DNA from: Antechinus flavipes
Lineage: Eukaryota
Length of the DNA: 64,000 bases
NCBI RefSeq assembly: GCF_016432865.1
Contig: NC_067404.1
Location: 85,188,001 to 85,252,000, forward strand
Direction: 5' to 3'
Below the pieces are notes generated by a model. The model was not told the DNA's origin, did not search any database, and worked only from the letters and a program-made list of their open reading frames with translations. The position numbers were made by a program, and so were the translations under genes. This document shows positions 1-64,000 of this stretch, piece by piece (position 1 is the first letter of the stretch; each line of letters opens with the position of its first letter).

Positions 1-97
1 CTTAGGGCCGGAGGGGCGGGGCCTAGCGTAGTCTACCGCAGCAGACTCGGCCTAGGCCAAAGCCAAGGGCGGGGCGCGCCTGCCACCTTCGCCTTCT

Positions 98-3000
98 TCA
101 AGAGCCCAGGGCCGAGACCACCCCCGCGGCCCCAGAAAAGGGGGCGCCCGTGCCCCCGAGCAGGGGGGCCGCAGACCCGGGAAAGGGGACCAGGTGCCCT
201 ACTGAGGCCATGTGGCCTGAGAGCACCACGGGCCCGAGGCTCGGGTAGAGCGGTTCAGTGGCCAGGTCCCCTGGGCCGGCCGCCGCCACTGCAGCTGCTG
301 CTGCTGTCCCCTGCCCGGCGGCCATCAGGGCCTGGCCCACCCGGGCCTTCTTCTTGGCTTTGCCCGACACCTTGCGGTTCCGGGTCTGGATGCCATCTTT
401 GCGCATGGTCAGTGGCCGGTTCACCTGGGGGCGAGACAAACCCAGAGGCTCTGGTACTGGGAAAAGAGGACACGCTCCCTCCCCTCCTCCCCCCTCCCCA
501 GAGAATGGGTTTTTCTCCTACCGTTCCCCTCCCCCCAGCTCAGCAATCCAGGAGGAAGGGCCTAGGTCTTAGAAATTCTCTGGCCCAGCCCTCCCCCCAA
601 GTCACCCAGGCCCCAACCCAACTATCCTAGTGTCACCCATCAAATACAGCAAGCTACAAAAGGGGCAAACCCTAAGGGCGGAGGCCTCTCTCATCGGCCC
701 AAACCGGGAAGGTCCTCGGCCTGGGGGGAGGGGCGGGGGGCTTACGTTGTGCAGCTTGTAGTAGAGACCACAAGCGTTACACACGGGCTCCCCGCTGGCA
801 TTGCGCCGCCACAGGGTCGTCGTCGTCGTCTGGCAGTTGGTGCACTGGGTACCTGCTCGCTTACTGACAATCTGGAAAGAGCCCAGGGGCTGGGTGAGGT
901 CCCTGCTGCCCCGCTGCCCTCTTCTCACCTCCCTGGCCCCGAGGCCCGCCCTCCTCACCAGGCGCTTCTTGGGCCTTATGAGGGGACGGTTCTGTCCATT
1001 CATCTTGTGGTACAGGCCACAAGCGTTGCACAGGTAGTGCCCGGTACCGTCTCGACGCCACAACGGGGTAGCCGTCGCTCCACAGTTCACGCACTCTCTG
1101 GCCTCTGCTTGGGAGGAAAGGCAAGAAATTGGACAGAAAGTGAAAGCTGACCCCAGCTAAGCCCCTGGACCCTTTTCCTCCCCTTGAGTGTCCCTCCCGA
1201 CCCGAGTCTGGGTCCTCACCACAGGGAGACAGGGGAAGCGCCCCACGTAGCTTCGGAGAGTAGGCGTTACCTCCACCTGCCACTGAGAGGGGGCTTCCGG
1301 CAGGTGAGAAGAAGGCAGCGGTGGTGAAGTCAGGAGGACTGGCTGCCACATAGTGGGGGGGCCCCACGGCCGCTGGGACACCCAGGGTGAGCAGGTCTGG
1401 ACTCATTCGCTCTGTCTTCAAGGTCTCCAGGAAGCCCCTTGGGCTCCCTTTCACATCAGGGCCCTCAGGAGCTGGCTGTGGAGAGGCCTCTCGAACAGCC
1501 GGGGCCAGGGCAGAGGCTGGGTACAGCCCCGCCTTCCCGTAGGCCCAACCTGTGGCCGTGTAGGGGGCTCCCCCGAGCCCTCCATCCATCCAGTTGAGAA
1601 TTGGGTACACTTGGCATACTGTAAGGAGAGGTAATGGAAGGGCGTGATGGTCAGGCCCCAGGTCCCTAATATCTGGTCGCCAGCAGATGAGAACCAGAGC
1701 ACTGGAAACCGGAGACTCCTGACTTCAAGGCTCTTTCCCCATTCGGTGTCTCTAGGGAGTTCACTGCTGGTCTAGTTGGACCCCTAATATTACTTCTGAT
1801 TCCCAGCATGGCTGCCGGTCAGAATAGGGACAGACAGATCCAACATACTGCACACTGCCTGGCATGTGGAAAGCCTCTGGGGAAAAGGCAGTAAGGGCAG
1901 ACACGTAGGGGGCACGTGATTTCGGCCAATCCTCAAGAAACGCTTGGTGGCTAAGCGATGGCACGCCTTGGCCCGGTGCCCCAAACTGCCCGTTCCCCGA
2001 TCCCAACTCCCTTCAGCAGCTCCTCCAGACATCCTTTCTGCTCAAGCACCTCCCTTGAGATCTAGACTCAGCCCTCACCCCAATGGAGGCTTTCCTGTCC
2101 TACTTTACTGAGCTTTCTAATCACCCCTTTGATCTCGGAGAAGAAGCTGCAGTAGGGAGGCAGGTGCCAAGACCTGAAGCTACAGAACCTGTGGCCAGTG
2201 TCAGAACCATTCCATGCTTTTTGTTTGGAGTTTTCTTTTCCCGTGTGGGGGAGGAGGGGAGAGAAAATAAAGACTTGTTAACTGGAAAAAAACACAAAGT
2301 AATCACAAAATCCCCACCAAACAGTTGCTGCTTCCATTCCCTTCCGATCCTTAGCCCCTGCCATCTGCTTGCCAGTCCAACTGCTAGCCATCACTAGTTC
2401 TCTAGTTCCTTGAGGTCCCAGAGCCCCTTTTCAGGGGGTCCAACAAGTCAAAACAAGTCTACAAGAATACCGAGACATTTTCAGATCTAAGAAAGGAAGT
2501 ATCAACAGAGCCCATATCAAAGCCTGTCCTTGGCACAGCCCCAGTTATTTTTAAGAGTGCGTGGCATCCCGAAGGCTTGACGCTGGCTCTCCATGCTCGA
2601 CAATCCGTATACCCTAACTGCTCTTTCTTGGGCCTCGTGATCTTTTGGCAGTTTTTGGAAATTATCTCCTGGCCCTCACTCATCGATGTTCTCTCCTCCC
2701 TATCTGATTTCCTTCTCAGTCTCCTTTTTTTGATTGCTCTCCACCTCCTGCCCGCCCCCTTCCCCAAAAGCCCTAGTCCCAGATCCTTTTCTCTCCTGGC
2801 TTGCCCCCCAGGAAGATTTGCTTCCTGGGTATGTTAACCCACGAGCAGATGCCCTCCCCAGATGCAGCCCCCCAGCCAGAACTCTTCTCCCGGCCCCATA
2901 CTTCCAATCACGTGCCGGCAGTCTCTCCCCACTTGCACATCTCCTCAGGGTCAGCGTGGGCAAAATAGAACTCGGGGGCTTCTGCCCTGAAAGCTTTTGT

Positions 3001-3899
3001 CTGCCCCCCGAAGGTACTCTCATCTCTCCAAAGCCAAGGAAGGTTCCTGGTGTCTGCCTCCTCCTCCACACTGACTTCTCTGGCCCTCCTCTCGGAACCA
3101 GGCAGGTACCAGGCGGATCTGGACCTTCTCCCCATGTCCACATAGCCAGCACTTCGATTTCACTCCCACTAACACTTTTCACTCAGGACCCTTACCCCCA
3201 CAGCCTTTTCATGGGTCCCCCTGCCTCCCCCTGGCCTTTTTCCGGCCCTCCCTGCTGGCCTGACCTTGTGGCTCCCTGCTCCAGAGGCAAAGATGTAAAT
3301 TCCTAAGGCGGGCCTTAAAATCCTGCCAGCCCGCACCAGGCTTTTCTGTATTTATTTTTAATGCGACCCCCCTTCCCGAGATCCACTGTTCGGGCACATC
3401 ACTATCTTGGTTGGCACCTTGCCCATTGAACGAAAGCTTGCCTAATACCAAGCTGACCTGCTCGGGGGGGAAGAGGAAGGGTGCTCCACGCCATATATGG
3501 AAGATTGGGGCCGGCTGCTGACGGGGAAGGGAAGGAGCATTTCTATGGCACCTACTGTGCACCAGGCATGGCATCGAGTACTCGTGCGATCACACGATGT
3601 GATCCGTCAGCTGGCATCACCAGTACCATCCTTCGACCACAGGGACAGAGAAGATGGCAGCCCAAAGCCCTCCCTGCCCACCCCAGGATACCTGGTGAGT
3701 GTCTGTAAGCATCAGCAGCCGGTCCCCGATGGTAGTAGGGCAGCGTGGTGGTGGCATCGCCAGCATCGGCCCCCTCGGGCCCCGAGAAGAAGAGTCCCGG
3801 CTCTTCGGTGGCACTGACGGAGGCCGACGGGGACAGCAAGGTAGGCTCAGCGAAAGAGGCCAGGGCCTCTGGCTCCCCCAGGCCGGGCGGGAAATCCAT
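98..3899 (-). CDS. GATA1: GATA-binding factor 1, 5 coding exons, ~401 aa
   Basis: Coding exons 3899-3692, 1618-1220, 1104-959, 871-746 and 424-98, all GT-AG with consistent phase (1206 nt). N-terminus MDFPPGLG...YRHSP; N-finger [19 protein letters not shown]; C-finger [41 protein letters not shown]; then [18 protein letters not shown]. Exon 2 acceptor likely at 3947/3946. Confidence 0.97.
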
Positions 3900-4456
3900 G
3901 GGGGCTCCCCGACGGTTGCGGCAGAAGCGGTGTCAGTGGTGCCTCCCTGAGGGGGGGGCAAGATCGTCAGCCCCAAGAGACCTTCCTAAGCATGGTCCTC
4001 GGGTGCTCTCCCAGCCATGGTCCAGACCCTACCCCAACTAAGTGGGCTTCCATGGGCCCAGAGCCTTGGGCTTCACACACAGGACGTGCTTGCCTGCAGG
4101 GTCCGTGCACATCTACATACGTGTAGACACACATTGGGATACAGACGCTCTAAATACACACATACACAAGCAGGATCAAGATCACATATGTACATTATAC
4201 AGGGTAACACACACACATAACACACATATGCTTGGGCAAGGGGGGGCAAAAAGCGGGGGGGGAGCACTCGGCCCCGGGGGAGACCGAGAATAAAAAGTGG
4301 GGGGGGCAGGGAAAGAGGCTCCTTCTTCTCCAGCCCTCCCCACTCTCTTCTCCCTCCCCCCCCCCCAGCCATTTTTCTTTTCTCATCTCCCTTTCTCGGA
4401 CCCTCCAGGCCCAGAGTGGGAGCTCCTTCTGTACCCTCCAGCCGGCCCTCCCCCAG

Positions 4457-4519
4457 TTATCACCCCAAGGCAGAGATAACCCTTATCTCAGGACTGGGGG
4501 ATATGAAAGCCTCTTATCA
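4457..4519. promoter_or_regulatory. Cluster of four WGATAR sites in GATA1 intron 1 (candidate intronic autoregulatory enhancer)
   Basis: TTATCA 4457-4462, AGATAA 4474-4479, TTATCT 4483-4488, TTATCA 4514-4519. AGATAA-CCC-TTATCT is a perfect inverted pair. Confidence 0.65.
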
Positions 4520-5001
4520 GCAGTCTGGGGCTAGTGTGTTCCCAGCAGGCTCAGGGGACTCCAGGCAGCTAGCTCCCAGCCCAGCCGGGCAGCCGGCTCC
4601 CATCCCAGCTTGGCCCAGTCCAGCCAGGTATGGTCCACCCCGACAGAATGGCTTTTAACTTGGAAGACTGGGGTGGGGGGTGGGGGGTGGATATGGGCTT
4701 GATTTTTTGCGAGGAAATCAGAGCTGAGGACCCTCAGGCAGGGCAGGTTCGGAGAAGGGGCTTGGGGGCCTCTGAGGGTTGGTCAGATCAGCCAGAAGAG
4801 GGATGAGAGGGGATCGGAAGGCCTGGAGATAGACTTAAGGGAGAGAAACAAGAGTTGGAGGAGGAACCCAGGTTGGAGTTCAAGCGCCCTCAAATATGGC
4901 AGGAGGGGGTAACTCAAAGATACAGCGTTAGGGCTTCGGGAGGATGAGACAGGGCTGATGTCCTCCCCAAATGGGCGGCTACAGGGCTCGGGGGCACTGA
5001 C

Positions 5002-5100
5002 CTGAGCAGGTGTTTAGGCCGAGGGAGGGGGGGCAGTCTCTCTTGGATCTCCTCAGGGTCCAGGCTGCGACCAAGACAACAGTGTCTCCCTCCCTCACAC
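5002..5100 (-). other. GATA1: Candidate non-coding first (erythroid IE-type) exon of GATA1
   Basis: Minus-strand donor CTCAG|GTCAGT at 5002/5001, downstream of CACCC-type boxes (~5130-5230) and the double-GATA element. The 5' end is a guess. Confidence 0.4.
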
Positions 5101-5656
5101 CCCCCTCCTGCTGTGGCTACAGGCGGGGCCAGGGGGTGGGGGGGGAGAAGGGGCCCAGCCTTGGGACCGCCCCCTGCTGGCACCAGTGCCCGAGCATGGC
5201 TTAGATGGCCGGGGGCACCTTCCTCACCCGCCCATCCCAGACCTCCCCCACCAGCCCATAGGCTTCTCCGTCTGCTCATCTCCTGCTCCCCGAGCTCTGC
5301 CCCACCTTTCCGTGCCGGTCTCTCAGAGCCTTGGTTGCCATTGCTCTGGAACGGTGGCCCTCCAGGCCTGGGGCCGGACCCGGTGCTCTCCTCTCCTCTC
5401 AGCCCGTGGGGCTGGCTGGTCTCTAGTTCATTGCAGTCCTGGAGCTTATGTGTACCTCCATGTCTCCCTCTGTCACTCTTGTTCTCCCTTAGGTTTTTCA
5501 GTGTGTGGGGGGTCAGATTAGGTCCTGGCAAGAAGGCCTATGATATACTGGGACAGATGCCCAAACTAAGATGTTGGGGAGGATGCGGGACACCCTTCCC
5601 CTTCCCCCTCCCCCCCACTTACACCAGCTCCCTGCTGGGCCAAGGCTGGGGCCTGC

Positions 5657-5676
5657 TGATAAGTCTTATCAGATGG
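5657..5676 (-). promoter_or_regulatory. GATA1 upstream palindromic double-GATA element
   Basis: Minus strand reads CCATCTGATAAGACTTATCAGC, nearly identical to the mouse/human Gata1 dbGATA element as recalled (CCATCTGATAAGACTTATCTGC). Confidence 0.85.
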
Positions 5677-6006
5677 AGGGCCGGACCTCGGCTGTTGGGG
5701 TTGAGGCAACTAGCAGCCCCACAGGAGGTTGGGGGAAAGAGAGCGGATACTGGGGCCTCCCTGGCCCCGTCTACACCCCTCACCCCCTGCTTTCAGCCCC
5801 TGTGTGACAGGGAAATTCATTCATCTTACTCTCTCCCCCTCCTCCCCCAAATAGTGGCACCTTGGTCCCCCTGCTCCGAGGGCAGAGAGCAGGACAGGTG
5901 GGAATCATCAAGCCCAAGTCACATCTGGGAAAACTGAGGCCTTCTTCCCATTTCCCAGTCACTTTGAATATTCCCACTGACCCTGCCTTTGGAGTCCAAT
6001 GTAGTG

Positions 6007-6012
6007 TTTATT
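6007..6012 (-). terminator. Likely CDK20 polyadenylation signal AATAAA
   Basis: First AATAAA seen on the minus strand (plus TTTATT) after the CDK20 stop, ~195 nt downstream. Confidence 0.6.
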
Positions 6013-6131
6013 GTTATCAGGGAAACTGAGGCACAGCCAAGGTTAGAAGTCCGTTCTCCTGAACCTCCAGAGGGAGGGAAGCCGGACGCCTGAGTCCCCT
6101 CCCACCCTGGCCGCAGGAAAGCCAGGGGGAG

Positions 6132-6154
6132 CAGCTGGGAGTGCCCAGATAAGG
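6132..6154 (-). promoter_or_regulatory. E-box/GATA composite; probable core of the GATA1 haematopoietic enhancer (G1HE/HS-3.5)
   Basis: Plus strand CAGCTG-N9-AGATAAGG. Minus strand CCTTATCTGGGCACTCCCAGCTGC resembles the recalled mouse G1HE core CCTTATCTATGCCTTCCCAGCTGC. Spacing fits the TAL1/E2A-LMO2-LDB1-GATA1 composite. Confidence 0.75.
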
Positions 6155-6205
6155 CAATCTCTTGGGGCCAGGCAGAGCTGGGTGGAGGCCAGGGCAGTGG
6201 GAGGC

Positions 6206-9200
6206 TCATCCCTCCGGGAGGTAGGGCCGAATCAGCTCCGGATCTGGCAACGACTCAGCCAGGGGCTGCTCTACCCTGAAGTCGTGGACATGAGGAGGGC
6301 CTGGTCGGGCCTTGGGGCCAGGCCCCCCCCCACGCTGTGGAATGGGCAGCTCTGAGGGGTGGGCTGGCAGCGGGGCTCTGAAGAAGTACTCATGTAGCAG
6401 GGCCTGTGGGGATGTGGGGGGAGTGAGAAGGGATGGCCCGGCCCGGCCCAGTCCTGTCTCACCCCTATATCCCTGGCTCCATCCCTTGTGAGTTCCCCAG
6501 TGGGCGCCGCTTCCTCCACCTTCAAAGCAAGGGCTGGCTGAATTCGCCCGACACAAAAAAACTGGAGGTGGGGGTGGCGACAGGGGGGAGAAACGGTTCC
6601 CCTTTGAGCACTGTGGCAAGCCGGCAGATTTTTATCAAGCCCCAGGCACAGTTAAAGAGAAACAAGGGGACTGTTCCTCAAAGGTGTCCATTAAAGCGGG
6701 CCCCCTACTGACTTAAGTGAAGGAGACGTGCAAACATTTGGACAGTAAGCAATTTTTATCTGTTCGTTAAAGCAGGCCCCCTAAGGGCACAAAACAGGAT
6801 CCCATCAGACATGAACTGGGACTTTAGTCAAGGGCAGCTGAAACCCCACTCCTAGCTGTTCGGTAAAACAGGTCCACCAAGGCCCCCAAGCTCGGCGAGC
6901 CTCTGGTGGTCTGCTCTGAGTTACCTTATTTAAGTACATGGAGGCGAGCCAGCCCTCTAGAGCGGCCAGTGGCCTCTGAGACTGAGGGACTTGCCTCAGG
7001 GCACCCAGCTGGTCCTAATAAGAGGCAGGATTTGAACCCAGGGCTTCAGACCGCAAAGCCAAGAGCCCTTCCCATGTATCAAAGCAGATCCACTCGGGTC
7101 TCTCATGGGATCGTCTGTCAGTTCTGAGCCTCTGCTAAGATGCTATTTCCTCACCCTAAAGCCAGAAGCATACTCTTCCTCTTCTGATCTCAAAGCACCT
7201 GTGACCTCCTCTTTCCAGATGTGATGTGCCAACCTGCTGGGGCCTCGGATCACGTTCCTTGGCCAGGGGAAGGGGAATCCTTAACTCCAGAGGGCGGAGC
7301 GGGCCAGCTGCCTCGCCTTCCCCCTGCTTGCCTTCCCAGCACTAGCAACTCACTCCCCAGCAAAGTAGCTTTCTAAAGGAGGTTTTGGGCTCGTGTGGGT
7401 GGCGGGGGAGAGGAGAACAGGCCCTTCTCTGTCACACGGGAAGAAGCGGGAGGCCTGGGCGGAGCCCACCCTGGGCTGGAGCTGGGCGGGGGTCCTTCTG
7501 TAACAGTTCTGTTCCTTATCTCCCCCCCCCCAGTTGTGCTGGGCTTCCTTTCACATACCAGCAGTAGTAACAGAAAGTATCCTATGCCAGCCAATCAGTG
7601 TTCCCATAAGGCAGCTCTGTGGGCCCTCCCCTGGCCCTGGCCTTGGGTGGCCCTGTCAGCGGCTCTCTAGGTCCTGCCTGCCCACTCATCTCCAGGCCCT
7701 TCACCCCTTGCCCTGTTCACACTGGGCCCCCACCTGTGCCTCTTTTCACCCCAGGTTCTCGAGTTTGGTGCCTGCTGCTGTTTGGCCTCCAAGCCCTCTG
7801 AGCTCTCTGCTCGCCCCTTGCCCAGCCGTGCCCGTGGGGGCCGCCCCAAGGACCCGTTCTCCCACCCCCATTGGGCCTTCGCCATAGCTAGCGGCCCCTC
7901 CCTTCTCTCACTCCCTTCTTGGCTGAGAAAACTCAAGGCCGTCTTTGGGGAGTTCCCACATTTCTCTACGTCTCCTTGCCAAGCCTGCCCTACTTTCTCC
8001 TCTCCCACTCTGACCAGGGAAGTCCCATGGAATCACTCCTTCCGGTCCCCCCCCTGACCCCCCCCCCCCGTCTCTCTTTTTGTACATCTCCGAACTCCAA
8101 AGGCCGCAAGCTCTGCTGCCCCCCCACCCGGTTTTTAGTCCCTCACAATCAGACTCGCAGTAGCCTTCTCTGGCTCCTTTTCTGCCCCCCAAGTGTGGGC
8201 GCTCCCGTGGGATGGGGCCTCGCACAGAGTAGGAGCTTCTTGACCATTTGGACACAGGTGATTTCCAAATCCCCAGCCTCTCTGGCCCTCCAGTCAGATG
8301 GCACACCATCAGCTGTTGGCTGGCTATCTCCTCCTAGGTGTCCCTTGTGCATCTCAAAGTCCTGGCAGAGAAGGCTCAGTACCCCCAGGCCCCGGCCAGT
8401 GGGGTGCGAACTCCCGCCCCTGGGTTCTCTTGGGCCGTGGCCACTGGCCCGTTAGCTAAGCCTTGGCTCCGCAGGGAACTCCCTTCCTCTAGTCTTTCCG
8501 CTCAGCCCGTGTCATTGAGACGAGGCCTTTGGGGTGCTACAGACCCCCTAGCCCGGTTGTGCGGGTCCAGGCACTGCTCCCTGAACTCAGCCTCCTGCTA
8601 CCTACTGAGGCTCCCTCAGAACTGCCAGGAGCCTGAGTTCTTTGTACTTATTGATCTATGTGGGCCACTAGGTGGCACTAGAACGGCTAGAACAGCAGCC
8701 TGGGGAGCTGCAAGACTCATCGTGGTGAGTTCAAATCCAACCTTGGACCCTTACTATCTGTGTGACCCTAGGCAAGTCACTTCACCCTGTTTGCCTCAGT
8801 ACCCTCATCTGTAAAAGGAGCTGGAGAAGGAAAGGGTCGACCGCTTCGAGATCTCTGCTGAGAAAACCCCCAATGGGCCACGAAACGTGACTGAAAAATG
8901 ACCGCATGACAACTGACCTATGCGGGTTGTGTACCGGGAGTGGGGGGGGGGGGCGCGGAGAGAAGGGGGAGTCAGCTCCCTGACGGCTTGTCTCATCTGT
9001 GTCCCTAGGACAGGCCTGGGGGCACGGTCACTATCTGGCTAGAGATGGGAGGGGGCTCCCCGAGGAGGGGGAAGTCAGGTCCACTTCCTCTTAGCCTGTG
9101 GAGGTGCACCTGGGAGAGGGGAGGGGGATACCTGATCGGCCTGGATCCGACTTCGAGGGGGGTAGACAAGAAAGCGACTCAGGAGCTGGAGGGCTTCGTA

Positions 9201-11953
9201 GGAGGCGTCGGGCAGCACCTCGCGCAGGGGCAGGGGCAGCTGCTCCTTGAATGAGATCTTGTTGTAATCTGGGAGCTCGGTGATCCCCTGGGGAAGGACC
9301 AGAGGGACGCAGGAATTATGGGGCCTCGACGATGACCTGGCGGAAGCCCTCTCCCGCTCCCCTGCTACTCACTGGCCACACCCGAGGGCTGGGGGTCCCG
9401 AGGACCCGCAGGACACAGCACAGCTGTTCGATGTCATTCTCCCCGGGGAAAAGAGGGGAGTTGTTCAGGAGCTCCCCGAAGATGCAGCCCACGGCCCTGC
9501 GGGCAAGAGTAGACACGGCTCGGGCGGCTGTGGCCCACCAGCCAGCTGCCACCTCCCGGGCCCCCACTTGGGCCTGCTCGAGGCCCTCTTCCTCTCACTC
9601 CCTGCCTTACCATAGGTCCACACCCTCATCATACTGCCTGGCTCCGTACAGAAGTTCTGGAGCCCGATACCACCTGCAGCCGAGGGAGGAAACGTCGTTA
9701 GCGGTGGAGAGGGGGGAAAGGTGGTGGCCCCGATGGGGCTAAAGAAGCGTGCTGACAAATGCCTCCTATCCCAAGCCCGCAAGTGATGCTGCTCCCCCGT
9801 CCCCCACCCCCCATCCTGACTCGCTCACACTTGTCCCTGCTACCAGGCTTGGGCATGTACCTCGTGGCCACCTGGTGGCTATAAAGTCGGTCACCCTTGT
9901 GGGAGAAAACACGAGCAAGGCCAAAGTCGGCAATCTTCAGCTGACCCGAGGAGCTGAGGAGCAGGTTGGCTGGCTTCAGGTCCTGAGGAAGGAAGAAGGA
10001 AAGAAAGAGAGGAAAGGAGGGGGGGGGGAGGAGAAGGGAAAGAGAGGAAACAAGGAAGAAGGGAGGAGGAAGGAGGAAGGAAAAAAGGAAGAAAGAAGTC
10101 TAAGGCCCAACATCCAGTCCCCTTGCCAAGGCTCAACTGAGCCCCCCGCCCCCGGCCCCACCCATCCCCAGCCCAGCACCCCCCAAAAAAAGCTTGGGCA
10201 CTGGCCCTCTGGGTATCCATACCCGGTGTACAATGTTGTTGGCGTGGCAGAAGGCTACACCCTTGAGCAGCATTTGCATGTACGCTTTAACCTGAGCTGG
10301 GGCCAGAGGCCGCTTCCCATGCCGGATGACCTCAGACAGGTCAGAGAGCATGAACTCAAAAGCCAGGACGAAGCCTGCTCCATGCGGGAACACAGCCTTC
10401 AACTTCACCACCTGTGGGTGCCAGGGACACCTGATAAGGGCACTTAGAGAGTTTTACAGAAGGCAGGAAATCAAGGCCGAAGGGATCGCTACACCCGAGC
10501 CCGCCTGCCACCAGACTTCTCTTATTATCTTTGGGAAACTGAGGCTCGAGGTGTTGCCGGATCATCCAGCCAGACCTGAGCCCAGACTCGTTTCCTAGGC
10601 TTGAGGAAAGCGTGAGACCTGAAGGTGATTCAAGACCGCCTGGCCTGGGCCTCCATCAAAAGGCGCCCGCGGCTCAGCGTCCGCAGAATCGTCTCACGGG
10701 CCGAGAAGCAAAGGCATCAAATGCCCCAGGCTTCACGGGATGAAAGCAAGGGAGCTCCGTGGGTGCCCAGGGACAGACCAACCTATTCAGGGCAACTAAG
10801 GCAAAGCCACTTACAGATGGGCGCATCGAAGCCCTCTGCAGCTGGGCCCCGTTGTACGCAGAGCACCAGCCTCAGGCACCTACAGGCTGGATGAGGCTGG
10901 CAAGGCCCTCAGGGCCGTCGGACAAGACTGGTCCGACCTCCGAGGATGCTCGGGAGGATCACGTGTTCGGGACACGCTTACTTAGCACAGCGCCTAGCGC
11001 CTGGTGCCTGGTACTTGCAGGCTCTTAATAAATGCTTGTTCTCTGCCCCTGTCCACCTCCGCCCACCGCCAGCGTGGAAACATCGATTCAATTTATAGAC
11101 CAGGAGAAACCAGAGCAAAGCAAAAGGTGGCCAGTCTGTCAACAAACATTTCTTAAGGACCTACTGTGTGCCAGGTGCTGGGGATACAAAGAAAGGCAGA
11201 CCAAAGTCCCTGCCCTTGATGTGAAGGAAGAAACATGGGAGGTGGCAGGCAAGGAAGGAAAAGGAGGCGGGCAAGGAAAGGCCTTTCCTGCTCTTAGTGG
11301 CAAAGGCCCAAAGCCTGGAGGCCACGGAACGGCATAAATGCCAATCAGAAGACTCCATTTCGGGGAAGCCCAGAGGCCCAGAGGGGCGATGAGGTCAGTC
11401 TGGGCTGGAGACGTCCAGAAGCCCCTGGGTGATGGCTGCCAATGGCCGAGGAGAAAGGGCAAGGCTGGCCGGGTACATCTGACGATGGTTCACCAAGAGA
11501 TGTGCGCTGAACCCATGAGTGCCGATAAGCTCATCAAGGGTTGGACGAGAGAGTTCGAGACAGAGCTTGGTTTGTCCCCCGTGGTTCGTGGGCCGCTAGG
11601 TGGCTTGGAGGAGAGAGCATGGCCCCAGGTAAAAAGACCTGAATTCGAATCCAGCCTCAGACACATGTGATGCCAGGCAAGTCACGTCATCTCTGTCTGC
11701 CTCGGCTTCCTCAAATGAACAATGAGGACACAAAGAGCACCTCCCTGAAGTGAGATCGTATTTGGGAAGTGCTTAGTCCACTGCCTGGCACATAGTAGAC
11801 ACCATATTAATACTGGCAACGGTGATGGTATTGGTGAAGATGCAGCAGCAAGGGAGTCCAAGGAGTCAGAGATGTAGAAGGAGAATTAGGGGAGAGGGGA
11901 GAGACAGAGACGTAGGGAGGAGGGCATAAAACAGAAATACAGAGAGAAGGGGG

Positions 11954-11993
<40 letters not shown>

Positions 11994-14900
11994 GAGACAA
12001 GGAAAGAGAAAAAAGAGAAGTACAGAGGAGGGAGCAAGAGACAGATGCAGAGAGAAGGAAAGAGAGAAAGAAGGAAGGAGAGAAAAAAGAGAGATGTAGA
12101 GAGAAGGAAAGAGAAAGAGAAGAAAACAGATACAGAGGAAATGAAAGAGAAGGAAGGAGAAAGAGAGAGATGTAGAGAGAAGAAAAGGACAAGAGACAGA
12201 AGGAGGGAGCAAGATAAAGATCTAGAGAAAAAGAAAGAGAAATAGATGTAGAGAAGGAAATGCAGAAAGAGAGAAGGAAGGAGAGAAAAAAGAGATAGCG
12301 ATATAGAGAAAAGGAAAGAGAGAAGAAAACAGATAGATATATAGAGAAAATGAGAGGAGGGAGCAAGAGAGATGTATAGAGAAGGAAAGAGAGGAGAAAA
12401 AAGATGTAGAGAGGAGAAAAGAGAAAGAAAGAGAAGCAGAGAGGAGGGACCAAGAGAGAGATGCAGAGAGAAGGAAAGAGAAAGAGAGATGTGTAGAGAG
12501 GAGGAAAGAGAGAAGAGAAGGAAGGAGAGAAAAAGAAAGATAGAGGAAAGGAAAGAGAAAGAGAAGAAAACAGATAGATATGTAGAGAACATGAAAGAAG
12601 GAAAGAGAAAGAGATAGAAAGAGAAGGAAAGAGAAGAAAGAGAGATGGAGATGTAGAGAGAAGGAAAGAAAAAGAGAAGTAGAGAGGAGGGAACAAGAGA
12701 GAGATGCAGAGAGAAGAGAAGAAAAAAGAGAGATGTAGAGAAGAGGGAGCAAGAGAGATGTAGAGAGAAGGAAAGAGAAGAAAGAGAGAGAGAGATGTAG
12801 AGAGAAGGAAAGAGAAAGTGAGAAGTAGAGAGGAGGGAACAAGAAAGAGATGCAGAGAGAAGGAAAGAGAGGAGAAAAGAGATATAGAGAGGAAGAAAGA
12901 GAGACAGAGATGTAGAGAGAAGGAAATAGAGACAGATAGAAGGAAGTAGAGAGAGAGATGTAGAGAGAAGGAAAGAGAGAAGAGAAGGAAGGAGAGATAA
13001 AAGATATAGAAAAAAGGGAAGAGAAAGAGAAGAAAACAGATATGTAGAGAAAATGAAAGAGAAAGAAAGAGAAAGATTTAGAGAGAAGGAAAGAAGAAAG
13101 AGAGATAGAGATGTAGAGAGAAAGAAAGAGAAAGAGAAGTAGAGAGGAGGGAACAAGAGAGAGATGCAGAGAGAAGGAAAGAGAAAGAGAGATGTAGAGA
13201 AAAGGAAAGAGATGTAGAGAGAAGGAAGAGAGAAAAAAGAGAGAGATATAAAGAAAAGGAAAGAGAAAGAGAATAAAACAGATATGTAAAGAAAATGAAA
13301 AAGAAGGAAAGAGAAAGATGTAGAGAGAAGGAAAGAGAAGAAAGAGAGATAGAGATGTAGAGAGAAGGAAAGAGAAAGAGAGATGTGTAGAGAGGAGGAA
13401 AGAGAGAAGAGAAGGAAGGAGAGAAAAAGAAAGATAGAGGAAAGGAAAGAGAAAGAGAAGAAAACAGATAGATATGTAGAGAACATGAAAGAAGGAAAGA
13501 GAAAGAGATAGAAAGAGAAGGAAAGAGAAGAAAGAGAGATGGAGATGTAGAGAGAAGGAAAGAAAAAGAGAAGTAGAGAGGAGGGAACAAGAGAGAGATG
13601 CAGAGAGAAGAGAAGAAAAAAGAGAGATGTAGAGAAGAGGGAGCAAGAGAGATGTAGAGAGAAGGAAAGAGAAGAAAGAGAGAGAGAGATGTAGAGAGAA
13701 GGAAAGAGAAAGTGAGAAGTAGAGAGGAGGGAACAAGAAAGAGATGCAGAGAGAAGGAAAGAGAGGAGAAAAGAGATATAGAGAGGAAGAAAGAGAGACA
13801 GAGATGTAGAGAGAAGGAAATAGAGACAGATAGAAGGAAGTAGAGAGAGAGATGTAGAGAGAAGAAAAGGACAAGAGACAGAAGGAGGGAGCAAGATAAA
13901 GATCTAGAGAAAAAGAAAGAGAAATAGATGTAGAGAAGGAAATGCAGAAAGAGAGAAGGAAGGAGAGAAAAAAGAGAGATAGAGATGTAGAGAAAAGGAA
14001 AGAGAGAAGAAAACAGATAGATATATAGAGAAAATGAGAGGAGGGAGCAAGAGAGATGTATAGAGAAGGAAAGAGAGGAGAAAAAAGATGTAGAGAGGAG
14101 AAAAGAGAAAGAAAGAGAAGCAGAGAGGAGGGACCAAGAGAGAGATGCAGAGAGAAGGAAAGAGAAAGAGAGATGTGTAGAGAGGAGGAAAGAGAGAAGA
14201 GAAGGAAGGAGAGAAAAAGAAAGATAGAGGAAAGGAAAGAGAAAGAGAAGAAAACAGATAGATATGTAGAGAACATGAAAGAAGGAAAGAGAAAGAGATA
14301 GAAAGAGAAGGAAAGAGAAGAAAAGAGAGATGGAGATGTAGAGAGAAGGAAAGAAAAAGAGAAGTAGAGAGGAGGGAACAAGAGAGAGATGCAGAGAGAA
14401 GAGAAGAAAAAAGAGAGATGTAGAGAAGAGGGAGCAAGAGAGATGTAGAGAGAAGGAAAGAGAAGAAAAGAGAGAGAGAGATGTAGAGAGAAGGAAAGAG
14501 AAAGTGAGAAGTAGAGAGGAGGGAACAAGAAAGAGATGCAGAGAGAAGGAAAGAGAGGAGAAAAGAGATATAGAGAGGAAGAAAGAGAGACAGAGATGTA
14601 GAGAGAAGGAAATAGAGACAGATAGAAGGAAGTAGAGAGAGAGATGTAGAGAGAAGGAAAGAGAGAAGAGAAGGAAGGAGAGATAAAAGATATAGAAAAA
14701 AGGGAAGAGAAAGAGAAGAAAACAGATATGTAGAGAAAATGAAAGAGAAAGAAAGAGAAAGATTTAGAGAGAAGGAAAGAAGAAAAGAGAGATAGAGATG
14801 TAGAGAGAAAGAAAGAGAAAGAGAAGTAGAGAGGAGGGAACAAGAGAGAGATGCAGAGAGAAGGAAAGAGAAAGAGAGATGTAGAGAAAAGGAAAGAGAT

Positions 14901-17900
14901 GTAGAGAGAAGGAAGAAGAGAAAAAAGAGAGAGATATAAAGAAAAGGAAAGAGAAAGAGAATAAAACAGATATGTAAAGAAAATGAAAAAGAAGGAAAGA
15001 GAAAGATGTAGAGAGAAGGAAAGAGAAGAAAAGAGAGATAGAGATGTAGAGAGAAGGAAAGAGAAAGAGAGATGTGTAGAGAGGAGGAAAGAGAGAAGAG
15101 AAGGAAGGAGAGAAAAAGAAAGATAGAGGAAAGGAAAGAGAAAGAGAAGAAAACAGATAGATATGTAGAGAACATGAAAGAAGGAAAGAGAAGAGAGAGA
15201 AGAGAAGGAAAGAGAAGAAAAGAGAGATGGAGATGTAGAGAGAAGGAAAGAAAAAGAGAAGTAGAGAGGAGGGAACAAGAGAGAGATGCAGAGAGAAGAG
15301 AAGAAAAAAGAGAGATGTAGAGAAGAGGGAGCAAGAGAGATGTAGAGAGAAGGAAAGAGAAGAAAAGAGAGAGAGATGTAGAGAGAAGGAAAGAGAAAGT
15401 GAGAAGTAGAGAGGAGGGAACAAGAAAGAGATGCAGAGAGAAGGAAAGAGAGGAGAAAAGAGATATAGAGAGGAAGAAAGAGAGACAGAGATGTAGAGAG
15501 AAGGAAATAGAGACAGATAGAAGGAAGTAGAGAGAGAGATGTAGAGAGAAGGAAAGAGAGAAGAGAAGGAAGGAGAGATAAAAGATATAGAAAAAAGGGA
15601 AGAGAAAGAGAAGAAAACAGATATGTAGAGAAAATGAAAGAGAAAGAAAGAGAAAGATTTAGAGAGAAGGAAAGAAGAAAAGAGAGATAGAGATGTAGAG
15701 AGAAAGAAAGAGAAAGAGAAGTAGAGAGGAGGGAACAAGAGAGAGATGCAGAGAGAAGGAAAGAGAAAGAGAGATGTAGAGAAAAGGAAAGAGATGTAGA
15801 GAGAAGGAAGAAGAGAAAAAAGAGAGAGATATAAAGAAAAGGAAAGAGAAAGAGAATAAAACAGATATGTAAAGAAAATGAAAAAGAAGGAAAGAGAAAG
15901 ATGTAGAGAGAAGGAAAGAGAAGAAAAGAGAGATAGAGATGTAGAGAGAAGGAAAGAGAAAGAGAAGTAGAGAGGAGGGAACAAGAGAGAAGTAGAGAAG
16001 AGGGAACGAGAGATGCAGAGAGAAGGAAAGAGAAAAAAGAGACAGAGATATAGAGAAAGAAAGAGAAGAAAACACACATGTAGAGAAAATGAAAAAGAAG
16101 GAAAGAGAAAGATGTAGAGAGAAGGAAAGAGAAGAAAAGAGAGATGGAGATGTGGAGAGAAGGAAAGAGAAGAAAAGAGAGATGAAGATGTAGAGAGAAG
16201 GAAAGAGAAGAAAAGAGAGATGGAGATGTAGAGAAGAAGAGAAGTAGAGAGGAGGGAACAAGAGAAAGATGCAGAGAGAAGAGAAGAGAAAGAGAGATGT
16301 CGAGAAGAGGGAGCAAGAGAGAGCTGTAGAGAGAAGGAAATAGAGAAAAGAGAGATAGAGAAAAGGAAAAAGAGAGAAGAAAACAGAGATAGATATGTAG
16401 AGAAAATGAGAGAAGGAAAGAAAAGATAGAGATGTAGAGAGAAGGAAAGAGAAAGAGAGAAGGAAGGAGAGAAAAAAGATATAGAGAAAAGGAAAGAGAA
16501 AGAGAAGAAAACAAATATGTAGAGAAAATGAGAAGGAAAGAGAGAAAGAGATGTAGAGAGAAGGAAAGAGAAGAGAGAGATGTAGAGAGAAGGAAAGAGA
16601 AAGAAGTAGAGAGGAGGGAACAAGAAAGATGCAGAGAGAAGGAAAGAAAGGAGAAAAGAGATGTAGAGAGGAGGAAAGAGAGACAGAGATGTAGAGAGAA
16701 GGAAATAGAGATAGAAGGAAGGAGAGAAAGAGCGAGATGTAGAGAGAAAGAAAGAGGAAGAGAGAAGGAAGGAGAGAAAGAGACGTAGAGAGGAGAGAAA
16801 AGAGAGATATAGAGAGAAGGAAAGAGAGAAAAAAGATAAGTGATATAGAGAAAAGGAAAGAGAGGAGAAAACAGATATGTAGAGAAAATGAAAGAGAGAA
16901 GGAAAGAGAAAAGAGATAAAGAGAGAAGGAGGAAGCGAGAGAGAGATGTAGAGAGGAGGTGGCAAGAGAAATGTAGAGAGAAGGAAAGAGAGATGTAGAG
17001 AGAAGGAAATAGAGAAGGAAGGAGAGAAAAGAGAGATGTAAAGAAAAGGAAAGAGAGAAGAAAACAGATATATAGAGAAAATGAAAGAGAAGGAAAGAAA
17101 GAGATATAGAGAGAAGGAGGAAGCGAGAGAGAGATGTAGAGAGGAAGCGGCAAGAGAAATGTAGAGAGAAGGAAATAGAGAAAGAGAGAAGGAAGGAGAG
17201 AAAGAGAGAGAAAAGGAAAGAGAAGAAAACATGTAGCGAAAATGAGAGAAGGAAAGAGAAAAGAGATGTAGAGAGAAGGAAAGAGAAGAAAAGAGAGATA
17301 GAGATGTAGAGAGAAGGAAAGAGAGGAGAAAAGAGATGTAGAGAGGAGGAAAGAGAGACAGAGATGTAGAGAAGGAGATAGAGAAGGAAGGAGAGAAAGA
17401 GAAAGATGTAGAGAGAAGGAAATAGAGACAGAGAGAAGGAAGGAGAGAAAGAGAGATGTAGAGAGAAAGAAAGAGAGAAGGAAGGAGAGAAAAGATAAGA
17501 GATATAGAGAAAAGGAAAGAGAAAGAGAAGAAAACAGATATAGAGAAAATGAAAGAGAAGAAAAGAGAAAGAGAGATATAGAGAGGAGGGAGCGAGACAG
17601 ATGTAGAGAAGAGGAGGCAAGAGAAATGTAGAGAGAAGGAAAGAGATGTAGAGAGAAGGAAATAGAGAAAGAGAAGGAAGGAGAGAAAAAGAAAGAAGAA
17701 AGGAGAGAAAAAAGAGATGTAAAGAAAAGGAAAGAGAAAGAAGAAAACATGTAGAGAAAATGAAAGAGAAGGAAAGAGAAAGATGTAGAGAGAAGGAAAG
17801 AGAAGAAAAGAGAGCTAGAGATGTAGAGAGAAGGAAAGAAAGAAGTAGAGACGAGGAAACAAGAGAGAGATGCAGAGAGAAGGAAAGAGAAAGAGAGAGA

Positions 17901-20724
17901 TGTAGAGAGGAGGGAACAAGAGAACTGTAGGAAGGAAAGAGATGCAGAGAGGAGGGAAAGAGAGGAGGGAGAAATACAGAGAAGAAAATACAGATGTAGA
18001 GAGGAGGGAGCAAGAGAGATGTAGAGAAGAGGGAGTAAGAGAAACATAGAGAAAAGGAAAGAAAGAGATGTAGAGAAAAGGAAAGAGGGAAAGAAAAAAA
18101 GGATGTAGAGAGGAGGGAGCAAGAGAGCTGTAGAGAGGAGAGAGAAGAAAAGAGAGACAAATGTAGAGAAAAAGAAAAGAGAAGCAAAGAGTGAGAGATG
18201 TAGAGAGGAGGGAGCAAGNNNNNNNNNNNNNNNNNNNNNNNNNNNNNNNNNNNNNNNNNNNNNNNNNNNNNNNNNNNNNNNNNNNNNNNNNNNNNNNNNN
18301 NNNNNNNNNNNNNNNNNNNNNNNNNNNNNNNNNNNNNNNNNNNNNNNNNNNNNNNNNNNNNNNNNNNNNNNNNNNNNNNNNNNNNNNNNNNNNNNNNNNN
18401 NNNNNNNNNNNNNNNNNNNNNNNNNNNNNNNAAGGGCAGAAGACAAGAATCTCATCTTCAAGGAGAGGGTGATCCACAGTGTCCAAGGCTCCTGGGAGAG
18501 CGGGGCAAATGAGCCACAGGAGGAAAGGCCATTGCGCCGGGCAGCTTCAGAGAGGTGAGGATGGAGGCCAGACGGACACAAGAGTCCCAACACAAGGAAG
18601 AAGAGGTGAGCAAAAGCCTCCGACCAGTGCACACTCAAGCCAACCCCTCTCCTCCCCCCATTTTACAGAATAAGGAAAACAGGCCAGAATGTGCTTTGAG
18701 ATCCTCCCTTCCCAATTAGTTTCTCCTACTTGGTTCCAAGATGAGGATCCAGGTTCTTGGGTACTTAGGAGGACATGAAACCCAAGCTCTCCTGACTCCT
18801 GTGAACCCCCTCTTGATGCTACTGAATAGGGAACCCCAAGAGCCAATGCTGCTTGGGGCTCATCCTTGGGGCCCGGGAAGCTGAGGCCTGAGGGCACTTT
18901 GCAGCCACTTAAAAGTCTTCTCTTGAGCTCTGTGATCCCAGGAGCCCAGACTTAGCCCCAGAATGAATTTAAGGCTAGCCCCCAGTTTCCAGACGAGTGA
19001 ATGGGACCAGAAGGGAGGCGGAGGAAGTGACTTACATACTGGTTGTCCTCAATCTCCTGGAGGGCCTTGATCTCCCGCAGGGCCTGGTTGGGAATGCCGT
19101 CCTCCAGCCGTCGCAAGGCAACCTTCTTCAGAGCCACCGTCTCCCCCGTCTAGGAGAGAAAGACACCCCCAGACACAGAGCCTGAGGCAGGCAGGTAGGG
19201 CAACGGCAAGGCCGAGAAACCGGGTGGTTGTGCTTCAGTCACGTTCTAATCTTCACGACCCCATCGGGGGTTCTCCTGGCAGAGACTCTGGAGTGGATTG
19301 CCATTTCCTTCTCCAGCTCATTTGACAGGTGAGGAAACTGAGGCAGACAGAGTGAAGGGACTCGGCCAGGGTCACATGTCTGAGATCGAATTAGGACTCA
19401 GCAAGATGGGTCTTTCTGACTCCAGATCCAGCCCCATTAACTCAAGGAACCAGATCTCTGGCCACTCAAGCATTTGCTAAGGGCTTCATATATGACCCCA
19501 TATTATGAGGTCATGCCTACCCCCAGCACAACTCAGACAAAACCAGATTCACCCCTGTCCTCTCCGAGCTTACATTCTCTAAAGAAATGGGCATTTTGTG
19601 GCTGGCAAATGTCTACAATGTGAGCCTGGGTCACCTCGAGGGTAGAGAGCCACCTGGAGGGCTCGGGAAAGGCCCTGGGGAGGAAGGAGGGAGCCAGAGT
19701 TCCACCGAAGCACCGTCCCCAGAGGCCGGGGTGCGGCTCAGAGACAGACAAAGCCCAGCTCTTACTGGGCCTGAGAGGAAGGAGAGAGGGATGGGCTGTG
19801 GGAAAGGCTTGGAATGCCTGTGGGTTTTATATTAGATCCCGGAGGTAAGGAGAAACCACGCGTGCCAGGAGGGCGATGTGGTCAGACCTGCTCTGCAGGC
19901 TGAAGGGAGGATGGCCTGGAGGAGGAGGGAAAGCCCGGGGGTGGGCGGGCCATCGGTCTGGGTGGGAAGTGATCTCAAGGGCCTGCACCAGTGGGGGGCA
20001 GTGGGAGAGGAGAGATGCCGTCAGGCAGACATGACAAGATTGGCAAGTGACTGGAGGCCATCCAGCAATCAAGATGTTGAGAAGAATGGAGGGCGGGGAG
20101 AGCTGGGAAGCTCCCGGTGTCTGTTTTCTGCCCGTGGGGGTGCTTTGGAGGCCGGAGGGAATCCAGGGGTCAGAAGCCTGCTGTCCAGTAGCGGTTAAAG
20201 GGTACAAATCTACTATCCGAGATAGTGATGGCAGCCAGAGATGGCACTGAGCCAGCCACACGGGGATGAGGGCTGGATCCCAGAAATCACCAACCCAGAG
20301 AGAAGGAGAGGGCCCAGGCGACCCGCAGAGAGGGAGCCCTGGGACAAAAGGGAGAGAAGGCGACGGAAAGGCAGGGGAAGGGAGGGAAGAGGTCCAAAGG
20401 AGACGGGCATGAAATACCGAAGGGAGGAAATGAGAGTGAGACGCTGCCCAGAGAGCAAAGGACTGGAAAGAGAGGGAGCACGAAGGAGGCGAGGAAAGGA
20501 ACGCCAGAGGACGAAGATGAGCGCGAAGAGGCAGATCGCTGATAAAGACAGCCGAGGGAGTGGACAAGGGGGAATGGTGTGGGGGCACACTGGAGGGATT
20601 TCTTTAAGGGCAGCTGCTTGCTTCCTGCGTCATCCTGGTCCCCACTTACCTCCACATGCTTGGCCTTGAACACGATGCCATGGGCCCCTTCACCTATCCG
20701 GCCCAGGATGCTGTACTGGTCCAT
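6206..20724 (-). CDS. CDK20: Cyclin-dependent kinase 20 (CCRK), 8 coding exons, 346 aa
   Basis: Exons 20724-20650, 19149-19036, 10411-10223, 9982-9861, 9673-9611, 9496-9373, 9287-9132 and 6403-6206 (1041 nt), all GT-AG and in phase. Motifs: [55 protein letters not shown], and C-terminal [11 protein letters not shown]. Confidence 0.97.
8662..8915 (+). mobile_element. MAR1-type CORE-SINE
   Basis: tRNA-like head, CORE segment (ctgtgtgaccctaggcaagtcacttcaccctgtttgcctcag...catctgtaaaa) and RTE/Bov-B-like tail (gagctggagaaggaaa...gaaaacccc...gactgaaaaatgac). Confidence 0.7.
11590..11720 (+). mobile_element. MIR/CORE-SINE fragment
   Basis: gacctgaattcgaatccagcctcagacac...ggcaagtcac...gcctcggcttcctcaaatg. 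Confidence 0.55.
11880..18218. repeat. Array A: ~6.3 kb+ GA-rich tandem repeat with higher-order structure (CDK20 intron 2)
   Basis: Recurring core GATGTAGAGAGAAGGAAAGAG with variable GA spacers. An identical 81-aa ORF recurs at 12372 and 14056 (1684-bp period), and shorter ~0.9 kb recurrences are visible. The array runs into an assembly gap. Confidence 0.95.
18219..18431. other. Assembly gap (N run)
   Basis: 213 N bases; the true length of array A is therefore unknown. Confidence 0.99.
19225..19440 (-). mobile_element. MAR1-type CORE-SINE
   Basis: Reverse complement of the MAR1 tail and core (ttgccatttccttctccagctcatttgacaggtgaggaaactgaggcag). Confidence 0.65.
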
Positions 20725-20780
20725 GATCCAGCTTGTGGAATAAGGGTGCAAGCCTAGTGACTGCCTAGGCTTCCTTCAAC

Positions 20781-23700
20781 TTCCCTAGCACTTGGGGTCT
20801 CCCTTCTCTCTGATCCCCCCTTCTTAGCACTTGGGGTCTCCCTTCCCTCTCATCCCCCTCTAGTATTTGGGGTCTCCCTTCTCTCTCATCTTCCCTTCCC
20901 TAGCACTCAGGGTCTCCCTTCCCTAGCACTTGGGGTCTCCCTTCCCTCTGATCCCTCCTTCTTAGCACTAGGGGTCTCCCTTCTCTCTCATCCTCCCCTT
21001 CGTAACACTCAGGGTCTCCCTTCCCTAGCACTAGGGGTCTCCCTTCTCTCTCATCTTCCCCTTCCCTAGCACCTGGGGTCTCCCTTCCCTCTGATCCCTC
21101 CTTCTTAGCACTAGGGGTCTCCCTTCTCTCTCATCCTCCCCTTCCTAGCACTCAGGGTCTCCCTTCCCTAGCACCTGGGGTCTCCCTTCTCTCTGATCCC
21201 TCCTTCTTAGCACTAGGGGTCTCCCTTCTCTCTCATCCTCCCCTCCCTAGCACTCAGGGTCTCCTTTCCCTCTCATCCCGCTCTAGTACTTGGGGTCTCC
21301 CTTCTCTCTGATCCCTCCTTCTTAGCACTAGGGGTCTCCCTTCTCTCTCATCCTCCCCTTCCTAGCACTCAGGGTCTCCCTTCCCTAGCACCTGGGGTCT
21401 CCCTTCCCTCTGATCCTTCCTTCTTAGCACTAGGGGTCTCCCTTCTCTCTCATCTTCCCCTTCCCTAGCACCTGGGGTCGCCCTTCCCTCTGATCCCTCC
21501 TTCTTAGCACTAGGGGTCTCCCTTCTCTCTCATCCTCCCCTTCCTAGCACTCAGGGTCTCTCTTCCCTAGCACCTGGGGTCTCCCTTCCCTCTGATCCCT
21601 CCTTCTTAGCACTAGGGGTCTCCCTTCTCTCTCATCCTCCCCTCCCTAGCACTCAGGGTCTCCTTTCCCTCTCATCCCCCTCTAGTATTTGGGGTCTCCC
21701 TTCTCTCTCATCTTCCCTTCCCTAGCACTCAGGGTCTCCCTTCCCTAGCACTTGGGGTCTCCCTTCCCTCTGATCCCTCCTTCTTAGCACTAGGGGTCTC
21801 CCTTCTCTCTCATCCTCCCCTCCCTAGCACCTGGGGTCTCCCTTCACTCTGATCCCTCCTTCTTAGCACTAGGGGTCTCCCTTCTCTCTCATCCTCCCCT
21901 CCTTAGCACTCAGGGTCTCCTTTCCCTCTCATCCACCTCTAGTACTTGGGGTCTCCCTTCTCTCTGATCCCTCCTTCTTAGCACTAGGGGTCTCCCTTCT
22001 CTCTCATCCTCCCCTTCCTAGCACTCAGGGTCTCCCTTCCCTAGCACCTGGGGTCTCCCTTCCCTCTGATCTCTCCTTAGCACTAGGGGTCTCCCTTCTC
22101 CCTCATCCTCCCCTTCCTAGCACCTGGGATCTCCCTTCCCTCTGATCGTTCCTTCTTAGCACTAGGGGTCTCCCTTCTCTCTCATCTTCCCCTTCCCTCT
22201 GATCCCTCGTTCTTAGCACTAGGGGTCTCCCTTCTCTCTCATCCTCCCCTCCCTAGCACTCAGGGTCTCCTTTCCCTCTCATCCCCCTCTAGTACTTGGG
22301 GTCTCCCTTCTCTCTGATCCCTCGTTCTTAGCACTAGGGGTCTCCCTTCTCTCTCATCCTCCCCTCCCTAGCACTCAGGGTCTCCTTTCCCTCTCATCCC
22401 CCTCTAGTACTTGGGGTCTCCCTTCCCTCTGATCCCTCCTTCTTAGCACTAGGGGTCTCCCTTCTCTCTCATCCTCCCCTCCCTAGCACTCAGGGTCTCC
22501 TTTCCCTCTCATCCCCCTCTAGTACTTGGGGTCTCCCTTCTCTCTGATCCCTCTTTCTTAGCACTAGGGGTCTCCCTTCTCCCTCATCCTCCCCTTCCTA
22601 GCACCTGGGATCTCCCTTCCCTCTGATCGTTCCTTCTTAGCACTAGGGGTCTCCCTTCTCTCTCATCTTCCCCTTCCCTCTGATCCCTCGTTCTTAGCAC
22701 TAGGGGTCTCCCTTCTCTCTCATCCTCCCCTCCCTAGCACTCAGGGTCTCCTTTCCCTCTCATCCCCCTCTAGTACTTGGGGTCTCCCTTCTCTCTGATC
22801 CCTCTTTCTTAGCACTAGGGGTCTCCCTTCTCTCTCATCCTCCCCTCCCTAGCACTCAGGGTCTCCTTTCCCTCTCATCCCCCTCTAGTACTTGGGGTCT
22901 CCCTTCTCCCTGATCCCTCCTTCTTAGCACTAGGGGTCTCCCTTCTCTCTCATCTTCCCCTTCCCTCTGATCCCTCGTTCTTAGCACTAGGGGTCTCCCT
23001 TCTCTCTCATCCTCCCCTCCCTAGCACTCAGGGTCTCCTTTCCCTCTCATCCCCCTCTAGTACTTGGGGTCTCCCTTCTCCCTGATCCCTCCTTCTTAGC
23101 ACTAGGGGTCTCCCTCTCTCTCATCTTCCCCTTCCCTCTGATCCCTCGTTCTTAGCACTAGGGGTCTCCCTTCTCTCTCATCCTCCCCTCCCTAGCACTC
23201 AGGGTCTCCTTTCCCTCTCATCCCCCCTCTAGTACTTGGGGTCTCCCTTCTCTCTGATCCCTCCTTCTTAGCACTAGGGGTCTCCCTTCTCTCTCATCCT
23301 CCCCTTCCTAGCACTCAGGGTGTCCCTTCCCTAGCACCTGGGGTCTCCCTTCCCTCTGATCTCTCCTTCTTAGCACTAGGGGTCTCCCTTCTCTCTCATC
23401 TTCCCCTTCCCTAGCACCTGGGGTCTACCTTCCCTCTGATCCCTCCTTCTTAGCACTAGGGGTCTCCCTTCTCTCTCATCTTCCCCTTCCCTCTGATCCC
23501 TCCTTCTTAGCACTAGGGGTCTCCCTTCTCTCTCATCCTCCCCTCCCTAGCACTCAGGGTCTCCTTTCCCTCTCATCCCCCTCTAGTACTTGGGGTCTCC
23601 CTTCCCTCTGATCCCTCCTTCTTAGCACTAGGGGTCTCCCTTCTCTCTCATCCTCCCCTTCCTAGCACTCAGGGTCTCCCTTCCCTAGCACCTGGGGTCT

Positions 23701-26700
23701 CCCTTCCCTCTGATCTCTCCTTCTTAGCACTAGGGGTCTCCCTTCTCTCTCATCCTCCCCTCCCTAGCACTCAGGGTCTCCTTTCCCTCTCATCCCCCTC
23801 TAGTACTTGGGGTCTCCCTTCTCTCTCATCCTCCCCTCCCTAGCACTCAGGGTCTCCTTTCCCTCTCATCCCCCTCTAGTACTTGGGGTCTCCCTTCTCT
23901 CTCATCTTCCCCTTCCCTAGCACCTGGGGTCTCCCTTCCCTCTGATCTCTCCTTCTTAGCACTAGGGGTCTCCCTTCTCTCTCATCCTCCCCTCCCTAGC
24001 ACTCAGGGTCTCCTTTCCCTCTCATCCCCCTCTAGTACTTGGGGTCTCCCTTCTCTCTGATCCTTCCTTCTTAGCACTAGGGGTCTCCCTTCTCTCTCAT
24101 CTTCCCCTTGCCTCTGATCCCTCCTTCTTAGCACTAGGGGTCTCCCTTCTCTCTCATCCTCCCCTCCCTAGCACTCAGGGTCTCCTTTCCCTCTCATCCC
24201 CCTCTAGTACTTGGGGTCTCCCTTCTCTCTGATCCCTCCTTCTTAGCACTAGGGGTCTCCCTTCTCTCTCATCCTCCCCTTCCTAGCACTCAGGGTCTCC
24301 CTTCCCTAGCACCTGGGGTCTCCCTTCCCTCTGATCTCTCCTTCTTAGCACTAGGGGTCTCCTTCTCTCTCATCCTCCCCTCCCTAGCACTCAAGGTCTC
24401 CTTTCCCTCTCATCCCCCTCTAGTACTTGGGGTCTCCCTTCTCCCTGATCCCTCCTTCTTAGCACTAGGGGTCTCCCTTCTCTCTCATCTTCCCCTTCCC
24501 TCTGATCCCTCCTTCTTAGCACTAGGGGTCTCCCTTCTCTCTCATCCTCCCCTCCCTAGCACTCAGGGTCTCTTTTCCCTCTCATCCCCCTCTAGTACTT
24601 GGGGTCTCCCTTCCCTCTGATCCCTCCTTCTTAGCACTAGGGGTCTCCCTTCTCTCTCATCCTCCCCTTCCTAGCACTCAGGGTCTCCCTTCCCTAGCAC
24701 CTGGGGTCTCCCTTCTCTCTGATCCCTCGTTCTTAGCACTAGGGGTCTCCCTTCTCTCTCATCCTCCCCTCCCCAGCACTCAGGATCTCCTTTCCCTCTC
24801 ATCCCCCTCTAGTACTTGGGGTCTCCCTTCTCTCTCATCCTCCCCTCCCTAGCACTCAGGGTCTCCTTTCCCTCTCATCCCCCTCTAGTACTTGGGGTCT
24901 CCCTTCTCTCTCATCTTCCCCTTCCCTAGCACCTGGGGTCTCCCTTCCCTCTGATCTCTCCTTCTTAGCCCTAGGGGTCTCCCTTCTCTCTCATCCTCCC
25001 CTCCCTAGCACTCAGGGTCTCCTTTCCCTCTCATCCCCCTCTAGTACTTGGGGTCTCCCTTCTCTCTGATCCCTCCTTCTTAGCACTAGGGGTCTCCCTT
25101 CTCTCTCATCTTCCCCTTCCCTCTGATCCCTCCTTCTTAGCACTAGGGGTCTCCCTTCTCTCTCATCTTCCCCTTCCCTCTGATCCCTCCTTCTTAGCAC
25201 TAGGGGTCTCCCTTCTCTCTCATCTTCCCCTTCCCTCTGATCCCTCCTTCTTAGCATTAGGGGTCTCCCTTCTCTCTCATCCTCCCCTTCCCTAGCACTC
25301 AGGGTCTCCTTTCCCTCTCATCCCCCTCTAGTACTTGGGGTCTCCCTTCTCTCTGATCCCTCCTTCTTAGCACTAGGGGTCTCCCTTCTCTCTCATCCTC
25401 CCCTCCCTAACACTCAGGGTCTCCTTCCCTCTCATCCCCCTCTAGTACTTGGGGTCTCCCTTCTCTCTGATCCCTCCTTCTTAGCACTAGGGGTCTCCCT
25501 TCTCTCTCATCCTCCCCTCCCCAGCACTCAGGGTCTCCTTTCCCTCTCATCCCCCTCTAGTACTTGGGGTCTCCCTTCTCTCTCATCTTCCCCTTCCCTA
25601 GCACCTGGGGTCTCCCTTCCCTCTGATCTCTCCTTCTTAGCACTAGGGGTCTCCCTTCTCTCTCATCCTCCCCTCCCTAGCACTCAGGGTCTCCTTTCCC
25701 TCTCATCCCCCTCTAGTACTTGGGGTCTCCCTTCTCTCTGATCCCTCCTTCTTAGCACTAGGGGTCTCCCTTCTCTCTCATCCTCCCCTCCCTAGCACCT
25801 GGGGTCTCCCTTCACTCTGATCCCTCCTTCTTAGCACTAGGGGTCTCCCTTCTCTCTCATCCTCCCCTCCTTAGCACTCAGGGTCTCCTTTCCCTCTCAT
25901 CCCCCTCTAGTACTTGGGGTCTCCCTTCTCTCTGATCCCTCTTTCTTAGCACTAGGGGTCTCCCTTCTCCCTCATCCTCCCCTTCCTAGCACCTGGGATC
26001 TCCCTTCTCTCTGATCCCTCCTTCTTAGCACTAGGGGTCTCCCTTCTCTCTCATCCTCCCCTTCCTAGCACTCAGGGTCTCCCTTCCCTAGCACCTGGGG
26101 TCTCCCTTCCCTCTGATCTCTCCTTCTTAGCACTAGGGGTCTCCCTTCTCCCTCATCCTCCCCTTCCTAGCACCTGGGATCTCCCTTCCCTCTGATCGTT
26201 CCTTCTTAGCACTAGGGGTCTCCCTTCTCTCTCATCTTCCCCTTCCCTAGCACCTGGGGTCTACCTTCCCTCTGATCCCTCCTTCTTAGCACTAGGGGTC
26301 TCCCTTCTCTCTCATCTTCCCCTTCCCTCTGATCCCTCGTTCTTAGCACTAGGGGTCTCCCTTCTCTCTCATCCTCCCCTTCCTAGCACTCAGGGTCTCC
26401 TTTCCCTCTCATCCCCCTCTAGTACTTGGGGTCTCCCTTCTCTCTGATCCCTCCTTCTTAGCACTAGGGGTCTCCCTTCTCTCTCATCCTCCCCTTCCTA
26501 GCACTCAGGGTCTCCTTTCCCTCTCATCCCCCTCTAGTACTTGGGGTCTCCCTTCTCCCTGATCCCTCGTTCTTAGCACTAGGGGTCTCCCTTCTCTCTC
26601 ATCCTCCCCTTCCTAGCACTCAGGGTCTCCCTTCCCTAGCACCTGGGGTCTCCCTTCCCCCTGATCTCTCCTTGTTAGCACTAGGGGTCTCCCTTCTCTC

Positions 26701-26935
26701 TCATCCTCCCCTTCCTAGCACCTGGGATCTCCCTTCCCCCTGATCTCTCCTTCTTAGCACTAGGGGTCTCCCTTCTCTCTCATCTTCCCCTCCCTAGCAC
26801 TCAGGATCTCCTTTCCCTCTCATCCCCCTCTAGTACTTGGGGTCTCCCTTCTCTCTGATCCCTCCTTCTTAGCACTTGGGGTTTCCCTTCCCTCTAGTCC
26901 CCCCTCCCTAGCACTCAAGATCTCTCTTCCTTCTC
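20781..26935. repeat. Array B: ~6.1 kb CT-rich minisatellite upstream of the first CDK20 coding exon
   Basis: Monomers built on TAGCAC(T/C)(A/T)GGGGTCTCCCTTC with alternating spacers (ctctgatccctccttct / tctctcatcctcccc / cctctcatccccctc). These give ~57 bp and ~110-115 bp composite units; the 57-bp period is visible as a 19-aa repeat in ORF 25012-25257. Confidence 0.97.
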
Positions 26936-27479
26936 TGGCCAAAGTCCCCAGTAGCCCCTCACCCCAGCTGGAAGCTTGGAGCCTCCTCCAGTCCCTCAGC
27001 TTTCCCAGCCCCCCCCCTTGTCCCCTCTGCTGGGGCAGTACTTGCTAACTTAGCCTTCACAGGGACTCTTTACCAGCTGCAAAGCCATGAAGGCCCCGCA
27101 CTGCCTAAATTTGCCCTCCCACCCCCAGAGCCGCTTCTCACCAGGCACCTTTTCACTGTGAGCTTGGACAGCCTTTTCCAGGGAGTCCTCAGGGACCTGA
27201 GTCCCCTCCTCCAGCGGGACAGATGGCTCAGCACCCGCACCCCTTGGGGCTTTCCCCTCAAAGGCGAGAGCTTATGCCACCTCTTCGGGGAAGCCCTCTT
27301 GGCCTCGGTAAGTACCATTCCAGGCTCCAATCCGAGACTGCCACATGCCCTCTCCTCCCTCAGTTTGGGAAGCACTGGAGCCCCCAGCCCTAAGAGCCTC
27401 CTCAAGGCTCAGCTCCTCCAGGCAATCCGCTGTGCCTGCGTCCTGGAGGGTGGATCCCCGTGGGCTGGGGGCTCCCTCC

Positions 27480-28250
27480 TCTCTCCGTTTGGTGCGGATC
27501 CCGGGCCCGCCTCTGCTCCGGATCACTGCCTCCGGAGGGTCCCCGCTACCGTGTGCGGCCCGGAGCCAGCACGAGGCTGCCTTCTGTCACCTAAAGACTC
27601 GGCGAGCCTCCCGGACAGGCCCGGATGTACACCCCAAAGGGAAGAGGCCCGCCCACCTCCTCCCCCGTAGCTCTCCGCCTCGTCCCCGGCCCGGCCCGGC
27701 CCGGCCCCGGCCTTGGCCTGGCCCGGCCCGGCCCGGCCCGAGCCACCTCCAACCTCCTCCCAGCAGCCCGGTGTCCCGCGGGCAGCTTCCTTAGCAACGA
27801 TTCGGCGCAGGCGCACTCGGGCCCCTCAAGGTGGCGAGCCCGGGCGGCTCGGTCAGATGACACGGTTTGGAAGGGCGGGGCCTGCCCGAAGTCAGGCCGG
27901 AGCCTGGAGAGGGGCGGGCCCAGTGCGCCGTCACGTGGTCCTCCAGGCTCGGGCCCGCCCAGATCCGGGAGGGAGCCGAGTCCGAAGCTGTGAATCTAGA
28001 AGGGCAGTGCCCCGTCACGTGTCCCTAGAGCTCCGCCCCGCGGGGCAGGGCGGGAACTGGACTTTTGTCTTCGGCCCTTTTTGTGCCGGGTTCCTCTCCC
28101 CCTGGCGCCGGTGGAGGGCAGGGGCAGGGGGGGTAGGAGTTCTTTCCCCAGCCTTTAAGTAGCAGGGCTCAGCCCGCCGCTGCCTGTTCCCTCTCAGAGA
28201 GCAGCGTCTTCCGGCGCGGGCCACTTCCTCTCTTCCCTGACCAGTTCTGT
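27480..28250. promoter_or_regulatory. CpG island, probable CDK20 promoter and non-coding first exon
   Basis: Dense CpG, GC boxes (GGGCGG), CACGTG at ~27930, (GGCCC)n. An acceptor-like CCCTTATTCCACAAG| lies 7 nt before the CDK20 ATG (20732/20731), implying an upstream non-coding exon. Confidence 0.65.
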
Positions 28251-28739
28251 CTTTTCTGGACATCTCTCACAACCAGCCCGCCGCCTGGCGTTCTCAGGAG
28301 ACAGGCCCGAGTGGCAGAAGTAGCTCAAAGGCCCCAAAAGAGGCACGATCCCGAGGGTGTGAGCCTTCCGCCCCAAGAACGAGCCGCTGACCTTAGGGGT
28401 GCAGAGGGCCTCGAGTTGGGTATCTCGCGGTTTTGTCAGATTCCGTTGAAAACGAAGGCTCTCTCACCTGGAATTTAGGGTCAGAGGTCCCAGAAATCTC
28501 CTTTGGGTCAATGAGGTTTCCATCCTGTTCCTGGCACATATTTATTGGGCATCGGTTTCCAGGGACTACATGGCAAGTGAATCACATGAGCAGTGGTGTC
28601 CCATGTCAGACGCAAAGAAGAGGGGGCTGCCCATTGACTTAGAAATTCGGATGTCAAGGTTACGTTCTTGTTCTAGCGCGTTCTTATTGATTTTGGTGAA
28701 ATAATTTCCAATTGCACTTTTTTTCCCCAATTGCATTTT

Positions 28740-28850
28740 TTTCCCGAGGCAATTGGGATTAAGTGACTTGCCTAGGGTCACACAGCTAGGAAGTGTTAAG
28801 TGTCTGAGTCACATTTGAACTCGGGTCCTCCTGACTTCAGGGCCGGTGCT
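28740..28850 (-). mobile_element. WSINE1/SINE1-type marsupial SINE, 5'-truncated, with TSD
   Basis: Flanked by a 14-bp direct repeat CCCAATTGCATTTT (28726-28739 and 28851-28864); typical body sequence. Confidence 0.85.
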
Positions 28851-29379
28851 CCCAATTGCATTTTAATTTTTTTGGACACTTCTGCTCCATAGAATAATCA
28901 CTGCCAGGGTCAATGATCCTGATATTTTAGTGACCAAACTTCAAAACTAATCCTTATCAACGATAACAAAGGGAGATGATGCATTCCCAGCCCGGTTACT
29001 ACTGGGTCTCGGAAAAATTGGGGAACTGGATCCTCAGGGGCCAACATCCCTTTAGGAACCCTGCCAGGAACGGGTGCCAAGGACAATCTTTTCCTTTCCA
29101 CCACATGAAAAAGGGGATTGTGGAGATTTCATAAGAATTTCCCAAATCCTTTCTTCACAATGCATATGGATGATAAAGGCACAAAGTGCCAAAAATGAGG
29201 AGTTGGAGATAACATGAAATTGCAAGCCTGGGTGAGTACAAGGGTAGTGGTACCCTCCACAGTAATAGGGAAATTAGGAAGAAGGGAGGGCTTCGGGGGA
29301 ACAAATGAATTCCATTTGGAAGTGGAGTTTAAAGACCTGCGACATCTAGTTTGAGCTGTCTAAAAGACAAGTGAGCTGT

Positions 29380-29900
29380 GAGGCTGAAGGTGGGGAGAGA
29401 GGGTAGGGTTGGATAAGTAGATCTCAAATTCATCAAAAGAGAGACAATTGAATCCACAGAGTTGATGAAATATCACCAAGTGAAAAAGTAGAGAGAGAGA
29501 AGGTCTAGGACAGCCTTGGAGACACGTGGCTGAGGAGCCAACAAAAGAGACGGGAACGGGGAGAACCAGGAGAGAGCAGTGTCATGGAGAGAGTGTCCAG
29601 GAGAGGGTGATGGCCAAGTGTACAAGACTGCAGAGAGGGCAAGAAAGATGATCAAGAAAAAGCCATGACAGATGCACTGCTTACTTCGGAGAGTTGTTAG
29701 TTTCAGCCGAATAAAGAGGTTGGAGGCCAGATGATGTACTCAGGAAGAGAGGGAGTCGAGAAGTGGAAATGCCTATTAGATAGCCAGCTTTCTCAAGGAG
29801 TTTGGCCACTAAAGGGAGGAGAGATGGACAGAGCGAGCGAAAGGTTTTGGAGGATGGGGAAGACATGAGGATGTTTGCAAGCAGCCCGGAAGCTGCTAAA
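29380..29900 (-). mobile_element. Ancient L2 LINE ORF2 (RT) fragment
   Basis: Minus-strand translations SLLPLVAKLLEKAGY, SGLQPLYSAET, IIFLALSAVLYTW and LHDTALSWFS match degenerate L2 RT motifs (PISLLPFxAKLLEK, SGFRPxHSTET, LLDLSAAFDTV). Confidence 0.65.
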
Positions 29901-30213
29901 CTAGATTGAAGATTTGCGAGAGAGTGAAGGAGCTAGCAGGGACAATTTGGGGGGAAAGATGGGACAGAAGGGGATTCCTTGTTTACCTTAGTAAGGAGAG
30001 GGGCCACCTCTTCAAGTGAGATAGGGTGCGTCATACAGAAACAGTGGCGGATGAGTCTCAAAGATGTATTTCAGTCACTGTATGTTTAAGGCCCAGATGT
30101 CTCTTATCTGTGATGGCCTGCCAACCAATGAACGTGGTAACCCTGTGCAGGAATAGACTTCAAACTGGCCCCGAGATCATGTGCCAAGCTGATGAGGTTT
30201 AGAGTGGTCTAGA

Positions 30214-30288
30214 TCCCTGGTGGTCTAGTGGTTAGGATTTGGTGCTTTCACTGTCACGGTCCGGGTTCCATTCCCGGTCGGGGAACCA
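30214..30288 (+). pseudogene. tRNA-Glu(TTC) retropseudogene with genomic CCA
   Basis: TCCCTGGTGGTCTAGTGGTTAGGATTTGGTGCTTTCACTGTCACGGTCCGGGTTCCATTCCCGGTCGGGGAA+CCA. Anticodon TTC at 30247-30249. Shows CpG-decay substitutions, a damaged B box (GGTTCCATTCC) and no oligo-T terminator. Confidence 0.85.
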
Positions 30289-30355
30289 TAAATATGATGA
30301 GGTTTGGAGTGGTCTAGATCCCTGGTGGTCTAGAGGTTAGTGGCTATAAGAGAGT

Positions 30356-30800
30356 TGTTAAGAATCCCCTTTAAATCGGCCACAGGTTTTAGGAGTGAAA
30401 GAATTCCCTCGTTCCCGAATATTAGTTGCAAAATGAAAGTTTATTGTTGGATAGAAATCAGTTTACCTCTCAGAGACTGACTTCTACGGTGGCAGACCTG
30501 TGGAAAATGGAGTTTTGCACCGAGAATGCAGTTATCAGTGGACAGAAGGTTCTGACAGCAGAGGGAGCTGCCAAGGTCCATCTGCAAAAGACCTTCGTTG
30601 ATGAAAGCTCATTATATTGGCTGTCTTGGTGGGCGTTGGGAAGCTAACCAGAGCAGATCAGAAGCAGTGGGGGCTGGGAGAGCCCAAGTTGGCTCAGATC
30701 CAGTGGGGGCTGGGATAAGCCCGGATCTGCTATTGGAATTCAAAGGGATGCTTTTTGACCCGGATTTGTGAACCAAAGGCGCTGGCATCCTGGAAAGACA
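30356..30800 (-). mobile_element. LTR-like element (U5 end at 30356); far boundary uncertain
   Basis: Minus strand ends ...GGGGATTCTTAACA with AATAAA ~85 nt upstream. No TSD identified. Confidence 0.4.
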
Positions 30801-31762
30801 ACTTGTCTGGGGAGGATCTACCTCAGCCAGGAGCGGCTGGGAATCTGAAAGGAATCACACTTGCCAGGTAAGCAAGGGGGCCCTTAAAACAGGCTGCTTC
30901 CTCAAGCAAAGGGGCTGCCAAACCCCACTGCCGCTTCACTTCCAGTGAGGATGTGACCCTATGGCCCCGGCCACCCATCTGTAGGACTGTGACTCTGGCT
31001 CCCAGTGCTCCCGCCGCTTCGTCACTCGCCCGTCGCCACGGGACTTTGAGGGGGGCAAAAGTGTGAAAACGGTATGGGTGCTCTCTTTTGACCAGCACGA
31101 AAACGATTTAAGTGAGACAGACTTGTACGAAGTCATCGGCCTCACTTTCTGTTCCTGTCGTCAGGGTCCAGTGGCGAGACAGAGCCATCGAACTGCCTGG
31201 CGAGGCCCAGGATGCGGCGCGTGACCCTGGCGTCTTCATTGTCCTCCATGGCACCTGCTTCAGCTGCCTCCGTGGCCGTTGAAACCACCAGACCGTTCAC
31301 ATCTGCCCATTCTGCGGGCAAAATCTTTATGGGCTTACGGGGAGACATTTCCCGTAATCCCCCGATGGCTTCGAGGACCATCACCTACCCTCACTCACCT
31401 AGGTTTAGCTTTGTTTGCCAAAGCTTTTTTTTTTTTTTTTTTTTTTTTACTAGGGTGTGGCTACAGCACACCTTACAGCTTCCTGGAGCCACAGGTGAGA
31501 GATGGGAGAGGTGGAAGTTAAGGAGGCTGAGCAACCCCCAAAAGCCTTCCAACCAGAGGGCTTTGTCCTCCTGAACACCCCGTACCCACACCTCCAACTG
31601 TGATGGAGCATCATCTTGCCGAACTCTTCTCGGCGTAGTGACCAGCTGTGATCGCGGAGGACTCTCCAATCTAACAGGGGCTTGTGTTCTAGCTTTTTCA
31701 GTGGAGGGTAAGGAAAGGAAAGTGCGAGGGGGAGAAGATTATTTGTTTGAAAAGAAAATGTA

Positions 31763-31907
31763 GGGACAGCTAGGTGATGCAGTGGATAGAGCCCCAGCCC
31801 TGAAGTCAGGAGGACCCGAGTTCAAATCTGGCCTCAGACATTTAATACTTCCTAGCTGTGTGACCCTGGGCAAATCTCAACTCCAATTGCCTCAGGAAAA
31901 ATAAAAG
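31763..31907 (+). mobile_element. WSINE1/SINE1-type marsupial SINE, full length, with TSD
   Basis: GGGACAGCTAGGTGATGCAGTGGATAGAG...GAGTTCAAATCTGGCCTCAGACA...CAATTGCCTCAG plus A-rich tail; 12-bp TSD AAAGAAAATGTA (31751-31762 and 31908-31919). Confidence 0.9.
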
Positions 31908-32498
31908 AAAGAAAATGTAATCATACAAAAGGTTAAGACCCCCTTCAAAAGCATGCCCAGGGCTGCCCTGGGCAGCAGAGAGCTTGAAGGCACTTTTGCC
32001 CCTTTTTAACCTTCTGCCATCTCCCTCATCTATCACATCCTAACTGCCCGCCAACCTTTCCTCAGTCTCGCATTTTGCCCTTAGGTGTGAATGGCATATG
32101 TCCATCGATGAAAAAACTGGATTAAAGCCAGGAGTGTGCTGGAGCCAGTTCAGATTGAGTCCCCCCATTATGTTTTCAGTGTGATGATTTACTATAACCT
32201 CAGAAATTAGGGCATTTGTGGCAGTTGGGTGGTGCTGCAGCTGATAGGGAAGTGCTCCCTGGGGTCAGGGAGAGTGATCTTCCCGAGTCCAAATATGACT
32301 TCACTTACTAGCTATGTCACCCTAAAGCAAATCGCATGGGCCTGTGTGCCTCCGTTTCCTCATCTGTAAAATGTTAGAGGAAAAAATGGCAAGAAAACCC
32401 TAAATAAAATCAGACACAACAATGAGACAAACAGATCAAGGATTGACCGATTTGAGGTTTGCCTAGACTTAAGAAAGTGATGGAGAAAAGGTCAAGGT

Positions 32499-32854
32499 TG
32501 TCAGCAGGGCTTGGGGTGGGGCTGATTCTAGTGCCCCTCCTCCTCCCCCAAGGAAAGTTACTGACCAGAAAGAGCCAGAAGCCACCCTAGTCACCTCGAT
32601 GACTCTATGGCTTAGGTGTCACAGGCCCTTCCGGCGCCTGAGGGTAAGGCAGTGAAGGGGGCTTTCTCCTGGTCGGGGCCTGCGTGAGGGGAAGGTGGTG
32701 CTGGTGAGAAAGGGAGAGAGGGGAGCTTCATGTCGGCCTGGAATTATCCTATCTTTTTGGACTCTCGCTCAGTGTTGTGAAATGGTTCAAATAAAACAAA
32801 AGCCTCTGCTTTGTCTCTAGTTTCTTATGTGATTGATTTGATTTTCACTTGACA
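32499..32854 (+). mobile_element. Possible solo LTR
   Basis: TGTCA...TGACA termini and AATAAA ~60 nt before the end. No TSD found. Confidence 0.35.
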
Positions 32855-34430
32855 TGTGAAGGATCTGTTTGCTAGTGAAGCTCTGGAACAAAGCAGCACC
32901 ATGACAAGGTGCCCCGTGCCGGCCTGGCTTGGCCATTCCCAGTGCTCTGCACCTTCCCGCGTGTTCTTCTGGATGTCGGCTGCACCGTGTCTTTCTCGGG
33001 GTGTACCGGATGGAGGTCAGCTGCTGAGGCCGGATCTCACTCTGATTGTTCCTCAGGATCTCGGCAGTGCCACCACTCTGTTTTTCTTAATTGTCCACGG
33101 TGTTCTGAGTGCTCTTTGCCTTCCACTGCACAGCCTTTGGTGTCGCCCTCCTTGAGATGCCTTGGGGGAGGCCGGGCTCTTTTTGCTGAGGCCCAGGGTG
33201 GGAGCACACCTCATTTGCAAACTTGGCCCATGGGCAATACTCTGTGCCCCAGCACGGTGCCCAGAACAGGCGATGCTCAATTCTCATAGTTATCTAAACT
33301 ACTCAAAGGCTTTGAGGACACGATGTTGTTGGGTTTTTTTTGAACAAGTGCACGTACTTCCAGTACAGAAATCCAAATGGTTACTGTTTGTATATTGTGT
33401 CCTTGCTCCAGCACAGTGGGACCGACTCGGGGCCCAAAGCACTCCAGCGGAGGGGAGGGCTGTAGCTGTGCAGGCCCCGGAGGCCTGCTGCAGAGCAGGG
33501 CCAAGTTGGGCCACAGCAGTGCTCAGGTCTGTTAAAGGCAGGAGAATTCGAGTCCTTCTGTCCTGGCACAGGAGGTATATTTCTGGACCCCATTGATGGG
33601 GGCTGAAGAGTAGGGAGAGATGCCAACTCCTAGGAGGCCAGTTAGAGAAAAGGGAGCCCTGGAAAGCAGAATGGCAAAAGGCAGGCCTGTTCTAGCTCAC
33701 CGCTCACTATGATGTCAAACCGGCTGCCCTTCTCCACAAAGACCACCAAGGGGTGGCAACGGGCAGGAGGTGAGAGGATCTGAGAAGCCCCTGAGAATGC
33801 CTCTCATCAGACAAAGATTTGGCAGGGCGCCTCCCCTGCACTCCTGAGGCAAACAAAGGGGATGATGGCACCAAAGCGTTCCCGATGTTCTTGCTGCTGC
33901 TCAGGATCACCCTGTTTACACTGAGACACGGATCTGAACCGCTGAGGCTTGTTGGTAACCTCCCCCCCCCCTCCTCCTCCGCAGATGTTCTGCTCCCGGA
34001 ATCCCCAAGGTCAAAGTTGCCTATCGGCAGCCCTCGGGTCCCTTCCAACAGGGGCATTTGATGGGTGTCCTGCAACCTCCTCTCGAGCTCTGCCCCAAAC
34101 AGATTCAAATGTCACTGGGAAACACGGAACGAGATCCATCCAAATCCAACGTGGCTGTTACCGTGTGGCTTTCTAAGTGTGCTAGGTAACCCACTTCTAT
34201 TCGACTTGGACACCATTCTTCTAAGAGACCTTGAGGAACTCACCCTTCCAAGGCGATAGGGCCAGGAGTAACATCCCAGCCCCTCTTCACAGGCAGGGCC
34301 AGTCAGCTTGCCCTTAAATGGTACTGAAACATCCTCTAGGCCTGGTTAGTGGAAGGGTCCGAGAGCTGAGTCCACCATCCCCATTTCCTCATTCCCCGAA
34401 TACAGAGCAGCCCCAAGAAGGGTCATGATG

Positions 34431-35140
34431 TAAAGAAGGGAAAGGGACCTGTATGTGCACAAATGTTTGGGGCAGCCCTCTTTGTAGTGGCCAGAAACTG
34501 GAAGCTGAGTGGCTGCCCATCAATCGGAGAATGGCTGAATAAATTGTGGTATATGAATATTATGGAATATTATTGTTCGGTAAGAAACGACCAACAGGAT
34601 GATACAGAAAGGTCTGGGGAGACTTACAGGAACTGATGCTGAGTGAAACGAGCAGGGCCAGGAGATCGTTATATACTTCAACAATACTATGTGATGATCA
34701 ATTCTGATGGACGTGGCCATCCTCAGCAATGAGATGGACCAAATCAGTTCCAATAGAGCAGGAATGAACTGAACCAGCTACATACACCCAGGGAAGGAAC
34801 TCTGGGGGATGACTAAGAACCACTACATAGACTTCCCAATCCCTCTATTTTTGTCTGCCTGCATTTTGGATTTCCTTCACAGGCTAATTGGACACTATTT
34901 CAGAGTCCGATTCTTTTTGTACAGCAAAATAACAGTTAGGACATGTATACTTACTGTATATCTAATTTATACTTTAACATATATGACATCTACTGGTCAT
35001 CCTGCCATCTAGGGGAGGGGGAGGGGGAGGGGGGAGGAGGGGAAAAAATGGAAGAAAAGGATTGGCAATTGTCAATGCTGTAAAATTACCCATGCACATA
35101 ACTTGTAGATAAAAAACTATGAAAAAATACTAAAGAAAGA
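34431..35140 (+). mobile_element. 5'-truncated L1 (ORF2 C-terminus + 3' UTR) with 16-bp TSD
   Basis: Translates KGPVCAQMFGAALFVVARNWKLSGCPSIGEWLNKLWYMNIMEYY, followed by a G-rich 3' UTR tract and A-rich tail. TSD AAGAAGGGTCATGATG at 34415-34430 and 35141-35156. Confidence 0.92.
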
Positions 35141-36662
35141 AAGAAGGGTCATGATGGGCAAAGAAGCTTCACTTGACTCCAAGTCAACGCGCTGCTCTGG
35201 GGAATGGCCTCTTGTAGCGGCACAAATCTCCCTTGGTGAACTGGACCTACGCATACCTTTTTACTTTTAGTTTTCCAACGTCAGACCTAAACTAGCAGGT
35301 GCTGGTCCGAGAACTGGCCCGCAACAGCTTCATCTCCTACGTCCGGGTACGTCGTCTTCGCTTTCTTTGACAAAATTCTGTTCTTGGGCTTGATTTAGCT
35401 AATGGCTTACGGACGCCACTGGGTTTGAAGAAACAAAACCCAGGTTTGTGGAGCTAGAAGGAACTCTGGAGATGAAGTCTAAGCAGTTTGCTTGGCAGGG
35501 GGAAGGTCAGTGGAGCCCAGGTGGGAAAGCGTGTGCCCCAGGTAACAAAGGTGTTAAACGGAAGCTAGGTGTTCTTGCTCCAAAGCCACTGGGCCTCTCA
35601 AGCTCTAACGGGTCTGTATGTAGCCTCAGTGGTGCCATCAACCCCCTCGAGCAACTGCTGGCTTGCTTCACCATGACTTCTCAGGGCCCAGAAGGGTTAC
35701 TGAAGTCGGGCTGACAAGAGCTTCATGAGCTCAATATCCCGGAGTCCACAGCAGGATTGCAGCCAGTGTTTAGAGTGACTTGACTCCATGTGAGTCAGTT
35801 CACTCCACTTTGGCTCAAGAGGGCAACAAACTTTCAGGTCTTTATTCCCATAAAGATGGGGTTATTGTGTTATAGTGAATATTATGTTACATGTTATGTG
35901 TAAATACATATGATTATATTAACATATTATATTAAAAATAGGGTTATCCCCATAATCCTAACCTGAAATCACTTAACCTATGGCCATCATCTCCTGGCTC
36001 TGGCACAGGCAGTAGGTGACGATACCGAGGCTGCCAGTGAGGTAGGGCCTGTCTCAAGCATCCTCCTCTTCCCAGTGTCCAGTCACATTTTCCCTCCCAT
36101 CTCCCTTCCCCCCTCCTTCCCCCCCAGGGATTCATCGGCAATACGTGACTCTCTTTTGGCCACGGCGACAGAAAAAAAGACACACATAGTTTTCAAAACC
36201 AGCTTTAAATGAAGAGGGAGAAATCTGGTGACGAAAAATTGGAAGGGAGAAAGGGCCAGGTTGTTTTTTTATTGGGGGGGGGGGTTGTTTGGAGTTGGGG
36301 ATGGGAGGTGGTGGTGTACGTGAACTGGAAGCCAACAATGACTTGGTCTCAATGATCTAATTTCTTGGGAAATTAGAAGGGGTCGATCCCACCCTCCAAT
36401 CCAACCCTCATCTCTAGGAACGGCAATCCCTTCCCTGAGGTATGTCACACTCCCTGAGATGATGTGAACCCCCGACTATCCAGCCCCAATCTTGAGAGCA
36501 AAGCTGGGGGGTGGGGGCATTGAGGGCTCCCCTGCCTTGAAGCACCAGCTCAGAGAGGTAGTGTAAGTCAGAGTCCAGTTCATTCCCCCCAACACAAGGA
36601 TCCAAGAGTCCCCCTGTTCTCCCCATATTCTCCCCTCCCCACCCCCCCACGGCCTGATGGCT

Positions 36663-38472
36663 TCACTGGTACTGTCCGTAGCCTGGGTAACTGGGGGGCG
36701 GGGCAGAACCTTCCTTGGGGGGCAGCTGTCCAGGATCTTCCAGGAAGGGGGGTGCTGGAAAAAGACAAAAGAGGGGAGAATGGTAGAGCTGAGACGCAGA
36801 AAAAGGGAGAGATCTGAAGCCAAAAAGAGAAATTCAGGAAGCAGAGACTAAGGCCCAAAACAGGACCAGCAGGAGAAAGGGAGGAGCGATGGCCCCGGGA
36901 CAAATACAGGAGCCCTTTGGCGAGATGGCAAGCTAAGACACAGATGTCAGAGTCAGAGTAGCCTGAGCAGAGGAAGGAGAGTGAAGGGGGTGGCAGGAGG
37001 CCTCCTCAGCAGGCCTTAGGAGATTGACTCACTGTTCCGGAATTGCTGGGCTGTGTAGCGGGTGAGGAGGATGCCCACACCTTCGATCAGGGCCAGCAGG
37101 ATTCCTCCCATCATGGCCGATCCAACCATGGCCAGGGGCCCACCTGGACAACAGGAAGCGAGTGTGTGACTGGCCCGATTCCCTCAGGGCCTCTTGCCCT
37201 CCCCACCTCCCCACAGTTCTAAGGCTGAAGACAAAAAGAAGTGATAGAAGTTGGGGAGAGGGAGGGAGGGTGGTTCAAGTCACTCACTCCGAGCTGCCAG
37301 CACAGCACCAGTGAGAGCCCCACTAGTGATAGAATTCCATGGGTCTTCTTTCCCACGGAGTCGGACGAGCCCACAATCAATGGTAGAGAACAGGCCACCC
37401 CAGACAGCAAAGCTACCTGGAAGAGGAGTTTTGAGGTGGTAGAGAGATGGTGAGCTTGGCATTTGGAACTTCCCTCACTGTGCTCTAAGCCTGACCAACT
37501 GTCCCCAAGTGCAGTCCCGCTTTTGGCATTTCCAGTCTGGGTTCTCTGCACTCCGCTCCATCAAGGCCCCTTACCTCCAATCTGGGGAGCCCGGATTCTC
37601 ACTGCATTGATGCTACCTCGGAACCGGTGCCGGATGCCCTTAGGAGGGAACAGAGACAGGTCATGGACGGGAAAGTGAACAAGGGCCCCTCCGAACAGTG
37701 GCAAGGGTCCCCTCCCACCCCCAGCTTATGTGTGGGTGGGTAGAAGGTAGGACAACTAGGGGATCATGGGAGACAGGCCCTTTGGAGTAATTTATTGGCT
37801 TTCCTTCCCAACTCATTGGCATTTCACAGGAAAGGGGAAACTGAGGCTTAGGGGACTCACTACTGGGGCATTGCGGAAGCCCTTGACAGCCTGGAAGACA
37901 CCTCCCCCGATGACTCCCATGGTGAAGGCCCCACCGCAGTCATCCACAATCCTCCAGGGGCTGCAGAGGTTCGGACAGGGGGTGAGAGAAGTCTGAGGTG
38001 TGCTAGAAGAGTCCCCCTCCCCTTGCTCTCATCTCTGAAGGCCTCTGGGAGCATCCCCAGCAGTGGGAGGGGAGGAGAAGAGAGGAGAGGGGCAGAGCCA
38101 AGAGGGAGGGGTCCCCCTAGTCGGGCCTGCCAGCTGCCTAGCCACAGCCCCTCCTTCCCACTTTGAGGAGTCCCAGCTCCCTCTCCCCCCCTCCCCCCCT
38201 CCCCCCCCCCCCCCTCCCAGAACGGTCCGTCGCAGCCGTGGGGGAGCAGGAGAGGTCAAGAGCCAAGAGCAGCCGCGAGCCCTCCCCCTCTCCGCCTCTA
38301 ATAGAAAGGTCTCGGCCCAGGCCTGGGACAGGCCAAATGTGGCGCCGCCGACGGGGGGAGGGGCTAGCGATGAAGGCCAGACTCCCCCTACTTCGGGGCT
38401 TCAAATGTCGGCCCCGTCTCTGCCTCTCGCTCACCCTACTGCGTACCAGGGCTCACGTGCGTACTCCTCCAT
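36663..38472 (-). CDS. TIMM17B: Mitochondrial inner membrane translocase subunit Tim17-B, 6 coding exons, 173 aa
   Basis: Exons 38472-38447, 37960-37861, 37638-37575, 37416-37288, 37143-37033 and 36754-36663. [24 protein letters not shown]...[15 protein letters not shown]...; AATAAA at 36268-36273. Confidence 0.96.
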
Positions 38473-38819
38473 AGCCCCCTAGCTCAAGCGCCTCCGTCAG
38501 GATCCGGGATGCCCACTCCGAAGTAGACCGTCCCACCCAGGAGCCTCGCAACTCGCCCCTCTCTCCGACTCCTCCCCCCTTCCCGCCTCTTTCTGCACTC
38601 CACCCCTAAGACCAGGAGAAGGGACGCTGATGTTGCTGGACGCTTGCGCAATCTATCACCCTCCCCTGTGTACTAAAGGGTTGCCGGGGCAACTATCCCG
38701 CACGTTTATTGGCTGCTTTTTCCCTTGGCCCCTCCCTAATGTTCCTCTGCGCGTTTAGTCATAGGTCGTCTTAAGAATCGAAGAAGAAAGAAGCGCCTTC
38801 TGCGCGCTCTCACAGGCTA

Positions 38820-39227
38820 CCTGCCCGTGACACGTGACGAGAGCGCCGAGGGGAAGGCCGAATCCGAACAGGTGCGGGCGAAGAAACCTCCCGGAAGCGA
38901 GGATAAAGGGGGGGGAGGGAGGCGCGTAACTGCTGCACTCTCTCATTGGCTGACGAGCGCGCACATGCGCACAACTGGTAGGGCTTGGGGCGGGCTGGAC
39001 CTGGAAGGTCCTAGCTATCAGCCCGTGAGCCACGGTGGGGGGTGGGGAAAAGGCCGAGGTGGAAGTGACGTCACCGCGGCGACTGGACCCGGTAGCTTCT
39101 CCCCTAGAACGCAGGCAAGAAAGGCCGGTCCCTCTGCGCCACCTCTGTTCTACCGGGCTTGAGTGGGCGGACCCGCCGAGCTCCCAGATCGCCCCGAACG
39201 AACGAACAGCAGTCGCGAGGCCTAGTC
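38820..39227. promoter_or_regulatory. Bidirectional TIMM17B/PQBP1 CpG-island promoter
   Basis: Head-to-head genes. CCGGAAG ETS site (~38891), CCAAT (ATTGG ~38945), NRF1-like GCGCACATGCGCA (~38960) and ETS-CRE GGAAGTGACGTCA (39061-39073). TIMM17B non-coding exon donor at 38821/38820. Confidence 0.75.
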
Positions 39228-41749
<2,522 letters not shown>

Positions 41750-42203
41750 GACGGCCTGCCACCAGCTTCCCCAGACCTCCCCGACCCTTGTGTTCGTAAT
41801 AAAACGTTTCCTCTCGAGCTTTGCCAATGGAACTCCTGGGGAGGGGAGGGGTGGGGGCATAGAGGAAGAAGCTGTTACAAATTTATTTTCAGAGGAAATA
41901 TTCCCTACAGAACTTGGCTCAATCAATACTTTGTAGAAGTCTCAGCCAATGAAGGGAGGCGGATCAGAAGTCAGTAGTCTTAAGCCTAAGGAGTTAGAGA
42001 GGAAGACCTTGAAGTCCCCATCAGCCCAAACTTGGCAGAGGTGGGCCTTGAGGGGGGTGGGGTGGGGGAGACACAGTGTTTAACTCCTTAATACTGAAGA
42101 AGCTGCCTCCAGTTCCACATAGAAGAGACAGGACCAGGGTATCCTCAAAGCAGACATGGGAGGTGCTGGGAATCTTCGGCCCCCCCATCAGACCATAGGG
42201 TAG

Positions 42204-45611
<3,408 letters not shown>

Positions 45612-46699
45612 GTTGGCACCTGCCCGGGTCCGTCCCCTCGGCAACGGCCCGGGCCGCCGTTTCCTTCCGCAGGACTCGTCATTTCCGCTTCCCAGGACTC
45701 GGAGCCGGGCTCCGCCTCCCCAATCGGGGAGCTTCATTGGCCGCGCCTGCCCGGAGGCCCGCCTCTCCCTCACCTCCCTACTTCCCTTCCTCCCTCCTAG
45801 GTCCCCGCCAACCCCTCCCATCCCACGTTCGGCTCCACGGTCCGAAAGTAGCCTAGCTCCTCCCCCACCCCGCCCTTCTCGGGATCCTCGCATCTTCATT
45901 GGCTAGGCACCCCAGGACCCTCCCCTCGCCCCACCCCAGTCCTTTGGGGAGTTGCATTCAGCAGGTTGGTCGAGTCGAAAGCACACCCGAGCCCCTCCTG
46001 ACAGAGCCACCCCTTCTCCCGCCCCCTTCCCAAGCCGCGGCAGGAGCGCCTAGCTCCCAAGCGCGGAGGCCCCAGTTTGGGAGAGATGGATGGCAGAGCC
46101 GAGGCCAGGCCTGGGGTTGCAAAGGGCCTCGAGGGCTCGCTTTAATGTCACACACGAATCGGAGGGGCTGAGTCGTTGGCCACCCGCCGCCCTCCCTTCC
46201 CCCTCCCGGCGTCCTCTGGGCCAGCCCGTGGCCAATCCGCCCAAAGCATTGGCCCAGGCTTCCAGGCAGTGGCCGCCATCATAAGGGGAATGTGAAGAAG
46301 TGAACTTCATTGGGCAATGGGTGACAGGCTTTTCAGCCCGGGAAAGGGACGGGGGTGGGGAAGGGCAGCTGGCTCCAGGAAACTTCTTAGTTGGAAGGAA
46401 GGACCTCAACCTCAACCTCCCAGGTTTCTTTCCTACCACTTCAGGATCTCTAAACAACCTATGGAGGGAAGGGGGGAAGGGGGGCGTGTCTAGTATCTGG
46501 AAAAGTCTCCATCCATCCCCCAGAGCAGGTAGAGAAGGGGGGACAGGGACGGCCTAGGAGCCGGTCTTTCCCTGTTCCCTGGGTAAAGTCCCGAGGAGCA
46601 TCTCTAAGCAACCTGTAAAACCAGGTCAACACCAAAACCTTCACCAACCAGTCCCGTGGGAGGGCGGAGGGGGGACACAGGTGCGCACCCCTCCGCTGC

Positions 46700-48881
46700 T
46701 TAGAAAGCCGGCCACTCCGAGGTACTGGCATCACAGGACGCTGGGGCCTCGCAAGACCCAGGGGGTAGGAGCTCCGAAGCCAGGGCCAAGTGGTCCTCCC
46801 CGTCCTGCATCCAGGGGTCACGAAGGATCTGTTCCAGCGAGGGCCGGTTGGCGGGGTCAGGGGCCAGGCAACGGCGGATCAGGGCTTCACAACCTGCAGA
46901 AAGGGGCAGCGAGTCTGTGGCTCAGAGGGGCAGGCAAAGGCATGGGACTCATGGTGGGGCCTGGATCTTACCTGGAGAGACTCGGCAGTGGAAGTGGAGG
47001 TGGGCCCCCAGGATCTCTCGGTCGTGCTCAAAGGGGATGTCACCGCAGGCCATATCATAGAGAAGGATGCCTAGGGACCACACAGTTGCTGGGAGGGCAT
47101 GGTACTGCTGCTGAGAGATCCACTCTGGTGGGCTGTATACCCTCGTTCCTACAAAGCCAGAAGGCCCGCCGTTGGAGTCTCAGCAAGCCCTAGGCCTCGG
47201 GGCCCCTTTCCATCATCCACTGCGGCGGTCCCCAAACACCACTGGCCTGGGTTCTCACCATCAAAGTCAGTGTAAGGTTCATCCCGGAGCAGGGCACCGG
47301 AGCCAAAATCAATGAGCTTCACTTCTCCTCGCCTCAAGTCCACCAGAATGTTCTCGTCCTTGATATCCCGGTGGACTACGCCACGGGCGTGGCAGTGACG
47401 AACAGCAGCCACCACCTGGCTGAAGAAGTGGCGGCAGCGGCCATCTCCCAGGGGTCCCCGCTCAGTGATATAATCAAACAAATCCTGGCCAGGCTCTGGC
47501 CGCTCAAGCACCAGCAGGAAGTTTTCAGGGGTCTCAAACCAATCCAGCAGTTGGATCACACCCCGATGACCACCCCCAGCCCCAACCTTCCTCAGCAGGG
47601 CCACCTCCAGTGGGCATGGGCCTGAGTCAGACTGCAGGAAGGCAGAAGGCACAAGGAGGGGCTGCAGTCACTCTGACTCAGATGCCAAATATGGCCCAGA
47701 GGAGCCTCCCCACTCCCTCCCATACACCCATATATGGGGGGATGGGAAGGGCAGCCCCATCTCCCACTCTTGAGTCAGCAGTAGGAATTGAACCTCAAAA
47801 AGAGTGGCTTGAAATTTCAGCTCGGCTACTTTCTACCTGTGGGACCACAGGCCACTTAGTTCCCTCCGCGTCTGAGTGTTCTCAATCCCCTCATTGCCCC
47901 CTCCTGATTTGTCTCCCAGTAGCCCAAGATGTCTCACCCAAGGGAGAAAGAAGGGTCTTCCTACAAAAGCACGTCTCTGACACCCATGCACCTTCCCCGC
48001 ATGCACAAGGATGTGTCCCGGGGTGGGAAGTGGGGATGTTGTGTGCCCAGAGCAGTCCCAGGGAGAACGTGTCCCAAATGGGGAGGAGAGATCTGGCCCC
48101 TGAGACAATCCCCCAGCCAGAGCAACGAACTCCCTCAGCTAGGCTAGGGACTCCTCCCCTTCGGATCTGCAGATCCGGCCCACCTTTGGGAGAGAGCCCC
48201 TTAAAAGAGATGAGTCACCCATGGGGGAAAGAGGTAGGGGACATACACACCAGGGGGGCCCAGCCCAGGACGCGGCTCCGGGGGATCAGCTTCACGGCAA
48301 CCTGAGGGAAGACCAGGAGTCCAGGGAGTTGATGGAGAAGCAAGAGGGGAGTCGACTCCAGCGGAGGGGTGGGCGGGGAAGACCCGAGGGAAATCTGAGG
48401 GGAGGGGCGGACGGGGGAAGCCAGAGGGGGACCAGAGAGGAGGGGCGGGTCCGGGAGATCCGAGGGAAACCTGAGGGGAGGGGCGGACAGGCGAGATCCA
48501 AGGCGGGGATCTGAGGGGAGGGGCGGGGCGGGGAGATCCGAGGGGATCTGAGGGGAGGGGCGGCGGGGGTGGGGGACATTTGAGGAGAAGGATGGATCTC
48601 GAGGGGAGGTGCGGCCGGCCGGGCGAGGGAAAGCCGAAGGGAGGGACGGCTTGGGGTGGGGGGGGTTGTAGGGGGAGCCCTGGGGAAGGCGGCAGGTGGG
48701 GTGCAGTCACCTGCAGGCGGTCGGCCAAGCGGTGCGCAGAGAAGACCGAGCCGAAACCACCCTTGCCCAGTAGGGGCCCCAGGCGGTAGGCAGCCTCCAG
48801 GGCCTCCTGGCCCTTGTCTGGCCGGCCCGGGGATTCCGGGGCCGGGAGCTGCGGCGGCGCCTCGGGGCCCTTGGTCAGCAT
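46700..48881 (-). CDS. PIM2: Serine/threonine kinase Pim-2, 5 coding exons, 321 aa
   Basis: Exons 48881-48711, 48301-48251, 47631-47259, 47148-46972 and 46893-46700. MLTK..., [35 protein letters not shown]. Confidence 0.95.
48375..48570. repeat. G-rich ~40-bp minisatellite in PIM2 first intron
   Basis: About five degenerate copies of GAGATCCGAGGGGATCTGAGGGGAGGGGCGG. Confidence 0.7.
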
Positions 48882-50340
48882 GGCCCGGCTGGCCTGGGGG
48901 GCTGGCCGCTGCTTCCACACGCCCGGCTCCGCCCGGGACCGAGGCTTGCACTCCACTGGCCGGAGGGCGGCTGAGCTAGCCGAGAGGTCAGCCCCGAACG
49001 CCCCGCCCTCCCGCGCTGGGCCAATCCGCAGCCACCCGCTCGCTCGCCAGTCCCGCCCCCCAGTTTGCTCACTCGCCGAGCAGGGGCCTGAATGCAAATG
49101 AGGAGTGGGCTAAGGAGGGGCTTTTCCGGGATCGGCACTCAAGGAGGTGGCGGGGGCTGAAGACAACGGGCGAATAGACCGCGGCTGAGGCTGGGAACGC
49201 CCAATTGTGCTGAGGGGACTCCGACCTCGTTGTGGGGGTTAGGGGCCCGCCACCCAAATGTCGAGCGCAGCCCCTCACCCCCCCCCCCCATTCCCTCCAA
49301 GCAAGAAAAAGACCGAGGCTTTGTGCATGGGAGGTGGGGTGTGTTTGTGTAAAGAGAGCAAATCTGGCCAGCTCAGCCGCAGCGGGGTCTCCAAAAGGAG
49401 ACCACCCCCCTCTCCTGGGAGCAAAGGTCAAGGGCCGAGGATGAAGAGGGCGGAGGGAGCCCCAGCACACAACACAGCTCAGCCCAGCACCGGGGCACAG
49501 TGGATTTATTCTGCCAAGGTGGGGGAGGGGGACGGGGGGATCCCAATGCTCGGCAGCAAGTCCCTTTTGCAACTAAACAATTCTGGTGGTGGGGGGCACG
49601 GGCGCAAGCAGCGGTGGTTGAGGAGGGGGGCAGTCTTTTTGAACACAGCTCCGTTTCCTAGGCCCACAATCTGGCTCGAAGGGAGGAAGCATCCCCAGCA
49701 TCCTCGACCTGCTGCCCACCCTTCTTCCTCCCTCCCAGCCCTCAGAAGAAGAGAGGGTAGGAGAAGCCCCAGAAGGGCAGTGGGTGCCCCAGGGCAACAG
49801 GACCCTCATGACGCATGGGGGGCCAGGACCCGAATGTTGTAGAAGATAAAATTAGATTTTAATAAAGGGAAAGGGGTCAGACACCCAAACACTGCTGTGG
49901 TGTCCTCCAGGCTGGGGGGGGCGGGGGGCGGCGAGGCTTCTCTATGGATTCCCCCACCTGCCGTTCCCCTCTGAGAGGGGGCGGCAGAGACGGTGGGCAC
50001 AATTCCCTCCTTTGACAGGTGCATCCAAACTGCCGTGGGCCCGTGGGGGGGGGGGGGGGAGGGGGGGAAGAGAGGGGGAAAGGAAGAAGAGGGGGTGTCC
50101 AGCGTGGCCCGGGCCCGCCCACGGTCATCCCACCACTGAATCCATGGAGTTTAGGTGAAGAGGAGCTCAAGAAGGCGTGACTGAGGGGTCGGGAGGAGGT
50201 AGGTGGAGGGAGGCACGAGATCCAAGGGGGGGCCAAGGCTGGACCCTAGTGCTGGAATCTCCCAAGGATTAGCCAGGGGAGGGCAGAGTGGCGGAAAGCA
50301 GAAGGGGCGAGGGCAGGCAGGGGGCTCCAGTCCCTGGTTA

Positions 50341-53300
50341 TCAACTCTTGTCTGGCGGGGGGTCTCTGTGTACTGTGTTTTTCTTCATACTGTCCAAATA
50401 TTCCTGCTGAGACACGGCCAGGACGGAGGCCAGGATTTCATCGTCGTCCCAGTCGTTCAGACCTGGGGGAAGGGGAGAAGGGCAGGCGTGAGGCCCCGGC
50501 GGGGAGGGGAGAGCTTGGGCGGCCCGCCAGGGGCCAGGGGGTACCGGACCCAGAAGGGCCTTACCAAAGGCGCTAGGTGACATCTGCTGGATGAGGGCCC
50601 GGCACTCCAGAGCGGGGTACAGGGACACGAGGGGGGAGGTGGCTCGGTCTCCTCCTGTTACTAACTGGCTGCTTGGACCTAAGATACAGCAGGGAAGGGT
50701 GGCAGGAGGGAGGCCCCCCCGGGAGACGTGACCTCCCCCCCGGGGTCTCCTGGCAGCACTGACCTGGTGCGCAGGGTGAGGGGGGTTTGGCGAGAGTGAG
50801 GGCGTGGCCCGGTGAGGGAGGCTTGGGGCCCAGCTCTGGGTGAAGGTCCTGCTGCTCTGGGGAGGGCGCGGTGCTCCGCTGCCGGGGGGACCGGCCGCTC
50901 CACTCTTCCAGACCACTTGAGGCTGCCGCTGTGGCAGAGCTGCAAGTGGCACTAGCTTTCCGGGGCTGGGAGGGAGGGTAGTATAGATACCCACAGGGTT
51001 AAAGCTGGGCCAGGCCCGACCCTCAGAGGCCCAGAAGGAGCCCGGATGGTCTCTGCCCCCCCCTTCCCCCACATCCCCCCCATCTCCACAGACAGGCCCA
51101 CCTACCTGCGCTTGGCCCCTGACCTGCCGGGCTTGCTTCTCCTGGTCCCGAAGCCACTGCAGGTAGGACTCTCGGGCTACCTGCTCCTCGATGGCCTCGT
51201 TCGTGGCCTCCCAGTCCGTGGCTCGCTTCTTATCCTCCAGCATCTGCTGCTCGATCCACGACTCCTCGGACGTCTTGATGGCATTCTTCATCAGGGACTG
51301 GTCGGCGAACTAGGGGGACACAGAAGTGGCACTTTGGGGTGTTTCAGGGTTGGGGTCAGGGCAGAAACAAGGCTGCCCAGCCCTGAGAGAGGAAGGAAGG
51401 AGGGGGGAGAAGAGGGTGGGAGAGGAGGGGGAGCCTCTGGCCAGAAGGATCAGCTTCTCAGCATGGGAGGAGGGGCCTGGGGAGAAGAGCCCAAAGGGGG
51501 GGGAAACCCCAAGACCGCCAAGCCCCACCCAGCCATTTCAGGGTGGTCCCGGGCTGCAAAGGGAGCCAGGAGGGGAGCAGCATCTCCGTCGGGCCCCCTG
51601 GGACCCGGGCCAGGTCCCAGCTCTCTCCCTACCCACCTACCGCCTCCTGCCCTCGTGGCGTTAGAGACTCCGAGCCGGCCGGGGATGAGAAGGCATTTTC
51701 AGGGGCCTCTCCGAACCACCCTCCCCCGACTTGTCCCCCAAGGGTCTACCTCCTCCCGAAGGTCAAAAGGGCCAAAAGGAGAGACTCCCCGCCTCAAGGA
51801 AACAAGGAATGAATCGAGGGAGGTGCAGGGGAGAGGCCAGAGGGAGGCCCGGCCGGCTTCCGGAGGCCCCGTGAGGTTCCGAGCGCGTGGAAGCGCATGT
51901 ATGTGTTTGTGTGGGCGCATGCCTGTGCCCGCACGCTCCTGGGCCAAAAGGCGGGCCCTGAAAAGGAAGGGAGAGGAGGGCGGACAGCAGCCGGCAGAGT
52001 GGCCAGGCCGGCTCGCCAGCTGCTCACTCACCCCTGGCTTGAAGGAGGGGAGCCCCAGCCCCACACCAATGGTGGCCTTGTTGGGGTTCACCACTGAGTT
52101 GTAGTGGACGTTGCGATGGTAGCTGACCCGGATGGGCTCGTCCTCGTTCTGCTGAATGCCATGAAACGTGTTGATGGGCTCTGGGGGGACGGGGATACTT
52201 GTGCTGTGACGGACGGGGTGGGGCCAGGGCCCAGGCAGGCTCCCCCTGCCAACTCCCGCCCTGGCGGCCCTCGGCGGCGCTACCTGTGCTGTACTGGTAC
52301 ACCTCCACGGGCCGATTATACATCTCGGCCATGGCCTGCATCTCGATGTGGTTCCCGTGGCAGTTGTTCTTCCTCTTCCTGTTGATGTACGTGGTGAAGT
52401 CTTCGGTGACGTAATTGGAGAAATAGTCCGCGTTCTTCATCTGGGGTGGAAGGGGGGGAGGAGTGACTCAGTGGGGGGCTGGGAGGGGGGAGCGACTCAG
52501 CGGGGGGGAGGAGGGGGGCCTGAAGGGGGGATCCTCGGGCCCCCCGGCGGTCCCTGTCTCACCAGGTAGTCCATGCAGTGCTTCCGGACGACCTCGTGCA
52601 TGTCCTGGTCGCCGTACACTTGGTCCGCTGCAGGAGAGTGGTACAAAGTCAGGGCTTTGGGAAGGCTGAGGCAAGGCAGGGGGCAGGGGAGGGGCACTGG
52701 CCCCAGAGGAGGGGGTAGCTGGGGGCAGATTTAAGGGTTCAAGGTCTGACAGCACACAGGGCCGGAGCAGATTCTCACCATCCACCCCAATCTGTTTTTC
52801 AGCTCAGTCCCCAGTTGTAGGAGTGCCCTCCCTGTCCTTTCTGGGCCCACTTGAAGCTGCCACTTTCCCAGGGGCAATTTAAAGCCCCCACCGAGTGGGC
52901 TGTGCATCACGGAGGCCCCCCACCCCCCCAAACGAGTCCTGCCCAGGAAAGGGCCGCGCTGCGCTAGTGGCCAACAAACTTCAAGGGGAGGGGGCACCAT
53001 CTAGGGGGTGCAGCCCTCAGGAGGAAGGGAGCAGCTCCCGATCCCCCCTCACATTGTTGCCCGTGAGGGAGCGGTGCCAGCCCATGGGAGGGAGAGCGCC
53101 CTTTGCCTGGGACGGAGGGGTGGGCAGCCTGGTGGCAGGCCCCCTCGCTACACGGCCCTTCACCCAAACTTGCCGCAACCCCGGCAAGGGCCTTCCTCAG
53201 GTGGGATTCATGCCCTCGCCCCTCTCCTCCCTCCTGGCAGCAGAGGGGGCAGATCAAGAACCACACTCGGGGAGACGGCACCTCCCTCTCTGTGCCACTT

Positions 53301-56256
53301 CCAAAGGGGGCAGACACTGGTCTTCCTATCCTGAACTTTAAAGTTGCTACAGGAGCCTGAGGCCACACTGTCTTCTGTCTCTCTGGCCTGGGGAGGGAAG
53401 GCAATCAGACAAGATGACAGGGCCCTGATGGGTGTGGCCGGACCCGGCCTCTGCTAAGGGTCCCCAGCCCAATTTGGACCTCGTCTCTACGCAAACAGCC
53501 TGGGCCGCCCCTTGGTCTGTGACTGCTTGGGCCACGGGGCAGCCGGCTCAGGTGGAGAGAGGAGGCCAGGAGGTCCATGGCCGGGTGGAGCCTTTACCCT
53601 GTCCACCCTTAATGGGAAAGGCCCGGGGAGTATGGGCCGGGCTGCTACTTTCCCTCAGTTTTTTTGACTATGAAACGGGGCTGCCTGTGCTCGCTTCCTT
53701 CCCAGGGCCGCAGCTGCCCACGGGGCTCCAGTGGGAAACGACAGGAGGGGGTCAAAGCTTTGTGTCCTCATGTGGAGGAGGCGGGACTCAAGGGGTGGGC
53801 TCCCCTGGGGGAAAAATGAGGCAGCAGGGACTTTCTTCTGCCCAGCTCTGCCAAGCTGTCCTCCCCGCTCCATCTGGGACCTTGGCCTTGGCAGACGATG
53901 CCATCCTCCACTCTCCCCCAGGGTCACGGCCAGCAACCTCCTACACACGGGCAGGAGCTACTTCCGTCCCACACACAGAGAGCGAGGCTGGCCAAGGGCG
54001 TGTGGAAAGAACAGCGAGATCCTGCCCCTCGGGGCCTCTGAGAAAGGAGGAGCCCGGACTGCCCCGGCCCCACTTCCCAGGCTGTTCCCTCCTCCCTCTG
54101 GCAGCACCCCAAGTGCCTGGGACATCACTGCCCCGTCCCGGCGCAGGGATCTCCCCCCCCTCCTCCCCGGAACCCAATGCCAGTAAGTCTCCCATCTGGA
54201 ACTGATTCTAGTCTCTCCCACTGAGACTCATCTAGACCCACCCCCCACCCCCCCTATTCCCCACCCCAGCTGCCCACAACACGGCCAAAACAGGGTTCAG
54301 CCTTCCCTCTAAGCCCGCCTCCCCCCAGATCTGCCGACTTTGGCGCCGAGTCGTCACCCTCACCCAGCTCTCGCCCCCTCCTCCCCCAAGTCATCCTGTG
54401 GGGAGGCCGGCGCTTGCCTCAAATCCCCCCCCCCCCCCCAAACACTCGGCCATCAAAGCGACCTTCCTCAAGTACTCCTTGCAGTGCCTCAAGTCCCACG
54501 CCCACTTCTCTGGCCTTCAAAGCCCTTTTCGGCCTGCGTGGGCTCCTCCCCACCCCTCCCCTCTGCGCTCTGAATCAATCCATGTCTTCTCCATGGGCGC
54601 CCCCCTGCCCGCCGCCCAGGCTACCTTCTGTCTATTCCTGTCTACACTCGGCTCTCATTCGAATCCAGGCTCCACAGGGACAGGGCTGGGTTCCCTTTGC
54701 CCACTGGGGCCTCAGGCCTCCCAGCTCACAGTAGTGAGCTCCCCATTGTGTTCTCGAGGACTGCAAAGCAATCTAGGAATATTACCCTCGTTTGATCCTC
54801 ACAACCCTGGAAGGTAAAGACTTACATTAGTCCCGTTTTATAGCTAAGGAAACTGAGGCACAGGGAGTTGAAGCCTCTAGTTCTGGTCACCCGGCTAATA
54901 CTCTAGGAAGGGTCCGAGGCCAGATTGGAACTCGCTTCCGACTCCGCCTCGTGGTGCCCCCTAGCCGTCCCAGTTCAGATCCTAGACTGTGGGCTGCCAG
55001 AAAGCTGAGGGAATGGCCCTTCCTCTCTAGACGGGCCTGGCCCGGAGATTTCCACCCCCCAACCCCGGCAAGCCACAAGCATTCCAGATCCCATTCCCTC
55101 CCACACTTCGAGGGTTACAAAGTGCCCTCAGCCGCGTGGAGGCCAGCCCCTTGGAGGGAGAAAGGGAGGCCCACCCAAGGGGAGGCAGCTAGTATTTCAA
55201 GCCAGGCCCACTCTCTCCACCCTTCCCCCCCCCCCCAAAGGATTCAATTTAGAACTGAGCTGGGGCCTAGTCGGGGGAAAGGGATGGGCCCGGGGATGGC
55301 CTACAAGGCAAGCCCCAAACACTGGCAAGGGGGATGCTCGCTCACTCACTCTCCCAAGGCACAGTTGCAAGTAAGACACCCTGTCAGCCCCCAGGAGAGG
55401 CCTCCGGTTCCCGGCTGGGCCGCAGGCGAGCACAGCAAGAGTAATGGCACAGGGAGCTGGAGTTGGAACCCTGCACTCCCTCCCTGGGCCCGTTTCTCAG
55501 CTCTAAAGGGGAGGGGGCTGGGCCTGCAGGAAGTTCTCCAGCCCTAGGGGCCCGACCATGTCTAAGGCAGCTCCCGACTCTCCCCGGTGGGATCTCCAAG
55601 CTAGACCTTGTCAGGGTCAATAAATAACCCACTCCTCCTGCCCCCCTCCCCTCTCCAATCAGGCATTTCAGCTTCCACCTGTAGCAGCCCTTCCATCCCC
55701 CTCCCCAGCAGCTGCTTTATAGATGTAGGGTTCCTAAAAGAACCCCAATGGGGAAGAGGCGCTGCCAACCACACGAAAGGCTCGCCCCACTCCATCAGCC
55801 ACCGGGGAACTGCCTCCAATGAGGAGTAGATGGGGCCAGTGGACAGCAAATTCTAAAACCCACTGATGGGCACGAAAGAGCAAAGGGAGAGCCTCTCGGT
55901 ACTGATCACCTTTTCGAGATACCAGGGACTGAGCTAAGCGCTTCAGAAAGTTGTCTCCTTTGAGGGTCCCTACAACCACGAAAGGAAAGGGCCATCCACC
56001 CCCACTTTTTACCATGGAGGAGACCGAGGCACGCAAGGGTAATGCACGAGAATCGGCTGATGTTGCATCTGTGAGTCCAGAACTCTAACCACCACACCAC
56101 CAGCTAACAGGATGGGCCGCGGCAGACCAGCGGCCAGCAAGCACGCGAAGCCCCCGAGGAGCCACGGGAAGCTCACCACGACCATCTTAACTTTCTAGGG
56201 GTACGTGGGGGGACCAGATGCTGCTCCTGAGAGGCTCCCTCCCCTCCCCCCATACA

Positions 56257-56291
<35 letters not shown>

Positions 56292-59200
56292 TGGCTGTGG
56301 CAGGGGTGGCAGAGGCAACTCACCCACTGCCCGGAACAAGCAGGCCCCATCCTCCTTCATCTGTTTGATAATGAACCCCTTCTTGTCCCGAAGGGCCTTC
56401 TCAAACCAGTGCTCCTGCTGAAGAGAAGACATGGCAAAGCTCAAAGACCAGTAGCCGGAGCCATGTGGGCCGCCCTGGGGGAGGAGGGGGGGGCACAAAA
56501 AGCCACCAACACCCAGGCAGCTCAAAGGCCCGGGGGAGACCTCCACGGGCCGAGCTGACCCGGGGCCAGCTTGTGGCCTTCTTCTCCGGCACAGCGTTGG
56601 TGGGAGGACACTCTGTGGGCCAGTGCCCCGCCCTAGCGCAACTGAGCTCATGAGAGATAAGGCGCCTAAGGGAAGAAAGAGCGGGAGCCACAGCTCCAGG
56701 AGAGAGCTGGCAAGAGAATTCGGTTTCTTCACACTTCCAGCTGTCTCCGAGTCCAGGGAACTCCCCGATCCTGGCAGAGTGGGGTCCAAGGCAAGTGGAC
56801 GTGGCTGCCGTTAGTGAAAAAGAGAAGGGTCCTAGCTCCGGCTCCCCCCGCACCCCAGCCAAAGCCGGGAAACATCCCAACTCCCAGGAGACCCTGACCG
56901 CCGACCCCCCCCCCCCTCCAAAGTCACTGAGAATCCTAAGGTGTGCTACGGCCACAGGTGAGCGCCTTGGCCCTGCGTGGCTGCCGAGGGAAAAGAAGTA
57001 ATAGAGTAACGAGCGGGCCTCGGGTCCATAGGTCAGCCCCCTCGCCATCAAGGCAAGGGAGCGGGGGACACAGACACAGTCACCGGCTGGTGCAAAGGCA
57101 TCGCCCTCCATACACGGCCAACACCCTGTGTCTTGGCAGGAGGGGAATAAAAAAAAAAAAAAAAAAACCCACAACCCAATATCCCCGGGAAATCAATGGT
57201 CGGGCTCTGGTCCGGGCCTGGAAGTAGGGGAAGGGCACCAAGGGCAACCATATTCATTCGGGGTGCTTGCTTCTATGGCCTCGCAGGCAGTGGGGGATGG
57301 CTCATCACTCCCTCCCTCTCAGGCCAGCCTCTCCTCTGGAACCCTGAAGCATCCCTGGCTAAGGAGGGCCAAAACTTGCTCAGATGAGGGAGAACTTGGA
57401 ACAGAGAATCCAAGCTGAGGTGTGCCCGGCGGGGTGCCCCACCGAGGCAAACAGCTCCTCTTGGTCCCCAGAGCACCATTCCTTACTCCGTCCTTGTTGC
57501 CCCCCACCGTCGCCCCACACCCAAAGACAAAACGGCAGCAATGACCTCTGTTTTACAGAGGAGGAAACTGAGGCAAAGATCTGGCACCTGCCCAGGGTCA
57601 GCCAGCTAAGAAGCATCTAATTCTGGATTCGAATTCAGAGCTTCCCAAATCCAGTTCCAGAGCTCTCTGGAACTAAACTTAGTTTTGGGAGGGGTCCAAC
57701 CCCTCCCAAAGGAAGCAGTTCAGGAAAGACCTCCTCAAATGGAGCAGGGATCCTGGACCTCCGAGGGCTCCCCTCAGAGCCTCTCTTCCTCAGGCCAAGC
57801 TCCTCCGAGGCCTGCCCTCACTCCTCAGCTCCCAAGAAGGTACACGGAGAGGAGAGAAATCTGCCCTCTCCCAAGGTGTCTGGGCCTGCTGGCCAGCAAG
57901 AGAGGTTGGGACTTGGCACCCCTAAGAGCAGCAGGCCACCCCCCCCCCCAGCATGCAAACATTCATCCGAGTGTGTTCGCGCCTCTGTCCCTGCACGGGC
58001 CCGGCCTCCCTTAATACTGGGTTTGGGGCAAAAGGAACTTAAAGCCGGAAGGTTGGTCTGGGAGCACGGGGCAAGAACTAGAGCCAGGAGGCTGACCGCC
58101 TGCAGATCGCAGACCCCCCCCCCCCTTTTAAGGAGGGGGCTGAGAGCACAGGGGAGACCCCGGCACTGGCAGCCAGCCGGTCCGAACATTTCCTCCACCC
58201 TGCGCTCTGGGACAAGGACTCAGGGGACAAGCTGCCAGGTTGTCCCCAGGGACCTCGGCGGAGGTGAAAGACTCCGGCCGGCCACGGAGGAGAAGATAAG
58301 GCTCAGAAAGCGCCAAGGCCTCCCGATGTGGGCTGAGGGGAGAGCACGAGGCAGGGGGCTGCGAGGGACCTTTCCGGTCAGCCCGGGGCCTCACTGCCAG
58401 AAGGCTCACCCACCCGCGGCCTCCAACAATCACATACAGAAGCAAACAGATCTCACTGTCCTCCCCTCTCCTGCTCTGCCTGAAGAGCCATGGGAAGGGG
58501 GGGCAGGGAGAACCAGGGGAGGGCGGGGAGGCAGGCTGCAGCCTGGTAAGAAAAGAACCCCAATAGAAGAAGAAAGGAAAAGCTCTTTAGGAGAAGAGTT
58601 ACAAGAGACAGCAGAAGAAAGGGCTTGGGGGGACCCCCACTGAGTAACAAGGCTGAGAAAGATGGAGTAAGAAAAGGCGCAGGCACTAGGGACCTGGAAG
58701 AGGTAAGGGGGGGGCTGGGGACCAGAATGGGAAAGAAAAGCAGGGAAGCCCAGGAGTCTAGGAACGGGGAGAACACAAGGTATAAAATGGGGGGGGACAA
58801 GGAGAGCGGATACAGGGACCAAAGGAAGAACAAGGGAGGGGGCCCTGACTCTGGGGACATAAGACGGAATAAACTGGGGGGCTCAAGGGCAGGTGTGTGG
58901 GGGAAGGAATAAAAAAGCAGGGAGAGGGGTTATCTAGGAAGCAAGGGAGAAACAATGGTAAGAAAAAGGGGGTCCTGAGGATCAAGGATAAAAGAAAAAG
59001 GGGGGAGTCGAGAGGGGAGAGGGAAAGGGGAATGCTGGGACAAGGGGTAAGGAAAGCAGGAAGGGACCCAATGGACTGGAGGGGGGGCCTTCTGGGGACT
59101 AGGAGGGCACAAGAAAAAAAAGGGGGGGGAAGATTCTGCGGACCAAAGTAGGAAGAAGGGGGTAAGCAGGGAATAAGGGAACAACAGAGAAGCTTTTGGG

Positions 59201-60133
59201 GACGGGAGGCTACAGCAAGAAAAGTAAAAGAGGAAGGGGGGGGCCTAGAGACCAATGGGGTGACTTGGAGTACACGAAGCTGAGAGAGGGACAAAGATGG
59301 GGGCCCTAGGGAAGGGGGAGGCCACGGGGTAAGAAATCAGGGCTTGGGAAGGGAACAAAGATGAGGGGCTCTAGGGACTTAAGAAAGGGACAAAGATGGG
59401 GGGGGGGGGTTGGCAGAAGGACCACGGAGTAAGCAAAGTCGGAAAGCTGGCAGGGCGCGGGGAGGGGGGTCGCGGCAGGGGCCCCGCGGCGGCAGCGGCC
59501 CCTAGCAGCACCCCCCCCACCCCTTGCCGCCAGCCGTACCTGCTCCACAGTGGCCGGGTCCATAGCCTCGACTCTGGCAGCCGCCGTGTCGTACTCGTCC
59601 TCGCTGTTGTAGCCGGCGCCACCTTCGTCGCGCTCCGGGCTGCCCCCCGCGCCGGGGCCTACACCGCCGACGCCGCCTCCCGGAGGCCCGCCGGGGTTGC
59701 CGCCGGGGCCCGCCTGCTGCCGACGCCTCTTGCTGTGGCCCGGCCCAGAGCAGCAGCCGCCCCCGGGGCCGCCGCCGGGACCGCCGCCAGCGCCCAGGCC
59801 CAGGCCCAGGCCCAGGCCGAGTGCGTCGGCGGCCCCGCCGGAGGCTGGACCCCCGGGGCCCGGAGGCGGCGGCGAGGCCTGCGGCCGGGAAGCCGCGGAG
59901 CCCGCGCCCGAGGCCCAACGCGCCAGCGGTGGCGGCGAGGCCCGAGGGCGGCCACCAGACGACGGTCCGGCGCCCGGGACGCCGTCGCCGCCGCCCGGGA
60001 CGCCGGGCCCGCCGCCCCCCGGGACGCCGGGCCCGCCGCCAGGCTCGCCGTCCGGGCCCGAATCAGCGTCCGAGCCGGCGGGCGGAGGCCCGGGCGGCGG
60101 TGGTGGAGGTTTCTTCTTGGGCAGGATGGTCAT
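50341..60133 (-). CDS. OTUD5: OTU deubiquitinase 5 (DUBA), 9 coding exons, 566 aa
   Basis: Exons 60133-59540, 56417-56324, 52627-52563, 52440-52284, 52180-52032, 51309-51106, 50965-50764, 50678-50565 and 50462-50341 (1701 nt). [28 protein letters not shown] catalytic Cys, [19 protein letters not shown]. Confidence 0.97.
56261..56290 (+). repeat. (CAG)10 trinucleotide repeat in OTUD5 intron 2
   Basis: Ten uninterrupted CAG units, ~33 nt into the intron downstream of the exon 2 donor. Confidence 0.9.
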
Positions 60134-61300
60134 GGTGCTCCTGGCCCTTGGCCGGTGAGCTCGGCCTCGGGCTCGGGCTCGGGCTCGGGCTCAGCGGCTC
60201 CGGCTCCGACGCCCCCTCAGGGTCGCCGGGGCCGGGGCCGGGGCGGAGCCAGGCCGGCCGGGCCTCCGGAGCTCCGGCCGACTAGGGGGAATAAGGGTCG
60301 CAACCGAGCGAGGCTCGGGGCGGGGACTGGGGGAGGGGTAGGGCCGGAGACCAAGAGAGGCCGGAGCCGCCAGGCCCCGCGTAGCCGCAATGCCGAGAAT
60401 CGCCTTCACCGCCGCCGCCGCCGCCGCCCGGGCCAGACGCAGGAGGAGCGGGAGGTGGCGGCGGCGGGAAGGGAAGAGAAGGGAAGAAAGGAAGGACGAG
60501 AGAGAAGGAAGGGCAACGCCAGACCAGGCGAAGGGAGGCCGGAAAGGAGCCGGCGGACCCCGGGAAACTGAAGGCAGAAGGGGCGGGGCGAGAGGCCGAG
60601 GCCCCGGATGAGCAGGGGCGGGGCCAGGCCAAGGCCCCGGATTGGGAGGGGGCAAGGAGGGGAGGGGAAGGGAAGGAGTCAAGGCAGGGCGTGGGGGAAG
60701 GGCTTCCCGCGGTCCCTCAGAAAACGGGCCTGGGAAATGCACCGGCCCGAGACTGAGAGCTTGCGTAGGCCCCGACTGCGTAGGCTGCGAGTAGAGAGGG
60801 ACGGCCCGGATGCAAAAGTCAATGGGGGGGGCGGCGGGGAGGGCGGGGCGTAGGCCCCGCGGCCACAGCTAGCTTTTCCTTTTCCTTTTCCTTCTCCTCC
60901 TCCTCCTCCTCTCTGCCTCCTGATTCCGGCGTCTGGAGGCCCCGCCCCACTCCACCAGGTGACTGACAAAAACAAACACCCGGACAGGACAGACCAGCCT
61001 CCGCGGCGCACGCAGGCGCGTTGGCTAGGAGTCAAGCCCCGCCCCCTCTTTTCATTCTCTGTCCCGCCCCTGTCGCAGATCGAGGACTGTGTGCGGGGCG
61101 GGGCGAAGGGCGGGGCGGGGTGCGGTAAGTCCGGGCCCGATCCCCGTCTCGGCCAGCGGTGGAGGGCACGTAAGTCTTTGCGACTTCCCCGGCCGGAGGT
61201 TGAGAAAAAGCGCCGTGGAAAGAGAGGAGAACCCGACCACGGGCGCCCGACCCTGCCCCCTCCCGGCCTGGCGAGTTGCCACAGTGCGTCTTCTACGCGC
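59450..61300. promoter_or_regulatory. OTUD5 CpG island/promoter
   Basis: Very high GC and CpG density spanning exon 1 and upstream; multiple GGGCGG boxes. Confidence 0.75.
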
Positions 61301-63206
61301 CCTCGCAACGTCATTTCCTCCTCTAGCTCCATCGCTGGTCAGGCTGCGGAGAACCGGCCAAAGTTTACGCTCTCTTCTAATTGCTTGCCCTCGTTTGTCA
61401 GTCAAGCGGGAGGCTCGCTCCGCCCACGCCTCCCTCTTTTGGTCCCGCCCGCCACTTCGGCAGATTCGTTTCCCCTCCCCCGCTTTCGGTATCTCGGCGG
61501 TCCATGCTGCCCCCTACTGGCAGCCAAGGTCTCTGCGTCCCGAAGCCCGTCTCTCCTACGTTTCCCCTCCTCTCCCGGCCCCTCATCTCAGCACCTCGTA
61601 CCCCAGAGTGGGGAGGAGAGGTAGAAGGGTTTTCATGTTTCGCCCCGAGCCTGCACGTAATAGGCCATCCGAAATGCTGACTGGGTGACCTTGATTTTGA
61701 TTCCCGCCTGGGCGCGAAGGACCAGCCAGCCTTCCTTCTCTGTCCCCCTTTAAAAGCTCCCTAACAGAAGAGTTGCAGAAACCATCCTCAATACCTGGCT
61801 GAAGTATCTAAAGTGGGCAGCAGCCCTGGGCTATCCAAAGCCTCCCACAGCCCTCTCTCTGGGTGGATCGAGCTTTTGCCATCCCTTAGGGCAGGTTAGC
61901 TAGCCTTGCCAGGAACCCCACTGACCAGGAAATCAAGGATCAGACCCATTTTTCAGATAAGCAAGCTGAGAACCAGCTTGGGAAAGAGAGTGGCCGATCG
62001 AACCCAATTCAAGCCCTTTCTGATGTCACCTCCAGTTCGCCCCCCCCCCCATTCCTCCCCCATCCCCATTCGTGGGCCAAGGTCTCCTTTGGTTTGTGTT
62101 TGTTTTTATTGGTTTAAACTGCATCCAGTAGGCCACTGGCTTCAAGCATGGGACAGGTGGGGAAACCTGAGACGTGCCAGGAGGCAGGCAAGCAGGCAGC
62201 TTGATGGAGGGGATCTAGGACACAGAAGGGAAACTGAGGCAGGCTCTAAGAGCTCTGGAGATGCTGAGGAGAGACCTTAAAGCACCTCCTCCTCCTGGCC
62301 CGCCGCCCTTAGTTGCCTCACCAATCATTCACTTGGATCTCAAGGACAAATCAGAGGAATAGCCAGGAGCTCTTTGCATCAAATAGCTGAGTTGGGAGCT
62401 ATTGCTTCATATGTCAGGAGGGTGGGAGCGGGACTTTCGAAGGCAGGACATTGGGCCTTCCTCCCTAGGGAGCTGAACTTGTGCTCAGCCGGGCCGGAAT
62501 TCTGCTTCTCTTCACAAGACAGTGGATCACTCTCGGCAGTTCTGTCCCTGCTGATCTCCATGCCTGAGGATGATGGGAGGGGATGGGGGAAGGCTCCCCC
62601 TTCACTGGGCCACTTAGTCATCTGTCCTCCAGATAAAGAAGGGAAGTCCAAGGAGAGAGCTAGCCATTCACTAAGGAGACAGCAGTCTAAACATTTCCTA
62701 GGCAGGAGCCATGAGGAGACAAGCAGAGGGGCCCCTCTGCTGTCACAGCCATCTTGAGGGCAGCCTCTGGCAGGACAGGTGCTAACACATCCGGGAGAGG
62801 TACTAAGGGAGCACGCTGACCCCTGCAACATTCCCCGGGGCCAGCTTCCCATCTCAGAGGCGAAAGATCCTGGAGAAGATCCGGGCCAGAGCAGCCTTGG
62901 CCCTTTCAGCCAGGCCCAGACAGTGACCCCCTCCCCAAGTCTCATCCTCGGCCATCCCAGCTGCTGATGTTTATGTCTCTGGGGGACAGAGAAGAGGGGA
63001 GATCGGACTCACCCCCCCCACAGCTGACGCACCCCCAAATTGTCCCGTTCAGGGCACTGACAGGGCCCCGCCCCCAATACTAAAATATCTCATTGCATAG
63101 CTTTCGGTGGGAAGAGAAGGGTCGCGGGCCCCTCATCTGCCTCACCCTCTGCCCCCTCCAAATGCGGCAGGGAAGCGACACCCCAAAGGAGGGGGAAGCA
63201 CCCCAA

Positions 63207-64000
63207 TCATAGGGAGGAGATTTTGACAGTGTTGTGGAGAAGATAAGAAGGAGCCAGACTGGAGTTCCGGAGGGCCTCCCCACCACTGCCCCCAGAGGGT
63301 CTTCCCGGCCCCTCTCCGTTGGCACTGCTGGGCGAACGTGGCAGGCTCTCATCTGGGGTGTTGGCGGGGGGGGTGGGGATGCTGATGATGGCCGCCACCA
63401 GGTCCTGACTGTCGCAATTCAGAGTCAGGCTGTCCCGAGTCTTGGCGTTGAGGCTGGCCCGGCTGGTGGATGGAAGCAGAAGGACCGGGATTATCCCCCA
63501 ACCCTTCAGGACTGCTGCGGTCCGGGGCTCAGCTGCAAGATCCACAGCCCCTGCGGTGGGCCGCCTCAGGTAAGTGGGTGCAGTCCCTGCACCTCAGATA
63601 CCTCTCCCATAAGTCCTAACTACAATCCTTTTTGGGGTAAATGTCTCGAGTCCCTGAGCCAGGAAAGGCCTCACGGTCCACCAGGATGTGTTTTGCTCTG
63701 AATTCTCTCATCTTAGTGGGAGGGATTGGCTGGGTGGGCAGGGGCCTGGGCCCAGTGGTCCCTGAGCTCTTTTGTGGCTCCGTTTTCATTAAGTCTATAA
63801 AGCCTTGTTTGCCCCAGCAGCCCCTGGGGCCCCCTCCCCCAAGTTTCACTTCCTTAGCCCCAGGGACTAGGGGCCACATTACCTCTGGGGTCCCGGGCTG
63901 TGGTGTCCAGCAAGAGTGTCCAGCTCCTGCATGCTGCCTCGGCTGACGGAGGCCGTGGAGTTGGCCAGACGGATGGCCCGGCGCTGCTTGGTCCGCCGAG
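63207..64000 (-). CDS. KCND1: Potassium channel Kv4.1, last two coding exons (partial gene)
   Basis: Exon >64000-63883 (RRAIRLANSTASVSRGSMQELD) and exon 63462-63207 (SRASLNAK..LNCDSQDLVAAIISIPTPPANTPDES...TVKISSL*). Confidence 0.93.

What the first reader, a model, noticed from the sequence alone, without database searches (positions are those of the whole stretch)
98..38472. CDK20 sits inside the X-linked GATA1-TIMM17B cluster, at an inversion breakpoint relative to eutherians
Seen: intact 8-exon, 346-aa CDK20 directly upstream of and co-oriented with GATA1; GATA1 is on the same strand as TIMM17B, SLC35A2, PIM2, OTUD5 and KCND1; no HDAC6 or ERAS, and no recognisable PCSK1N, in the interval. 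Known (recalled): human CDK20 is on 9q22, and human GATA1 is on the opposite strand to TIMM17B with HDAC6-ERAS-PCSK1N in between. Inference: CDK20 was ancestrally X-linked next to GATA1 and moved with its introns to an autosome in eutherians (or the reverse), and a GATA1-containing block was inverted. The breakpoint lies in the repeat-rich 20-36 kb interval.
Basis: partly seen in the sequence, partly recalled or inferred. Interest (0 to 1): 0.75.

Follow-up and report, generated by a model that had tools for sequence, protein, structure and literature searches.

The report
CDK20 beside GATA1: ancestral gene order
In this marsupial (yellow-footed antechinus) the kinase gene CDK20 sits intact between TIMM17B and GATA1; frog, fish, turtle, koala and amphioxus show this is the old arrangement, so placental mammals moved CDK20 away and flipped the GATA1-HDAC6 block.

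Summary
The window is Antechinus flavipes CM028223.1, 100% identical to a fetched locus.

**Gene order.** On the minus strand lie TIMM17B, an intact CDK20 and GATA1. CDK20 has 8 coding exons, all GT-AG, 346 codons. It ends 2.3 kb upstream of the GATA1 ATG. PQBP1 is on the plus strand; SLC35A2, PIM2, OTUD5 and KCND1 follow on minus. HDAC6 lies 0.7 kb beyond GATA1, just outside the window.

**The N gap** sits in CDK20 intron 2 beside a purine array. Its two flanks map 154 bp apart in koala intron 2, so there is no mis-join.

**Polarity.**
- Koala has CDK20>GATA1>HDAC6.
- Xenopus has PQBP1, TIMM17B, CDK20>GATA1 in the same orientations.
- Turtle has TIMM17B>CDK20, and teleosts have CDK20>GATA.
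- Amphioxus has CDK20 next to SLC35A2.
- Shrew and gerbil lack the linkage. Human and sheep gene lists read GATA1-HDAC6-ERAS-PCSK1N-TIMM17B, and human CDK20 is at 9q22.1.

The marsupial order is therefore ancestral. Placentals exported CDK20 with its introns and inverted the GATA1 block.

**Breakpoints.** One lies within about 0.5 kb, at window 5699-6205. The two 6-kb arrays are lineage-specific insertions and do not mark breakpoints.

No paper stating this was found, although public annotation already shows the genes. The scan's earlier notes on this DNA (s1-208927, s1-208984) agree.

The parts
98..3899 (-). GATA1 coding region: ATG at 3899, stop at 98-100, N-finger 1019-1093, C-finger 770-844
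   Evidence: Pfam GATA E=1e-30. Exon 3 is 100% identical to 'erythroid transcription factor [Antechinus flavipes]'. Coordinates.
4446..4521 (.). GATA1 upstream block conserved with gerbil, 2.75 kb upstream of the gerbil ATG
   Evidence: blastn against L008, 80% over 79 nt, E=5e-11
5646..5698 (.). Second GATA1 upstream block conserved with gerbil, 4.7 kb upstream of the gerbil ATG. It is the last placental GATA1-side homology before CDK20.
   Evidence: blastn against L008, 81% over 53 nt, E=1.4e-5, colinear with the first block. Lies inside the stretch of first-reader note s1-208927.
6206..6403 (-). CDK20 exon 8 (65 codons plus TGA)
   Evidence: tblastn to opossum and dog CDK20 C-termini. Shrew homology ends at the stop codon. 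Splice check.
7159..7260 (-). Alternative terminal exon used in Tasmanian devil CDK20 isoform X4
   Evidence: 97% identity to P0238 residues 281-314
9132..10411 (-). CDK20 exons 7 to 3: 9287-9132, 9496-9373, 9673-9611, 9982-9861, 10411-10223
   Evidence: tblastn, Pfam Pkinase, GT-AG and phases
11941..17913 (+). Purine-rich degenerate tandem array in CDK20 intron 2, a lineage-specific insertion
   Evidence: TRF, composition. With the gap it replaces 154 bp of koala intron 2.
18219..18431 (.). Assembly gap (N) inside CDK20 intron 2
   Evidence: Flanks are colinear with koala.
19036..19149 (-). CDK20 exon 2
   Evidence: 100% identity to the koala, tammar and opossum peptides
20650..20724 (-). CDK20 exon 1, with the ATG at 20724
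20818..26915 (+). Pyrimidine-rich tandem array (periods 39/40, 79 and 115 bp) between the CDK20 ATG exon and its conserved upstream CpG island, a lineage-specific insertion
   Evidence: TRF. Replaces about 170 bp of koala sequence.
27081..28047 (-). Block conserved with koala that lies directly upstream of the koala CDK20 ATG. It holds a CpG island at 27.5-28.5 kb and is the likely CDK20 promoter/5' UTR (inferred).
   Evidence: 77% over 1034 nt against koala. GC 0.73 and CpG o/e 0.76.
28870..33750 (.). Gene-free intergenic DNA, colinear with the 10 kb upstream of koala CDK20
   Evidence: No gene called in the koala interval.
36666..38472 (-). TIMM17B coding region (ATG at 38472)
   Evidence: Pfam Tim17, ORFs, MEEYAREP at 38472, C-terminus
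39299..39842 (+). PQBP1 exons, on the plus strand
   Evidence: ORF peptides read by eye. A WW-domain gene sits at the same place in Xenopus. Pfam gave no hit for one exon.
43673..45611 (-). SLC35A2
   Evidence: Pfam Nuc_sug_transp E=4e-87. ATG.
46703..48881 (-). PIM2
   Evidence: Pfam Pkinase, motifs. The PIM2 name comes from reading the peptides and from position.
50344..60133 (-). OTUD5
   Evidence: Pfam OTU, peptides, ATG
63210..63593 (-). KCND1 last coding exon. The name rests on the peptide read by eye and on position.
   Evidence: Pfam gave no hit.

Best explanation
The window shows the ancestral vertebrate gene order of the proto-X cluster, kept in a marsupial: SLC35A2, PQBP1, TIMM17B > CDK20 > GATA1 > HDAC6. 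CDK20 here is the single, intact, intron-bearing orthologue of placental CDK20. On the placental stem two things happened (order not shown, inferred). The block starting at GATA1 (GATA1-HDAC6, probably with ERAS-PCSK1N) was inverted, so HDAC6-ERAS-PCSK1N came to lie between GATA1 and TIMM17B. CDK20 was also cut out as genomic DNA and landed on an autosome (human 9q22.1). One cut lies between the CDK20 stop codon and the conserved GATA1 upstream element (window 5699-6205). The other lies between TIMM17B and the CDK20 promoter. The two 6-kb tandem arrays and the N gap are later insertions of the antechinus lineage, in CDK20 intron 2 and just upstream of its ATG exon. They have nothing to do with the rearrangement.
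For: Gene model: 8 exons, GT-AG, 346 codons. NCBI calls a 346-aa product at this place in the same assembly. Koala has CDK20>GATA1>HDAC6 with the same 2.3-2.4 kb spacing and is colinear over 34 kb. Xenopus laevis has WW gene(-), Tim17(+), TAFA(-), CDK20(+), two-finger GATA(+). Painted turtle has Tim17(+) then CDK20(+). A cyprinid has HCFC1-like(+), CDK20(+), GATA(+). Goodeid fishes have fused CDK20-GATA models. In amphioxus CDK20 lies 1.4 kb from the SLC35A2 orthologue. Placental state: shrew CDK20 is followed by an F-box/WD40 gene, with no GATA or Tim17 nearby. Gerbil GATA1 has no CDK20 exon within 10 kb. The human order is GATA1;HDAC6;ERAS;PCSK1N;TIMM17B;PQBP1 (PMC1523211), and sheep X coordinates give the same order (PMC13225777). 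Human CDK20 is at 9q22.1 (PMC11734941). Orthology: marsupial and placental CDK20 are sister clades, 100/99 support. All eight exon peptides align end to end in shrew, frog, fish and turtle. Breakpoint: gerbil homology reaches window 5698 and shrew CDK20 homology stops at 6205.
Against: The position of ERAS and PCSK1N in marsupials was not seen, so the far end of the inversion is inferred. The turtle shows no GATA1 within 10 kb downstream of CDK20. The catshark shows no neighbour within 10 kb. The GATA genes next to CDK20 in frog and fish were not proven to be gata1 rather than gata2/3. That assignment rests on product length and on HCFC1, TIMM17B and PQBP1 as neighbours. No afrotherian, xenarthran, monotreme or bird was examined. 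A second CDK20 copy in this genome could not be searched for. That CM028223.1 is the X rests on size, gene content and the tammar literature.
Confidence: 0.85

Rival explanations
1. The marsupial arrangement is derived: CDK20 was inserted next to GATA1 in marsupials, and the placental order is ancestral.
For: None found. The turtle lacks GATA1 within 10 kb of CDK20.
Against: Frog, teleosts, turtle (TIMM17B>CDK20) and amphioxus (CDK20-SLC35A2) carry the linkage.
Confidence: 0.03
2. Assembly artefact: the scaffold join at the N gap, or collapse in the arrays, wrongly places CDK20 exons 1-2 and TIMM17B next to GATA1.
For: A gap at 18219-18431 flanked by about 6 kb of low-complexity array.
Against: Both gap flanks map 154 bp apart and in order in koala intron 2. 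The whole 34 kb is colinear with koala. Exons 3-8 are contiguous with GATA1, and exons 1-2 with the upstream block. The devil, koala, tammar and opossum models join exon 2 to exon 3. The same order is found in frog.
Confidence: 0.02
3. The X-cluster CDK20 of marsupials is one of two old paralogues. Placentals kept the other, autosomal copy, so there was differential loss and not relocation.
For: A second copy could not be searched for in this genome. The list includes a turtle entry named 'CDK20-like'.
Against: The tree follows the species tree, with marsupials sister to placentals and short branches. Only one CDK20 per marsupial appears among the named hits, each on an X-sized scaffold. The linkage predates vertebrates. 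No outgroup examined shows a 9q22-type copy.
Confidence: 0.07

Closest known systems
Placental Xp11.23 cluster GATA1-HDAC6-ERAS-PCSK1N-TIMM17B-PQBP1-SLC35A2-PIM2-OTUD5-KCND1 (human list PMC1523211; sheep coordinates PMC13225777)
   Same: The same genes from TIMM17B to KCND1, in the same order and relative orientation. GATA1 is followed by HDAC6 on the same strand.
   Different: Here GATA1-HDAC6 points away from TIMM17B instead of toward it, CDK20 sits between TIMM17B and GATA1, and no ERAS or PCSK1N lies in between.
Gene traffic off the mammalian X (mostly retrocopies; my own knowledge, not tested here)
   Same: A gene that is X-linked in one therian branch is autosomal in the other.
   Different: CDK20 kept all its introns. 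The move was therefore at the DNA level, and the X copy was not retained in placentals.
Conserved microsynteny, or genomic regulatory blocks with bystander genes (my own knowledge)
   Same: A tight tandem CDK20>GATA1 pair is kept from teleosts to marsupials. GATA1 upstream conserved elements abut the CDK20 3' end, and read-through models are annotated in koala and a goodeid fish.
   Different: No regulatory dependence was tested. Placentals broke the pair without losing either gene.
Known reshuffling of the marsupial X relative to the human X. The tammar X activity map lists GATA1 among X-borne loci (PMC3046482).
   Same: GATA1 is X-borne in a marsupial, on BACs shared with TBC1D25 and WDR13.
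   Different: That paper's text, searched for GATA1, does not name CDK20 in the passages shown.

Membership tests
CDK20 (CCRK) orthologue | Kinase domain with the PNQALRE helix and complete catalytic motifs | tested here: met
   [17 protein letters not shown]|DLKPAN, DFG and APE are found. Pfam Pkinase on the exons.
CDK20 (CCRK) orthologue | Best relatives are named CDK20, and the gene groups with mammalian CDK20 | tested here: met
   Exon 3 finds CDK20 proteins. 87-100% identity per exon to marsupial CDK20. The tree used the devil, koala, tammar and opossum proteins as proxies for the window.
CDK20 (CCRK) orthologue | Uninterrupted 346-codon reading frame with the conserved exon structure | tested here: met
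   8 exons, GT-AG, 1038 nt, TGA. The same exon limits occur in shrew, frog, turtle and fish. The joined model itself was not searched or folded.
Ancestral (outgroup-shared) linkage TIMM17B-CDK20-GATA1 | The same adjacency and orientation in lineages that branch outside therians | tested here: met
   Xenopus has the full trio. Turtle has TIMM17B>CDK20. Teleosts have CDK20>GATA. Amphioxus has CDK20-SLC35A2.
Ancestral (outgroup-shared) linkage TIMM17B-CDK20-GATA1 | The GATA gene next to CDK20 in frog and fish is the gata1 orthologue | tested here: inconclusive
   Only circumstantial: the frog product has 367 residues, and the neighbours are TIMM17B and PQBP1 (frog) or HCFC1 (fish), all proto-X genes. 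No GATA2/3 references were on hand.
Placental-specific inversion of the GATA1 block | GATA1-HDAC6 is oriented oppositely to TIMM17B in placentals compared with marsupial plus outgroup | tested here: met
   Antechinus and koala have TIMM17B>CDK20>GATA1>HDAC6. Frog has TIMM17B>CDK20>GATA1. In human and sheep HDAC6 lies between GATA1 and TIMM17B. The strands in human are from my own knowledge.
Placental-specific inversion of the GATA1 block | Both inversion ends located | tested here: inconclusive
   The near end is bounded to window 5699-6205 or the TIMM17B-CDK20 spacer. The far end (beyond HDAC6, ERAS, PCSK1N) was not seen in any marsupial locus.
Retrocopy or processed duplicate | Intronless, with a poly(A) tail, at a new site | tested here: not met
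   Seven introns at conserved positions
Scaffolding mis-join | The gap flanks belong to different loci or orientations | tested here: not met
   The flanks map 154 bp apart in koala intron 2, in the same orientation

The most novel reading that the evidence does not exclude
CDK20>GATA1 is part of a very old linkage group, since CDK20-SLC35A2 is already adjacent in amphioxus. The tandem pair may have been held together because GATA1's upstream control elements abut or overlap the CDK20 3' end. Read-through transcripts are annotated in koala and a goodeid fish. Placentals alone cut the pair within about 0.5 kb, between the CDK20 stop and the GATA1 enhancer-like block. They did so as part of the reshaping of this X-chromosome end, and thereby took a cilium and cell-cycle kinase off the X, away from X inactivation and male hemizygosity.
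Probability: 0.25. Interest if true: 0.6.

Novelty: new member of a known kind. Interest (0 to 1): 0.42.

Why it matters
The finding gives a clean, polarised example of a gene leaving the therian X with its introns on the placental stem. Most documented traffic off the X is by retrocopies. It fixes which of the two GATA1-locus arrangements is ancestral. That matters for comparing GATA1 regulatory landscapes: in marsupials, frogs and fish the GATA1 upstream elements lie against the 3' end of another gene. It also places CDK20 under X-linked dosage rules in marsupials but not in placentals. Finally, it shows that the two large arrays and the assembly gap in this window are harmless to the synteny claim.

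Tried and rejected
By oversight, the local sandbox megablast (window 1-12000 against fetched loci) included them. The later local run left them out.
- **The look-up of sequencing runs** gave only coded organism names. The species came and instead.
- **Opossum and devil CDK20 isoforms X2/X4** are not on record for context look-up.
- **Catshark** gave no DNA and no neighbour within 10 kb.
- **The turtle's downstream 'gene'** is proline-rich low-complexity repeat and was uninformative.
- **Non-coding homology** was not detectable between the marsupial CDK20 upstream region and shrew. The 5' limit of the moved segment therefore stays open.
- **Motif scans** for Ras, HDAC and a proSAAS-like site found nothing. 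The proSAAS motif was recalled from memory, so that test is weak.
- **Literature:** five paper searches found nothing that links CDK20/CCRK with GATA1 or describes this rearrangement. The GATA paralogon paper does not mention CDK20.
- **A reading of the arrays as breakpoint scars** was rejected.


Full report
**What is there.** The window carries one N run, at 18219-18431. Kinase and GATA motifs in the six-frame translation place both a CDK-like gene and GATA1 on the minus strand.

Exon 3 of the kinase (window:10223-10411:-) was used for the representative search. It returned CDK20 proteins and fragments. Named CDK20 proteins were then laid on the window by tblastn, and the splice sites were read.

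The result is eight coding exons:
- E1 20724-20650
- E2 19149-19036
- E3 10411-10223
- E4 9982-9861
- E5 9673-9611
- E6 9496-9373
- E7 9287-9132
- E8 6403-6209, followed by TGA

Every intron is GT-AG. The split codons read AGG and TGG. The total is 1038 nt, or 346 codons.

GATA1 runs from the ATG at 3899 to its stop at 98-100, so the CDK20 stop lies 2.3 kb upstream of the GATA1 ATG. TIMM17B (ATG 38472), SLC35A2, PIM2, OTUD5 and the last KCND1 exon are on the minus strand, and PQBP1 is on the plus strand. No Ras or HDAC motif occurs in any frame.

**Source.** GATA1 exon 3 is 100% identical to 'erythroid transcription factor [Antechinus flavipes]'. The locus fetched with that protein, L007, is 100% identical to window 1-12000. 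L007 comes from GCA_016432865.2, record CM028223.1, which is 86.57 Mb long.

The window is therefore record positions 85,188,001-85,252,000. NCBI's genes there are a 346-residue kinase, GATA1 (401 aa) and HDAC6 (1050 aa). HDAC6 starts 0.7 kb past GATA1, just outside the window.

**The gap.** The gap lies in CDK20 intron 2, at the end of a purine-rich array. Local blastn against the koala locus L002 is colinear from GATA1 to 13 kb upstream of CDK20.
- Window 11903 pairs with koala 12319, and window 18659 with koala 12165. The array plus gap (6.75 kb) replaces 154 bp of koala intron 2.
- Window 20774 pairs with koala 9951, and window 27081 with koala 9780. The second array (20.8-26.9 kb) replaces about 170 bp just upstream of the ATG.

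Both sides of the gap therefore belong to one intron, in the right order and orientation. Both arrays are insertions of the antechinus lineage. I did not try to fill or read the gap.

**Is the linkage real and how old is it?**
- Koala has CDK20 (E1-E8 at L002 10001-17300), GATA1 (19715-23511) and HDAC6 (from 24333), all on one strand. Koala 'isoform X1' is a CDK20 model that reads through into GATA1 exons.
- Xenopus laevis has a WW gene (-), Tim17 (+), a TAFA gene (-), CDK20 (+) and a two-finger GATA gene of 367 aa (+).
- Painted turtle has Tim17 (+) then CDK20 (+). No GATA1 lies within 10 kb.
- A cyprinid has an HCFC1-like gene, CDK20 and GATA, all on the plus strand.
- Goodeid fishes have CDK20 exons followed 3 kb later by GATA fingers, and fused models exist.
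- In amphioxus, CDK20 is followed 1.4 kb later by a nucleotide-sugar transporter. Its last exon finds only 'UDP-galactose translocator', that is SLC35A2.
- CDK20-like and SLC35A2-like proteins share the same longest-contig length in Saccoglossus (38,448 bp), Ptychodera, Antedon and an oyster. That suggests same-chromosome linkage, but I did not inspect those contigs.

**Placental state.**
- Shrew CDK20 has the same eight exons but is followed by an F-box/WD40 gene. No GATA or Tim17 gene lies within 10 kb. Fused CDK20-F-box/WD40 models from other placentals agree.
- Gerbil GATA1 has no CDK20 exon within 10 kb.
- The human list reads WAS; SUV39H1; GATA1; HDAC6; ERAS; PCSK1N; TIMM17B; PQBP1; SLC35A2; PIM2 (PMC1523211).
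- Sheep X coordinates give PIM2 < PQBP1 < TIMM17B < PCSK1N < ERAS < GATA1 < WAS (PMC13225777).
- Human CDK20 is at 9q22.1 (PMC11734941).
- GATA1 is X-borne in the tammar (PMC3046482).

**Orthology.** A maximum-likelihood tree of 27 CDK20 proteins puts marsupials (one clade) as sister to placentals (one clade), with 100/99 support and no long branches. The window's own spliced protein was left out. The devil protein stands in for dasyurids.

**Breakpoints.** Gerbil GATA1 upstream DNA shares two colinear blocks with the window: 4446-4521 and 5646-5698. Shrew CDK20 homology ends at the stop codon, 6205. One placental cut therefore falls within window 5699-6205.

The other cut must lie between TIMM17B (36.7 kb) and the CDK20 promoter block (27.1-28.0 kb, CpG island). 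No marsupial-placental homology was detectable there.

The order of events and the far end of the inversion are inferred. The simplest scheme inverts GATA1..PCSK1N and removes CDK20.

**Verdict.** The main inference, ancestral linkage followed by placental export with introns and an inversion, is supported, and its polarity is now settled. The claim that the breakpoint lies in the repeat-rich interval is not supported as written.

The genes are already in public annotation. I found no paper that states the rearrangement.

The scan's earlier first-reader notes on this same DNA fit what I saw. They concern a GATA1 enhancer at the CDK20 3' end and the arrays bracketing exons 1-2.

Noticed in passing
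L009:10001-24561 and L010:10001-24351 (amphioxus): CDK20 and the SLC35A2 orthologue are tail-to-tail neighbours 1.4 kb apart. In Saccoglossus both proteins report the same 38,448-bp scaffold. The CDK20-SLC35A2 linkage may predate vertebrates.
   Followed up: partly
window 20818-26915 and 27081-28500: The 6.1-kb pyrimidine-rich array sits between the CDK20 ATG exon and the CpG island that in koala lies directly upstream of the ATG. The antechinus CDK20 promoter may be 6 kb from its first coding exon.
   Followed up: partly
L002 (koala) 10001-22511; P0181 (Girardinichthys); L001/P0037: Public gene models read through from CDK20 into GATA1 exons, out of frame in koala and in frame with the zinc fingers in the goodeid fish.
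   Followed up: partly
window 9285-9287: The first codon of CDK20 exon 7 is GGG (Gly), where the koala, tammar, devil, opossum, dog, turtle and frog proteins have Glu (EITELPDY/EITDLPDY).
   Followed up: no
window 7159-7260: An alternative terminal exon of Tasmanian devil CDK20 isoform X4 is conserved at 97% in CDK20 intron 7.
   Followed up: no
L004:5800-8525 (Xenopus laevis): A TAFA-family gene lies on the opposite strand between timm17b and cdk20. Nothing comparable was seen in turtle, koala or the window.
   Followed up: partly
L005:17947-25178 (shrew); P0012, P0242: Placental CDK20 is followed by an F-box/WD40 gene, and fused CDK20-F-box/WD40 models exist in other placentals. The new neighbourhood is shared by at least two laurasiatherian orders (shrew; dingo, P0242).
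   Followed up: no
They lie in CDK20 intron 7.
   Followed up: no
L003:19300-25700 (painted turtle): The 315-aa gene called downstream of turtle CDK20 is proline-rich low-complexity repeat, probably not a real gene. GATA1 is not within 10 kb there.
   Followed up: partly

What the first reader, a model, noticed from the sequence alone, without database searches (positions are those of the whole stretch)
5657..6403. GATA1 haematopoietic enhancer core embedded in the CDK20 3' UTR, ~460 bp from the double-GATA element
Seen: CAGCTG-N9-AGATAAGG (6132-6154) lies 52 nt after the CDK20 stop (6206) and before its AATAAA (6007-6012); the dbGATA palindrome is at 5657-5676. Known: in mouse, G1HE is ~3.9 kb upstream of the erythroid exon and ~3 kb from dbGATA, and the intervening DNA has been implicated in methylation-dependent Gata1 silencing in stem cells. 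Inference: this marsupial has a naturally compact G1HE-dbGATA-CACCC module in which the master erythroid enhancer doubles as the transcribed 3' UTR of a ciliary kinase gene. That could couple CDK20 transcription or termination to GATA1 activation, and it may be the ancestral therian layout.
Basis: partly seen in the sequence, partly recalled or inferred. Interest (0 to 1): 0.85.

Follow-up and report, generated by a model that had tools for sequence, protein, structure and literature searches.

The report
GATA1 enhancer inside CDK20's 3' UTR
In this marsupial the conserved upstream enhancer of the red-blood-cell master gene GATA1 lies in the last exon of the neighbouring kinase gene CDK20, just after its stop codon; platypus has the same layout, so placental mammals are the ones that later separated the two genes.

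Summary
Observation confirmed. The window is Antechinus flavipes X-chromosome DNA. GATA1 and CDK20 both lie on the minus strand. CDK20 stops at 6208-6206. CAGCTG-N9-AGATAA is at 6132-6152, AATAAA (minus strand) at 6012-6007, and the palindromic double GATA at 5658-5670.

The composite is more than a motif. A 50-70 bp block around it aligns to the single equivalent element upstream of GATA1 in a eutherian (Thomomys) and in platypus. These alignments beat all 200 shuffles (z 7.2 and 5.4). They are collinear with the double GATA, the CACCC promoter (platypus only) and the intron-1 GATA palindrome (Thomomys only).

The stretch from stop to AATAAA is 98.5% identical between dasyurid and koala. That exceeds every coding exon of both genes; intron identity is 57-72%. 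No poly(A) hexamer precedes the motif in the three marsupials or in platypus.

CDK20-GATA1-HDAC6 adjacency holds in dasyurids, koala, wallaby and platypus, and TIMM17B-CDK20 adjacency holds in turtle. The layout is therefore ancestral to mammals and the eutherian one is derived. Enhancer-to-double-GATA spacing is 0.48 kb in marsupials, 1.4 kb in platypus and 3.7 kb in Thomomys.

No transcript 3' ends, factor occupancy or enhancer activity were tested. Functional coupling between the two genes remains speculation. Two other first-reader notes on this same window touch the CDK20 locus and the inversion.

The parts
6206..6403 (-). CDK20 terminal-exon coding part (ALLHEYFF...PYLPEG) plus stop TGA at 6208-6206; acceptor AG at 6405-6404
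   Evidence: tblastn of Antechinus CDK20 P0305; sequence read; ORF
5985..6205 (-). Putative CDK20 3' UTR (stop to about 20 nt past AATAAA); the 3' end is inferred
   Evidence: The only PAS-like hexamer after the stop is AATAAA at +196, at the same offset in Sminthopsis and koala. 98.5% identity to koala over 199 nt with no gaps.
6127..6194 (-). G1HE-core homology block shared with the Thomomys and platypus GATA1 upstream regions
   Evidence: blastn; Smith-Waterman against shuffles; alignments A1 and A3
6132..6152 (+). E-box CAGCTG (6132-6137), 9-nt spacer, AGATAA (6147-6152); reads TTATCT-N9-CAGCTG in GATA1 sense
   Evidence: same orientation and spacing in koala, platypus and Thomomys
6007..6012 (-). 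AATAAA poly(A) signal of CDK20
5605..5698 (-). Double-GATA block; palindrome GATAAGACTTATC at 5670-5658 in GATA1 sense
5114..5193 (-). GATA1 IE proximal promoter block with CACCC (5138-5134) and GC box (5130-5121)
   Evidence: 74% over 86 bp to platypus; 96-97% to koala; sequence
5002..5090 (-). Probable non-coding exon IE ending at donor CAG|GTCAGT (GT at 5001-5000); the 5' end is not mapped
   Evidence: Inference from sequence and the conservation peak
4454..4521 (-). Intron-1 element with palindromic GATA (4475-4487)
   Evidence: 80% over 70 bp to Thomomys intron 1
3660..3899 (-). GATA1 exon 2 coding part, ATG at 3899
   Evidence: tblastn of P0001

Best explanation
Window 6127-6194 is the marsupial orthologue of the GATA1 haematopoietic enhancer core (G1HE, also called HS-3.5). 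It is a GATA-plus-E-box composite of the type bound by GATA2/GATA1 together with TAL1/E2A/LMO2/LDB1. It would activate the GATA1 erythroid (IE) promoter about 1.05 kb downstream, working with the double GATA (5658-5670), the CACCC/GC box (about 5120-5140) and the intron-1 GATA palindrome (4475-4487). Physically it sits in the terminal exon of CDK20, 51 nt past the stop codon and 140 nt before the only poly(A) signal, so it is almost certainly transcribed as CDK20 3' UTR. The arrangement CDK20 stop, then G1HE, then double GATA, then GATA1, then HDAC6 was inherited from the common ancestor of living mammals. Eutherians broke it with a rearrangement whose breakpoint falls immediately 5' of the enhancer core; it inverted the GATA1-HDAC6-PCSK1N block and left CDK20 on an autosome. 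Shown here: motifs, homology, collinearity, extreme conservation, gene order in five non-eutherian species, and positions of poly(A) signals. Inferred: factor binding, enhancer activity, the actual CDK20 3' end, and the nature of the eutherian rearrangement.
For: Gene models: GATA1 and CDK20 exons lie on the minus strand. The window is 100% identical to Antechinus flavipes CM028223.1 over 13.9 kb.
Motif: TTATCT-N9-CAGCTG occurs exactly once upstream of GATA1 in each species. Positions are window 6152-6132, Sminthopsis, koala L005:17357, platypus L006:4609 and Thomomys L003:1691.
Collinearity: there are four collinear same-strand blastn hits between the window and Thomomys (G1HE, double GATA, intron-1 palindrome, exon 2). 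The window and platypus share CDK20 last exon, double GATA, promoter and exon 2.
Significance: the 216-nt post-stop segment scores 43 against 10 kb of Thomomys (200 dinucleotide shuffles: mean 25.6, sd 2.4, max 34). It scores 39 against the platypus intergenic region (26.1, 2.4, max 35). Both alignments land on the composite. A 48-bp core, GCCTG..CCCC..TGAT.CC.TTATCT..CAGCTG.CTCCC, is shared by all three lineages.
Constraint: identity to koala is 98.5% from stop to PAS. CDK20 exons score 84-98%, GATA1 exons 87-91% and the CDK20 last intron 57-72%.
Poly(A): AATAAA at +196 is the first of 12 hexamer variants after the stop in the window, Sminthopsis and koala. In platypus the first are CATAAA at +602 and AATAAA at +673, beyond the motif at +225.
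Synteny: CDK20-GATA1-HDAC6 holds in Sminthopsis, wallaby, koala and platypus. PQBP1-TIMM17B-CDK20 holds in turtle and in the window. Thomomys has no called gene and no CDK20 remnant in the 10 kb upstream of GATA1.
Literature: G1HE lies 3.9 kb upstream of IE in mouse and human (PMC12142303). It contains E-boxes and a GATA box (PMC5621702). E-boxes sit 7-12 bp from GATA in erythroid composites (PMC5220053).
Against: No RNA evidence for the CDK20 3' end could be obtained. No chromatin, occupancy or reporter data exist for any marsupial. Only one eutherian was compared, and its element was identified as G1HE by position (8.3 kb before the ATG, 3.65 kb before the double GATA) and motif. It was not aligned directly to the mapped mouse or human sequence, which I could not fetch. 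The cross-lineage homology is short (50-70 bp at about 75%). Monodelphis is unresolved: its GATA1-like model is anomalous, and no CDK20 was listed within 10 kb upstream of the model or inside its 42-kb span. Part of the extreme marsupial conservation could reflect CDK20 mRNA functions rather than enhancer function.
Confidence: 0.8

Rival explanations
1. The block is conserved because it is a CDK20 3' UTR regulatory sequence (microRNA or RNA-binding-protein sites, or poly(A) control). On this reading the GATA/E-box composite is incidental to GATA1.
For: It lies between the stop and the poly(A) signal on the CDK20 strand. The adjoining last coding exon is also unusually conserved, at 97.4% against 84-87% for exons 4 and 7.
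Against: The same core is retained upstream of GATA1 in Thomomys, where no CDK20 exists nearby. High conservation continues past the poly(A) signal to the double GATA, at 92-97%. The block is collinear with the other GATA1 elements. No Rfam family reaches its threshold here. A dual constraint remains possible.
Confidence: 0.1
2. The element is the G1HE orthologue, but CDK20 mRNA ends before it by using a non-canonical signal. In that case the enhancer is intergenic and not part of the UTR.
For: No transcript data were available, and short UTRs and non-canonical signals do exist.
Against: None of 12 PAS hexamer variants occurs in the 51 nt between stop and motif in any of three marsupials. AATAAA at +196 is invariant in position. 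Platypus shows the same logic, with its first signals at +602 and +673.
Confidence: 0.07
3. The match is chance or convergence: a GC-rich region happens to contain an E-box-GATA pair near GATA1.
For: The motif alone is only about 4-fold enriched in the window. A second, non-conserved composite exists at 7516-7536.
Against: The alignment score exceeds all 200 shuffles in two independent outgroups and falls at the syntenic place. Orientation, the 9-nt spacing and the CAGCTG E-box are identical in all lineages.
Confidence: 0.03

Closest known systems
Mouse/human Gata1 haematopoietic enhancer (G1HE, HS-3.5/HS1)
   Same: It lies upstream of the IE promoter and is collinear with the double GATA, CACCC and intron-1 GATA elements. 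It has a GATA box plus a CAGCTG E-box. A core of about 50 bp is homologous to the eutherian element.
   Different: It lies 1.05 kb rather than about 3.9 kb from IE, and 0.46 kb rather than about 3 kb from the double GATA. It sits in the terminal exon of another gene, and the roughly 3 kb eutherian spacer is absent. Activity is untested.
Synthetic GATA-1 minigene of four discrete cis elements (Ohneda et al. 2002, cited in PMC5621702; details from my own knowledge)
   Same: The same four elements (G1HE core, double GATA, CACCC, intron-1 GATA) are brought close together. In the marsupial this happened naturally, within 2.3 kb.
   Different: The marsupial module is natural, about 60 My stable and 92-99% conserved between orders. 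It is overlapped by CDK20 transcription, and the spacer DNA is itself conserved rather than deleted at will.
G1MDR, the methylation-determining region of eutherian Gata1 (PMC12905634)
   Same: It occupies the same topological interval, between G1HE and the proximal promoter elements.
   Different: The marsupial interval is 461 bp with 9 CpG (observed/expected 0.23). The Thomomys interval is 3.6 kb with 29 CpG. Outside the double-GATA block, no marsupial-to-eutherian homology was detected in the spacer.
Exonic or 3' UTR-embedded enhancers of neighbouring genes ('eExons'; from general knowledge)
   Same: A transcribed exon of one gene carries an enhancer for the adjacent gene.
   Different: Here the host part is non-coding UTR, and the target promoter is only about 1 kb downstream on the same strand. 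CDK20 termination must therefore occur across the GATA1 promoter region.

Membership tests
G1HE (Gata1 haematopoietic enhancer) | Lies 5' of the GATA1 IE promoter, in order G1HE, double GATA, CACCC, exon IE, intron-1 GATA, exon 2 | tested here: met
   Order in the window: 6142, 5664, 5136, about 5002-5090, 4481, 3899. The order is collinear with Thomomys and platypus.
G1HE (Gata1 haematopoietic enhancer) | Essential GATA box with adjacent E-box(es) | tested here: met
   AGATAA and CAGCTG are 9 nt apart, with the same orientation and spacing in four lineages. The feature is described in PMC5621702 and PMC5220053.
G1HE (Gata1 haematopoietic enhancer) | Sequence homology to the eutherian core beyond the motifs | tested here: met
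   75.7% over 70 bp to Thomomys, z 7.2, with 0 of 200 shuffles reaching the score. The Thomomys element was identified by position and motif, not by experiment.
G1HE (Gata1 haematopoietic enhancer) | About 3.9 kb upstream of exon IE | tested here: not met
   About 1.05 kb in the window. I treat this as lineage variation, since the figure is 2.4 kb in platypus.
G1HE (Gata1 haematopoietic enhancer) | DNase hypersensitivity, GATA/TAL1 occupancy and enhancer activity in erythroid/megakaryocytic cells | not testable with these tools
   No marsupial chromatin or reporter data were accessible.
CDK20 3' UTR | The host gene is CDK20, intact and intron-containing | tested here: met
   All coding exons map to the window. 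NCBI names the product CDK20, 346 aa. It is 83-85% identical to a human CDK20 isoform.
CDK20 3' UTR | Lies between the stop codon and the first poly(A) signal on the coding strand | tested here: met
   Stop at 6208-6206, motif at 6152-6132, AATAAA at 6012-6007, with no earlier hexamer variant.
CDK20 3' UTR | Present in mature CDK20 transcripts | not testable with these tools
   No transcript contig for marsupial CDK20 was found: the dasyurid protein P0305 is on record only from NCBI genomes.
E-box-GATA composite element (TAL1/GATA complex site) | CANNTG lies 7-12 bp 5' of WGATAR on the same strand | tested here: met
   CAGCTG-N9-AGATAA on the plus strand. The spacing range is from PMC5220053.

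The most novel reading that the evidence does not exclude
The overlap is functional rather than merely historical. On this reading, CDK20 transcription and termination across G1HE, the double GATA and the IE promoter set the default state of GATA1 in non-erythroid cells. Possible routes are gene-body-type methylation or transcriptional interference, and read-through may yield CDK20-GATA1 conjoined RNAs, as in the koala gene model. When the eutherian rearrangement cut CDK20 away right at the enhancer's 5' edge, this control was lost. It was then replaced by the roughly 3 kb methylation-determining spacer that is now needed to silence Gata1 in stem cells.
Probability: 0.12. Interest if true: 0.8.

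Novelty: new variant of a known kind. Interest (0 to 1): 0.5.

Why it matters
G1HE is one of the best-studied lineage enhancers, and its spacing from the promoter has been given functional weight in mouse through the methylation-determining region.

This work shows that non-eutherian mammals run GATA1 from a module three to four times more compact. The enhancer there is part of another gene's terminal exon, and this is the ancestral state. That gives a natural experiment on three questions:
- whether the eutherian spacer is needed for stem-cell silencing;
- how an enhancer tolerates being transcribed and polyadenylated over;
- how a chromosomal breakpoint can fall within tens of bases of an enhancer without destroying it.

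It also explains why this stretch of about 200 nt is more conserved between marsupial orders than the coding exons around it.

Tried and rejected
- Papers: Nishimura 2000 (DOI and PMC85182) and Suzuki 2009 (PMC2643832) are not held. I therefore could not align directly to the mapped mouse core.
- Literature searches for G1HE, or for CDK20 together with GATA1 and marsupial or synteny, found no description of this layout.
- Three contig look-ups were wasted on non-longest isoforms. The Dama dama GATA1 was not on record.
Wallaby therefore contributes gene order only, and opossum stays unresolved.
- Antechinus locus L001 turned out to be the window itself. It is not counted as independent evidence.
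- Turtle: the 10 kb downstream of CDK20 shows no G1HE homology (scores 27 and 31, within the shuffle range) and no GATA1.
- Thomomys: no CDK20 remnant upstream of G1HE, and no platypus-Thomomys homology 5' of the core.
- Rfam: only sub-threshold noise in 4500-7500.
Full report
**What is in the window.**
The window is Antechinus flavipes X-chromosome sequence. It is 100% identical over 13,899 bp to CM028223.1, so locus L001 is the window itself and not independent evidence. Everything relevant is on the minus strand.
- GATA1 has its zinc-finger exons at 602-1105 and its exon 2 ATG at 3899.
- CDK20 is intact and intron-containing. Its coding exons run from about 20.7 kb down to a terminal exon at 6403-6206, with stop TGA at 6208-6206.
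- Further along lie TIMM17B (minus strand, about 36.6-38.0 kb), PQBP1 (plus strand, 39.2-41.7 kb), SLC35A2, PIM2 and OTUD5.

**The observation.**
- CAGCTG is at 6132-6137, followed by nine bases and AGATAA at 6147-6152.
- AATAAA on the minus strand is at 6012-6007.
- The palindrome GATAAGTCTTATC is at 5658-5670.
- The composite lies 51 nt past the CDK20 stop and 461 nt from the double GATA.

Motif counts alone are only suggestive. Palindromic GATA occurs twice against 0.03 expected. The E-box-GATA composite occurs twice against 0.5 expected.

**Is it the G1HE orthologue?**
I fetched GATA1 or CDK20 loci from Sminthopsis (L002), koala (L005), platypus (L006), a eutherian, Thomomys bottae (L003), and a turtle (L004).

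Read in GATA1 sense, the composite is TTATCT-N9-CAGCTG. It occurs exactly once upstream of GATA1 in each mammal, with the same orientation, E-box and spacing.

blastn gives four collinear same-strand matches between the window and Thomomys:
- 6194-6127 to L003:1649-1717 (G1HE);
- 5698-5646 to L003:5321-5369 (double GATA);
- 4521-4454 to L003:7522-7590 (intron-1 palindromic GATA);
- exon 2.

The 216 nt after the CDK20 stop score 43 against 10 kb of Thomomys upstream DNA. The 200 dinucleotide shuffles gave mean 25.6, sd 2.4 and maximum 34. The same segment scores 39 against the platypus CDK20-GATA1 interval (26.1, 2.4, maximum 35). Both alignments fall on the composite.

A 48-bp core is shared by monotreme, marsupial and eutherian. 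In Thomomys the homology starts 11 nt after the position of the marsupial stop codon.

The Thomomys element lies 3.65 kb before the double GATA and 8.3 kb before the ATG. That fits the published mouse geometry: G1HE about 3.9 kb upstream of IE (PMC12142303), and an exon I-exon II intronic sequence whose analysed region extends to +4691 from the TSS (PMC5621702). I could not fetch the mapped mouse or human sequence, so this last link rests on position and motif.

**Constraint.**
Dasyurid-to-koala identity, in 100-bp bins, is 57-72% in the CDK20 last intron. It is 97-99% across 6000-6300, 92-97% at the double GATA, 96-97% at 5000-5199 and 95% at the intron-1 element.

By segment:

| Segment | Identity to koala |
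|---|---|
| Stop to poly(A) signal (199 nt, no gaps) | 98.5% |
| CDK20 exons | 84-98% |
| GATA1 exons | 87-91% |

The proximal block at 5114-5193 carries a CACCC and a GC box and aligns to platypus. A good donor, CAG|GTCAGT at 5004-4997, probably ends exon IE. This last point is inference.

**Is it in the CDK20 3' UTR?**
Among 12 poly(A) hexamer variants, the first after the stop is AATAAA at +196. It sits at the identical offset in the window, Sminthopsis and koala, and nothing precedes the motif at +56.

In platypus the composite is at +225 and the first signals are CATAAA at +602 and AATAAA at +673 (sequence).

In both lineages, therefore, the enhancer core should be transcribed as CDK20 3' UTR. 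I found no transcript data, so this remains an inference.

**Evolution.**
CDK20, GATA1 and HDAC6 lie in that order on one strand in several species:
- Sminthopsis;
- tammar wallaby (gene order only; 2,265 bp from stop to ATG);
- koala;
- platypus (5.6 kb from stop to ATG).

The turtle has PQBP1(-), TIMM17B(+), CDK20(+), and the window shows the same trio. Thomomys has no gene call and no CDK20 remnant in the 10 kb upstream of GATA1. The human CDK20 sits on a 150.6-Mb contig.

The adjacency is therefore ancestral to mammals and the eutherian state is derived. From general knowledge of human Xp11.23, the eutherian order TIMM17B-PCSK1N-ERAS-HDAC6-GATA1 implies an inversion of the GATA1-HDAC6-PCSK1N block. 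One breakpoint falls immediately 5' of the G1HE core. Platypus and Thomomys share no homology 5' of the core.

Spacing from G1HE to the double GATA is 477-482 bp in marsupials, 1,418 bp in platypus and 3,655 bp in Thomomys. The extreme compaction is thus marsupial-specific on present evidence. Opossum is unresolved.

**Mechanism.**
- Most likely (0.8): an orthologous GATA/TAL1-type enhancer acts on the IE promoter 1.05 kb away, in a natural equivalent of the four-element GATA1 minigene, and is physically overlapped by the CDK20 terminal exon.
- Rivals: a pure 3' UTR function (0.1), early CDK20 polyadenylation (0.07) and chance (0.03).
- Speculation: CDK20 must terminate within about 0.9 kb of the GATA1 promoter, so interference, gene-body methylation or read-through are plausible. 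The spacer has 9 CpG in 461 bp.
- One hint: the NCBI koala model P0189 joins CDK20 exons 1-7 to GATA1 exons 2-3 out of frame. That model may be an artefact of a frameshift in the koala last exon.

**Novelty.**
The enhancer, the composite motif and exon-embedded enhancers are all known. I found no paper describing G1HE inside the CDK20 3' UTR, its ancestry or its ultraconservation in marsupials. I rate it a new variant of a known kind, of moderate interest.

Two other first-reader notes on this same window bear on the locus. One covers the repeat arrays around CDK20 exons 1-2. The other covers CDK20 at an inversion breakpoint. The second agrees with what I derived from tools.

Noticed in passing
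window 11941-17913 and 20818-26915; N gap 18219-18431: Two repeat arrays of about 6 kb flank CDK20 coding exons 1-2 (20724-about 20650 and 19149-19033). One is purine-rich (GA-type units) and the other pyrimidine-rich (40/80-bp units). The only assembly gap in the window lies between them.
   Followed up: partly
L005 10001-22511 (koala): The NCBI koala 'CDK20 isoform X1' (P0189, 421 aa) joins CDK20 exons 1-7 to GATA1 exon 2 (starting upstream of its ATG) and exon 3 in a foreign frame. The koala CDK20 last exon shows a frameshift between L005:17151 and 17185. This could be a read-through transcript or an annotation artefact.
   Followed up: partly
window 7516-7536 (minus strand): A second E-box-GATA composite, CAACTG-N9-AGATAA, lies in the CDK20 last intron. 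Sminthopsis has it with N10, and the koala scan did not find it.
   Followed up: partly
window 6600-6799 and 7000-7199: Two islands in the CDK20 last intron are 83-89% identical to koala, against a 57-72% intron background. Their function is unknown.
   Followed up: no
window 5617-5622 (minus strand): A GTAAGT donor-like motif about 40 bp downstream of the double GATA (GCTGGTGTAAGTG) is conserved in koala and platypus (GCTGGCGTAAGTG) but not in Thomomys. It may mark an alternative first-exon donor.
   Followed up: no
L004 16573-16598 (turtle): A palindromic GATAGCGCTATC overlapping CTATCT-N7-CATGTG lies 842 nt after the turtle CDK20 stop. No alignable homology to G1HE was found.
   Followed up: partly
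(contig lengths): In Gopherus (25,971,409 bp), Rhineura (232,427,479 bp) and the shark Scyliorhinus torazame (113,643,705 bp), CDK20 and the GATA1-type gene lie on contigs of identical length. This hints at very old linkage.
   Followed up: no
Monodelphis locus (no DNA): The opossum 'GATA1-like' model is 142 aa spread over 42 kb next to HDAC6, with a GPCR gene upstream and no CDK20 listed. Yet opossum CDK20 is on a contig of the same length (89,414,197 bp). This is either an assembly/annotation problem or a didelphid rearrangement.
   Followed up: no
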